The translations under genes and the position numbers were made by a program. This document shows, in pieces, positions 1 to 64,000 of a DNA stretch of 64,000 nucleotides (position 1 is its first letter; the number at the start of each line of letters is the position of its first letter). The notes beneath the pieces were generated by a model. That model was not told the DNA's origin. It did not search any database and saw nothing but the letters and a program-made list of their open reading frames with translations. The DNA is taken from contig CM060732.1 in assembly GCA_030704615.1 (NCBI GenBank), positions 30,132,001-30,196,000 of the forward strand, written 5' to 3'. The stretch is from Takakia lepidozioides (Eukaryota; Plantae; Bryophyta).

Positions 1-372
1 GTGGATAAGGCCATGTTATTTCACTTGGCAGGGTTGAGTTGGCAGCAATACTTGCATCACTTCAGTGCGATTTGTAGCCTATTGAATTTGGGCGCCCACA
101 ACATAGTGCATCTACTTTCCTCATTTAATACTTGATGTCTAATATTCATTCTACTATAGCATTAGAAACACCTATGGGGAGGTGTGTACCGTGATTGATT
201 TGTTCTCAACCAGATTGGCACAAATGTAACTTTGATTGCTCTGGCGCTCAAATCAACTCACATATCAATCAACCTGATTTGTAGGGTAAGCCTGCAGAAT
301 AACTTCATTACAGATGTTCACATGCTCTTCCTTCTCCTTGGGACACATTTATCATGAAATATTTCTCGGCAG

Positions 373-2433
373 GCATACATTTACTTGGAGGCACACAGCA
401 TAGGAGCCATCGGCAAAACTGGTTGACCCTTCCGACATTGATGTGATGACGCACTAAATCCTTTGGATCGTGTGGTGGCTACATTGCCGGGTCTGAGGTC
501 TGACTTTCTCTCTTTTCCTTTTCTAAGATGTTTGTCAGGGGAAAGATATGATTGTATCAAGACGGGACACATAACTGTTATCTCTTCGTGTTCAGGGGGC
601 CTTGATGGCTGCACAGGGCCCAGGGCCCATGAGCTCATGGGACAAAGTAGAACAACAAGACACCACTTCCAAACACGCCAAGTCGCTCCTGTCATTGTAC
701 TTGTGTACCCTTTGGCCTTTGGGTTTCCTGAAGTGGTTCTTGGTTTGTTTCACCCTGGACCGGGGATCTTGTGGCCGTCTGGAGGTTATAGAGTTTCTTT
801 CTTTCTATCTCTTTCTGACAACTTGCTCTTTTCTCCTGTTCCTGTTCTGACCTTGTCACTGGCTGTGCATGAGAGTGTTGGCAACCTTGGCCTGGGTTCC
901 ATAGCTTGGGGAACAACCCCAGAACCAACGCTGGGAGGGTCAGACTTTTTGTTCTGTGCCATCCAAAGGGTATCCTATGACATTAGAGTCAAATGCATTC
1001 ATATAGCAGGGATCGGAAGCTTAAGCACTACCACAAGCTTTGGGGATTGGTGTGTCTAATGCAGGAACTGGTGAAATATTTGAGGTTTGTGAGTTCCGAC
1101 CATCTCTATGCAACTGCTATGTCTCCACCAGCAGTGCAACAAACCATCTCTGCCCTTGAAGTCATAATGGGAGAAGATGGCAGCAACTGAGGCTAGCTAA
1201 ATACGTCAGATAACCTTACAACCATCTATCATTTATATGTACTGTGTAGAAGTTGATGTACTCATTTTACCTGGCTTGCCGCAGCCTTGTGGCTGTAGAC
1301 CCTACCTAGCTTGGAGGGAGCACAAGTGGTTGCTGCTTTTGGGATCAACTCTCAAACTGAGTGAGAAGGATACCTAAAATTTCGTTCTTTACCTTTCTTT
1401 AATTTCAATGTTGTTTTGAATATTGCAGGGGCTCAGAAGCTAGCACAGGTGTGGGAAAACAGCAATCTCTTTAGGGATGAACTTCGCAAAATGGGCTGTG
1501 AAGTGCTGGGTGATGCAGACTCACCAGTCATGCCAATTATGCTCTATAAACCTGGCAAGATTCCAGCGTTCTCCCGCGAGTGCTTGAAGCGTAATGTATG
1601 CCCCTCACTCCTCCCCCCCTTTTTTTTTTGTCTCTTCAAAGTCTTATCATAGTGGTACGGTCATAGAATGCAGTCTTCATGGAGGTTCACCTCTGGGTGT
1701 GCAGGTACGGTTGTTTCGGTGGCATTTCCTGCAACTCCCCTGTTACTGTCTAGGGCACGTATTTGCATCTTGGCGGCGCACACCCGTGAGGACCTTCAAC
1801 AAGGGCTTGAGGTTTTTACTTCATTATCCTGGAAGCTTACATTCTTTGTATTTCCGGGGACTTCACAGGTTTCAATTTGCCCACTATCGGCACATTTCTC
1901 TCGGGGCCTTTTTTGTTGACTTTACAAACTTCCTTCCATTCTTTGTCCCTCCCTCCCTCCCTCTCTCCTAGTCTACCTTTGAACAATAGACCGATGCAAA
2001 GACCCTAAAAAAGGTAGTGTCTGTTCCTCTCGTTCCGTCCAGACTGGGTGCTTGGTCTATGGCCACAACAACGTCTGATGAGTACATTCTCTCCTAGTCG
2101 CAGAGGCTTTGAAGACCTGAAGTGTCTGGCAGTTTGCCTGCATGACACTTCATCTTCAGGTGACACTTGCTGATTTTTAGTGATTTCTTGTTTTTAACCC
2201 CATGTCCCTCGGGCCGCAGTGGATGTTACCATTCCTTCTCTCCCCTGTTGGCATTATGAAGGTTTATGTGTTGTTTGTTCATTTAACATTCTGACACCTG
2301 TTGATTTTCTCCCCTTTTTGTACAGGTTATTGGTGAGGTCTGTGAGATGTGCCACCTGAAGTACTTTCCGGGTGGTGAGATGACAGAGAAGGATTATCCA
2401 CACCTCACATTCATGAATGACCCATTCGGCTAA
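373..2433 (+). pseudogene. LCB2: Serine palmitoyltransferase LCB2 subunit, 3' portion, disabled (exon remnants ~373-497, 1065-1191, 1429-1595, 1705-1811, 2326-2433)
   Basis: Peptides AYIYL-EAHSIGAIGKTG, TKSFGSCGGYIAGS, HLYATAMSPP, GAQKLAQVWENSNLFRDEL..DSPVMPIMLY..KIPAFSRECL, FPATPLLLSRARIC and LKYFP match LCB2. Lesions: Asp of DEAH missing, deletions around RGVCELLG and MMGTF, in-frame TGA at 1188-1190, and an apparent 1-nt frameshift at the start of exon 1705. Confidence 0.85.
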
Positions 2434-4379
2434 AATGCATTTTAGCCATGCTGCCAGTGGACTATTAATGTTACTGTGTAGAGGAATGAGTTTCCGCTCT
2501 TGAACGTAATTTTTCTCCAAGTTGTGGTTTCTGTGTCTCTGGTTGGGGGACCCCTCGTCCACAATGGTACAGGATTGGAGGGCCATTTTTTTTTTCTTGT
2601 AAAAGAAATTTTAGGACGCACTCTGGCTATGAGGGTGCAGTTCCCTGAGGTACTAATCCTTCTGGAGTTGGTGGTGGGGCGATATCTTCCAGACATTTAG
2701 ACAGACAGAAAACCTGTTGTTTAGGATAGGGAAATTACACACATCGGGACTAGTAGGGGTGATGGCGGGTCTCTCTCTCTCTCTCACACACACACGCACC
2801 TTACAGCTGGTCTTTTTCAGCCCAACGGTTTGCTGCATGGTAGAAAGTTGGGTTCATTGTGAATCATGCTTTATAATTTGAAGGAAGTTCATGTCAGTTT
2901 TGTTGGAGAGTTTAGGTGACTTCTTGTAAGCTTCTGTTTGACATGGTTTTTGAAGGAAGATTGTTCCTTTTCACCAAGATTGCTCTGCAGATATGGTCTG
3001 TGTGGCTTTTTGGGGTACCCTTTTGTTTTTGTCTTGAAAGGTGGACAATGAGAGAGCTGTCTCTACACTCCGGACATTATAGAGTGAAGTCTCTGGTTGG
3101 TGGGTGAGAAGCAGCCCGGCTGCCAGTGTGAGTAGACAAAAAGGACAGTATTTGATCCCTGCACTAGATGCTGAGGTTTCAATTCTCCAGCCCCCATCAT
3201 AGATCAATGAGTCAAATTTTGAATCATTTCATTATACTAATCTTGACATCTGTTCTGTGCCAGTTGACCGCTATGCAGTTTGTACTCAGAGAGCCAGTTT
3301 GCTTTATTTTCTGCGTGCGTACCTTTGGGCCCTTGTTTCATCGAAAGTCAGCATATGCAAAGGAGTCTGAAAAACAGAGCATTTGGCTTATAGGTATGAA
3401 ATCTGGAAAAATAATCACTCAGCTGCCTTTATTAGGAGGAAATTCGTCAGAATGAAGAATGGAGATTGAACAGGCCACGAAAGCACATGTGTTGTGATCT
3501 GCATGGTTGAAGACCACAATCTTCTTGGATGCGGAGATGAAGAGATACACCTATTTCCAGAAACAGACTTCGTATAAATGTTACTGTCTAGTATACAATG
3601 ATAGATTACATATTCTCCAATGAGGATTCATATGCCTGCTTAGAAATTTGCCTAGAGCTCAGCAAGCATCACATTGCCCTGTTGAGAACCCAGGCAGGCT
3701 CAAGTAACAAGAGTACTTTGATATTTGCCTGTGCCACAAGGGGTGAAGTGGAAATGGGCTCGGGAGAGGAGAGTTTTCTCTCTACCCATACGTCAATTGA
3801 GTTGCATAGACCTGGACCTTGTATTTTCTTAATCTGCAATTCATGAAATATGCTGCCCCAGATCGAATTCTTTCAATGGATTTGAAGCTTTCCTTACATC
3901 CAAAACTAGGCTTGAATCTAGCAAGGGGGGACATCCTATTAGCTTGACCCTTGCCCTGGAGAGCCCCCACAATCAAAAGATGTGAAGAGATAAGAGAAGC
4001 AACTGTATGGGTTATAGGTGAGAGAAGAGAGTGTGAACACCTTGAGACAGGAAAACTGTTGAAGGCCTGGTTGATTATGGTGGCCTTGCAGGTCCACAGT
4101 AAGTTGAGAAGGACTCCATTGAGGTGTTTCAAATTCACACTTGTTTGTTTTTAGCATTCCAGTGCATATCACTCCTTCTCTCTCATATTTTCCACACTCA
4201 TCTTTTGTGACTTGCATTCTGCATTGTATTGTTCGTTGGAAGGCCGCTGTCATCCAAGTTACACCTTCATCCAAGTGGCGATTCTGATACGGCAAAACAG
4301 AGTGTTTGGGTTTAGCCAGGAGTGCGGCACTGCCTGGGGTTTTGGTTTGTCGAGGATTTTGGGAGCTGCGAGGAAGACC

Positions 4380-7300
4380 ATGGAAATGGAGTCGATGCGC
4401 ACAACAGAGGAGCGTAGGGCCTCTCTGTCTGCGGGACCACGCCATGAACCTCCCCCTCATGCCTCTCTTTACCTTCTTCCAACTTACTGGTCTGTCTTTC
4501 TTTCTCTGTGGACGTTAAACAGTTTATTTCTTTCTCTTTTCTTATCTAGTGCTAAAATCATGATTTATGACCTTGCATAATGTAGTCAACGTAGAAAGAT
4601 GTAAAGGCAGAAGATGTCAACTTTTAATACGTCAAAATGTTTTCTTCTTAGCGGGTTTGTCGCCGCATGATGTACTGCGGAGCAAGTGTGAATTCTTCAA
4701 GCTTTCAAGAAGAGCCTACATCAATCTTAAGGCCTGTACATGGAGCTATGCATCGTCAAAATCAGTTGTTGGAAGTGGAGGAGGAGTGATTATTGTCAGT
4801 CTGACGCATTTCACAGATGTTGTAGTCAGCTCAACTTTCTGGTGACAGCTCGCATTAGATAATTTCTTTGCCTTCCAGGCGTTCCAGGTTCAAACGGATA
4901 ACGACTCTTCAGTTGTTTTCTTGACCACACGTTCGGAACCAGAACATATCGAACTGTAACCATGGTTGAGAGAATGTAAAATAAATAGAATGTTAACTTG
5001 TAAGGGAATGTAAAATTTCGCTTCCATCCGATCCACATTCACGTCCAATTCATCGTCAGGCAAAATTTTATAGGAGTTGGTCAACATAAACTTGCTGCTC
5101 AATTGAGACCAGATTGGCCCTGCCATTTGACATTTTGATGTTGATGTTGGTTTCTGGCAGGGATAAGAGGTTTGCAACAGAGCAGCATTATGAGTGGTTT
5201 AAAGAGTACTCTCATTTTCGGCATCTCCTTTTGTCCTACATCAAACCAACTGATCGGGTGAACAAACGATGACGAACAAGTGATTAATGTTTGTTTACAT
5301 GCTTGAGAGAAAGAACTATATAGCTTCGCATAAGCTGGGATGCGTACGTTAAATTGGATAGCATGGATCCCATGAGACACTATTCTGGGCAATATTCTTA
5401 ACATTAAGCTTCCCTCGTGAGTTTGAAATTCCCACTTGCTTTAATTAATTTGTACAAACTAGTTGAATGTTTCTTATTTGTCAGGTGCTAGAGGTGGGAG
5501 CAGGATCCTCACGTCTGAGTGAAGAGATGTATAAGGATGGTATCACACGTATAACATGCACAGATCTGTCACCTATCGCTGTTGAGCATATGCAAGAGAG
5601 GTTCCAAGCAACTCCAGGTCTGATGTCTCATCTCGCGACTGTTTCGTGGCTTTGTAGCACGTAGGCAGAGATTATGTATTAATGGTCAAAGATCCAGAAA
5701 AACAGTTAAGGTCAGTTTATTTGATGTTTAGGGTTGTGCCTTTTTGTTGGTCATATCTAGCTACTCTTCTCCATTGTGTCAGTTGGTGTCTCTGCTACTA
5801 AAGTCATGAAAACAGCCCTTTCCTCAGATTCTTGGTTCCTCCTGTTGCCATTTATCTCCTTGGTGCCATGAGAGGTGATTTTTATAGATTTAATGTTTTC
5901 TGGAAGATCCCTGATGAAACCAGCCACTAATCTGGGTATTGACTTGGCTACCCAGATCTGAAATAGATAGAGTCTATTTGTTTCTGTCTGTCAGACAATT
6001 GAAAGACATCTTTCCTGCATCCATAAGAAGAAATTGACTTGGAATCTGGATTTGCTAAGGAGTGGCTTATGTGGTTGTCTGCATACCATGCATGTAACAG
6101 GCATGGTGGCGGCAGAGGCGGACATGTTGAATCTCCCATTTGATGATCACAGCTTTGATGTGGTTATCGAAAAGGGTGCCCTGGTAAGTCCTCCTACCTC
6201 TTACAACATATTGTGATGAACATGGGTGTCCCTTTGCTAGTGAGCTTCTTGAGGCTCCTCTTTCTCTCTTTCAATGGTATGCTTTGTAGTGTTATGCCTT
6301 CGTCAGGTAGAGTTCCCCACCTGCGAGTGCAAACCTTGGGACTTGCTCCAGACAGGTAATTATAGGGGAATGATTCAAGGGTGTGTTATTGATGAGATCC
6401 AGTGTCTTCCTTCCTCTTCTCTCACTGGACTAGTAAGTGACAACGTTCATTGTCTGTTTTTTCTTAGATAACCCTGTTGTCTTAGGATGTACTTTTTGTG
6501 GACAGTGGTGATCCATGGAAGCCGAAGCTGGAGGTGACAAACAGGGTGCACTCCATGCTGACAGAGACTCACCGTGTTTTGGTCCCAACAGGCCTCTTCA
6601 TTTCCATAGCTTTTGGCCAGGTGTGGGCTCTGTTTGATTTGAAGTTTCTATCTGCTTTCTCTTTCTTAAATTGCTTTCCTTCTACAGGAAGTGTTTTAAG
6701 TGGACTGGGTGAAACTAATGCAGATGCTGGGGCCTTGGAGGGTAGATCTCCCTTGTCTCTATCCTAACGTTAATATTTATAGTATGGACCTCATGTTAAG
6801 TTATTTACTGACTACAGAAGACAAACCTTCTGACACCAAGCACATCTGCTGTCCTGGCAGCCACACTTCAGGCGACCGTTGTTTGAGGCAGAGGGCTTCA
6901 CATGGTCAATGCAATGGGTGACTTTTGGCGACACCTTCCACTACTTCTTCTATATGCTGCGCAAGGTATGGTTTTGTTTGCTTCAATATTAAGTCTCAAT
7001 TGCATGACATCTGTGCCCTCCTGATGTTTCTGTCTTTAACCTCAGTTAATACGAGCTAGAGCACAGTAATCACGACTAGCTGTGAAAGAGCTCCAGCAGT
7101 TTTCTGAGGTTGTGACTGTACCAGGGAGGGGTCGTATCTCATGGGATGAGTTATGATGTTTTCTCCCTGCCTCTTTCCTGCTCCATTCGAATTGGGTGTG
7201 GAATTCATGTCTCCGGATTATACCACCCCCCCCGCCCCCCCCACCATGGCTCCTACCTAGACTTGTCCCACTCAGCCTTGCAGTGCCCAGACATTGGCTT

Positions 7301-7970
7301 CATCCAAGGTTGTCCCTCTCTAGGCGTCCCCAAAGCCTGCCCTTAAAGACCAACCGAGTTGGGCACGCCTTGACTCACAGTCAACCTCTCCCAAGTCCGC
7401 AGGGATTTGCTGCTGTATCTTGATATCATCAAGAACAATCTTAAGTTATGACATAATCTCACCATCCCTTCCCTCAAAGCCCTCCACCTCATTGCTGCCA
7501 GATCCCTCACTTTGTTGAGTTTCAACTAACTAAGTAAAAGGTGGACAAAGTGTGCAGCAGTCTACTATTTAAGATAAGAGTCCACCCCTAAAATGCCTAA
7601 AAGGGCGCAGTGGAACTGTGGAAGAGACTCTTACTTTTGGTGGCTTTGGTTGGTGTCATTCTCTCTCTCAAGCCTGTTGTTTAGAGAGTATGGCAAGAAC
7701 GTTCCAACAGCACGTCTCATTCTCCTCCCAGATCACTTGTCAATTTGTTGGCATGTCTGGGTACCATATTGGGTCAAATGTTTCGCATAATATATAGAAA
7801 CTGTTGTTATTCTACTCATAATCTTCATTTTCTCTGTCATGCAGGGTACTGCAATTTTCAAGCCTGTTCCTATGGGTCCCAGCACCCTGGGAGAGAAGGT
7901 AAATATGGAGCATGAGCACATGGATAGTGAAGACTTTTTGTTGCATTCAACACTCCTCGATGATGACTAG
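4380..7970 (+). CDS. EEF1AKMT4: SAM-dependent methyltransferase, EEF1A lysine methyltransferase 4 / METTL13 N-terminal-like. Exons 4380-4489, 5161-5257, 5485-5617, 6101-6183, 6486-6620, 6861-6965, 7845-7970 (~262 aa)
   Basis: All introns are GT-AG and phases are consistent. Motifs YW-DKRF..YEWFK, VLEVGAGSS (motif I), ADMLNLPFDDHSFDVVIEKGALD, HRVLVPTGLFISIAFGQPHFRRP, TFGDTFHYFFY. Confidence 0.88.
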
Positions 7971-9442
7971 TTGTCCGTCTATCAGGGCCCGTGTGATTCA
8001 ATCGGGGCTAGTCTGCACTCATGAAATTTTAGTTTCGACTTGAGCATATGAAGTGTGTGGAGCAAGTTACAATCTCCATGGTGAAAAGTCATGCTTGCCT
8101 TTCAAAGTGGAAGTTTATGCCCTGTGCTGCCCCTCACAAACATAGAACCCATCCTTGGCAATTATTTGGGTTCCTTTAAGAACAACTACAAATATGAATG
8201 CTTCAAGAATTAACCACACAGGGTTTGTGATGTTGTATACTACACTTCCAGCTCTTAAGACAGGTGCGGTAGTGAACCATAGGACTGCAATCATTCAAAC
8301 CCCCTTCACTTCTATGATCAACCAACCAACCTTCGCTCAAGTGCACAATGATATCATGGCCGTACAAGACGGGGCGGAAAGAAAATAGAAGATTGCACTA
8401 AGCCGTGGCATGTTGCACCTGTGCTTCAGTGGAGAAGAAGAGCATCTCTACAGTGGTGAGTAGTACAATAGAATTGGTAGTTTGTTGAGTAGCTTGTGGT
8501 GGATTGCAAACAAAAGCAGAGTTGGGCGGTGATGGAATGATGAGTGTTGGTTGGACACTCCATCAACATGTTTCAGAGAGTAATATCCTGTCAACGCTTC
8601 TCAGATGTGGGTCAAGAGAAGCACCTCATGGAAGTCTTTCAAGGACGTACAAGCCTTGTCACTTTGAACCCATAACTATCGTCTGTCTCAGTGATTATTA
8701 TGAAGGGTTGTACCGTCCGTGAGTCGCATCTGAGCGTTAAGGTTTGTAAGAGTATGATAACTTAGCAAGGCTGACACTAAGTTAAGTTTGTTGACTCATG
8801 TTTGTTGCTCTCTTTCGCGGAAGCCAAGGGGGTGGGGGTAAGTAAGCGGTGACCGCTCAATCTCAAACTTTCTATTTCTGAACTCTAAAATTCACAGCTC
8901 CTTCCTCATCAGAACTTCATCGCACCAACTTCAGTGAACAATTTGGTTCACACTCGCTCTATTTCTGAGCTTCCACAGCTGTTTCCAGCCTACGTTAGAG
9001 CTCTGTAGCATCAATGCTCCAAATGCACCTCACCAACTGACAGTGGAGTGCTTGCCATTATATTCTACACACCAAGTGCTTGCTTATAAATTCTAGCAAA
9101 CATCTTTTGACAATGGGATTGCAAGCTTTGGGCTTTTTAGGTTTGCAACAAGTGGCTCAGAGCCGATGAGAAGAGAGAGTCCTGCCCTACAAAATAAATT
9201 TATTCCTCAGGATGAATGAGAATCATTATTTCATCCAAACTGAATGAAATTGTGAAAATGAAGGAGTAAGTGTTTTCCAAACCGTTTGATGAATAAAAAG
9301 TAAGGCATTGAGAAATTTGAAAGAAAAACATCCAAATTTTTTTTGACTTACCGAAAAAAATTATTTTGTTTTTGGAAAAGGGAGCGTGGGACTGCAGGTC
9401 ACGTGAGGCACGTCCGCGACACGTGAGGAGAAAACAGTAATA

Positions 9443-10308
9443 CAGTCGACCCTCCTTTATTGTTACGCCTTGAGAGTAAGAAAAAAATAACAATAACAGA
9501 GTGATAACATATTACCAATTAAAGAGGGCGACCAAGACTCTTCTTAACATTTATCCATGTCACAGTAAACCAGGGATGATTTCAAAAAAGAGTTACACGT
9601 CAAATCGACTGAAAATTCTGTCAATAGTGTCATGTCGACAATTTGCAACCTGCAACGTAAATAACTTAGACTATTTTCTACAGATCTAACCCTATTAGAA
9701 AGTCTCTCAACCAACCACCGAGGGTGGTTGTTCTAGAAACATATTAATCACTTTGAATTCCTCCTGAACATTGGAAAATGTCACTTGTGCCACTGGATAT
9801 AAAATAGGTTCGTTAGGTTCGTCTTCGTCATCTTCAGTTTCAACGTTTGCACAAGGATCAATGAGTTCCCAGGCTTTCCGTAGGTGCATATGGAGTGTTC
9901 AAACCGTGTTCTTCCTCGTAATGAACAAATTCGTGAACCCCCCATAGTCAGAAACGTAACTATATTGCATTATACAGAGCCAATTTGCTAGACATCCATC
10001 CCTATATTAATTCAGAAATTTAATCGTCACATGTGGGTGGTTCCACATTATTTATTTCTTAATGAAATGTCAATGGAAATATTTATGTTTCAACCTACTT
10101 TAGGCGGCCTTCACTGTACTTTCCTAACAAAGAGGTGGACATAACGTATATCAAGGGTCACTTTACAAAGGAGGGAGTACCATTTGTGTAACGTTTAACA
10201 TATAACATCCCTACTGCCGCATAGTGTAAAATTTTAGGGAGTAAAAAAAAGATAACAATTACACCCCTTATAACACATAAAGAGGGCACATTTGGCCAGG
10301 GTTGACTG
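9443..10308 (-). mobile_element. Non-autonomous pogo/Tc1-mariner-like DNA transposon (deletion derivative)
   Basis: TA|CAGTCGACCCT at 9441-9453 and AGGGTTGACTG|TA at 10298-10310 form terminal inverted repeats with a TA target duplication. The internal minus-strand acidic remnant (ETEDDEDEPNEP..VTFSNVQEEFKVINMFLEQ) resembles pogo transposase C-termini. Confidence 0.6.
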
Positions 10309-11209
10309 TAATGTTTTACTAGGGTCAAATTTTACTTACAAAACAGTCTGTCAGTGGGCCCCATTGGACAGGCCTGGATCGTTGAGGCAGGAGGAAACTG
10401 TCCAACAAAAATCATCCATTCAGCAAACCCAGTATACTGACCCTTGTCTTGGACTAGACCAGTAAAATTTACCAATTACCAATTACCACCTTCCATTCAC
10501 ATTCTCAGATGTTCCAGTTAGCTCATAGTAAATAAGAAGCAAATATATACATACAGATTATTCACAGTGATGTTTGGAATGTTTGATATAACTTACCTCC
10601 ATCTTTTTTCTATTTTTTATTTTCAAACAAAGGGGATGGATGAAAGTCAGACTCCAAGAAACTGAGATTTGAAAAGGAAAAATATGAGATTTGAGAACTC
10701 TCAGTGTTTCATACTTGAAAAAAAAGATTAAAAGGGGGTTTCATAGTAAAGAGAGATTAGTGTGGGAGGTAAGTTAGTTGGTAGTTGTAGGACGTGATTG
10801 GGTGGCAGCCGCCAAGTGCAGGTACTTACGACAGGAAATACATCCTTGAGCTCTGGCTATGGCGGCACTACGGATATTCGTGCAGCTTTGGAGTAGTTTA
10901 GCGGGGGCGGTGCCACTCCATCTGCCACCCTGCTGTCCACTGGGAACGCGTCTATAATATTTGAGGCAGTGTGGAGAAGGGTCTCGCAACTTCCTGGATA
11001 CGAGTAGAGCCTTGATTGAGTTGCTGTTGTTGGGTGCCCGGAAGTGAAGGGGAGGAGAGACGGAAGAGGCGCTTCAACTGATAGGGAGATGTAACTCAGT
11101 GACACAGGACTGATAATGAGCTGAAAAAATATTCCAGGTTAAGATCACTGACTGCCGAAAGGTCTGCCGACACGATTCCAAGGGACGGAAGATAGAGAGC
11201 TGTCACGAA

Positions 11210-14200
11210 ATGGCCAAAGATCAGATACCTTCGAAAACTATTGAGATGCAACGTCGGTTCAAAGGTGACACCAATGTGGGCGATAGCTCGATCACCTTCT
11301 CATTGGATCATGTACTGTTGCAGGAAACCGGCGTGCTGCGATCAGTAGTGATGGAGCAGAGTGTACAGGAACGTACAATCCCACCACACCAGGGCCCCTT
11401 AATTCCAAGCTGCAAGGAGAACCTTGAGGCTTTTTTATCATCCCGCTTGAAGGATCAACTTGAAGGTTCCGAAAGCAGATTCATAGACAGTCCATTAAAG
11501 GGTGGAGAGTCCAGGGTCTCTAAAGTCGAATTGGGTGTGGAAGCTCTTTTTGAGGGCGTTGCGGTGCCAAACTGGCAAGATCAACTCACATTTCGATCAC
11601 TCGTTGTGGGCACTTTTTTAGGTGTATTGTTTAGTATCATCACTCATAAGCTTGCATTGACTGTGGGCATCATCCCTTCCTTCAACATTGCAGCGGGTCT
11701 TTTGGGTTTCTTCGTCATGAAGTCATGGTCGGGCATGCTTACGAAAGCTGGTCTGTTGAGCAAACCCTTCACACGCCAGGAAAATACAATTATTCAGACT
11801 TGCGTGGTTGCGTGTAGTGATCTTGCGTTCAGTGGTAAGTTTTTTTGGCGGGCTGAAGTTCTTAGCAGGAGAGACAGAGAAAGAGGCGAGATTCACTAGT
11901 ATATTAATTGAGATTATGTACATGTATGTGTTGAAGAGATACTGACTTGACATGAAGCGGGTGCGGAGCGTTGAGAGGGAGAGCTGGAGAGCTCGAGACA
12001 TCGTGCCGTGCGTGGGTGTCGATCACTGTGCTAGAAGAAGACTTCGGCCAAAGCCGGCCTAACTAAGAGCCACGTCGTCTTGCGTTACTTCCCCAGAGCT
12101 CTCCCTTTCCGGGGGGGGGGCTTCCTTCTGCTAAACTGTACCTAGCGATAATTAGGAGGAACATACGAACGCAACTCTGGACAGGGAATTTTGAGTGCAA
12201 CCCTCTCGACAAACTGAAACCCGTATAGCTGATGGCCTATTGTTGCCAATGGTGAGTTTGACACTGTCATTAAGTTGCCGTGGGCTTGAGTGCAGGGGGA
12301 TTCAGCACATATCTGTTGGCTATGGATCAGCAAAGCTATGAGAACTTGAAAGGGCAGACTGGCAACCACCTCGAAGATGTCTATGCACCCAGCCTAAGCC
12401 GGATCATTCCCTATCTTCTTGTCATCAGTCTTGGTGGTGTTGTTGCACTCGTTCCTCTCCGCAAGGTCCCTTCCTTCACAATCTAAGAGCTAAAAGTAAA
12501 TAAAGCCCGTGATGAGATCCTGTGTTTGACATCTAGCCGAGTCTATGCAGTTGGCATGATTGACAATTCGTTGTTCCACCGAGGGGCCTAGAAATCTGCT
12601 GTTTCATCTTCCTTGGTTGTTCAAGGCGAGGTGAACCGATACACAAACGAGAGTTATGTACAGAACCTTAATGTAACTTACATCCCTAGCTAGCTAGCAC
12701 ATTCCCCCACCATGTGACATTCCGCGCAGGCCTCATACATTTGAAACATTGAACTATTCATACACATGTCCAGAACAAACCTTAAAATTGAGGTCTGCAG
12801 CGGTGTATGAGTATGATACAAAGAGAGAGAGACTGACTCCTGGCGATATGTATTGCAGATATTGGTTATTGAATACGAGCTCACATATCACACTGGGACG
12901 GCGACAGGCGTGCTAATCAACAGCTTTCACACTCCCCAGGGTGCTGCTGAGGCAAAGTACTGATCTTCTCCATTCTGTATTAGCTTTGATTAACGTTCTC
13001 CTCGTGAAATAGGGTGAGGTATACGCGTGCCAACATTAAAAGCAAGGGCGAAATTGAGAGAGAGACGCTGACTAGCCTGGGTGGGGGTTTCTGCCAATCT
13101 GGACACAGAAAGCAAGTGAATTGCTTGGCTAAATACTTCACCATCAGTTTTTTGTGGAGCTTATTCAAATGGTTCTTCTCCGGCGTTGGTAACACCTGTG
13201 GCTTCGACAACTTTCCGTCTCTTGGATTGAAGGCTTTTGAAAACAGGTAGGGCTCACTCAAGCTCTAAGTTCAATGCCACACAACAGGGACCCTGGCGCT
13301 GTGCTCTACGCCTCATCTCCTCTCGCATGGCTGTGAATGGATGAGTACTAGTTTAATAGATTCTCACCATCCAGCCATCGTAAGAAGCAAGCTCGAGTTT
13401 CTTCTTCTGGATCTCCCCGGTTTGCATTTAGATTGTGGAGAGATGTGAACTCCTTTTACAAGTGAGGCAATGTAACCCATCAATGATCAGGCAGGGAACA
13501 GTTGCAGGGACTTGAGCTCCTCCTCTCTCCTCCCTCTGCATTCAGTGTGTCTACAAAGAGGGCCCAAAGCTCTCAATGTTTATGGTGGTGCTGGGAAACA
13601 TTCCTCGTTGATGTGTTGAGAAATATCTGAAGCACGTGAACTTTGGATCTCGGTATATTACCTATCCTTGAGGGCATGGTCATGACGGAATAGTAGTCCT
13701 CCTCGAGCCTGCTGTGGGCTCAAGGTACTAATTCCACCAAAGAAGTATTCCAATGACCTGGAGTCAACTGAGTAGTACAATAAGGTAAGTCTGCATTGAC
13801 ATCTTTAGCACATGTGCTGATCCAGCACCAATGGTGACAGAAACAGTTAATGACAGCACTTGAGCCTCCCTGGTAACACATGCGATTGAATATATTTGAT
13901 AAACAGATTCTACTTCAATTTTGCGTTGCCCTATGTTGGCATAGGCATGATCTGCCCTCATATCGTATCCTGGTCTGTGTTGCTGGGAGGCATTATATCA
14001 TGGGGCATTATGTGGCCTCTCGTTGAGAATCAGGCGGGCAACTGGTTTCCAAAGAACCTCCAATCATACGACTTCGAGGGCATCAATGGCTACCGGGTAA
14101 GGCTTACCCTGGTGCGCTGCTATTTCTGACTCTTCCTGCTGTCTTAAAACTCCAGATGTTTGGATAAAAAATCTTAGATACCTGTTTCCCAGAGGATTAC

Positions 14201-16036
14201 TAGTACCCAAAGCGAGTACGATCCCAATTATTAGGCTACCTCACAAGGAACAATACCCACAATGACCAAAGAATGAGTATCTCTCGGCCTCACGACCACA
14301 AGGCTACTCCAAACTCTGTCTGTGAGGGTATCATTTCCCCCTCTTGTTGCTTTGCCCAAAGTTGCGTGGAGTGTCATCTCTTGCTTGGGCTTGAGTGTTG
14401 AGTTGTTCTGTGGTTGTACTGACTGTTTTTCCTTTGCGGTTGTGTGTTGTTCTACCATTTCATTTCCTGTCTCCCTCCTGTTGGAGCTTTCAGTGGACGT
14501 TATAGAATTTATTTCTTTCTTTCCTTATACATGCTAACAAGGTCCTTGGCCACAGGTTTTTGTGTCCATCGCCCTAATTCTTGGAGACGGGCTCTACAAT
14601 GCAGCAAAAATAACCTACATCTCTCTTAAATCTGTCTATCTCCAGCACAAAAAGGCACATCAATTGCCTTCAGTTGGAAGAGCATCCGGTAAGTATTTCC
14701 AAAAGGATATAGTATATTTTACAAAGAGTGAGGACTCTCTTATAAAATTTGGTACTTGTAAGGCAGTCCAGATGTTACAAGCTCAGATAATTCCCCAGCT
14801 GAAGGTCTTTGGCCCTCAATTGCCTCTATTGTGCTTTGTACGCAGAGATTTCTCAAGCTCTTGTGTCTGCTGACGAAAAGAAGAGGACGGAGTACTTTCT
14901 CAGGGACCAGATCCCCACTTGGGCTGCAGTTTCCAGTTATGTGGGACTAGCAGTCATAGCCACTGCGATGGTGCCCCAGATATTCTCCGAAGTGAAGTGG
15001 TACTATGTTTTAATCTCATACTGCATCGCCCCCATTTTGGCATTCTGTAACGCTTATGGTGCTGGTGTCACTGACTGGAGTATGGTGACCACTTATGGGA
15101 AAGTGGGTCTCTTCATCTTTGCATCTTGGGCTGGGTCCCATGGGGGCATCATTGCAGGACTTGGGACGGCGGGTGTCATGATGACAATTGTTCTGGCTGC
15201 CTCAGATCTAATGCAGGCAAGACTCTCTCTGATCTAGGCTTGCCAGAACGATAGCAGGTCACCTACTGACAGCGACAACTGAGCTTGCACAGTCAAATTG
15301 CTGGTTGCAGCTTATGCGTTGCTTCGAGCAGTCGCACACAGTGCATCTGATGAGTCCTTGTGTTCAATTGTCAGATTTGATGAACATCAATTTGACAAGG
15401 AAATAGAGTGCTTCTGCTCTTTGTACTCAGTGATTGGATGTCTCCACGACAATTGACAAGGAGATTATGTCTGAATTGCAGGATTTCAAGACGGGCTATC
15501 TCACTCTCTCTTCCGCACGGTCAATGTTCATTAGCCAGCTAGTGGGAACACTACTGGGGTGTTTGATTGCCCCACTTACATTCTGGCTTTTTTGGACAGC
15601 TTTTCAGATTGGAAAGCCAGATGGAGAATATAAAGCGCCCAATGCAACGATCTTCAGGGCAATGGCTATCATTGGTACACAAGGATTCTCATTTCTCCCC
15701 AAGCACTGCCTACAAATCTGTTATGGATTTTTTGTAGGTGCCATTGTGGTCAACATTGCAAGAGATATGACCCCTCGTCAGTATGCCAGATTCATCCCTA
15801 TCCCTATTGCAATGGCTTTACCCTTCTACCTTGGAACTTACTTTGCCATGGATATGGTGGTAGGCTCCATGATACTTTTCATCTGGCAAAAGCGCAATCC
15901 ACAGGAGGCTGATACCTTTGCCACAGTTGTAGCTTCAGGATTGATTTGTGGGGATGGTCTTTGGACAGTGCCATCTGCCATTCTTGCTCTCGTTGACATG
16001 AACCCACCCATTTGCATCAGCTTCCTGCCAACATGA
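11210..16036 (+). CDS. YSL: Yellow stripe-like (YSL) metal-nicotianamine transporter, OPT family. Exons 11210-11834, 12296-12465, 12859-12956, 13109-13246, 13907-14096, 14556-14688, 14846-15216, 15482-16036 (~759 aa)
   Basis: Motifs [84 protein letters not shown]. Splice phases are consistent, with one GC-AG intron at 15217. Confidence 0.93.
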
Positions 16037-17460
16037 TTACTCCCTCTCTCACACACCCACCCCCACCCCCTCATGTAGACTATACAATAGTGCCTATACA
16101 ATATGCAATGCCTGTCAATTTGTTCCTATCCATATTTCTAGCTTGCCTTCCATTGAATTTCCTCACACGACTAGTCTAGGTGGAAGTTGAAGGGGAGCAC
16201 AGGCAAATAGAAAACACAATGGAGCTACGTTTCACAGACATCTAATCCATACTCCAATGTTTCTGCAGCATTATAGATGAGGGACTGAAACGGCTTAACC
16301 TGCCAGAACATGCATAGACTTTTGAAGTCTCTATCTTCCGCTTACACGTGGAGATCGTGATTCTTGTATAGCAAGATAAGTTTAGATTACACCAATGTAA
16401 GCACTGATAGTCCTTTTCCATATTCAGTAGTACCTTAACACTTGAGCTAGTAAGAACAACAAAAATGGGTGGTAACCCCATGCATGACACAAAAAGTGAA
16501 ATATCAGAACATATTTGTGTATCAACATGTATCATAACCCTTCAAAATAAACTGTAACTGATTCAAGGGTGCCTCTCACACTGTGCCTCAAGTGCAACAA
16601 CCTAAGGGCAGGCATTTGTAAGAGGAGTGGGGGTGGAGAGGACTTACTGTGCCAGTGTGACGACCTCTACAGTGACCTACTATTGCAAATTCCCAAATTG
16701 AGTGACTTCATAACCACAACATTGTGTTGTATGTGAGGACTCCATCATTCCAATGACAGAATATTTACGATTCCAGTAGGAAGAAAACTGTTGCTGGTAT
16801 TGATCATCTAAGCTTCTACCATAGGTTCTGGACCAATGAACTCAAATGATAATGACAAGGGTGTGGCTGCAGGGTTTACTGAATTGAACAAAATACCCTT
16901 GATGACCTGCTGTCACCTTCAAGGGAAAGTTATCAGTGACACTCTTGCCACCTGCAGTACCTGCCATGCACCATAACTGATGTCTGCCTGGCAATTCTCA
17001 AGTCACTGGTTGGGATGTGATCTATTCCCATTTCTGTCTGTCATAGAAGATCAAGAGTTGCATGCTCTGGAAAGGCAGAATTTGGGGAATCACACCCTCC
17101 ACAGTTAACAGGATGGTGAAGGGGAACAACATTCACCTGTAACATCAGGCCATGGACCTGCTCAACTGTGATCTTGGAACTGTCTTGCGCAATTTTTGCA
17201 AGTTGCAACTCCACGTGCTACAGCAGAGTTAAAGCAGGGTTTCACAAAATGTGTTATAATACTGACGGACAAAACATGGGTCAACTGTTCAATACTGTGG
17301 CCCAGATCTCGCACTTAGTGAGCAAGGTTATTGCAACAACGTCAAAGAGAGAGCAGAGAGATTTTAGGCGGGTATATAATAGGGTGTGTGGAATGGTCTC
17401 AAATACCCTAGGTAGGGAGCTGGGCAACACCCCTCAATACCCCCCTTGCGCATTTGAGCA

Positions 17461-17540
17461 GGCAGCCCAGTGGTGGTTGGGTGTTTGTGCCTTGCCTGTG
17501 CATAACCTGGGTGATCCTGGGTTCAATCCTTCAACATGTG
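17461..17540 (+). mobile_element. Possible tRNA-derived SINE remnant
   Basis: A-box-like CAGCCCAGTGG (17463) and B-box-like GGTTCAATCC (~17520) at Pol III-like spacing. No cloverleaf or clear TSD seen. Confidence 0.3.
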
Positions 17541-19853
17541 CCTTCAACCGCCCATTGGGCCCTCCCTCCGTGGGCTGTGTGTTGAGCAGTAGGCTCCATA
17601 AATTCACTGGACATTAAAGAAGCTTTTATATCTTTATGTGTTTGTAAGAACCCCAGGTGAAATCAGACCGGCCTGGCATCTCTTACCATTGTTCAGGCGG
17701 TGGAATGCAAACTTAGGCGGGTCTGGGTTTATGGTATATGGTAGGGAATTAACCAATGTCGGCCCTTGGGTGGTTATTTATTCTTGTCTCTAATAACAGT
17801 TGGTTATCTACGGTTACATATATAAGTAACCGCCGGAGATGAAAAATTGAAATAACCTGTCCGGTTAGGAACCGGCAGAGTGTAGGCATACAAGTAACCA
17901 GTCCCAATAGCAACTGGCGCAGAGGTCAAAATTTTAAAAATTGATATAGACAACCGGTTGGGTGTTTTTTAAGTGGACGATTATGAAAACATATATTGGC
18001 CCTAATAACCTAAGGTTATGAGTGGCGGTTCTGAGGTGTGAGTCCTTGGCTAAATTCATGAATGAGCTTGCCAGGGCTTCATATACTATTGTACTAATGC
18101 AGGCTTGAAAATACATTTATAATTCCATATTCTTTTTTAAATATATATATATACATAACTGTTTGTATAACCTCAGTTATAGCGAAAATGAACACTAGAT
18201 TTATGGGTGGCCAAAAAACATGTCACTCTTAATCGCAACCGGCAAGTTATTAGAAAGTCAATAAATTGAAGTAACCGGCCTACAAGGTTCTTTCAATATT
18301 GAGTTCCAATGTAACCACAACCGCCTGTTCGCAAAAAATATAAATAACCACCCAACAGTGGAATTAACCCAGTAGAATTCTACATGCAATGGCTATAAGA
18401 AATGCTTAAAGGCTCACATGGTTGATCGGCACAACACTTTACGGATACCGACAACGAGTGGGAGTGCGAGACATGCATGGGACGTTGAAACTTGTTTGCA
18501 AACAACGTCCGTTTCTGAGACTCGAATGGGGTCCCATGGTATCCAGAGTCCCAAAAATCCAGTGCAGGGACCACACTGGACTTAGGAGAGATTTTGGGAC
18601 TCTCTCTCTGACACAGATTCAAATTATTAATAAACTTGCCGAGCTCATCCATCTCGGAATTGGAACCAATCAACACGGTGCTGTCCTCCACCAATACTTT
18701 GTCGTTTCAGCGCAGCTTCCGACAAATGTCTGTCCACACTCCAAAGTTGGGTGGAACGAAGTGAGATTTGTGCGGCCCGAGAAGCATGCACAGCTCAACA
18801 CAGCACAGCACCTTTTGGGGAGAAACCCATGTACTACCTAAAGTGAAGGCGATCCTTCGATGTTGATGCCCAGTAATTAGAACGTGTACATGGCATTGGG
18901 GCGATTGTACAGTGCTCTTCACATCACGATAACTCTTCTCTGATTGGGCACGACAGCAATCTAATGTACCTACTACCTAGAGCCAAACTTTCATGCACAT
19001 TTTTCAGTTGCTGTGATCGTGATCACTGCTCAGGAACTCTCACTTTTGATGAGATGCTGTTGTGGGTTTCAGTGTCATGAGTCCACGAACTGTAGAAATG
19101 TTGATGCGATCTGTACAGCCACACTTCTGGTGATTCGGAAAGTTGCACATGTTTTAGTTGTGGGAATAAGCTAAAGGGTGCATGCTCACAGTACAGCAGT
19201 TATGGCTACTTGGCGGTTACAGCTCGAGGGATGTAGTGTTTTCTCAGCTCGTTTTCTACCATGGGGGCTGGTTCCCATGGAAGGTGGGTTTGCCTAGTAT
19301 CCACGACGTTACGGCCACTGTAGCCACCAAAAGAAAAAGTGGTTAATAAGGCAGGGAGATCGAGACAACAGTGACTCGTATGAGTGAGATTCTCTGTAGG
19401 CTCTTGTGGGGCCCTTCCCATGATGTAGTTGGGTGGATCCCTCACAGCCTCATCTTTAGCGTGCTCATGGATTTGCAAGGCCGTGGGAAAAGCCAGGCTT
19501 CTAGAGACTCTGCGAAAATGGGAGCGGTGAGCTGCATCCGGTTGGACAAAGACACGTAGATCATAATGCCACGGAGTGAGTATAATAGGTGAGAGAGACT
19601 GTCTAACGGGAGTGGAAAAACTGCAAGGTCGGAACTTCAAATTTCAAACCTGAGAGAGTGGGAATCACAATTCTAGACAAATATGGAGCTCCAGATATTT
19701 GAGAGGGACTTATGGAATGGTTTAATGAGCAGTGGGGCAGACAGTCAGTGAGAACAAGAGTTAGTGAGAGCTCTAGAGAAACTCGAAAGATGTCGGCTTG
19801 AGAGAGCTAGAAAGGAGGGAGAGGAGGGGGGCAAACCGGGAAGACATAATCTG

Positions 19854-22800
19854 ATGGGACACATGGTGCCCATCGGCAGGGAGGTCCTAGCCACTACGGT
19901 TGTAATATCGACTCTTCTCCTCTTACTACATGTTGTTTCCGCCACCATAGCCAATGACCTTATAGCTCTCCTTTCTCTCAGAAGCAACTTGCAGGACAGT
20001 GAAGGTCATCTTAACCACTGGCAGGCTTCTGATACTAGCCCGTGCCACTGGACTGGTGTGACCTGCAACAGCACTGGAGGCAAAGTGATAGGCCTCAATC
20101 TTTCTGCCATGAAGTTGAATGGGTCTCTGTCGGATGACATAGCTAACCTCGCGGGTCTCACTACTCTGGATGTTGATAACAATTACCTCTCTGGGTCCCT
20201 GCCCTCAGGGATTTCGAACCTCACCCAACTGATCTCCCTCAACATCTCGTGGAACAATTTTGGCGGAGTCTTTCCAATAGGGTTCTCGCAGCTGAGCTCA
20301 TTGCAGGTGGGTGGTAGGAGCTCATACATGTGCGCATGCAGTATTTATATGTACACAGACAGTTCTACTCAAGTCTGTTGATGGGATGTCCAGCCATGAG
20401 CTGTCAATGCAGTGCAGATTTATAAAGATTATGTAGAACGGCCTGTCCCTTGAAAGAGTACATATGGACAGCACATGAGCAGAATTGACAGTCTCATATA
20501 TAGCAAGTGCTTCATTTTGGATAGCATGAGGTGTCTACATACATGTCTACATCGTTCCAGGGATCCAGCTTGCAAATAAAACAATTTCCTGAAAAGCATT
20601 GTAGTCTGCAGTCGCGCAACTGCTCCTTAAATGTGTCGAGCCATAATGCACCTATAATGGGTCTCGCTCAGAGAGCCTGGAGGCGAGAGAACGGTCGCGC
20701 GCGGTTGGGGGAGTGTCTCTTCCACCTGATGCAAATATGGCTGAAACTGAACTGGTTGTCTATCTAGATCGGTGCTCTTATTCACCTGGGCACAGGCCTT
20801 TCCGCCCAGACCGCTCCACTTGAAGGTTTGACTTTGAACAGTTAAGTCCAGGCATCTATCCAAGACATGTGCAAACAAGATTTGTCATCCTCTAGACCTT
20901 ACGAATCAGGTTTTGGGTGCAAGAAAGTTTCAAAGGATCTAGAGGTAGATACACGGTAAACACCTGAAGAGTGCTCAGTTATATTGCAAGAGGGCTTTGC
21001 AAGCTCAACCGAAATCAATGACTAGGTCAGAGAGATTAATAAAATCACCTGACACATCTACCTAGTTTGGCTGGCGCTTGAGAGATAACTTGTGTGATCT
21101 ACAGCAATTGAAACTGTAAGTCTGTGAACGCTCTGTCAGTTGAATTCAGACTGTAGTGCACCCGTGCAGGTACTGGATGCATATAACAACATGTTCCAGG
21201 GCTCGCTTCCGGAGGACATCAGCCAGCTCTCCCGTAGCCTGAAGTACCTCCATTTTGGCGGGAGCAACTTCAGTGGTGGCATCCCTTCGAGCTTTGGGGC
21301 GCTGACAAATCTCTCCTTCCTGCACCTTGGTGGAAATTCTCTATCCGGGTGCATCCCCCCCCAACTCGGAAACCTCACTAAGATCCTCCGAATGGAACTC
21401 CAGTATAATCGTTTTTATTGTGACCTCCCACCTGAGTTAGGCAACTTATCTTCGATCACTTACTTGGATATCTCCAACGCGCAGCTCACTGGTCCTATCC
21501 CTGCACAGTTAGGCCGGCTGTCTACCCTTGCAACTCTGTTCCTTGACAGAAACAATATGAGCGGAAACTTGTCCTCACAGCTAGGGGACCTCATCTCTAT
21601 CTCATCTCTGGATTTGTCCGACAACTTCTTCACAGGATCGATATTTGATGGAATCTCAAACCTGCAGAATCTGAGGTTCTTTGATGTTTCTGTCAACAAT
21701 ATGAATGGGATCATTCCCGCGGGCCTAGGGGATCTGCCCAACCTTCTCACCCTCGAACTTTGGAGCAACAGCTTCACAGGTAACTATGTCATCCAGTTTT
21801 GTACATAAGAAGATATATCATGACATTCTAGGAATGTTCAAGTTTGAGTGAGCACTGAGGGGAATTGAAAGTGAAAACTGCTCACCTGGGCCAGGGGAGG
21901 TTTAATGCGGTCAACAGATTAAATCTTGCCGGAATGATGTACGTGTGCATAAGCTCCTCCGCATGTGCTCAGGCTGAATTCATACAGCTATTGAAGTGCA
22001 TTACCAGGTCGTAGAACTATTAGTTGCATGATCTGAATGTTGACCAGCACGTACATGTGTAGAGAACAAAGCCTTTCTCTAGAGGCAGATTTATCTGGTG
22101 AGTTCACATTTAATACTTGGAGAATTATAGAGATCTATTGGTAGCTGTACTGGAGGTACCAGTACCTAGCCTGTGATGGCCACCAGGATACCTTTTCAGC
22201 TCGAAAATTGTGCATATGATGGAGCTTGGCTTTCAGAAAGGCACTACAGTTGACAGTGCACAGGTTGGTATGCTCGAAGCTGCTTGTGATATAAGCCACA
22301 TGTATTCTCATGTATGTAGTTGTGGGTCACTGGCACAGGAGAGCTTCCTCAACAGCTGGGGCGCAAGAGTAGTCTGGAATGGTTAGATGTTTCATCGAAC
22401 TTTCTCACTGGCTCCATTCCTCCATATATGTGCGAGCGGGAAAAACTCTATAGACTGCTTCTATTTGACAACCTTCTTTCAGGGCCTATACCTCTCAGCC
22501 TCGGAGCCTGCCTCAGCTTGGAAAGAGTGCGGATTGGAGGCAATCAGCTAACTGGACCTATTCCCACCGGTTTTGGACAGATGCCCAGTTTGACGTATTT
22601 GGACCTGTCTTGGAACTCTCTTAGTGGCACTATTCCTGAAGACATTGGCTCTGCATCTAAGGTAATCAGAGTTCGAATAAGGTCTTTCAATGCACGCTCG
22701 AGCTCGGTCACATTATAAGCTGTGCTCGTAGACTTCAGAAGAGTAGGAGAATATCGGCCGCCCCAAAACCACATAGGGAACTTGTGGCTGCCTGTATGAC

Positions 22801-24739
22801 TGTTGGTTTTCCAGCATTGTGTTCAATGTCTTTGATTTAAAGTGGAATGCAGTTCTGTCTGACATTAGCTCATCAGTGTGGCTAGAGGTAAATTAGGTTC
22901 CAGTGGCTAACGATCGCTCGAAATTTCAGGTACTCTTTCTGGACGTCTCCCACAATCAACTTAATGGTGGATTCCAAATGAATGCATGGAACCTCAACAA
23001 TCTCAAAATATTCTATGCATCGAACAACAAGCTCTCAGGAACCCTTCTTCCTCTGTTCGGCAACCTTTCCTCTCTCTACATTCTGGACCTGTCTGAGAAC
23101 AGCTTCACAGGCACCATCCCGGGCCCGGAGTTGGAAACATGTACGAAGCTCACTAGCTTGAATTTGAGACACAACCAGCTAACGGGAAGCATTCCACCTG
23201 CTATAGGAGGTATGCCGGGACTCAACATCCTTGATCTATCATCAAACCAGTTGAGTGGGTCACTGCCGCCGTCATTTAACAACGCAACCACTCTGGAAGT
23301 TTTCAACATCTCCTTCAATAATCTTCAAGGCCCGATACCAACGGGTGCTAACTTTGAGGTTATGAATGCCAGCTCGTTTCTGGGAAACCCCGAGCTTTGC
23401 GGGGGGCCCGGCCTAAAGACATGTGCAAAAATGGAGGCGTGGAGAAAGAAGGGAGCTCCTGCACGGAGCACTGCCTGGATTGTCGGCATCTGTTTTGCAG
23501 TAGCATGCATGTTTCTTCTTGTACTCGGTCTCCTATCATTCTTCAAACTGTACAGAAGGCATGCAAGCTGTTCTCTTGAAAGAGTAACTGAGGAGTGGCC
23601 GTGGCAGCTCACCGCATTTCAGAGGCTGGAATTCTCAGCCCATGAGATTGTGGCATGCTTGCGAGACCACAATATCATCGGCATGGGACTTGCAGGTACG
23701 GTGACCACCATTTGGCCGCCTCATCTTTTAATCGTCTCTGTTAATTGAACCAGAATACCTTGTATATAAATTATGCAGTTTCTTTGTGATGGCAGGGACG
23801 GTATACAAGGCGGAAATGGCGAGTGGTGAAACGGTGGCAGTGAAGAAGCTGTGGGCGGGCCCGAAAGCTTCCTCCTCCTTCCGCACAGACCTCGGCTTCT
23901 CGACAGAGGTCAATATGCTGGGCAATATTCGGCACCGCAACATCGTCAAACTTCTCGGGTTCTGCTCAAACACCCACACCAATCTCCTCGTCTACGAGTA
24001 CATGCCCAACGGGAGCTTGGGTCAAATCCTGCACAGGCCGAGGGAGTTGGAGAACGTCGGGGAGAACATTCTTGCGGACTGGCAGACGCGGTATAACATC
24101 GGGCTGGGCGTGGCACAGGGCCTTTGTTATTTACACCATGACTGCAGCCCCCCCATCGTGCACAGAGATGTGAAGAGCAACAACATTTTGCTTGACTCGC
24201 GTATAGAGGCGAGGGTGGCGGACTTTGGCCTGGCTAAGCTCTTCCACATTGACGACTCTATGTCTCTCGTGGCAGGCTCTTATGGGTACATTGCCCCAGG
24301 TGAGTCACCCAAAGGAGAAGAATAGATCATCTCACTGGTCACAGTTTGTTGTTTGCCTGCAGAGTTTTCTGATCCTTTTATATCATGTCCAGAGTATGCG
24401 TACACACTCAAAGTGGATGAGAAGAGCGACATATACAGCTTTGGCGTGGTGTTGCTGGAGCTGCTGACGGGACGGCAGCCCAGCGACCCCGAAGTCGGAG
24501 ACTCAGATGGTAACATTGTGCAATGGGTTAGCAGAAAGATTCAGACAAAAGGTGGCATTGCTCAAGTCTTGGACTCAAATGTGGGAGCCGGATGCCCCTC
24601 TGTTCAAGAGGAAATGATTCTGGTCTTGAGGATCGCTTTGCTTTGTTCCAGCAGAAGCCCTAGGGATCGTCCCTCCATGAGAGACGTTGTTACTATGCTC
24701 TTGGAGGCAGAGCCTCGCAGGAAAGTGATTTTCAAATAG
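19854..24739 (+). CDS. TDR: LRR receptor-like kinase, subclass XI, TDR/PXY-like. Exons 19854-20306, 21170-21779, 22339-22661, 22930-23695, 23796-24299, 24393-24739 (~1000 aa)
   Basis: Signal peptide, LRRNT cap (PCHWTGVTC), plant LRRs, TM helix, [11 protein letters not shown], and an RD kinase ([24 protein letters not shown]). The tail [41 protein letters not shown] is typical of the PXY/TDR clade. All introns are GT-AG and in phase. Exact orthology is inferred. Confidence 0.88.
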
Positions 24740-27700
24740 CAGGTCAAGATCAGTCTGATCTCATAGTTCTCCAAGGTGGAAGTTTCCGCTCAATGCAGAA
24801 GCAAACCTAGTGAACTGAGAGTAAACCTAAGATCCACTGAGAGGCTCAGAGTATCCATCCACGATCTAAAAAGGTTTAGCTTCGGCTCAAGATTAGAACG
24901 ATTTGCAAGCCGAAAGTTGACAGTTACACAGTACAAATCATACCCAGAAGCCACCCTTGACAGAATGGGACGTACTAGTGAGCATCAAACTTGGGTTAAA
25001 CCTGAGACACTTCAAATGAGAGGCACGTTTGCTGGCTGCATCAAGCATCACCGAGCTGCTCACCATGTCTATGTCTCTCTCTCTATCTACACTCCCTATC
25101 TCAACGGCTGCGGAGGGGCAGGGCTTGAAGGGGAAGACATATTTCTTTCTGTGGGGCTATTGTGTCTATCTCATTCTCTGTCCCGTACAAAAATTGTACA
25201 TACCAACTGTATGAAATGCTAAGTCATAACTCATATGTATATATATGAAGGGAGAAGACTCCAGGTGGCCCTATCATGTAAAGCCATTGCTCCCTATGGG
25301 TGGGCTCTATAGAGGGGTTTTTTAAGTTCTATTAGTACAATACAAAACCTCAGCATGAGGGGTTTGTTGGGTTTAATTTAATCCACCACCGAGAACCCTA
25401 GATGCTTAACGGACAAGATGAATGAGTTCCACCTTGTGATGCATCCTAAACCCAAATGCACTTCACTAAGACTACACTTGTTTCCCAAGACAAGTCCAAT
25501 CATCAAGTATAGACCAGTCCTTGTCTTTGTATCATGTGACATGTCTTGTAGCAATAGCACTTGTATTGAAATGCTCCACTCGTCAGGGTAGGGACTACGC
25601 ATCAAGTTGGCCAAAGTGCCCTTCTGAAGAGTCAAACCGACCCATTTTGGGTTGGTTAGGTTTCTTTAACCATCCAGTTCTTACTGGGGTTAACTCTGAT
25701 TTGAGTCAAATTAGGCTCATTCCGCAGGAAAGAAACTCTTACACACAATGGCATTGGCCAATCTTCAAAAAAGAAATATATACAATTTGGGGCTAACTCA
25801 GCTTTTTTGACATATTTTTGCTGAACTTGCCCAAGTTGCTTACATGGCAACCACGGTCAGGTTAGGAAAAGGGTTTTCACATCTAAGATCGGCGGGCCCA
25901 CACAAATCCCGATGCCCCATGAATGTGCAGCAGCCTGCATGGCAGCCAATGAGTGGTGAAACGGTCTCAAAACCCGCTAGGTACAAGGGCTAGAGTAGGA
26001 AATACCGAAGGGCTGCAGGCCAAAATATAGGTTGGGCTGGGAATTACCGGGCAGGGCCCAAAAATAGCCTAAAACATTTCCCAATTGGATTGAATTTTTT
26101 TCTACAACAACATTTGCATGCAATGATGACATGGACTAGAGCGATTGAGAATTGGACGGTAGATGTGTCCTATGTAATTTTTGAAGCTGAAATTTTGGTC
26201 TGCCCGCTTCAAATTGGGTTTTGAGACCCCCCCAATTTGTGAGTACAAAGCAGCCCACACGAAAACAAGTCAGAGAAAAAGGAAAATTTCAGGAAGGTGT
26301 GGCATCAAGTGAGGTACGCAATTCCCAAGACTCTCATATCATGCAAGGAAAACATTGCCCAAATTTGGTAAATTTCTTGATTTTTTATGCTCTTCATTTT
26401 TAGTAAGGATTCTCTTTGGGGCACATCTGCATATTATAATCTTCTAATTTGGCAATTGGATAAGGCTACAATTTTTTGAGGTCATTGTTTGGGTAGATGG
26501 GCAGTAAATTCTTTTACATGGACTTAGAAACCTGGGAGATAGAAAGATTTAGTGGGCCAAGGTCCTTTTTTCACATAATGTCGTGAAAATGGGCCTGGAC
26601 ACTTAAGGGTTAGCCTTATATCACGGGTTGTTCCCATGAGACTTAATGGGAACATGAAAGCTTTTAGTTCCCAGTTGGGCACATGTTACTATCTCTTACC
26701 TACATAAATGGCAGGGCCTACGCATGTGCCAAGTCTTGTTTACTTTTTGGGGAAAAGCTATATTTTTCCTTGAAGCAATGCCTTCCTTTATCAACATCTA
26801 TGGCACTTCCTTCATAGGTTTTTTTTTCAACTCTTGGGACCATTTTTGTCCCCATTTTCTAAATTTAAAAAAAATTCCCTTCAAATAATTCAAATAAAGT
26901 TCTGAGGCTTCACCCCACCAAAAAAAAAAAAAAAAAAACTAAGCTATAGTCTTTAACTGGATAAATTGTCGGTGATGTGATGGTTAGCATAGTGTCGGAT
27001 ACATTCATCTATTATTTGTACTTTATAACTTTTATCACATAAAATAACCTAACATCCTACATTAGCTAATAGAGAGCTGCGCAACATTATACACCATCAT
27101 ATATCATAGTTTATTCCATAGTTACTTACTTGGGGGGCTTGGGACGGTGGGACCCTTCTAGAAGAGGGCACATGTGAGACCCTAATTAGGCCTACTCCCA
27201 CCACTTGACACTTGTACCCTAACTACCCTAATTGGCCTAAACCATCCCCTATTTAATAGGTATCACCTTTTTGCCTTCTTTTTTGGACCCCTTCATTTCT
27301 TCAAATCCCTCTACATATGCCTTATTATATAACCCCCCACTCTAATTCCTGGACCACTCTAGAATGAACAGGGCCCACACAAACTTGGGGGGCTTATAGT
27401 GCCTCACTAGATGTTATCCTCTCCACAACCCACCTCTTCCACATTACAAATGTGCAATATCAAACTTAGTATCAATTATATCAAAACCTTGTCGTGCACC
27501 TAAGCATCGTGCCACAATATACATCGCTGTCCACCATACATTCTAAGCACACAATCCTAGAAAGCTATGCCACAATGATAATGAAAGTGAACACAACGGA
27601 AACACTTCACTCTTGAATCCACTCAATCACATAAACTAAGTCAAGCCAAGGGCACCCTTGCTAAGGGAATCCACTATACAAAGCCCTCAACACACTCCCT

Positions 27701-27763
27701 CTCAATACCTAGAGCTATGGAGGTGAGAGATGTTCATGGAGGCTCAACTACAGGGAGATGAGC

Positions 27764-28491
27764 TGTCGCGCACCTCACTTCGGTAAGCTCCCCCTCAAGT
27801 CATAGTTACTCGCTTTGATGCGCGCGCCTGACTCCCAACCTGGCCGCCGAGCCAACTTGGAGCTTCGGCTGCTCACCGGGGCATAACGGTCCCCCTTTGT
27901 TCTCCCAAAGAACCCTCCACTGATTTGGAACCAGCGGGAATTCCCTTTGGTAGTTGGCAGTCCGGAACAGCTCCCCACTCTTTGGTCGCTTTCCGGCTCG
28001 CTCGCTTACTCACTGGTTTTTGGTCACCAACGGGCTTGCACCGTTCTCGGGGTTACTACTCCCTATTTATATTTCTGTAGCTGTCCGCGGGGGTTTCACA
28101 ACCAGCCATGCCATTTTATGGCGAACCACCACGAAAACCCTCGACTCCCGGTGATGAGTTGCGGTGAGTCTTGGCCCACTCACCACGGCCCCTATGGACC
28201 GTGATGAGTCCCAAGACTCCTCACGACTCCCACCACGAGGTCTCCGCCCCCATGGTGAGTCCTATGCCACCCCCACTAAGTCCCGCTAAGCTACCACCAC
28301 CCCTTGTGGAGCCACCCCCTCCGCAACCCGGTGTGCGGGGCTCCACCTAGTGAGCGCCTCCGCCTCTTTGAGTGCCTTGGGCACTCAAGGGTGCTTCAGC
28401 CCCCCCATATTTATCGCTGCCGCTGCCCCCACCACAGGGACAGCCCCTCATGTGTCCCGACCCCCTGCCCTCAAGGCAAAGGGCCGCGACA
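27764..28491 (-). repeat. 3' LTR of the chromovirus
   Basis: Direct repeat of 34005-34731, with roughly 13 substitutions and 1 indel counted by eye. Confidence 0.95.
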
Positions 28492-29394
28492 CACACCCCT
28501 ACCAACAGGGAGTCGATGTCCTCATCGACTTGTCCATTTTGTAGAAACGAACATCCAAGTTGTGGCGTCCCACATCAAGGAGTTTGTTTCCGTACCATGG
28601 CGTCCCATGGCAAAGAACCAAACCCCAAACTTGACTCTACTCTCCACTAGCTAGTTCGGCCGACTTCCTCCAAGTCCCGGCGAAGGGTGGAGCCTCTCCA
28701 GCTCCTCCCAATGCACTCTTCTTGGCCTACTTCAAGGCCAAGGAACGATCCTCCTCGAGGATCGAATCGTCTTACTGCAACAACATTGCTTGCGACCGCT
28801 CATGATGCCGCTTTTGGCATCACCTTGAGCAAGAGTTCCCTGGAACCCTCTTTGACTAGGAAGATAACCTTGAACCAACCGTGCGCCCCAATCACTACAA
28901 TTGGGTCCGCCTTGGAATGCTGGCCTGAGGTACGGGAACACGCCGAAGCCGCACTACGACTTCGTCCCGAGGCTACACGATTATAGTACGTGAACGGAAG
29001 CACGTAGCTTCCGCGTTAGCCCGCACTACAAGGCAACCCCCTCGGTAGCGCAGTTATAGTACGCGCACGCGCCAGGTGCGCACTAGCACGTGAACTCCCA
29101 AAGAAGGCGCAAGTTTTCTTGCCCATTAGATGGGGGTCACCCGATTTCGGCACTACACAAACACACGATTAACCCAATTTACCTCTCCCACTTTTGTAAG
29201 CTAGCATGCATTCTACACACTAGCCAACCATACCATGCATCACCATTCCAAACAAAATAGGAAGCACAACATTTGGAAGCCATTTCATTTATAGCACGTT
29301 TTGTACAATACAAGTTTTTGCAATCAGATTTCTAAGCTAGCTAAGCCGGGCTAAGCATGCATTTCCTCCCCATGCTCCAAGGTTGATGTCCCCA

Positions 29395-32300
29395 TCAACG
29401 CTTCTTCCGCTTTTGAGGTCGCTCTTCGAAAGCTGCAACCGCCTCGGATGTGTTTCCCATTTCTGAGGCACGCACCCAAGATGCCTCCACATGATGATAA
29501 CCCTTCCATTTGACGAGATACTCCATTTCTCGGTTCCTGAACCTCCTCGACTTAAGTATTGCCTCCACCTCGTACTCAGGTTCATTTTCATGATCCAACA
29601 GCATAGGTGGCGGACGCAACACTTGATGCCGATTCGGACGCGCTTCATCTTTGAAGTAAGGCTTCAAAAGGGAGACATGGAATACTGGGTGCACCTTGAT
29701 GTTTGCCGGCAGCTCCAATTCATACACATCCTCATTCATAACCTTCCGAATGCGAAAGGGTCCCGCATACGGAGGTATGAACTTCGGACTCACTTCCGGA
29801 GGTAGTCGGAAATTCTTGATGTTCAACCAGACCTCTGTGTCTGCCTCAAACTTCACTTCCCTCCGCTTCTGATTCGCCTGCCTTTCATACCGTTTCCTAG
29901 CTTTGGCAATGTTGTACTTTGCGAGCTTCAACAAACGCTCGCGTTCTTCCAGTACCGCCGCTACTGCCGGTTCCTCAACGTCCTGGGCGGCCCAACTTGT
30001 CGGCACCAGAGGTGCTTTTCCATAGACCAACACAAAAGGGGAAACTCCCGTTGCGGAGTGTTCTGTGTTATTATAACATAACTCCGCCGCGTCTAAGTGT
30101 TCCACCCAGTCTGTTTGGTCTGCCGACACGTAATTCCGCAAGATCTGCTTCACTACGGAATTCACTCTTTCTGTTTGGCCGTCGGTCGTAGGTCGGAAGG
30201 CGATGCTCATCTTCATCCTCGTCCCCATCTTCTTCCAAAGTGCCCTCCAAAATTTACTCGTAAACTTTGGATCGCGGTCCGAGACAATATCCTTCGGGAC
30301 TCCATGATGCTTTTTAAGACGTGGGCGAAGTAAAGTCGCCCTGTCTCCTGCGCCGTTGCCGTCTCTTTGGTGGGGATGAAATGGCCCATTTTACTGAACC
30401 TATCCACCACCACCATGATTGCATCGAATCCTTTTGACAGCGGCATAGCAGTCATGAAATCCATCGAGACGTTTTCCCAAGTCCCCTCTGGAATCGGCAA
30501 GGGCTGCAACAGCCCCGCTTGCTTTTTGTACTCGCTCCGGTTTTGTTGGCATGTGGTGCATGTCTTGACATACTCCTCTGCCTCCTCCCTCAGTTTGGGC
30601 CAGAAATACTCTTTCTTCAAGAGTGCCGCAGTGCGCTTGGCTCCGCCGTGGCCCGCAAGCGGGCTGTCATGGCATTCTCTCAAGAGACTATCTCTGATCC
30701 CTCCCTTCGGCACGTAGAGGCGCTTTTGCTTATACCGGAGCAGTCCATTTTGCAAGTGGAACTGCGATTTAACCCCCATCCTCAAGTCTTGCATCACGGA
30801 CTTCGCCAGCTCATCCTTCCGGCAAGCCTTCCGGATCTTACTTTGGAACGTCGTCTCGCCCCTGTATACCAACAGGAGCTGTTGCTTTCTACTTAAAGCA
30901 TCGGCCACCACATTGTCCCGTCCCGGGATATCCACGTCGAACACCGCCAAAGTATCTTGCCACCTAAGTTGTTTTGGAGACAACTTGGGCTGCGTGGCAA
31001 AATACTTCACTGTGACATTGTCCGTGAACACCTTCACTGGGTTGGAACCAACATAGTGGCGCCAAAGCTCAAGGCAATGCACCACCGCCTTCATCTTTTT
31101 TTTGTGCGTCGGCCATCGTCGCTCCACTTCATTCAGTTTCTTACTTTCGTAAGCCACTAGACGTCCATCTTGCATAAGTACACCCCCAATCGCGAAGTCC
31201 GACGCATCTGTATGAATCTCAAATGGGCGATCGAACTCCGGGATTTTCAAGACTGGAGCTTCCGCCATCCGCTGCTTTAATTCAGCAAAAGCTTGGCCAC
31301 AACATGTGTTCCATACTCAGACTTTGGATTTACACAGAAGGTCTGACAGCGACCCCGCGATCTTGGCGAAATTTCTCACATACTTCCGGTAATAGGAGGC
31401 GAGTCCTAGGAAGGATCGCACTCCCGAGACCGAAGTCGGAGGCTCCCAGTCCAAGATCGCCCTCACCTTTCTGTCATCCATTTTGATCCCATCCTGTGTA
31501 ATCACATGCCCCAAGAACTCCACTTTCGTGACCCCAAATTCGCACTTTGAAGCTTTGGCGTATAGCTTCCCTTCCCGCAACTTTTGGAACACCCTTTTGA
31601 GGTGCTCCAGGTGCTCCTCTTTTGTTTTCGAGTACACCAAGATGTCGTCGATGTACACGATCACAAAGTCATCCAACCACTCCTGAAAAAGGCTGTTCAT
31701 CAGCGTGCTAAAGGTCGCAGGTGCATTGGTGAGCCCAAAAGGCATCACCAAGAACTCATATGAACCATACCTTGTCATGCACGCGGTCTTCTCCTCATCT
31801 CCTTCCGCCACCCGAATTTGATGATAGCCGGAGCGCAAGTTGTTCCGGCTGAAATACTTCGCTTCTGCCAACCGGTCGAAAAGGTCGTCGATCCTTGGCA
31901 AAGGGTACCGGTTTTTAATAGTCACCTTATTCAAAGCCCTGTAATCGACACACATCCGCAGCGTCCCATCCTTCTTGTTTGCGAATAGCACCGGGGCTCC
32001 GTAAGGTGACTTACTCGGCCGGATGTGCCCCTTTGACATTAGATCATTGAGCTGAGTCTTCAGCTCGACCAACTCCCTGTGGCTCAACCGGTAGGGTGCC
32101 TTGGCAGGCGGTTCCGATCCCGGTATCACCTCAATCTTGTGGTCAACTCCTCTTCGCGGTGGCAAGCCGCTTGGTAAATCCTCCGGCATCACATCCTGGT
32201 ATTTCTCCAAGATCCCCTTGATCCAATCTGGGCTCGGCTCCCCATCGCCTTCTCCCTTCACTTCTCTAATGTAAAGCAAAAACTGGGGCTCGTGTGCCTC

Positions 32301-33950
32301 CTCCACGGCCCACTCCCTTGCTGATAGAAGGTTTATTCGCCCTCCCACGGATTTGGACGGTTCCGACACTCGTAAGACCTCGCCACCATTCTCACATGGC
32401 AGCGTGACTACTCTCTTGCGGCCATCTATGACCGCTCCGGATTTGCTCAAAAATGTCATCCCCAAAATGAGATCCACTCCATCGATCTCGCAGATGGTGA
32501 AGTTTTCACGTCCCTCCCAACTCCCCAGTTGAAGAGGAACATCAAACGCCAACCTTGTCGCCAACTGTGGTTCTCCTTTGGCAGAACGCACCTCAATAGA
32601 GGCCCCCACGTCATTTGTTGGGAGTCCCAACTTTCGCGCCGTCGCCGGCGTCATGAAGGAGTGCGACGCTCCTGTGTCCACCAACAACGACACGTTAGTT
32701 CCGGATATTATCCCATCCACGAACAATAACTGACTCCCTTTACGCAGGGCGCCAGTTTCCTGATACAACTCACAAGAATAGTTGCCTACCTTGCAAGTCC
32801 TGGCGACCACCGCTTCCACCAAGCGACTGATGGTATCTTCTGACAGCTCCGTGGTTGCCCGAGTCATGTTCAATTGTCGAGGTTTCGTGCACTTCTTGGC
32901 CATGTGCCCGGGCTCCCCGCAATTGAAACACACTCCATCAAATGTCGCATTCTGTCCGCCATAAGCCGCTCCACCCGCTTTTCTTTTCGAAGCACCGGGT
33001 GCCGCCTTGACGTGTGAAGGCCCTCCCTTCAATTTCCACGTGCCATTGTCGCCGCGTGGCCTATCCCACTTCTTTTCCGGTCGGAAGGAGTCACCTTCCC
33101 GCCGGGTCTTCTTGTGGTTCAGCTCCGTACGGCCTTGTCTCTCACCCCTAGGGACATCCGAGAAACATTCAGCCCTCTCAATTGCCTCGTTCAAAGTCTT
33201 GGGTGGCTTCTCCTCCAACTTCCGCCTGGCCCATGGGGCCAGTCCCGCCACAAAGTTGAAGACCATTTCTGGTTCTGTCATGTCCGCGACTTTGAGCAAC
33301 AGCACATTGAAAGCCTGGACATACCCCCGAATGTCATCTGTTTGCTTCAAATTCCTCATCTTGTCCCGGGCAAGCCAGGACGCGTTGAGGGGCACAAACT
33401 GTCTCTTCATCAATTCCTTGAACCCACTCCAGTTCAAGGTTTCCGGGCTTGGACCTCGGTCGTGAAGGCGTTTCTGCCACCATTGTTGAGCATAGCCCCT
33501 CAAATAGGTGGGAGCCACTTCCACCCGATCCTCGTCACTCAACTTGGCCGCTCGGAAGTACTGCTCTAGCTCCAGGAGCCAGGTGTTGAGTGCCTTCCGA
33601 TTTCAGACGCCCTCAAAGGTGTCGGGTTCCTTAGGCTTCACCTTAAACTTTGCCTTAGTGGAAGTGGCATTAGCCGCCTTCAACACGTCTTTCAACGTCC
33701 CGCCAAACTGCGCCAACAACCCTTCCCAAAGGCTGCCGGCATGGGAGGCATCTCTTGGTTTGTCGGAGCTCTCAAGGATTCCTCGGGCTCCGACTCCTCG
33801 GATTCCTCCCGCTCTTGAGCGGCCTCGTTTTCGGAAACATGCATCGCTTCCTCAAACGGCCGCCTCGGTGACACATCGCCCCCATCGGGCTCACCAGGAT
33901 CATCATCTTTTGGGCCGTTCCGCTTTCGCTTCGGCTTGCCCGACCCCATG
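29395..33950 (-). pseudogene. Chromovirus gag-pol (Gag, CCHC knuckle, protease, RT, RNase H, integrase, chromodomain), frameshifted
   Basis: [79 protein letters not shown]. The ORF is broken near 33600, 31300 and 30300. The first RT catalytic Asp reads Asn ([11 protein letters not shown]). Confidence 0.93.
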
Positions 33951-34004
33951 ATGAGGCCAATCCCAAGGACGATCGCGTACTGAACTCTAGGCTCTGATAC
34001 CAAG

Positions 34005-34731
34005 TGTCGTGCACCTCACTTCGGTAAGCTCCCCCTCAAGTCATAGTTACTCACTTTGATGCGCGCGCCTGACTCCCAACCTGGCCGCCAGGCCAACTTG
34101 GAGCTTCGGCTGCTCACCGGGGCATAACGGTCCCCCTTTGTTCTCCCAAAGAACCTCCACCAATTTGGAACCAGCGGGAATTCCCTTTGGTAGTTGGCAG
34201 TCCGGAACAGCTCCCCACTCTTTGGTCGCTTTCCGGCTCGCTCGCTTACTCACTAGTTTTTGGTCACCAACGGGCTTGCACCGTTCTCGGGGTTACTACT
34301 CCCTATATATACTTCTGTAGCTGTCCGCGGGGGTTTCACAACCAGCCATGCCATTTTATGGCGAACCACCACGAAAACCCTCGACTCCCGGTGATGAGTC
34401 GCGGTGAGTCTTGGCCCACTCACCACGGCCCCTATGGACCGTGATGAGTCCCAAGACTCCCCACGACTCCCACCACGAGGTCTCCGCCCCCATGGTGAGT
34501 CCTATGCCACCCCCACTAAGTCCCGCTAAGCTACCATCACCCCTTGTGGAGCCACCCCCTCCGCAACCCGGTGTGCGGGGCTCCACCTAGTGAGCGCCTC
34601 CGCCTCTTTGAGTGCCTTGGGCACTCAAGGGTGCTTCAGCCCCCCCATAGTTATCGCTGCCGCTGCCCCCACCACAGGGACAGCCCCTCATGTGTCCCGA
34701 CCCCCTGCCCTCAAGGCAAAGGGCCGCGACA
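34005..34731 (-). repeat. 5' LTR of the chromovirus
   Basis: TG...CA termini and an adjacent iMet PBS. Confidence 0.95.
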
Positions 34732-34917
34732 TGAGCCCTCCTCAATGTTCACAAGAGGAAAACCCATCCCCATGTCCCAAATGAGGTTTGACACCTCCAC
34801 TTGGCATGTGAGACCAAATGAAGTCCCAACACACAAAATACAAATATGAATATCCAAAATATCCTAGTTAACTAGAAATAGGTAATTATGGTTAACCATG
34901 ACTAAAACCATGACAGC

Positions 34918-35002
34918 TGTCGAGCACCTAAGCATCGTGTCACAACATACATCGCTGTCCACCATACATTCTAAGCACACAATCCTAGAAAGCTATGCCA
35001 CA
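34918..35002 (-). repeat. Remnant of the 3' LTR of the DNMT/PHD gypsy element; the same ~85 bp also occurs at 27490-27573
   Basis: On the minus strand a PPT-like GGGGGGCGAT (35003-35012) is followed directly by TGTGGCATAGC. A near-identical block is at 27490-27573. Confidence 0.6.
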
Positions 35003-35259
35003 ATCGCCCCCCTAGCTGGTGCTTAGGTCCCTCTAACACTGGATAGCTGACAAGTATCCATCTCAATAAGATCATCGCTTGGTCTTCAATTGCACAAGTC
35101 CCAACACCTGAAGTCGATAGATCAAGAGGCCGGGTGCAAACGTAGCCCCATCGTTAGTCGCCTTCATGCAATCCATGATCTTCAGTTGAGTATCCATGGC
35201 ATTGAAGCCTCACTAGCTAGACCTTGGATCACTTGTCCGCCTCACCATTGTCATGCCCA

Positions 35260-37941
35260 CTACCTCTGTCCAAGGCATCGTGGACACAACCATTCTCCGA
35301 TAGGAACCTCCTCAAGTGGTGGTGTCAAGCATCCCATGTGTCACCCCCTTGAGCATTTATCACACACCAACATGGTGGCGGCACTACCAACATGCCCACA
35401 TAGCATGCAACGCAATCCTGCAGGTACCACTGCAAGGTTGGGATCTATCCTCCCATCCACATGTGGAAGGTGACATGGCGCACAATTGCGCACATGGTCC
35501 TTCCATACCATGCCATCTCGACCCTCCAGAATCAACACTCCTGAAGGCAACACCTCCCGGACCCTTAAAATCACACGTCCTGCTGTGACATCTAAAGTCG
35601 TAGGTGCTGTCTGCTGCAGATACACATAGTCCCCAGGGTGGAAATGCCGAATACCTGGCCGATATCCCCCTCCACGTATAGTGGCGTACCTCAATGTGTC
35701 TCGGTGTTGGGCAATAGCAAGGTTCTCAAAAGCCATAGGCATGACTCTCTTGAACAACTCTGCCCGTTGGGCACATGCTTATGTCCACACATTCGGATCA
35801 TCAAAGTTGAGGACTACTAAAGTCTCCCTACAAATAGATGCAGGCAAATCTGGCTCTCGGCCGAAGAGAAGAAAGTAAGGTGAGAAGGAGGCAAGTGAAG
35901 CTTGTTTGCTGAACCTATAGCCCATAGCTAGCCAAGGCAGTTGAAGGTCCCAATCTCCTAGGTGTCCTTTCTGCAAACCTCTCTTGACTGTCTGAACAAC
36001 TCTCTCCGCCAAGCCATCAGCCTCGGGATGATCCCGAGAAGTAGTGCGGTGATCTATCAAGGCTTGCTCACACAAAGCCTGAAACTCCCCCAAGAACTCT
36101 CTCCCCTGATCCGTGAGTACCTCGGCTGGAGCACCAAATTGGCTAAGCACTCGATCTAATAATGCATACGCAGCCCTCTCACTTGCCTTGTCAGGCAATG
36201 CCACCAGTTCAATCCACTTGGAGAAATGTTCCATCATCACCAGCACATACTTGTTATGGCGAATCGTTAGTGGCAATGGGCCTGCGAAGGCAAGACTCCA
36301 ACGATAGCCCAAACCCACCAATACTGCCCTTGCAGCAAACTATGAGTGCGCCGCACCCCAAAATGTCCCAACTCCTCATGGGCATGGCGTACCAATCGTG
36401 CTCGTTGTGTTGGATGAGGCACAATCCTCACTCGTCCATCCTCCCATACTCGGAGTAGATGAGTCCCCTCCCACCTCTTAGCTCGTTGTAGGATCCGATC
36501 TCTTTCCTTAGCAGTCCCACTGGCTGCTGTCTCTCTAGTACGAAGGTAGGCCAACACTGTCTGCATCTTCATGCACATCCTTAGCACCACTAAGCTCCTC
36601 ACTGATCTCTCCAATATCATCATGCTCGCTCGTGCATGGATTACGACTCAATCCATTTGCATCCCGATTGACAATACCGGCTCGATGCACCACCTGAAAG
36701 TCGTATTCTTGAAGCATAAGTGTCCACCGTGCAAGCTTCCCTGTAAGCTTGTCTGACTCCATCAACCACTTCAATGGTTGGTGATCCGTGACAAGGGTGA
36801 AGATATTGCCATAGAGGTAGCATCTGAAATGCGCCACTGCCCATACCGCAGCTAAACACTCCCCTTCATAAGAACTATACTTCGCCTCGACATCATTGTT
36901 TGAGCGGCTAGCATATGCCACTACGAACTCTCTTCCCTCATCATCCACCTATGTGAGCACTGCTCCAATCCCCAGCATACTCCAATCCGTATATAGCTGG
37001 AAAGGCCGCTCCCGAATAGACCGCATCAGAATAGGTGTAGAAGTCAATCGAGCCTTGAGTTCCTCAAAGGCTTCTTCCTGCTCCTCCTCCCACTGCCACT
37101 CACTCCTGACCCACCTTGGTCAACTTAGTAAGAGCCTTTGCAATGCTGCTAAATCCCTTGACAAACCGTCGATAGTAGTTTGCCAACCCCATGAAGCACG
37201 AACTCTGCTAACATCTATGGGGCGTGGAATGTGTGCAATGGCCTCCACCTTCGTCTTTTGAACACCCAATCCTCCAGGGTATATCATGTGACCCAGATAC
37301 TCAATTTGGTTGTGGAAGAACTTGCACTTCCCAGGGTGCAATTTCAACCCATACGCTCTCAAGCGCTCAAACACCACATGAAGGTGTCTCTCATGCTCCT
37401 CAACCGTAGCACTAAAGACGATGATGTCATCAATGTAACACCGAGAAAAGTCTAGCCCCGCGAGAATCCTATCCATAACCCTCTGAAACTTTGTAGTAGC
37501 ATTCTTCAACCCAAACGGTAGGAAGCGCTATTGGTACAAGCAATCCTTCCCATGTTGGTCAATCCCCCAGAATGTCGTCTTTTGCTTGTCAGCCTCTTTG
37601 ATTGGCAACTGGTGGTAACCAGATCGCAAGTCCAATGTGCTAAACACCTTCGCATGCCCAATGGCATTAAAGATTTCATCTGGAGTTGGCATGGCATATC
37701 TATCAGACTTAGTCTGACGGTTCACAGGACAATAATCCCCACACATCCTTCTTTCTGTCCAATTGCCATAGATATCCTTCTTATCTGGCATCACAGTTGC
37801 CGAGGCATATTCCCCGCCTGACAACTCCACCAATCCAGCTTCGAACAACTTCATAGTCCGTGACTGGATCAATGACCTCTCCATGTTACTATACCGGTAG
37901 GGCCTTCGAAAGATTGGCGTGTCACTTGCCAAATCAATCCG
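35260..37941 (-). pseudogene. Non-chromovirus Ty3/gypsy pol, 3' half: RT, RNase H, integrase and C-terminal PHD finger (degenerate)
   Basis: RRMCGDY, LDLRSGYHQ, YIDD, LYTDWS..VVAYASRSNN..SYEGECLAAVWAV, HEELGHFG, VLTDQGREF, ADGLAERVVQTVK, then CMLC..CDKC..HMGC..WLCPRC. Multiple stops and frameshifts. Confidence 0.92.
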
Positions 37942-37949
37942 TCCACCGT

Positions 37950-40900
37950 AATTGCCTCACCCCATGGAGATCCGAGACCATGATAGATACGTCTTCTTCT
38001 TGGCTGAGCATGCACAACCACCTTCCAATTCCCCCCTCTGTTTTGTCATCGGAAGAAAAACTTGCTCCATGTATGAAGGCTGTGCTGGAACCACCTTCCC
38101 TTGAAGAGAAGAGGCCGGTACCTTGTATACTGAAGTTGGAGTATGCTATCAAACTCTCCAATGTACTCAAGTTTGCTCATAGCAGGTCGTGTATTTCCCT
38201 TGCCCCACACGGAGTCTGCCAATATGTGGCACACAAGCCAGAATCAAAGGTTGTTTTGAGCTTCATGTCAAGAGCACGAATGCGGAAATGACGACCGTGT
38301 GAACCAAACCGCCATGTATGAGGTCGCGAATTGAGAGGGACCCCTTGCAATGTCTTGCCCAAATCTGAACCACCTCTCCTTGAGCAACGGCGTCATAAAC
38401 TGAAGTCCGAAGCCACTATTGGAATGAACTTAGAGGCTGCAATTCCATGGGCAAATTTGTGAAAGAACATTCCGGCGGCCCGCTCCTCGTCGTGGGCGTC
38501 TAGTAACCAGCTTGGATGGTTCCGCCTCCATGAAAGCGTCTCTTCCTCTCGTTGCTGAACAAGATTATTGTATCTTTCCTACCACTCATGTATGGCTGGG
38601 GTGTTCTTCAGTATTGAAGTCATGCGCTGCTCAATCACCAAGGTCGGCAATTTTACCCTCTTCGATTTTTGGGCAAACGATTTGTCATGGTTCGTGCATC
38701 CTCCTCTTCCTTCCACATTTGAGGGGCTTCTCATCAACCCTTGTCATGTACTCCGTGCAATAGAACATAGCTTCTTGCAACGTATACCCTCCGCCATGCT
38801 ACCCTCGGGTGCGCCATTTGTCTTACAAATCCTTTCAAAGTCTTCATATAACGCTCAAGGAAGTACATCCACCGAGAATGAACGGGTCCGGCAATCGAAG
38901 CCTCTTCCACTAAATGCACTATCAAGTGCACTTGGATGTCAAAGAAGGAGGGAGGAAGGTGCATCTCCAACATACACATTACCTCCGCCGCCTCCTTCTT
39001 CATGCTTGGCAAATCTGCTTCTTCCAACTCTTTGGAGCAAATCCACCGGAACAAGCCTCACAATCTATAGATTGTCTCGCGAACCTCGGGAGTCAATGTC
39101 CCACGTACTGCAATGGGCAAGATGTCTTGCAATAGATTGTGGTAGTCATGAGACTTAAACCATGGACCCCGTCTTCTTCGCTGAACTTCATACGGAGGGA
39201 TGACCCATAACCAGTGGTGTTCGGACAGCACTTATGGTGGCTATCACTTTCTTGTATTCCTCCTTTGTCCATTGCCAAGATGCATGCCTATACTTCCACC
39301 GTATAACACCCTTTGGGTCCACACCATTTTGTTCGGCCCATAGATGGCGCATGCGACCCTGCTCCTCAAGCTCCTTTCTAACACCGAGAGAATCTCCTTT
39401 TGCAGCCACTCTCTTCTTTGTCGGCGTGCCATAAAGAACCCGAAAAAGGAACGAGCAGACATTCTTCTCAATATGCATAGGATCTAGAAGATGGCGAATC
39501 TTCAGGTCCTACATATATCCACCCACAAAGACTTACACAATTTTTTTACTTGAAAGTGAAGTGACCTTGCAACGCATACCAAATGTGCAATATCACATGC
39601 ATGCATATGGATATTGACGGTGTTTTTGTGGAATATGTACCGCCCAATATGACAACTCGTAGAAGATTGAAAGTCGTTTCATGCCAGGCACGTCCACTTC
39701 ACAGTCCGTGTCCGCATGGGCCTCCTTCCATCGGTCCTCCAAAACTGCCCGGACGGTGTCATAGGGGGGGAACGTACTTCCTCTTTGTCAAACAAGTGTT
39801 TCTCTCTTCTTCTCCATCGATGGCTCATAGGAAGAAATTTACGATAGTTGGGATACACCATCTTGTGAAGATGGCGGGAGCTATGTGCATCAAGATCATC
39901 GCCACAAGGCAAGCATGCATGATACCCTTTGGTGCTTAGCCCCGAGCAAACAGTTAGTCATGTACTACACATCCCACCACATTAGCAAAAACAAAAAGTT
40001 GTCATGTGCATGGCCATAATGCCATCACCCCACTAAGTGCACAAGACTGTCGCCGCTACTTCAAACAATCCCAATTTTCATCGATATTATCCAGCATTGA
40101 CAAGTGAATGTACGCGGGTTGTTCATGGAGAACATAATATACCTGGATAATCATGCATTGTCCAAAGCAAGATGTCTCTCATCTGAAAATATTGTCCGGC
40201 CATAGGGTCAAGTGAAGCATCCAATGCCGGGACCCCCCTCCATAGCTCTTTAAGTTCATCAACAAGAGGTCGCAAGTACGTGTCCATGTTTGCCACTTGT
40301 TTTTTCCCTACGAGACATTTACATCATTATTTCAATGCTCCACCAATATGCAGATTATACTACAAAATGAATTACACATCTTGCTCCATGATTATGTCAC
40401 TCATCAATCTTGCATCTGAATTGCGTCAAAGATCAAAAATTTAATGTAAAGTCGAAGGCAATAATAAACATGAAATGAGTACACTCACCTGGCACAATGG
40501 TAGCCAACATGATATGGCATTTTTTAATTGAAAGATACGGAGGGATATTGTAATTCACCATGGTCACCGGTCAAGTGGAATGACTACATGACTGGACAGA
40601 GATTGGGTTGACCCCATCCGAGGAGAAGCCGAGGTGGACATGTCGTGGGTCCTCCAAGAGAAAATGCCACATCTCTTCAATATGCCTCCATGCTTGTGAA
40701 TCTTGTGGCCCACACACCTTTCCCGGGGGGCTCTGATGCGAGGCGTGCCATCTCATGAGTCTGGCCAATTCGGGGCTTCGGTATTGTGCCCTCAATCGCG
40801 GGATGATCGGAAAGTAATGCATTTTCTAGGATGAAATACCCCACGCCCCCCACATGTAATCATCCCATTAGCACACATAATACAACAACCTTATGCATTT

Positions 40901-41740
40901 CCCTTTATGCAGCCTCTCCCTCATTTGGGTGTGAATGGTTAAAACCAAACATCGCTCCTTCCACTTCTCACTCACTCCTTCCAAAACCACAATCAGATCT
41001 TGCATGAGTACTACTCTCTAAACCCTAAACTTTGTGGAATACACTTTACATACATTGAGAAGATTAAAGAAAATAATCTCCATGCGAGGGGGAATGGCGC
41101 TTATACCTTGCGTGGTACTTTTTTCCCTTGGACATCATCCCGATATCGGTCTTTCTTGCACTTTGGGCACTTTGTGAGATGCGAATCCTCTCCGTAGTAT
41201 AGGGTTTTATCACATGGACATGCATGAAAAATCTTATAGTCCATCCCCACAGAGTCCAAGACTTCGCGCGCCTCTTTCCGCGACCGTGGCATCCTGGGTT
41301 TCAAGTGTGGAGAAAGGATATAGTCTGCAATAGTTCGCATTATGGCAGACATCCCAACATTACTTATGCAAATCGAATTTGAAGATTGAGCAAAAATAAG
41401 ATTGTTGAAAGTCGACTCACTTTCGCCCCTTCGTACAAGGGAGTTCTCGCCTCCCTCTCCATGTCATTTGAGGGGGCCCTCAGGATCATCGATTGGTCGG
41501 GTTCCCTCTTCATGGGATGCATCAGCGCCCACATGATGCATTAAGAGATCATCCATGGCTTGCACATCCTCCTGGTAATTCCATGCTCATTGTTGTTATC
41601 ACTGTCACTATCACACTGTCATCGTCATCATCGTCCGGTACCGTGGGGGCGGCGTCTCACCCACGGCTCCCGCCTGATGTACTTGGGTTGTTTTCGGATA
41701 AGGTACCAAGAGAAAGCCGGGGACCGAGGGATGGATAAAG
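37950..41740 (-). pseudogene. CACTA Tnp2/TnpD transposase (Transposase_21, DUF4218 and DUF4216-like regions), multi-exon, degenerate
   Basis: ARTPLYEGAK, HACPCDKTLY..CPKC, YFPIIPRL..LMRWH, SSDGVNP, DTYLRPLVDELKELW, WTMHDYP, DPMHIEKNV, PPSFFDIQVHLIVHL..GPVHSRWMYFLERYMKTLKGFVR. Confidence 0.9.
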
Positions 41741-42738
41741 CTGATACGAACAAATGACAATGCATAGGGACATATATTATAATGTGTCCTTGCAACCATA
41801 CACTTCATTATAAGCGAAATGCAAACACAACCTTCAATGTGTGTGTGCATCAATATGTCATTCAATAATCTACTATATGTGCGCGCACGTACGCATGCAA
41901 AGTTTCAAACCCAAACAAAATCATTTGCCCCCCCCAATGATGCATTCACCCTATCAAAATTTTGTTTATTAATGTGAAAGAAATCCTCATGCATTGCACC
42001 CAACAAACGGATGTGGCTCAGGCTTCATTTTTTCCTACATGTGTGCAACACCTGTACAAAGATCCAGCAGGAAAAAAAGAAAAAAAGAAAATGCCTCCCC
42101 AACGACGCACTCACCCTTGCACCATTTTTGAATTAAATGAATTAAAATAAATGTTTGCATTTAGAAAATATATGATTGCGGTTTTAGGGGGGTTTTATTT
42201 TTCTATTTTGTTCTCTGCCTTTGTTTGCCCCACATCCGTGCCCAAAAAATGAGACAAAAAATAAATGGAAAAAAAATAAGTGGTGTTTCTAGGGTCACTT
42301 TTGCAGGAACTCTCTGAAAAGTGCGTAAAGTTGTTTGATAACTCAACTTTGGAATGCCAATGACACGAACAGATCTGTTATGGGTCTGGTCCAAATGACT
42401 TTGTTTACTCCCCAAATTGCATCACATTGCATATGCTATCATTAGGCATATGGCTTAAAAATGGAATAAAAATCATCTCCACTGCGAAACGACAACCCCT
42501 TGTTATGACACGTAGCTGCGTTAACACTAGAATGACCCATTGAATCCCTTGATTCAAGCTTTTCATATCTTGGTCTCCTGTGCATAAGTATGTTTAGATC
42601 ACATATGCAAGTTGCAACCCCCACGGACACGTAAAAAATTTACATCAATCGATTACATCGGATATAAAAAGTTGTTTCCCATCTCTGAGACAATCTCCCT
42701 CTGCCCGTTACGTGATCCCTTCTCAAAGGAACCCTATT

Positions 42739-43243
42739 CTATATACACTCCTTCGCTTTTTTAATCGGAGGTCCCTCATCCCGGGAGAACTCGTATGATG
42801 CAAATAGTTCGCTGCCAGCCTTAATAGTCCCTACATCACACAACAGTGTCTGCATCTCCCTCCAATATACTGTCGTATGACCACAAAAGCTCTCATGCCA
42901 TCGCTTCGCTCGTCCCATACTATTGGTTCTCCTAGGATGATCCAAAAGACTATTGACCAGCCTGCAGCAACATATGCCGAAGATTGTCGGGGTCACCCAC
43001 CCACAAAATTGATCTCATAGGAGACCCCCCCGTCTTGTACATCTTCTCCGTGACACACAAAATGTTAGGTGGGATGTATGGGCTTCGAGGCGTAGGAACT
43101 CCGCGGAGGTGTAGTATGGACCGTAGTAGGGAACCCAATGTCCACCATGCTATTCTCCGAGGAGGAACCACAATATCATTGACCGTGAATAAACCCCGAC
43201 CCATAGCAGGGCTGACTCTGGCTCTCACACCACTACCGCTCAC
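42739..43243 (-). pseudogene. Degenerate SET-domain-like coding remnant inside the CACTA element
   Basis: Across frameshifts the minus strand reads GVRARVSPAMGRGLFTVNDIVVP..VPYYGPYY..GDP..LVNS..TN..GTIKAGSELFASY. This matches the order of SET motifs GxGLF / Y.G / (F)INS..N / I.xG.EL..Y. Confidence 0.55.
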
Positions 43244-43949
43244 CGATCTCGAACATCACATTTCTCTCGGGGGGTGGGAGGGGATTCGAGATGATTCCCC
43301 CACCACACGGGTGTGGTCCTCAGTCCTTTCCATTGGACTTGCCTTCCCATCGGCGGTCCGCCGGAGGAATCCGGCTGATGGCCAAGCCAGCCAGGGGAGG
43401 TCTCTAGGGCGACCTCTAGCCGCACCCCACCTTCGTGTTCGGGGGGCACCATGCACTGGTGGTGGAGGTGGAGGTGTACTTTTGTAATGTCGGAGGTGCA
43501 TCGGGGTACCGGGCTCGTCCATTACCAGAGGTGGACCAGGCAAAGAAACGACGTGGGAGGGGGGAGGCCACAATCAGGGGTACCGCCCACTGGGAAACTT
43601 GGGGGGGGGGGGGGGTGCTCCTCCCGTCCACTCGCCTACGACACCCCCCCTACGATCCTCCTCGACCCTGCGAGGGTCTGCATCTACGTGCAGGGGTGTG
43701 AATTAACCTTCACATCGGGCCATGCTTGGCACAAATTCTGCCAAGTAGACAAGGTGCGAGCGATGCGCCATCCAGTGTGCAATCGAGGAGTGTGCATCAG
43801 TCCTGCTGCAATGTGCGCTTAGTGAACGACGCATCAATACTTATGTCCGTAATTTTGATTCATGTTATGCTTACCAAGTCATACTATACTTATTAGATAA
43901 ACCTAAATGTACCTTAAATGAATGTTAATGAGAGGGGTGTGGAAAAACA

Positions 43950-44165
43950 CTCCCCTTTGCCCGCATCCGCAATCTTTTCTTCTTTGTAATGTTTTCGACA
44001 ACATTGTGACGCCTCCTGGTGGGTGGTGCCGTGCCCAGCGGTATCCGTCCCACACTTAGTGCACCAACACTCAATCCTGTCGGGGGGGGGGTTAAAGGTG
44101 GACGTTGTTTGGACTGGTGGCCCGCGAGGGGGCACCGCGGCGCCCGACTCGATCCTGAAGTGCAC
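43950..44165 (-). CDS. Small Cys/His exon (IECWCTKC...CRKH), similar to transposase-associated zinc-binding N-termini
   Basis: CxCxxC motif followed by a GT donor-like site; lies upstream of the SET-like remnant and Tnp2 on the same strand. Confidence 0.35.
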
Positions 44166-45019
44166 ATCCTCCGATCCCCGGCAATCTGGCCCTCCCTTTT
44201 AGATGTAGCCTCATACCTTTTAACCCCCCCCCCAACCAACCGTCAATCCAAACCCACCATAAAGAAAAGCAAACACCAATCCAACCGTCAACCAAAAAAA
44301 AAAAAAATAAAAACTAGAAACCCAAAAAGCCCCAACCTAAATCCAGAAAGGTGGCCGTCGCCTCCTGCGCACCATGCCACCCTGGCGTCGCATTTACGCG
44401 AGTTTTTTTTTTTTTTTTTGGGGGTCACAACCCCAGCGACGGACAGCGGGACGCAGGGGCGACGTGTTTTTTTTATGGGGCCGGGGGTCGCAAGAAACAA
44501 CGGCCAGCCGTCGCAATCTTCATTTTTACATTTTTAAAAAGGGCGGGCGCAGGCGTGCGACAGCCGGGCATCGCACGTGGGCGCCGCGCCCTTTTTTTTT
44601 CCCTAAGTGCTTCAAGCATCTCTTTCCCCTCCCGTTTTTGTTTGTTCTTTGGGAGAGAGGTAGTTCAGAGAGTGGGGTTTAGGGTGGAGGAGAAACGCAC
44701 CTACTGTTGAGCCCGAGGTGGTCGCAAGGCCCCAAGAAGTTTGCCCCAACGCTGCTCCAACGCCCAAGGTAAGCACCGCCTCCTCCCTCACTTTCTGTCT
44801 TTCTTTCTTGCCCTAAGCACGGGCTGATGTTTCTCTCCCATGTGTGGTAGGAACGCCGCGCAGAGGCGCGATCTAACGAGCTGAAGAGAGAGAGAGCCGT
44901 GGTGAGCGGGGAGAGACGCCCTGCAGTGGCGGGGACCCGCGTCGCTGGCAGCCGCGACAACACCGCAGCAGCTCGTCGCGCCAGCTTGCTTCAAGCACCA
45001 GCAGCAGCAGAGGTACGTC

Positions 45020-45965
45020 AGGGAAATTGCACTCTCCCTTTCCTCTCTGCTTCTGTTTACTGTTCAAATGTAGTCTTCCTGCCCTAACTTTAAATTTAGG
45101 TCTGGTGCCAAGAGTGGGATAGACCCTTGAGCGCATCCATGATGTCCTCCCCCATGTCACAGACTGGAAACAGGTTTCAGGGAAGTTTTCTTCCTAACTT
45201 CATTTTCATCGGACAATTTTCTGGTAACAGACATGGCTTTGGACACTACACTCTCTAAGTCAGGTTTATCCAGCAAGGTCAAGACTTGCGGGTCCAGATT
45301 CAGATTCTTGAGAATCTCTTTTACTCTCTTCTCCCAGGGCTCACCCTGTTTGACAGGGCGGTCCTGTTTCCAAGATATAGAGTCGATTAACTTAGGATAT
45401 CTGGTGTTGGACATATATTGCAGCTGAACCCACCATCTGACCTTGAATTTAGGGTGTCGGGAGCTTAAAAGAGAGCAGCACAGAAGAGAGGGAGAGAGAG
45501 GGGAGAAAGGGAGTGAGAGGGAGACATCAGGGGGCAACAAAGAAAAGAAAAGAAGGTGGGGGGGGGATGACTGAGCAGCTGCTGCTGCTCAGTCACCCCC
45601 CCCCCCCCCCACATTCTCTGTTTTTCTTTGTTGCCCCTCTCTTGGGGAAACAAAAGGGACAGATCCTACCTCTGTCAGGGGCTGACGTTGGTAGTAAGAC
45701 TCACCTTCACATATAGAATTAATCCGGGTTTTCCAGATATCCTCTACAAATCCTTTCACACAAGCATCAATTTGTTGTGTGTGAGTTGCCCAAAAACTAG
45801 GCCTCAGAAGGGGCCGGGCTTTTAGCTCAGCCTCGACTTTTTCAAAGTTAGTAAACAGAGGTACATGCACAATTCCCTTGATAGATTTGAAGAGAGCATC
45901 TCTTTGGTGAGAGAACCCCGGACAGTGTATCAGAAAATGAATAATGTCTTCAGGTTGCCCACAGA
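45020..45965 (-). mobile_element. Rearranged non-LTR retrotransposon (LINE) 3' fragments, an inverted copy of 51420-52119
   Basis: Minus-strand peptides DKPDLESVVSKAM..KFKVRAG..RGKGECN and CGQPEDIIHFLIHCPGF match the plus-strand ORF 51448-52119, with the two segments in swapped order. Confidence 0.75.
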
Positions 45966-45985
45966 CATGGTTGGACATGGTTCTG

Positions 45986-47055
45986 CCTCTTTCCTTCCTT
46001 GATTTTTGAAGAACAACTGTAATGCTTTCTATGATGGGCTAGTTCGGCCCAGCCAGTGGAAAACCTCTGTTATGTTGTGACAGGCGGGTTTATGATGGCT
46101 TGTGTGAGAGACACACATCTGTTTTCCAGGCCCTAGTTTGCTTTGCTTACCTTATGGTAGTTGGAAACAAATTGAGGCTGCAAGGAACTGTTTGCTGCAG
46201 CTACTCGGGTACCTCTGTTGGTAAAAGGCCCCTGTTATGTTCCAACCCAGATGGCTTTGTTAGCTAGATACTTAGGCCAGGGTATGGTGAAGTTTATGCC
46301 TGTGGCTATTCGGCTGACACTGAAATATGGCAGTAATATAAATGGTAACTAGTTTTTGAGGCAGCCAGGGTGGTCAAGTGGAAATACCCCCTGGACATGG
46401 TGTAATGACATGGTCAAATGTGGAATGATGTGAAGGGTGTATTGACAGTATCATATACTGTCACAGGATGTGTATATAGTCCTTTATATTTACCTTGATG
46501 TGTCATGAGCTTTGATTTTCAGCTGTAGCAAGAAATAAAGGTATAGGGATGTTCTGGAAAACTTACCAGACATATCCACATCCCTTGTGGGGGCAAACTG
46601 TACTGCACACCAGTCTAAACAAATACTGGCAAGGTAAGGTATTTAAATCTGTGATATCCAAGTTCTTTTTTAAGAAAACCCTCCATGACACCCATGGGGT
46701 TTTAGTAAGTATGCTTGGATTACAGCTTGCAGACAGTAAATCTGTATGACTATGTGACCTGCACCACATCAAGGCCAAAATATGGCCAAGTACCCGCCAT
46801 CCCACCCAGACCTCTGTAAGTGTATCATGATCTTGACTGGTGGTCAATCAATATCAATGGCATACTCTCTGGATTATGAATAATACTGACATGAACACAT
46901 TACTGTGCATGGATGTAATTCTGGATTTTCTAAGCTCGATGATTGATGGATGGCACCACTGTTAAGTGGCTGATATGTCTATTTATTCTTTCATGACATC
47001 GACCCTAGGGGTCCTGTCTTTGTCTTGACATGACAAAGAGTATCTTCCCTCTCTT
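45986..47055 (+). repeat. ~1.07-kb direct repeat, copy 1
   Basis: Highly similar to 50320-51400; no TG...CA ends. Confidence 0.92.
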
Positions 47056-47079
47056 ACTGTCCAGTATGCTTAGTGGTTT

Positions 47080-48780
47080 TTGCATACACTATCCCTTGGT
47101 CACCAGGCTAAATTTCCAGTTTATGTGCAGAGTTCCACCAAACAGACTCCGGAATGGATTGCTGAGCTGCAGACCATGGGATATCAGCCACCGCTGCCCC
47201 CTCCAATCCCTGCTATTCAGGCTGTGTTGGCACAAACAAAGCCAACGGACTTCCATGCTAAAGTGCAAGCATTGGACTCAGCAGCTATTGATTCAGTGAT
47301 GACAATCCAATCCTGTTGCTTGAGACTTTGGCCCTAGAGGACTGGGTTAAGCTGTCCCTATCTGCAAATAAAAATGGCAAGTACATGATCAGGCTGATTG
47401 ACTATCATGACGTATGCCTACTATCCTTGAAGAGGATACCAAAGAACTCTCGGAATGTGGTCTTAAAGGAGAAAAGATTGAGGCTGCACTAAGTCTGGCT
47501 AACCCTGAAGACGAACAGGCCCCTTCTACCCGGAAATCGCCCTCCAATGCTGAGCAGGATTTTACCCCCTCCGTCACCAATCACCCGCTTCTAAGTCACA
47601 TGTGTCTTCCCGAACATGAAATTGATGCGGTGAAGGATTTCTGTGAGCATGTGGAAATGTCACAGGTGGAACAAGACAGGGCAGCAGGCGCTACCCCGGG
47701 GAATCAGCAATTTGTCCCTTGGACACCCCCTTGCTCTGTTGAGCTCGACGTGGCCAACAACGAGCACATGATGTGGCACCCGCAAGCCAACATCAACCTC
47801 TTAGCACCCATCTCCATCGAGATGTGGATGAAGTGGGGTAACATCACTGATGCTGAACACCTACATTGTTATCAGGATGCTATAGATGGTTTCCAGAGAT
47901 TCAAAAAGGAGCCCATCGCTGTTGCATGACCCTTAAAAACATTTTATTATAAGTTATGTGACAAATGGGACAATATCGCTCTTAGGACCAAAAATGATCC
48001 CCCTATTGGATCAGTCCGTTCCCGGAATCACAAAAGCCAACTCTGGAACTGGCACATGCCATACCTAAGATGTAATTGTGGACCTGGTGCTGCTCCGTCT
48101 GGATGTGTTGGAAGTGTGGCTTGGTTCGATCATTTGGTCTGGTACATGATTAACCATCTTGGGGCTTTATTTCCCGATGCAACATACCCCACAGCACAAA
48201 GCAAGTACTATAGCTTCATTGTATGGCTGATGAGGGCTGCCAAATCTGCAATACTGGCTCAGATAACATTCCAAATGATCCAGGAGCTCCTTTTGGAAGC
48301 AGCAGAATCTTTTGCCGATAACCCCAAGGCAAAATTGCTTGATAAGCTACTGGACTCCAAAGGGCTAGATTCATTGAGAGATTGATCAAACCTAAATCTT
48401 TCTCCGACAGCCTCCCCAAACCTGCGTTTAATAGCTATAAACGGCAACGCATTGAAGGGAACACTTTCCAGCAAACAGGGAGACCCAACAGGGGCAGGGG
48501 TGCTAATTTCAGAGGACGTAGGGGCTACCAAAGAGGTGGCAGGTTCGGGCAGAAACAACAATCTTTCTCCAACTCCGAGAATGCTAAGTCCGTAACTAGA
48601 ACATCCAATGGAGGCTTTGGATCCAATTCCTGCTCCACAATCGACATTGGGAGCCATGGGTCGAACCGATCCAGACAGATGGCAGGAGAGTTCTCCCCAA
48701 TCCACAAGAGGAACTTTGATGCCTGGGAATGATCATTGACAACCTAAAAATGGTATGTCCTTTCCCTTATGTATGCAGAT
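47080..48780 (+). pseudogene. Degenerate gag-like ORF, possibly from a DIRS/tyrosine-recombinase retroelement
   Basis: Long interrupted reading frame ending in an RG-rich tail (RGRGANFRGRRGYQRGGRF). It is followed by FDAWE..IIDNLKNGMSFP, which recalls the start of DIRS RT ORFs. No RT or recombinase core is visible. Confidence 0.35.
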
Positions 48781-50319
48781 TTGTTGACTTTTGATGGAAC
48801 AAAAAGAAAGAAAACCATGCATAAAGCAGCTGGTTTCTTACACATGTAATACCTTGAATAAACTAGTTTTATTTCGGGGTCTATGCTCAATACATACCCC
48901 AATCACACCATTAAGGTTGATATACTTGTTTCGGATACCCAGTTTGTCTAAAGGTAGCCTGATAATCCTTTTCAGGACATCTTCCGAAGGATTGGCATAT
49001 GAGCAGGGAGAGTTTGCCCTTTTAGAGAGGAGTTTGGTATGCACTCCCTTACGGGGTGAGTGCATACCACACTCACTCCGTAAGGGCCTGCCATACCAGG
49101 GGTTGGATGGTGGGGACACTGGGCTTATGGAATTGTTGTCCCGACTTCCATCCTTGAGGAAATTGAAAAAAAATTGCAAAATTGGGTTGCAGGGAATTTT
49201 GGATGTTTTTTATCCAAAATAATTTTTTAATTATATTTTTTTAGTGAAATATTTCTTCACTATAAAACTTGTGAGTTGCAAAACTCCCGTCAGTTTCTAC
49301 TTTTTCAATCCAACCTGGATGAAAAAAAGACTTCATCTGACAGGACCTAAATACAGGGCAAATGTTTTTTTTTTAAAAAACCCCCCATGTTTTTCATCTA
49401 ACCTAGATGAAATACGGACTACATCCGTTGAGTACAAGACAGGATGAAAGCACGATGTCTTTCATCTTCCACGAATGAGAAATGGACTACGTCCGTCGGA
49501 CGGACAGACTGGCGGATGTTTTTCATCCTGAGAAGGATGAATGACGGGCCAGATAGGGGAAAACCCTGCGCAACCCTAATGTCTTTCTTTTTGCGCTGCG
49601 AGAGCGCGCGCGATGGCGGCTTGTGAGGAGCGATGGTGCTCGTGCTGCAAATACCTTGAGCTGCCAATCCTTGAGTATTTATGGCTCCCGTGAGCGACGC
49701 CTGGGCGGGCTCTTTAAGGCGATGGCGGTGGCTTAGTGATGAGGGAAGATTCCCTGTCTCAGTTGTCTGTTTTTTTGGCTGCACAAGGGAACCGCGGCAG
49801 TGATGGCGGAGGCACCACCTGCATGCCTAGGACGTTTCCCTAGGAGCCCTCCTCTGGATCTTTGATGAATGGCGGCACAAGGAAGTCTCTCTCCCTCCCT
49901 TTATAAACCCTACCTTTTGGGACCAAGCTCTTTTTTTCTTGTGCTTGGCAAGACCTTGCTTTGGTTAAGGTAGCAGTGCTGTTGTGTTGGCGGAGTCCTC
50001 CCTGCACGGTTAGGCTTTTATTTTTTCGGTTGGTTTTGCTTCCTTGCTTGCTTTGGCATTCTCTGTGCTTAGATTGAAGTGTATTTGACCTCGATAGCAA
50101 GTGTGGAAGCCTGCTACTCACCTCGTGCATCCTCACTAACTCACAATGCGTTGTGGTTGTTTTTGGGACGGGCACAGGTGAGGGCTTCCACTTAATATTC
50201 TGATGTCTAGGTGCTGCTGGATGCCAAGTGGGATTGCAGAGTAGGGGAAATAATCGCTTGCCAGGGACTCATCCTAAAATGTTGAAAAACTAAACTACTC
50301 TATGGTTTTCTTGATCCTA

Positions 50320-51400
50320 CCTCTTTCCTTCATTGATTTTTGAAGAACAAGTGTAATACTTTCTACGATGGGCTAGTTCGGCCCAGCCAGTGGAAAACCT
50401 CTGTTATGTTGTGACAGTCGGGTTTATGATGGCTTGTGTGAGAGACACATATCTGTTTTCCAGGCCCTAGTTTGCTTTGCTTACCTTATGGTAGTTGGAA
50501 ACAAATTGAGAGGCTGCAAGGAACTGTTTGCTGCAGCTACTCGGGTACCTTTGTTGGTAAAAGGCCCCTGTTATGTTCCAACCCAGATGGCTTTGTTAGC
50601 TAGATGCTTAGGCCAGGGTATGGTGAAGTTTCTACCTGTGGCTATTCGGCTGACACTGAAATATGGCAGTAATATAAATGGTAACTAGTTTTTGAGGCAG
50701 CCAGGGTGGTCAAGTGGAAATACCCCCTGGACATGGTGTAATGACATGGTCAAATGTGGAATGATGTGAAGGGTGTACTGACAGTATCATATACTGTCAC
50801 AGGATGTTTATGCAGTCCTTTATATTTACCTTGCTGTGTCATGAGCTTTGATTTTCAGCTGTAGCAAGAAATAAAGGTATAGGGGTGTTCTGGAAAACTT
50901 ACCAGACATATCTACATCCCCTGTGGGGGCAAGTTGTACTGCACACCAGTCTAAAACAAAATACTGGCAAGGCGAGGTATTTAAACCTGTGTTATCCAAG
51001 TGTTCCTTTCTTTTCTAGGAAAACCCTCCATGACACCCATGGGGTTTTAGTAAGTATGCTTGGATTACAGCTTGCAGACAGTAAATATGTATGACTATGT
51101 GACCTGCACCACATCAAGGCCAAAATATGGCCGAGTACCCGCCATCCCACCCAGACCTCTGTAAGTGTATCATGATCTTGACTGGTGGTCAATCAGCATC
51201 AGTGGCATACTCTCTGGATTATGAATAATATTGACATGAACACATTACTGTGCATGGATGCAATTCTGGATTTTCTAAGCTTGATGATTGATGGATGGTG
51301 CCACTGTTAAGTGGCTGATATGTCTATTTATTCTTTCATGACATCGACCCTAGGGGTCCTGTCTTTGTCTTGACATGACAAAAAGTATCTTCCCTCTCTT
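50320..51400 (+). repeat. ~1.08-kb direct repeat, copy 2
   Basis: Highly similar to 45986-47055. Confidence 0.92.
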
Positions 51401-51419
51401 TTTTTAACTTTTTCTGCAG

Positions 51420-52119
51420 AGGGGTCAACTCTGAGGTTAAGAAAACCATGCTTTGTCGCATTATTAGACCTGCCTTGGAGTACGGATCTGCAATATGGGT
51501 TGATAAATCTGACTTAGAGGCTGTAGTGTCCAAAGCCATGTCTGTTGTCATGAGATTGTCTGATGAAAATGAAGTTAGACAGAAAACTTCCCTGAACTTG
51601 TTTCCAGTCAGCGACATGGGGGAGGACATCTTGGATGACCTCAAGGGTCTACCCACTCTTCGCACTAGACTGAAATTTAAACTCAGGGCAGGAAGCCTAC
51701 CTTTGAAGAAGCAGAGAGGAAAGGGAGAGTGCAATTGCCCGTTGTGTGGGCAATCTGAAGACAGTACTCATTTTCTGATACAGTGTCCGGGGTTCTCTCA
51801 CCAAAGAGACGCTCTCTTCAAATCTATCAAGGGAATTGTGCCTGTACCTCTGTTTACCAACTTTGAAAGTCTCAAGGCTGAGCCAAAAGTCCAGGCCCTC
51901 CTGAGGCCTAGTTATTGGGCAAATCACACACAGCAGTTTGATGCTTGTGTGAAGGGATTTCTAGAGGATATCTGGAAAACCCAGATTAATTCTATATATG
52001 AAGGTAAGTCTTACTACCAACGTCAGCCCCTGACAGAGGCAGGTTCTGAACCTTTTTTTTCCGCTCAAACTGGGCGCGGGGTCAATGGCCACAAGGCTAC
52101 GGCAAACAACGTCTTATGA
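51420..52119 (+). mobile_element. LINE ORF2 C-terminal fragment (RT thumb plus CCHC zinc finger), internally deleted
   Basis: IIRPALEYGSAIW, KFKLRAGSLPL, CPLCGQSEDSTHFLIQCP. Confidence 0.78.
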
Positions 52120-52329
52120 GTACAATCTTTTAACTTTTTCTGCACCCTCTCTCCCTTGTGGTTTGTTTACTTTTGTGAACAGCAGGGAGAGAGAGAGAGA
52201 GAGAGGGAGAGGGAGAGGGAGAGAGGTAGAGAGGGACAGAGAGAGGGAGAGATCAGGAAACCAAAAAAAAAAAAAAATGGGGGGGGGGGGGAGTGACTCA
52301 ACCCCCGACATGCTTGGTTTTTCAGCAAA

Positions 52330-53932
52330 GAAGGGCCTGGACTATGGGGCGCCGCCGCCGGCTATGCTCCACATCTGGAATCTACTTCCAGTGGCGCTCC
52401 GAGAGGGGATAGAGCGGGCACATCCGGAAACGGGGACTCCTCCCACATCGGGTGACACCAGGGGCGAGTCGGACAAGCTTGCAAAGGTACAACTGTCGCA
52501 CCTTGTTCCATGATTTATCCTTTCCTTTGCATGCATGATTTTCTTTGTTGTTTGTTTCTTTTTTTGAATTTGGAGGGGTTATTTGTCTTCAAGAGGCAGT
52601 AACATGGCTGGCCTCATTGGTGCAGTCCAGTGGGGTTGCCAATGAGGGAGAGCACGTGGTGTTCATGAAGGACCCGAACACCAAAGGTAAGAAGAAGAGG
52701 CCTCGATCTCCCGAGATCCTTTTTACCATCAATGAAGGGGCTGTCGAGGAGAGAGAGAGAAGGGAGAGGGAGAAGGAGAGAGAGGAAGTAGCGGGGAAGG
52801 GGAAGGAGATGGTCGTGGAGAAGGAGAAAGAAAAGAAGAAGAAGAAAAAGAAGTCCCATGGAGAGGAAGAGGTGAGTGTGCATGCGGAGGAGGGCAGTGG
52901 GGTAACAAAGGAGCAAACAAAGGAGGCTACAAAAAAAGGAGAGGGTGGGATGGCCTTGGCGATACAGGACGTGGAGTTGGCAAAGATCGTGGTGCCACCG
53001 GTGGAGGTGAATCGCCATGGTGACCCCTGCGGTGCGATCTGGGAGGCTATGAAGAAACTAGCCTTCGAACTCGCATTGAGGTGGTTCCCTTTGCACATCG
53101 AGTGGGCTGATCAGCACTTTGGCGTGAAGCGGGCGTATGCCCGGGAGTTAGACTGCCGATTTCCAGGCAATTGGAGTGACACAAGGGTGATGGAGATGGT
53201 GGGGCGAAACTTGAAGGACAGGAGGTACCGTGCCAGACAGATCATTCGGCGGGCAATGGAAAAGGGGGCCATACCCAAACCACCTTATAGAATTATACAG
53301 GTTGGCAAATCCTGAATCATGTCACCTTCCATTTGTCGCATGTGCATTAATGAGGTGGATTCGATGCAACGTATGTGTATGATTCACTAATTGTTGGGGG
53401 GGTGCATAGGTATCGTGGGATGCACTCATTGCGGGAGAGACTGATGCCGCAAACAAGGCCAAATTTGATCGGGCACGCGAAGCAACAACAGTCCGCCTTG
53501 ACAAGCACGAATCCACACACAAGTGGGGCGCCGGCGGATCCAAGGGTTTTATCTTGCGATTTGTAAGTCGTACTTCCCTGTGGATTTTGTTATGTCTTTT
53601 TTCTGGCTCCATCATCGCAAAGAACTGACTTTAATTTGTGGCATGTGTAACAACGCGCGTTTGAGAGGAAGCCATCTCCAGTAGAGTACAACTACGCCAA
53701 GGAGCATGGTTGGCAATCCCTCATGAAGAACATGGGCAACACAGAGGGGATGAGTGCACTACATGGCACTAGTATGGATGAGGTCGAGGGTCATGCCCAG
53801 GGATTGGATGAGAGCTCTGTGGGACTTAGGGGAACGCCGCCTCATTTACGTGCTCTGGCAAAGGGCGCGGAGTCATCAGGCTCATCGGACAGCTCTGAGT
53901 CCTCCACTGAGGATGAGGATGAGGATGACTAG
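52330..53932 (+). pseudogene. CACTA ORF2 / TnpA-like (Ptta/En/Spm, Transposase_24-like) gene
   Basis: VEVNRHGDPCG..W..Q..LKDRRYRAR..PP, then an exon VSWDALI..KAKFDRAREA..THKWGAGG. Lies directly inside the CACTA terminus. Confidence 0.6.
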
Positions 53933-54881
53933 TCCTAGTCCATGTAGGGTCAGTCTACTGAACCCTTGTGAGCTTTTCAGTTCATTTCTTGTAAATATAT
54001 TTCCATCTTTCCATCTTCCATCTTATTCATGTGTCACACCGTCCTCACCCTCGATTCATGCTTGCTCAATTGTGTACCTGCTAACTCAGAGAAATGGAAC
54101 TGTAAGTTCTCCCATCCCCAAATACAAAACCAGGAAAAAAACAAAAAACCACCCCCAATTCACCCCCAAAATGAACCCCCAACCTCCCCCCACCAGGCTG
54201 CCCTCGCGACTGCAGCACGTCGCCAATGGCGACGTGTTTTTTGGGCGGGGATCGCAAGCAGCGATGGTCGGGCGTCGCAAACCCCATTTACGGACGGCAA
54301 CGCCCGACACCCCCTGCGACGTGTTTTTTAGTCCGGGGGTCGCAAGCCGCGACGCCCTGGCGTCGCGGAGACCGCCACCCTGCCTGCGCCACGTTTGTTT
54401 TTTGATTAAATTTAAAACAAAAGCAACGCCGGAGCGTCGCAACAACCCACGCCCGGGCATGGCGAAGACCGACTCCTGCTGTTTTGTGCCACGCCCAATA
54501 GTCGCTTGGCGTACCACCCGGCTGACTCCCAGGCAGGTTAGAAAAAGAAAAAAATGGATACGACGCCGCGCCGGCGCCCCCACCAACGCCGTCGGCTGGA
54601 GGGCCGCAACGGCGAGACGTCGCTCGAAGAGGCTCCTGCAACGGCGTGGATGGCCTAAAAAACCGACGTCCGACAGTCGCGGGAGTTGGGGCGGGGGCTC
54701 GCGACCCCCATACGTCGCATTTTTGCGACGTCATTTTGGCGACGCCCTTGCGACTGCAGGGCGACGGCCGGGCGTCGCAAATTCTGCGCCTTCCGCGTGC
54801 CCGAAAAGGGCGTTTTCCTGACGCTGCTGCGTGGCCTTGGCATGGCGCGGGCGTCACAAAGGCCCCCATTTTCCTGTAGTG

Positions 54882-55825
54882 CATGCACAAGCCAATTATC
54901 CATGTCAAGCAATTTAGATCCATTGTCTGACCCAACACCTGGCGTCGTGATGCCTCTGACAGAGCTGGCACAGATGTAGTGCCCGTGACAAACCCCATTG
55001 CCAGCTCGCGCTCATCCGCATTGGGCTCCACCAATTGTTGTAGCACACTGTCCCAAATCAACCCAAGACCATTGTCTCGAAAAGCATGAGACGAGGGAAA
55101 GCTCATGAGCGTAGACAAGGTTGTACGTGGCTGCCCCACTCGATTAACCATTGCTAGAGATGGACGGTCATCATGTCGCACCCTCTGTGGTTGCCTCCCT
55201 TGGTCCAAAATGCCCTCAACCGTGAGATTGGGTGGCCGTTGAATGGAATCATATGCTCCTTTGAGCAGCTCTGGTGGTGCAAGATTGGTCCACCACAATC
55301 GAGGTCGATGAGCGCATGATCCCACCGCTGCTGCATCGCCGATCCAATCCAAGACCGCACCTGATGCACACTGGCCATAACCCTGGCCCGAGAGTCCCCC
55401 ATAAGAGGAACAATCTCCAAGATATAGGCTAGAGGTTGCACTTGCCTCGTCTGCAAGTCACGCAACACTCTCAACATCTCCCAAAACAAATGCGATCGTG
55501 CATCATGCAAGCCATTCCCATGACCTACGGGAGAGTATCCTTGGCAAGGCCATCCAGCTATCACCAAGTCAATGACACCATGCCGGTCCAAGTCATCCGC
55601 CCCCAACATGGTAATGTCTGATGGCAAGGCCTTTTGGTACCCTTGAATTGCTGAGAGAGGCAGCAACTCAGGGTACTGGTGTGTGAGCAAGACAACGTGG
55701 CACATAGAAATTCGCCGAGCTATCTTATCCTTGTCCACATACAAGTACTTTTGTACTTTAATCCCAGCTTGCAACACTCCTGCAAGCCCAGTGCTCATGC
55801 CTCCAAACAGGTCTAGCAAACAAAT
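54882..55825 (-). pseudogene. DNMT3-type C5 cytosine DNA methyltransferase domain encoded within a Ty3/gypsy polyprotein
   Basis: Motif I LDLFGG, motif IV DLVIAGWPCQG, motif VI YILE(I)V, motif VIII DAAAVGSCAHRPRLWWTNL, motif IX ERELAMGF and motif X RRQVLGQTM, in canonical order, with no introns and one frameshift near 55340. Confidence 0.92.
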
Positions 55826-56199
55826 CCCTGAGTTAGGTGGTTGTCAGGTAATGGGCACTGTGTCCAAAGGAGCTAACTGAGGAGGTCTAGGTGATGTCAC
55901 TGAACTCCCCTCACTCACCTCCTCCTGCCATGCTTGGTGCACACACTCGCCTGCTATTCGATGCAAATTCCCAACTGTACCCCACAGTGGAATATGAACA
56001 GACACATGAGGAAGCAAATCAGCCTTGTATGTCAATTGTTTGTCCTCATCAGGTGGTGGCCTATCATCTGCATGGCTATTGCCCTCCAAGAGCTCACCAC
56101 CCCAAGCCACCACCCCTGAGAATGCAGCCAATGTGGGCATCATGTTCCTATGATCCACCGCTACATTCCCAATAAACCGCACTGGGAGCAGTGCACGTC

Positions 56200-56997
56200 G
56201 TTGTCCAATATCCCATACCAGAATTGGACTGTTTGAGCTTGTGTAACCCCTTGGGTTACGTTTATCAAGCGCCTCATGTGCGTGTAAGCCTCCCTTAAAC
56301 TCTCGGCAGGCTTTCGTTGGAACTCTTGCAAACTCCGCAATTTCTCCGTCCTTATCCCCTGGTAAATTCTCCTTAATGCCTCGAAGAACTCCACAACTGG
56401 GTTAAAGGCTGGCACGGGTGTTGGTGCTACAGTAGGAGCTTGGGTGGACTTCCCAACTCCTGTTCCACTTGACTTCCCACTGCTGCTTGCAGAAGCTGCC
56501 GGTGTAGCTGCCGGTGTCACCACTGCCCTTATGCCTCTAGTGATGGAGACATAGTCAGGTGACCAATACATCCGCCATTCCTCAATCTCCACCTCATGTC
56601 CCCGCCTAAACTCATGGTAGTCATCCATGGGCGGCCCCTCAAGGTGCTGAAACAGCCCCTTCCACGCCATAAAAGGCGTAAACAGTTGTGGATTGCGCAT
56701 CTGCTGCAAATCACACCAACTATCAAACTCTTATATGAAGTCATCAAGCTCGATGGTGCCCACAGCTCCAGAGTACCTACATGGCTCCTTGGTATCTCCA
56801 TACATCTCCTCCATCGTGTCCCACAACAATGGCACGGAAATGACTTGCACCCTCGGCGAGAATCCTCCTGACTCCGAGTCTGAACCTTCCTCAGAAGACA
56901 CTAAAGGTGAAGGTGGCCTAAACCGCACACCTCGTCTTGTATACCCACTAGTATCGCTGGTGCTCATACCGGCACTCTCCTCAGCAATTGGTGGCAC
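56200..56997 (-). pseudogene. Ty3/gypsy Gag (capsid) of the DNMT-bearing element
   Basis: YSGAVGTIELDDFI*EFDSWC, LFQHLEGPPMDDY, LRSLQEFQRKPAESLREAYTHMRRL (major-homology-region-like Q...ES...Y...L). Same strand as, and directly upstream of, the DNMT domain. Confidence 0.8.
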
Positions 56998-57649
56998 CTC
57001 CGTGATGAAAACTCACAACCACACCTGTTGTAAACTTGTCTCTAATACCCCTTTCCACAAGGTAACCGGGTAGATAACCCGTTGCAGCTTATGGCTTAGA
57101 CTACTAGGTTCGTAATATAAACCTGCACCTGCATCCACCGCAAGCACTCCTATGGTCTGCTGGTCATCAACCCAGCCTCACTATAAGAGAAACAATGATG
57201 GTTTGACTGGTCATCACCTAGCCTCACCACTGACAGCACGCTCTAGGATCGACCGGTGATTAAATCCGGACCAACCTCCTATGAAAACAAGCGCCCACAC
57301 AAAGCTGACATGGCGCACAGTCAAGCATGCAGGTGTGCAGGGGATCCAAACACAAGAAAATCAAGACGACAACTCCCCCACACCAAAAACACTCCATAGT
57401 GTCGCTCCTGCAATGACACCCCAGCCCAAACCCGGACTGACTCTTGCCTCCACATACGGAAAGGTTTTGGCCTACAGAGAGGGTGAAAGACTACAAGGAA
57501 GAGAGACTAAAGCAATTCCTAATCCCAGCATGCCCTCATCCCACTACCCTATCTCCACACTCTCTTGCTTGAACAATAGACAAGACTACCTTTTAATGGT
57601 CTCTCAAATAACTCTCCAGGAGCCCTCAAGAATATGTCTCTCAAACAAT

Positions 57650-58200
57650 CTCACTAAGGCTCCCAATCCTTGCACGATGGGACTCCAAAACAGTACACCA
57701 AGGCCCCAAGAGCCTGCCAAAACTTAGCCCTCGAGGACCCCAATAGTCCCTCACACAAGTCGCCAAAGCTCGCCAAATATTGGCCTCCAAGGACCCCAAA
57801 TAGTCCTCCAAAGAACTCTAAATGGTCCTCCAAGGACTCCCAATGGTCCTCCAAACAGTCCTCCAAGGACTCCTCCTATGTCACTATGTTCCCAATGTGT
57901 TCCCAAGTTCCCAATGGGTTCCCAATAGGTTCCCAAAGTTCCCTAAGAATATTCCTGAAAATGTGCTATAGTATTCTCCCAGTATTCCCCTGGGCCTATA
58001 TGTATTCCCCTTGTATTCCCCTTAGGAATAGCCATTTCCCCCTGGCAAAAGCCATTTCCCCCTCATAGAGTAGTTCATTTTCCCCTAGGGTTTAGCCATT
58101 TCCCTCTAAGCTTTAGCCACTTCCTCCTCTATTTCTTTGAGGTTTAGCCTTACCAAGCTAGGGTTTGTGCTCCTTGGGGCTCTATGCTTAATCCCCTCAA
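57650..58200. repeat. Low-complexity short tandem motifs (GGTCCTCCAA, GTTCCCAA, TATTCCCC, AGCCATTTCCCC)
   Basis: Visible directly; typical of retroelement LTR/UTR regions. Confidence 0.6.
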
Positions 58201-59376
58201 GCATCCATGAATTTCTCCAACTCAACTAGTTGGCCACACAACAAGCTCAATTTCTCATTGGAACTCAAAATCAAGCTTGTACCTCCTTTGGCAAGCCACC
58301 AAGCCTTGTCTCCTCTCAAGCCTTTGTCATTCAAGCTCCATTCACTTGCTAGCTCAAGAGCCACTCCTCTCAAGCTTGAAATTGCAAAGCTCAAGCCAAA
58401 AACATGCTCCACACATGCATCACCTCATACACAAGGGAATCAACTTGCTCCCTTCACCTTCGAGCTCTCTTCAAGCTTGAAGTTGGAAGCCACACTTGGG
58501 AAGCATGCTCCACATAAGCATCACTTGCTTGATCAACCATCCACCACAAAACTTAAGCCCAAAGGGAATGAATACATGAGCTTCACCTTTCCCTTCCTTG
58601 TCTTATCACATGCTAATGTATGGTTGAAGTTGCTATGCATGCCTTGAGCCACAATCTCTTTTCTTCATGAAGACCACCTCCAATGATCTCCTACATGTGC
58701 TCCAAGCTCTTCAATGCTCTAGGCTTGGTTTCACATCATCATGGATAGAATTTTCACCCATATGCTTCCCTTCGAACCTCTTGAGCTTCCTAATGCTCTC
58801 CAAGTGCTTGCCCTTATTGTCTTCAAGCCCAAGCCTATGTAGCTCCTTGGCTTCCTTCCACAACATCCACACTTGAGCTTGCTTAACCCTAGATTGATAG
58901 TGAAATGAGTACTAACAATCATTTAGTTTCTCTCCTCAAGCCATGACACACACCATTGACTCCATAATGCATAGAAATGATTCTCAAACCCTAGAATCCA
59001 TGCTTCCACACACACAAGACTTCCCTCTTGCAATCCTTGCAAATCTTGTGGCAACAAGCTCCTTCTTGAGCTCTCCAACATCTTGGTGTAACACCACAAG
59101 TATCTTTCCTTGCAACCCTTGTGATCTACAAGAGCTCCATCTTTGAGCTCTCTACCTCCTTAGGGCAAAGCAATATCTCTCAAAGCCCTAACACCACAAT
59201 GATTTTCCTTTGCAATATATGCAACACCTTGCAACACAAGAGCTATCTTCCCAAGCTCTTCAACACACAAGGCTCATGGAGGCTCAACTACAAGAAGATG
59301 AGCCCTCCTCTCTCACTATCTCTCCCTCTCCAATGCACATAGCAAAATCCTTAAATTATGTCAACATGTGTTGACA
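58200..59376 (-). mobile_element. Highly decayed LTR retroelement remnant with an LTR-like end
   Basis: Ends in TGTTGACA. Shares the motif CATGGAGGCTCAACTACA.G.AGATGAGCCCTCCTC (59274-59310) with the sequence split by the chromovirus at 27734-27763 / 34737-34743. Confidence 0.45.
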
Positions 59377-60499
59377 ATGACTGTAGTTGGTCATTTAGCT
59401 CATATCATTGTTTGTTTGCAATGGATCATCCAGTTTCTTAATTAATTTGGTAATAAAAGACAAAGTTATATGTAGAGAAGCAAATATGACTCCCCCCCCC
59501 CACATTTATGCACGTCGTACCAAGCCCGAATGACCTTTTATACAAAAAAGTTAGAGGAAATCTGTATATTCAAGGACATTTGTGAAATTGACGATTGAAC
59601 TCAATGTTGTGGATTAGAGAAAACTTATTTTTACACCCACAAGACATCATAGCTATATTCTTTACTTATTCTTTCAACATGTGTAGTTTGGAATTTCACA
59701 CTATTTTTGTCATGATGAATTCAACAACTATAATGCTTATACATAGGCCAAACACAACCAACTACCAACTTGAATTTCTAGTAAGAAACATGTGTACAAG
59801 TCAATACAAACACCTTAACAAATTGTAACTAATTTGCAAGTATCCGCCACAAAAATAGAGCGGACTTTTTTTAGGAGGACCATGTAGAATGCAGGGTGAC
59901 ATGCATGATGGTAGTTTCATTTGAAAGTGCGTGCCTTTTCTTGTCCTTGTATGCATTGTGTATACAAGTTTTGGATTTGGGGCTGTGGATTAAGTAGTAG
60001 CAGGGGTATGTTCTGGTGGTTGTGATTGTATATTTTGTCCAAATATACATTTTTATAGAGCTTGTTGTTTTGGCCTGGATATGTGGTGTTAGGTGTGGTG
60101 TTTTCGACATGAGCAGTGTGTAGGCATTTGCCTGGTTGTTGTGGTAGTTTTTCTTGGGGGAGCCTGATTGTTGTAATGTTGGATTATACATTTATGAAAC
60201 GGGTCTTTGCAGGTGTATTGTTGTGTGTGTGGCCCTGGTAGGCATCATAGGTTGGAGTATAATCGTAGTATACTGCAAGGCAAACTAGAGAAAGCGGCTA
60301 AAATCCTAGTTGTCATCCCTGACGTGACGTGGTGCTGACACGTCGGTCGTCACGTCGAATCCGGACGTTTATCCACGTAATTTTTTTACATTTGACTTTT
60401 ACGATTTACTTCTACCCTTTGTAATGACATGGTAGCCACGGTGTAAAGCAGACGTGGCCAATTATTAAAAATTATTAATTATTTTTTAAAAATAAATCT

Positions 60500-60930
60500 A
60501 TATATATTGGCGGTCCCATATAATTTATTATTTTTAATAAAAGCGACTGCCCATATTGGCGGTTGCTTGTAATTTAATATTTTGTTAAATTAAGCGACCG
60601 CCAGTATTGGCAGTCGCCGGTAATTTATTTATTTATAAATGAAGCGACCGCCCATATTGGCGGTCGCCCCTAATTTATTTATTTTTTAATGAGACGACCG
60701 CCGAAATTGGCGGTCGCCCGTAATTTATTTATTTATAAATGAAGCGACCGCCGAAATTGGCGGTTGCCCGTAATTTATTTATTTATAAATGAAGCGACCG
60801 CCCATATTGGCGGTCGCCCGTAATTTATTTATTTTTAAATGAAGCGACCTCCCATATTGGCGGTCGTCCGTAATTTATTTATTTTTAAATGAAGCGACTG
60901 CCCATATTGGCGGTCGCTTGTATTTTATTA
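60500..60930. repeat. Tandem array of 50-bp units, each with a GCGACCGCC-N6-GGCGGTCGC palindrome and an AT-rich linker (~8 full copies)
   Basis: Units start at ~60541, 60592, 60642, 60692, 60742, 60792, 60842 and 60892. Confidence 0.95.
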
Positions 60931-61523
60931 CATTTTAAAATAAGCGGTCGCGTGTTTTTTTTTTCCTTAGAAATCCAGGGATCCGCCGTGTGGTGTTTAG
61001 TTTTTTATTTTTAATCATGAAGCGGCGCCTCGGCCAGCCACGTGGCGAGGTGCCTCGGGTCAGGAAAAACGAAAATGAGATGGGGGGAGGTGGTTTTGAA
61101 CCCTTGACCTCTCCCATGTGGGTGCGCGTGACGAGGTGCGACTGGCCTGTCGCGCCTTTTCAAGCATAATGCCATTTTTTTTGGGAGGGGGGGCTGGTGG
61201 GCGCCTATATAAACCATTCCCCCCTCCTTTTCTGATCACTTTTGCCCCTCTTGTGGTGTGGTTCCTTGGCATCCCGTAGTCCTTTCGGACTTCGTTGCTT
61301 GGCACTGCCAACGGGAGGTTATTTGGGGGGGGGGAGGTTTTGTCGATTTTCTATTGGTCAGTCCCACACATTTGTTCACGGTACAATCAACGTATCACCA
61401 TTTTGCCGTTTCCAGATCTTCGGCAGCCTGTTTTTTTGCAGAAAACTACGAAGACACCATCCACACGCGTTCATTGCCATTTTTCTGAGGTTTTGGACCC
61501 TGTAGTGGGCAAAGGTTTATACA

Positions 61524-62890
61524 ATGTCGGGGGTTGTGAATTCAAGTTCTAGGGCGGGATCGTCTGGGGGGCGGAGGAAGAGAAAACGTGCCCACGAGCG
61601 GTATAGCCAAGTCAACAAGCCAGACTACCCGGGACCGGATGCCTTGGATAGGGTGAAAAAAATGGTAGCAGATTATTTCAAGGGTAGGGACATGATGAGG
61701 CTGGAAAGTGCTTATGTTAGGCATGGATGGGAGGGGTTTCAGATTTTCCAGCAAAATATGGAGTGGAAAATCACAAACGCTTTGGCGGGGGCTAAGTGGA
61801 CGGCGGACAGGGACAAGCTGAAGTTCAATCGGTGGATCCAAAGCAGGGCGAAAGACATCACGTGGAATTTGAGGCAGCTAATGAAGACATGGAGGGGTAG
61901 AATAACCGGGGGTCGAGTGCCCTCCGCCGAAGCCGAGTTAATGCGGCGTGTTGAGTATTGGGCTTGCTCAGCAAGTCAGAATTCACATCGCCGGACTAGG
62001 GTTGTCCCTTGGAAGACGGGGTCATCGGGCGGAGGAGGCACAACTAGTCTTTATTACTGAACTCTAGTGCGAAGGTGGTAGAGATTGGTCCTTACAAAGA
62101 AAGAGGGTATGTTAAGGTCCGTCACTATAAGATTGTTGGCGATTCTAGAATACCGGAGCGTTAGGAGCTAGCGGGGAAAAAACCCAAATCCAAAAATCGA
62201 GAAAAGGCGTTGAGACAACATAACGACGACTGTTTGGTAGTGAAGTTGCAGCATCCGGGTGTTATCTCGTATTTTGCTGTGAATGCACGTGAGGTAGAGG
62301 GTTAACTCGTTGGTGGAATGGGGGGACAATACGCGACATGCTGAACCTTGACAGAAAATGGGGCAACGATTCGGACAACAAGGTGATTTTGGAACAAAGG
62401 GGAACGGAAGCAAAGTTCCAAGAATGCGATCGCTTGCTTCGTTTCCGGAAAGTGCGCAGTAAACTTGCATTGGCACTGGTGTGCATCATGGATGTTGTCC
62501 ACAAGAACGGTGTCTTGCACAACAACTTGTTCCCCAACAACATCTTGTTGCATTTTCCAGATGGCACCGAGGAGATCAAGATTGGGGTGTGTGATTGGGG
62601 CTTAGCCACCCCATTGGGCATACGCAAAGCCTCGTCGTACCAGTTTGAAAACCAAGACAAGTTGGACCGGGAACTCGCGAAAAGATGGTGGGTGGAAAAA
62701 AATATTGCATCGGTTTTCAATATGAATGTCACGCCCCCCCCAGGACATGACGTCGGAGGCTTTTGCCGTTGGGAAGATAGCGGTACGAATAAATGGCGGC
62801 GTTCATTATGATCAAAGTATGTTCCAGGACCAATTTACGGGAGGTTGTTGGCATTCAATGATATAAAGGTTGTACGACAACAACAAGAAT
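61524..62890 (+). pseudogene. Intronless protein kinase pseudogene with a basic N-terminal extension, probably transposon-borne
   Basis: IGPYKERGYVKV (Gly-loop-like), ELAGKK, LQHPGVI, WWNGGTIRDML, VLHNNLFPNNILLHFP, IGVCDWGLA. Stops and frameshifts near 62060, 62162 and 62305. NLS-like RRKRKR at the N-terminus. Confidence 0.75.
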
Positions 62891-63041
62891 GAGAGAGTCA
62901 CATTTTCGGTTCATGGCTCAATTGGCCTGAGCCGAAAGACGTATATAGGACAGAGTAGACCATAGTTTCGTAGATATGACATTTCTGGCGGTACAATGGT
63001 TCTTTTATGAAGACATAACTCAATTTTGATCGTGCATGTAA

Positions 63042-63573
63042 TAAATAAAGTCCCATTGTAAATACTACATTGCATATGCTCGACCCTGGCACCTGTCATC
63101 GCAACATAAATGGTTTGTGTACTGGCTCACTGTTTATATTTGTAATGTTCCAAGGTTTCGGATAGGGTTATGAGAAAACAATGTATTAGTTCCGTAGGAG
63201 TTAGACAACAAACGTCTTCTCTCATTCAACTGTGCGACACTGTCATGAGAGGCATGGATCGGAAAGTAATAGGTGCACATGCGACCTCCGAACGTTTGAT
63301 ACTAGGTCTCTACTTAAACGTGTGGAGGTCGCATGTACACCTATTACTTTTTTATCCATGCCACTCATTGTAGTATCACACAGTTGAATGAGATATGGAA
63401 CGTTTGTTGTCCAACTCCTATGGATCCAATATATCATTTTCTCAGTACCATGTCAGAAACATTGAAACATTCGCAAATACAAACAGTGCCACAATACACG
63501 GCCGATTTTGTTGAAATGACATTTGTGAGGTTCGAGCGTATGCAATTTATTATTTACAACGGAATTTTATTTA
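63042..63573. repeat. Long imperfect fold-back inverted repeat (~530 bp, centre ~63306)
   Basis: For example, AGTAATAGGTGCACATGCGACCTCC pairs with GGAGGTCGCATGTACACCTATTACT; pairing continues out to both ends. Confidence 0.9.
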
Positions 63574-63660
63574 CTCGGGGGACCGGTACTGCTGTTGGAG
63601 CACAACTGATGGTGCGAGTTCTCTATTGATTGGAGCTGTCACAACCAATGTCAACAATCA

Positions 63661-64000
63661 TATTTACGGTAAGGTGTTTCATGCTATTGTTGTTCCTGTA
63701 GCTGAATTTTGTAGTACTCTTTTTGCTATTCCCATGCCAATGTCCTCTGAGACTGTCATGTTCAAACGGACGTATCAGCCACCCCGGCCAGGTTGCAGGT
63801 TGGAGCCATGGCCCACCATAAATTGAATGAATTGAAGATTTTGTGCGAAGTTCCTAGTTTCATGTTCGTGGTGGCTGATACGGAATTCGGAATATGGCAG
63901 TCGCAGTGGACCTGATGTTGTTGGCATGGGAGTAGCAAAATGATTCCTAAATAATTCTGCTACATGAACATCGGCAGTATGAAACACCTTGCAGTACATA
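63661..64000. repeat. Second inverted repeat (arms ~63661-63740 and ~63921-64000)
   Basis: AAGGTGTTTCAT..TTTTGCTATTCCCATGCCAA versus TTGGCATGGGAGTAGCAAAA..ATGAAACACCTT; it may extend past the window edge. Confidence 0.8.

Follow-up and report, generated by a model that had tools for sequence, protein, structure and literature searches.

The window, the whole 64,000-nucleotide stretch of Takakia lepidozioides DNA analysed here, almost certainly contains decayed pieces of a high-copy Ty3/gypsy retrotransposon family. The family encodes Gag, zinc knuckle, protease and a DNMT3-type methyltransferase (DNMT), then reverse transcriptase (RT), RNase H, integrase and a PHD finger, all within repeats of the plan A...PPT-B-A-B (PPT, polypurine tract). 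A sequence-only reading had proposed a land-plant Ty3/gypsy family with its own DNMT3 and PHD, and the domain content and order of relatives bear this out.

The gypsy-DNMT elements that we found characterised in the literature come from one alga, and this kind of element is described in print, as far as we found, from algae only; an opinion paper holds that land plants such as tracheophytes lack methylase-encoding transposons (PMC6338049). The present family occurs in Marchantia, Calypogeia, Sphagnum and the host of the window. Unnamed "DNA methyltransferase" gene models in these plants are retroelement debris. Marchantia, a tractable model for which methylome data are available, thus allows a land-plant test of the open question why DNMTs are carried by retroelements.

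Organization of the window copy

All parts of the window copy lie on the minus strand. Repeated DNA begins upstream of Gag at 59274–59355, which has a hairpin motif of ~40 nt in common with the 3′ A repeat and is otherwise diverged; depth past 59356 is single-copy. Next comes what is probably the 5′ untranslated region belonging to the Gag-DNMT half (56968–59273), repeated in the host by contig depth and carrying short tandem arrays. In other copies, host contigs show joints from 57772–57917 into Gag or its leader. The N-terminal part of Gag (56201–56967) begins with an ATG at 56967 and is interrupted by a stop at 56731–56733; this remnant has a weak match to Pfam Retrotrans_gag (E 0.068) and is 54–62% identical to most Marchantia Gag matches. 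Behind it lie a post-protease spacer (55844–56200, with a stop at 55844–55846) and the decayed C5 cytosine methyltransferase domain (54882–55825), with a frameshift near 55344 and EIV in motif VI. Gag had been read as running straight into the methyltransferase, but ~540 codons are missing at 56200/56201, corresponding to the rest of Gag, the zinc knuckles and the aspartic protease; in relatives, zinc knuckle and protease precede the DNMT.

A truncated CACTA element and further nested repeats fill 37942–54881, with transposase remnants at 41.5–37.95 kb. What had been taken for a clean 17-kb CACTA insertion has a single CACTA end, at 54881, and a search for its partner found none. On the RT side the family sequence adjoins CACTA transposase-like sequence (DUF4218 at 39057–38737), so the 426-nt linker that joins DNMT and RT in the family was lost here. 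Host contigs depart from the window at 54882 (22 contigs), with further ones doing so at 56200/56201 and 55344, which indicates that other copies continue differently past these breaks.

The second half opens with RT and RNase H (36590–37941), both carrying stops and frameshifts, followed by an integrase with H2C2 finger, DDE core and C-terminal domain (35410–36570), damaged by deletions and stops. RT, RNase H, H2C2 finger and integrase core were recovered at 37941–35782. The PHD finger at the integrase C-terminus (35275–35409) has one internal stop and matches PF00628 (E 6.7e-12) when that stop is replaced by X. A polypurine tract (35007–35013), kept in relatives, precedes the first copy of repeat B (34918–35002), 85 nt long and bounded by TG...CA. 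Repeat A starts with TGTCATG two bases past B, likewise in relatives, and lies in two parts (34732–34915 and 27575–27763) around a nested chromovirus-type Ty3 element foreign to the family (27764–34731), which has 728-nt LTRs 98% alike and a 5-bp target duplication. The second copy of B (27490–27574), identical to the first at 82 of 85 positions, forms the true 3′ end of the RT-integrase-PHD half. Thus RT, RNase H, integrase, PHD and polypurine tract do follow on the same strand, as first read, whereas the LTR end placed at 34918 is the end of the first B in a B-A-B running to 27490. The stops, the frameshift and the EIV in motif VI confirm that this copy is dead.

Two side observations concern other genes. 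A YSL piece is 59–69% identical to its best 120 matches, whose named sources are seed plants, with no bryophyte or fern among them. An LRR kinase matches several LRR receptors, TDR among them.

The methyltransferase domain

The domain at 55825–54882 matches PF00145 (E 1.4e-10), is intronless and has its motifs in canonical order, with PCQ intact. Its best PDB matches are DNMT3A (E 1e-11), with DRM-type structures at 1e-3 to 0.08 and DNMT2 far weaker, in agreement with the initial call of an intronless, non-permuted DNMT3-type enzyme. An AlphaFold model was poor (pLDDT 48.8), its C-terminal half badly folded; a fold search still put DNMT3A/B first, with weak support. No PWWP, ADD or other reader or targeting domain lies beside the methyltransferase. 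Across 158 related domains, the catalytic cysteine is present in 154, the motif VI glutamate in all and the motif VIII arginine in nearly all; the motif IV residue before the cysteine is glutamate in 73 and proline in 71.

On the evidence of substitution patterns, the DNMT of the family is conserved under purifying selection: between the window and related loci pN is 0.245 against a pS of 0.74, which is saturated, so that no dN/dS is given for this comparison. Among the loci, where decay and repeated insertions push the estimate up, DNMT dN/dS is 0.58 versus 0.33–0.37 for RT, RNase H and integrase.

In a midpoint-rooted FastTree phylogeny of the 158 domains, from which host DNMT3s were left out, the DNMT groups with retro-DNMT3s of Klebsormidium and Closterium (support 0.997 for the clade with the K. 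nitens retro-DNMT3), and we therefore regard the family as the KnitGypsy-Dnmt3 lineage as it occurs in land plants. From protease to DNMT, one protein of K. nitens aligns collinearly with the family (29%, E 1e-54). In a sister clade that includes Scenedesmus, the DNMT is placed after RNase H. In the RT phylogeny, elements with the DNMT first lack support as a clade (0.11), and a single K. nitens RT falls among the RT-first elements. In both domain orders, the DNMT is kept inside a protease-processed polyprotein.

Linkage of DNMT and Pol across the family

In the window, 17 kb separate the DNMT from the RT and the linker has been lost, an arrangement that could also arise if a one-off processed pseudogene of a host DNMT3 had come to lie by chance amid retrotransposon fragments. 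We rule this out, and give it next to no credence, on the strength of repeated linkage and cluster counts. Genomic copies linking the DNMT domain to RT and integrase had been set beforehand as a check, and such copies were found with fixed spacing at dozens of loci in several species. Both halves are matched in order by 6 of 29 homologues. Among 80 related loci, RT directly follows DNMT in 48 of the 57 with room for it; the spacing is 422–427 nt in 42, in frame in 33, and the PHD is present in 24 of 25. None of the 80 is an uninterrupted copy. At E ≤ 1e-30 we obtained 410 clusters, and 90 of the best 150 also have RT, RNase H or integrase matches. Gene models of Marchantia, Calypogeia and Sphagnum match the family layout and are the source of the linkage in these plants.

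Both halves had been expected in one ORF between ordinary LTRs. Relatives instead have split repeats and an in-frame stop: all 33 of the 426-nt linkers from peat-moss-type copies, a linker deleted in the window, carry TAG or TAA as codon 83, whereas the commonest decay stops reach only ~35%. TAA occurs in 14 of 49 copies. ORF1 models of Marchantia and Calypogeia end 90–94 residues past the last DNMT motif; the figure for the loci is 94. Such a stop is absent from several algal polyproteins. The context of the stop, CAA-CCC, fails the last base of the type I motif CAR-YYA, and a literature search for CARYYA with retrotransposons gave no match. The DNMT would then be made at the level of Gag, as the tail of ORF1, and released by the protease within the particle, with ORF2 arising from occasional readthrough of UAG-CAA or from an AUG three codons downstream. 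A stop that keeps the DNMT with Gag is in itself a testable point about retroelement replication.

Since the conserved stop splits Gag-protease-DNMT from RT-RNase H-integrase-PHD, the PHD is an integrase tail and not an analogue of ADD. The suggested parallel with the ADD-methyltransferase design of animal DNMT3 is thus not supported; the PHD ends the integrase ~1,000 residues away, behind the in-frame stop in peat-moss-type copies. PHD fingers are already present on Klebsormidium and chlorophyte integrases. The best structural relatives of this finger are those of CHD4, PHF12, KMT2D, KDM5A/B, PHF21A and the AIRE type, most of which read unmethylated H3K4, and it likely steers the integrase toward chromatin that lacks H3K4 methylation.

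Termini and number of insertions

The ends of relatives are DIRS-like split repeats, A...B-A-B, with TG...CA and 4-bp target duplications. We found seven complete B-A-B ends; four of these seven insertions have exact 4-bp duplications and two have one mismatch. The A copies are 87–92% alike within relatives, and the 5′ A of the window is unmatched to its 3′ A beyond ~40 nt. No TGG primer site directly follows the 5′ A in any of six loci. The B-A joint folds weakly (−6.5 to −10.9 kcal/mol, calculated without a shuffle control). In about 14 loci the terminus consists of a single B, possibly through B-B recombination or assembly collapse (L014 versus L071, one site). The internal B-GC-A joint may represent a head-to-tail copy of the two integrase ends, so that one RNA could serve as template for either end with no need of a tRNA primer site. 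How an integrase inserts an element that has split repeats, an end-to-end joint embedded in them and no site for a tRNA primer is a further testable point about replication.

This architecture led us to reject several assignments. A canonical Ty3/gypsy LTR element does not fit the split repeats or the lack of a tRNA primer site. A DIRS or Ngaro tyrosine-recombinase element does not fit the rve integrase and 4-bp duplications, and no tyrosine recombinase family was among the Pfam matches. A chromovirus would have a chromodomain at the integrase C-terminus where the family has a PHD. Troyka, considered for its split repeats, has CG...CG ends, 3-bp duplications and animal hosts (PMC12440569), against TG...CA and 4 bp here.

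The two halves had been read as one element, which holds for the family; that they represent the same insertion in the window is unsupported. We lean towards two insertions of one family, from different subfamilies, joined by one deletion that started inside the CACTA element. The upstream repeat boundary has neither a cognate 5′ A repeat nor a target duplication, and 27 host contigs leave the window just past the polypurine tract into other sequence, so that a second terminal type likely exists. The family is also abundant, with 15,726 and 25,317 contigs of host run X1 placed; host copies are visible as short contigs, and summed contig depth was not taken as copy number or used to rank parts. 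A single insertion is a possibility that we hold with some doubt. In its favour, the halves abut within 426 nt on the family map and on the same strand, their CpG depletion is alike (0.52, 0.52 and 0.54, versus 0.88 in the nested chromovirus), and each is sister to a Marchantia/Calypogeia/peat-moss group in its own tree.

Possible roles of the methyltransferase

The explanation that we favour overall, and consider probable, is that active copies package the methyltransferase with Gag and methylate their own cDNA, while the PHD directs the integrase. Taken singly, methylation of new cDNA before insertion may or may not occur, and we give the two outcomes equal weight. Packaged in this way, the enzyme would yield pre-methylated cDNA (CG, perhaps CHH) that could pass as host-like, already quiet DNA.

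It is unlikely that the DNMT instead works on host chromatin or older copies, during integration or later, rather than on free cDNA, as self-limiting silencing that spares the host. Gag-level expression would yield free enzyme, Physcomitrium DNMT3 orthologues methylate heterochromatin de novo at CG and CHH sites according to the available text of PMC6453930, and a host-benefit model is raised in that of de Mendoza et al. (PMC5890265). Yet the domain sits inside a protease-processed polyprotein in both orders, which fits a particle-bound task, and it has no attached targeting domain. It is more doubtful still that the domain has another substrate, RNA or an RNA-DNA hybrid, or that it serves the particle by binding without catalysis. 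Such a role would agree with the K. nitens domain having shown no DNA activity in yeast (PMC5890265, available text), with the glutamate or proline before the motif IV cysteine and with the poorly folded C-terminal half of the predicted structure; the near-invariance of the catalytic residues across very deep divergence speaks against it, as do closest structures that are the DNA-acting DNMT3A/B, with DNMT2 far weaker.

Extending the cDNA-methylation reading, we offer tentatively, and as rather improbable in full, a scenario in which integrase retrotransposons with DIRS-like ends form an ancient lineage of green plants that has retained a functional DNMT3 and a PHD from chlorophytes to land plants. 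The DNMT would have moved within the polyprotein, and in land plants a leaky stop after it would place many enzymes in each particle, delivering pre-methylated cDNA and giving very-high-copy hosts a second source of de novo methylation.

Comparison with known systems

The DNMT of the family is neither permuted nor interrupted by introns, unlike the permuted DRM of plant hosts. Animal DNMT3A/B (PWWP-ADD-methyltransferase) has the same type of catalytic domain and motif order, as does the DNMT3 of plant hosts, and the family lacks PWWP and ADD. Chromoviruses also carry a histone reader in Gag-Pol, but this is a chromodomain, with ordinary LTRs, as in the nested element of the window. In the paper on the non-chromovirus clades Phygy and Selgy (Neumann et al. 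2019, PMC6317226), the word "methyltransferase" is absent. Gypsy-7a_cRei of Chlamydomonas likewise has a histone reader, a PHD, in its Gag-Pol polyprotein, with a proposed insertion bias; it inserts between genes 2.6 times above chance, and the available text lists no DNMT (bioRxiv 10.1101/2022.06.16.496473). EpiLTRs and DAM-LTRs of Cymbomonas and Euglena are likewise LTR-type elements that combine a methyltransferase with a histone reader; as far as the accessible text describes them, they differ in having a DNMT sister to DNMT4, an adenine methylase and a chromodomain, in place of DNMT3 and PHD (bioRxiv 10.64898/2026.05.21.726589). According to the accessible text of PMC5890265, SymbioDIRS-Dnmt3 and SymbioLINE-Dnmt of dinoflagellates also carry a C5 methyltransferase on a retroelement, with A-coding-B-A-B repeats, and the domains of SymbioDIRS-Dnmt3 show de novo CG methylation in yeast; these elements use a tyrosine recombinase or are LINEs, whereas the window family relies on a DDE integrase and makes target duplications.

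The closest counterpart is KnitGypsy-Dnmt3. K. nitens GAQ93235.1 shares the order zinc knuckle, protease, DNMT and belongs to the DNMT clade of the family. The accessible text of PMC5890265 describes KnitGypsy-Dnmt3 as a Ty3/gypsy element whose DNMT3 is non-permuted and free of introns, with DIRS-like repeats of an A-coding-B-A-B type and purifying selection; its authors call the lack of activity of the Klebsormidium domain in yeast inconclusive. The searchable part of that text does not include the PHD, the 4-bp target duplications or the embedded end-to-end joint. KnitGypsy-Dnmt3 carries its DNMT in the Pol ORF with RT, as stated there, whereas peat-moss-type copies have a stop between the two. 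The present family differs further in its land-plant hosts and in its high copy number in the host of the window.

Domain content and decay of the window copy

What the window holds is a dead copy of a real land-plant variant of the Gypsy-DNMT3 lineage (Ty3/gypsy). Read down the coordinates, the minus strand carries a Gag remnant, a C5 methyltransferase domain (55825-54882; Pfam DNA_methylase, E 1.4e-10), 17 kb of other repeats, and then RT, RNase H and integrase followed by a PHD finger (Pfam matches to RVT_1, RT_RNaseH, Integrase_H2C2 and rve, and to the PHD finger with E 6.7e-12). The methyltransferase motifs lie in canonical order. A structure search with the uninterrupted domain of a relative placed human DNMT3A top among solved structures (E 1.2e-11), followed by DNMT3C and DNMT3B, with HhaI, DNMT2 and DRM-type enzymes at 5e-4 or weaker. 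Both results uphold the sequence-only reading of a DNMT3-type, non-permuted enzyme. That reading also called the copy dead, and the DNMT domain here is indeed dead: it has a frameshift near 55344 and a stop just upstream, and its motif VI carries Ile at a position that is Asn in 75 of 78 relatives.

Two other proposals hold in part. Gag, said to run into DNMT, is indeed present on the same strand, but the two are 356 nt apart in the window versus ~2,060 nt in relatives, in which the part lost here holds zinc knuckles and an aspartic protease. As for a 17-kb CACTA insertion, a CACTA start lies at 54881, but a search for its partner end found none, and transposase-like CACTA sequence adjoins RT, so the DNMT-RT linker has been deleted. 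Inside the CACTA interval, at 45021-52119, a 1.08-kb direct repeat (45983-47055 and 50317-51400, 95%) encloses ORFs (47411-48385) and is flanked by two inverted LINE-like remnants; an ORF at 51379-52119 resembles a non-LTR RT tail by eye, with no Pfam match.

Elsewhere, the plus strand carries an intron-split YSL/OPT transporter gene (11120-16036), its C-terminal piece sharing for the most part 66-69% identity with YSL6 of seed plants, and a gene for an LRR receptor kinase (19752-24325), TDR/PXY-like by eye, whose LRR part is broken by several introns. Both genes mark the host as a land plant. Two further stretches, 60474-61001 and 63042-64000, hold a tandem array of 50-nt units that has inverted symmetry, and long palindromic repeats; they are possibly transposon subterminal regions.

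Linkage of the two halves and abundance

The DNMT half and the RT-integrase-PHD half belong to one family. An N-terminal-half search returned 29 longer proteins, with Marchantia polymorpha, Calypogeia fissa, Sphagnum troendelagicum and S. fallax as named sources; both halves were matched in order in 6 of the 29, these being gene models in which splicing over lesions is possible. At the DNA level, we took the best 80 of 211 metagenome matches, some being the same insertion assembled twice. The C-terminal half of DNMT was present in 77 of these loci, 57 of which had at least 900 nt downstream; RT came next in 48 of the 57 and was absent in 9, which supports the proposed DNMT-RT/integrase linkage in other copies. 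DNMT-RT spacing was 422-427 nt in 42 loci, RT was in frame in 33, and the S. fallax protein has nearly the same linker. PHD followed the integrase tail in 24/25 loci. None of the 80 held an uninterrupted copy.

The family is abundant in the host: in host run X1, the two window stretches, short CACTA and chromovirus flanks included, drew 15,726 and 25,317 contigs, with depth falling to one contig past 59356. At 54882, 56200/56201 and 55344, sets of contigs diverge from the window sequence. Other copies thus read on in another way at the CACTA junction, at the Gag deletion and at the frameshift, and the free ends there look by eye like the parts of the family that are absent here.

A conserved stop between DNMT and RT

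All 33 linkers of 426 nt carry a stop at codon 83 (23 TAG, 10 TAA). A motif scan gave 49 such sites, followed in 47 by CAA CCC ATG; the commonest decay stops elsewhere occur in ~35% of copies. The Marchantia and Calypogeia ORF1 models stop at the corresponding position, and the start of several database proteins lies shortly before RT. Judged from sequence, the conserved stop and matching ORF1 ends argue that in these land plants the Gag-protease ORF ends in DNMT, and that PHD is part of the integrase. The stop context fits five of six bases of the type I readthrough signal, UAG then CAR YYA (accessible text of PMC11166343). Some algal polyproteins, one from K. nitens among them, lack the stop and read continuously. 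K. nitens, Haematococcus and Scenedesmus have integrase-PHD fusions as well. Because the stop separates the DNMT ORF from integrase-PHD, the suggested parallel with the ADD-methyltransferase design of animal DNMT3 is loose at best.

Terminal repeats and the number of insertions

The terminal split repeats of relatives, A and B, frame the element as A (~340 nt, starting TGTCATG), leader, coding region, polypurine tract, B (113 nt, TG...CA), two bases, A, B. Seven loci have the full B-A-B end and ~14 a B-only end; the assemblies disagree on one insertion site (L014, L070, L071), where one has B alone and another B-A-B. Target duplications at seven independent two-ended insertions were exact 4-bp repeats in four, had a one-base mismatch in two and were unclear in one. 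In all six loci examined, the sequence immediately after the 5' A lacks a tRNA primer site. In the window, the 3' end of the element has the same plan, with B (35002-34918, minus strand), GC, A and a second B (27574-27490, minus strand; 82/85 identical to the first). Its A is split by a nested chromovirus-type Ty3 element (27764-34731, minus strand; Gag-PR-RT-RH-INT-SH3-chromodomain), which is young, with LTRs 98% alike.

The ends of the window copy do not match, which favours the halves being two insertions. Upstream of Gag, likeness to A is confined to a ~40-nt hairpin motif, versus 87-92% likeness of A copies within relatives, and the upstream repeat boundary (59311-59355) lacks the four bases next to the 3' end. 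Against this, the halves fit the family map near-exactly and show equal CpG decay. We regard a single insertion as plausible but somewhat doubtful.

Descent and selection

Searching 1.84 billion representatives with a DNMT profile yielded 410 clusters at E<=1e-30. Of the best 150, 65 place RT or RNase H ahead of DNMT and 6 place DNMT ahead of RT, 19 have DNMT followed by integrase but no RT, and 60 show DNMT only; of 30 representatives checked, 5 carried a species name. A midpoint-rooted FastTree built on 158 domains covering at least 260 profile positions, host DNMT3 not among them, separates DNMT-first and RT-first groups with support 0.997. The former holds the window, Marchantia, Calypogeia, peat-moss-type loci, Closterium and K. 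nitens GAQ93235.1, which aligns with a Marchantia protein from protease through DNMT (29% over 569 columns); the latter includes Scenedesmus. In an RT tree of 89 sequences the land-plant group stays together, and the DNMT-first set is unsupported as a clade. The RT-first side is a large sister clade (among protein representatives P0150-P0299), often of long open polyproteins, with the order RT-RNase H-DNMT-integrase-PHD, and includes Scenedesmus sp. PABB004 'pol'; some RT-first polyproteins (P0209, P0266) have an added G-patch domain, placed after DNMT and before integrase.

The catalytic residues hardly vary across the 158 retro-DNMT domains; the residue before the motif IV catalytic Cys is Glu in 73 and Pro in 71. 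Between window and loci, pN is highest in Gag (0.29), then DNMT (0.245, with pS saturated), RT (0.18) and integrase (0.15).

Proposed mechanism and comparison with known systems

A likely mechanism can be proposed as a whole. Gag-protease-DNMT would be translated in bulk and assemble particles, the protease would free DNMT, and RT-RNase H-integrase-PHD would be made at a lower level. DNMT would be the first to meet new double-stranded cDNA and would methylate it, and the cDNA would then insert as marked, host-like DNA. The family's PHD resembles the fingers of CHD4, KDM5, PHF21A and AIRE, most of which bind H3K4 in its unmethylated state, and would steer insertions clear of promoters. In the B-GC-A joint, a right end, two bases and a left end follow head to tail; one RNA would therefore carry full templates for both ends.

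We found no description of an embryophyte Gypsy-DNMT3 family in the literature searched, which lay outside subscription journals and Repbase; the accessible text of PMC10952607, PMC6453930, PMC6317226, PMC9477723 and two bioRxiv preprints does not mention it. PMC6338049 reports methylase-encoding transposons as absent from land plants, and green algae appear there in a general list only. In the main text of de Mendoza et al. 2018 (PMC5890265), whose main supplement may bear on domain order and PHD, K. nitens is the sole plant treated and no chlorophyte gypsy-DNMT3 is described; later papers from that group, in their accessible parts, state 'streptophytes' and leave land plants unnamed. According to the same main text, Symbiodinium retro-DNMT3s methylated CG de novo in yeast, and neither the Klebsormidium retro-DNMT3 nor human DNMT3B methylated there. 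Its Fig. 4 legend gives KnitGypsy-Dnmt3, the K. nitens element, a DIRS-like repeat plan, which the relatives described here have in common with it.

Follow-up and report, generated by a model that had tools for sequence, protein, structure and literature searches.

The window analysed here, a stretch of 64,000 nucleotides from contig CM060732.1 of Takakia lepidozioides (assembly GCA_030704615.1, positions 30,132,001 to 30,196,000 of the forward strand), contains the remains of a DNA transposon whose features are collected in Table 1. The minus strand carries a Tnp2 transposase gene, a stretch that resembles a SET domain, a proline-rich linker and a likely first exon with a CxCxxC motif; the plus strand carries the likely parts of a second gene, and the two halves are separated by later insertions.

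Table 1. Features of the transposon in the window, with the observations on which each assignment rests
Feature	Position	Strand	Basis
Tnp2 (TnpD-like) transposase exons	38050..41673	-	PF02992 and PF13960; frameshifts and stops
SET-like domain	42726..43255 (core 43228-42793)	-	several indels break the window copy
Putative Pro-rich linker, 64% GC	43256..43683	-	shares the frame of the SET start, with two stops; contig depth low
Likely exon 1 with CxCxxC	43955..44167	-	ECWCTKC at 44072-44052; frame shifted once, at a poly-C run
Internal cluster of GTCGC-core motifs, likely divergent promoter	44350..44560		7 sites, about 20 times the window mean
Likely 5' exons of the second gene	44700..45012	+	GT donors at 44769 and 45013
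Later insertions between the halves of the element	45021..52300		LINE-like pieces and a duplicated 1.08-kb block; self-BLAST
Putative second ORF of several exons, resembling TnpA in position only	52590..53930	+	ORF with acidic C-terminus
Likely right end, which reads 5'-CACGCGGAAG on the minus strand, with subterminal GTCGC-core repeats	54200..54799		19 sites

The assignment of the element to the CACTA/EnSpm superfamily is based on the combination of a Tnp2 transposase domain with DUF4218 and on the presence of subterminal repeated motifs, of which 19 with a GTCGC core were found in 54200-54799. PF02992 is matched at 40141-40287 (E=8.6e-12) and again, just under the cut-off, at 39820-39948 (E=1.2e-6), and PF13960 (DUF4218) at 38737-39057 (E=2.4e-27). 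The full-length relatives P0059 and P0084 align over 41450 to 38662, and the 3' end of the gene is truncated by a Gypsy remnant near 37960. The DUF4218 piece has 43 relatives, the best of which is 63% identical; 18 of them come from the fern Adiantum nelumboides and one from Citrus. None of 124 related Tnp2 proteins has a SET match. The element is multi-copy, as 4200 contigs of the public run X1, in four identity classes, fall on 40900-45100, and the stop codon at 41659 is a sense codon in every X1, X2 and X3 contig that covers the site.

Only one terminus, CACGCGGAAG at 54799, was located; no matching left end or target duplication is present in the window, and the left end is lost under the Gypsy remnant. 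Between this terminus and the Tnp2 gene lie 7 kb of insertions, and the link across them is drawn from the motif cluster that the two sides share: 44350-44560 aligns with 54200-54420 at a score of 87, compared with a maximum of 43 for shuffled sequence. It is fairly probable, on this basis, that the Tnp2/SET side and the 54799 side are halves of one element. An alternative element end at 44579 was rejected because contigs of other copies pass through it. The likely 5' exons at 44700-45012 are covered by many DNA contigs as well as by contigs of run X7, and loose contig ends lie at 45021. The second ORF (52590-53930) has no Pfam match and no significant match to P0045. Within the inserted sequence, 45021-47055 and 50317-52062 are rearranged duplicates that include a direct copy of 1084 bp at 95% identity, and inverted LINE-like pieces flank a hairpin at 45531-45637.

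The SET-like stretch was brought to attention by an earlier note on this DNA, made from the letters alone, which listed a series of frameshifted minus-strand peptides following the order of SET motifs. All of them are present in the place and order that the note had given: MGRGLFTVNDIVVP at 43204-43163, VPYYG at 43134-43120, GDP at 42997-42989, LVNS at 42960-42949, RTN at 42930-42922 and GTIKAGSELFASY at 42831-42793, all on the minus strand and distributed over two frames. They lie, as the note also said, between the CxCxxC exon and the downstream Tnp2 gene, with all three on the same strand. The window copy of the element is dead.

Whether the stretch is peculiar to this dead copy, which the note had named as grounds for abandoning its reading, can be judged from contigs of public sequencing runs, and these show it to be multi-copy. 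On a 701-bp SET stretch there are 203 contigs in X1, falling into identity classes of 79, 41, 59 and 24, and 95 in X3, which shares one sample with X1; a further 3 and 1 come from two runs of other studies, X7 and X8, which are only guessed to be RNA runs. Indels at 42775, 42897, 42921, 43136, 43139 and 43152 separate most of the copies from that in the window, and the window copy is therefore the damaged one. The central Y-x-DG and GN-x-A-x-x-x-NH motifs are garbled in the window copy. At its garbled places the hand-translated loose ends of other copies read YVDG, GNVAGLVNS and FVxTCASRTIKAG, central and late SET motifs in the order of the profile consensus; scored against the SET profile described below, YVDG gives 4.9 bits and GNVAGLVNS 7.6 bits, with a serine in the latter replacing the invariant histidine of the profile. 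One contig of 912 nt from X8, possibly RNA, covers 42762-43211 with a net gain of 14 bases between the first and the last motif, so that the distance becomes 387 bases, or 129 codons, and the frame is kept, an agreement which has a one-in-three probability of arising by chance. In the same contig, the Glu codon of GSELF departs from that of the window copy at two positions.

The position of the SET stretch relative to the transposase gene is best approached through the full-length relative P0059, which starts with a CPCxxC motif and has a weak match to PF13963 (E=0.095). The window CxCxxC exon aligns weakly with the start of this protein (pairwise E=0.068), and the spacing agrees approximately: in P0059 the CxCxxC lies about 127 amino acids before PLFEG, and joining exon 1 to 41673 gives about 116 amino acids for the same interval. 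The CxCxxC exon is thus probably the transposase's own first exon, and because the full-length relative begins with the same CxCxxC module, the SET exon is likely to lie inside intron 1 of the transposase gene. Splice context predicts a phase-1 acceptor AG before 41673, at the start of the Tnp2 sequence, and another before 43683, at the start of the linker, and both would fit the same phase-1 donor. These phase-compatible acceptors suggest alternative splicing, either to a protein composed of zinc finger, linker and SET domain or to the transposase. The description of the locus in the earlier note, as a passenger upstream of the transposase, therefore needs to be revised: the stretch is on the same strand and apparently inside one CACTA element, but it is probably an exon within the first intron of the transposase gene itself. 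The reading preferred here, to which a probability of about 0.6 is assigned, is that the window holds a dead member of a multi-copy CACTA/EnSpm family of plant elements, in whose transposase gene the first intron likely carries a SET exon.

This arrangement must be weighed against two others which accept the SET domain and place it differently. The first is that SET is a separate accessory gene of the element, with its own promoter or a start in the linker and with no shared exon 1, in the manner of PAG2 of the Plavaka elements. Such a gene would be in keeping with the SET genes of known transposons, which are separate ORFs, with the lack of any splice joint in the contigs of the public runs, with the exon-1 donor, which reads GG rather than GT in the window copy, and with the contig depth, which is low over the linker (at 43297-43719) and is not treated as a finding here; the linker, however, continues in one frame from a phase-1 acceptor compatible with the donor of exon 1, and a separate gene is judged unlikely. 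Two joints in the contigs were considered and set aside: that between 43939 and 44052 in X7 was rejected as a splice because it is without splice ends and covers the predicted intron, and that between 43211 and 44402, a candidate deletion derivative, is probably a misplaced loose end instead.

The second arrangement is that the stretch is a captured fragment of a host gene, or a separate small mobile element, which sits passively in the intron and has no function for the transposon. The capture of host sequence by Pack-CACTA elements is described, no contig among those listed bridges SET and Tnp2, and depth falls on the 5' side, all of which would suit a passive fragment. Against it, no inverted or direct repeats surround the SET stretch among those listed, the stretch is intronless and diverged from the profile members, its motifs are kept in divergent copies from three studies, and the frame is kept in the one contig that spans it, so that a passive fragment is considered quite unlikely.

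The identity of the domain itself was evaluated with a SET profile of our own, which was built from 90 prokaryotic and viral SET proteins, out of 102 ORFs collected with a SET motif (the other 12 were non-SET, fragments or duplicates), and of whose members all 8 that were spot-checked belong to PF00856. The N-terminal GxG-F motif scores 19.3 bits, the highest value among 362 blocks of the window, and its score is matched by 0 to 1 of 300 dinucleotide shuffles in each of four settings. The C-terminal I-x-x-GEEL-x-x-x-Y motif is present, including the final tyrosine, as IKAGSELFASY, which at 10.7 bits is the highest-scoring of 127,930 six-frame positions in the window. When the two motifs are compared by hhalign, the expectation values are 0.003 and 0.014, with probabilities of only 10% and 3% respectively, and the YYG block scores poorly against the profile (-2.7 bits). 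A read-through of the stretch with X at ten breaks scores 4.2 bits (E=0.002), or 6.3 bits once the motif used for collection is removed from the profile; none of 2000 shuffles scores as high, although this is a generous test, because the break points were chosen by hand, some of them by eye, and the shuffles ignore that freedom. A frameshift-aware Viterbi alignment, a kind of check which the earlier note had proposed, finds the first motif only, and no single alignment of the window copy contains the whole domain.

In the ESM Atlas, with 42742-43014 as the query, 30 of 30 among the matches listed are SET clusters, one of them from Streptophyta, with a top score of 0.94 and a recognition value of 2822; the 155 shared features are fewer than the 170 typical of true family members, and a score of 0.9 is reached by 4 to 10 of 100 shuffled proteins. 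The N-terminal piece finds no SET in the Atlas. The PF00856 cut-off was not reached, with no Pfam family found for the single-frame pieces or for P0001, queries which consist of broken pieces only and include no intact copy; there is likewise no SET match in NCBIfam or PHROGs, no SET among PDB sequences (two weak, unrelated phmmer matches), no relative of the SET pieces in two word-index protein searches, no true relative by HMMER among 1.84 billion proteins, and no match in viral contigs. Several candidate matches were discarded: two HMMER matches are mucin-like and inverse-autotransporter repeat proteins, which are repeat artefacts; two plasmid tblastn matches at E of about 1 are neither of them SET; and metagenome DNA patterns gave 0 matches and then 10 that all arose by chance, with no similarity to the element. 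An AlphaFold model from the single sequence, for which the query was partly out of frame, has a pLDDT of 42.

The SET reading of the earlier note thus holds up in its terminal motifs, the profile built here, the Atlas matches and the other copies, while finding no match at library thresholds. The likeness exceeds chance by a modest margin, and we consider it highly probable, from the sequence evidence, that 42726..43255 encodes a SET domain. That the peptides are instead a chance likeness in a decayed ORF of another kind is very unlikely, in spite of the blank Pfam, NCBIfam, PHROGs and PDB searches, the blank second Atlas query and the Atlas scores of shuffled proteins, because each of the terminal motifs is the best or nearly the best of its kind in the window, the distance between them is sensible, and the two central motifs are supplied by other copies. 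The protein of intact copies would be predicted to methylate lysines. Because no cysteine-rich tail follows the last SET motif in either frame, the canonical plant classes give no guide to which lysine would be the target.

The earlier note regarded a SET domain as unusual for a CACTA element, which was overstated, since the red-algal Plavaka elements, members of the EnSpm/CACTA superfamily, carry the accessory gene PAG2 with a SET domain (PF00856; bioRxiv 10.1101/2025.02.11.637652). The likeness to the window element consists of a DNA transposon of the EnSpm superfamily that contains a SET domain, a likely one in the window, of the occurrence of many decayed copies and of a proposed role in chromatin. 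In Plavaka, in contrast, PAG2 is a gene of its own within a cassette of three, and it also has a DNA adenine methylase domain, whereas the SET of the window element is apparently an intronic exon and is not fused to such a methylase, as no piece of 42742-44242 matches a methylase family in Pfam; the transposase of the window element, moreover, is a land-plant Tnp2 (PF02992 with PF13960), unlike that of Plavaka. Other DNA transposons with SET methyltransferase genes are the Phytophthora HarbingerS and MuDR elements (cited in PMC12730594) and proto-Helentron-Pi (PMC4067079), which belong to other superfamilies and to oomycetes. The Helentron SET has a clear CDD match (E=3e-24) and is similar to Clr4, whereas that of the window is divergent and has no cysteine-rich tail. 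SET cargo on transposons is already described, at the level of sequence, from algae and oomycetes. The listings and abstracts searched, among which subscription journals and Repbase do not figure, contain no account of SET exons in Tnp2 elements of land plants. In the passages searched of a review from 2026 on plant gene capture, which describes Pack-CACTA capture of host sequence, SET does not occur as a whole word.

The gene structure proposed here resembles that of Spm/CACTA elements, in which one transcription unit produces, by alternative splicing, the transposase and an accessory isoform (TnpD and TnpA), and of which those of Arabidopsis reportedly use TnpA itself for anti-silencing (bioRxiv 10.64898/2026.08.24.746577). 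The TnpA target CCVTCGCAAA also resembles the clustered GTCGC core of the window, which is often followed by A. TnpA, which lacks a catalytic domain, acts through DNA demethylases that it recruits from the host, whereas the alternative product of the window element would itself be enzymatic. The TnpA-like ORF of the window, moreover, is apparently transcribed divergently, unlike that of Spm. VANC of the VANDAL MULEs (PMC5735166) would be comparable in concept, as a chromatin regulator encoded by the element. In SETMAR/Metnase an exon arrangement unites SET and a transposase in one gene (bioRxiv 10.1101/2021.11.30.470311, a eukaryote-wide survey that counts gene models fusing SET to transposons), but SETMAR is a single domesticated host gene in which SET is fused to a mariner transposase, whereas the window element belongs to a multi-copy mobile family and would have SET and the catalytic transposase on different isoforms.

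In the mechanism that the intron-1 arrangement suggests, one transcript would be spliced in two ways, from exon 1 to 41673 to yield Tnp2, or from exon 1 to 43683 to yield a zinc-finger-linker-SET protein of about 395 amino acids; exon 1 would be common to both. The shared N-terminal module may take the SET enzyme to the chromatin of the element itself or to its transposition complex, and the histone mark that the enzyme would write there would promote expression or mobility. This is the most likely of the roles considered, and it is put forward tentatively; the enzyme might otherwise modify a protein other than a histone, for example the transposase, or write a self-limiting repressive mark. 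The plant anti-silencing proteins VANC and TnpA act on DNA methylation and are not methyltransferases, and a SET isoform would therefore represent a different route. A broader proposal, that a land-plant CACTA lineage makes its own lysine methyltransferase by splicing the N-terminal zinc-binding exon of the transposase onto an intronic SET exon, that it marks its own chromatin in this way to escape silencing, and that the arrangement is ancient and common to seed-free plants, is doubtful at present. If a land-plant CACTA element does produce a SET isoform, self-written histone marks would become testable in a transformable plant, for which the dead window copy is only a pointer to intact copies.

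The surrounding sequence is a nest of other transposons flanked on the plus strand by host genes at 11120-16036 and 19752-24739, which we take to be a YSL/OPT-like transporter and a multi-exon LRR receptor kinase. A young LTR retrotransposon at 27764-34731 (-), with LTRs of 728 bp at 98% identity and a C-terminus which is presumably chromodomain-like, is nested in older LTR sequence. The decayed Gypsy pol that truncates the transposase occupies 35000-37957 (-) and ends in a Cys-rich tail, presumably PHD-like, for which there is no support in Pfam. On the other side of the element, a retroelement remnant at 55157-55843 (-) carries a piece of a C5 cytosine DNA methylase (PF00145, E=1.4e-10) and is accompanied by a gag-like ORF at 56161-56730 (-). 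Retrotransposons bearing DNMT genes are reported from dinoflagellates and charophytes (PMC5890265), and the present remnant is apparently in a land plant. The region 60504-62811 (+) is possibly another cargo-carrying DNA transposon: a tandem array, in which a 50-bp unit with a GGCGGTCGC motif is present in 8.9 copies, precedes a basic ORF at 61506-62060 and a frameshifted kinase-like ORF (PF00069, E=1.6e-5, under the cut-off). Two imperfect palindromes, at 63042-63573 (77% over 536 bp) and 63661-64000 (67% over 354 bp), are possibly MITE or foldback elements.
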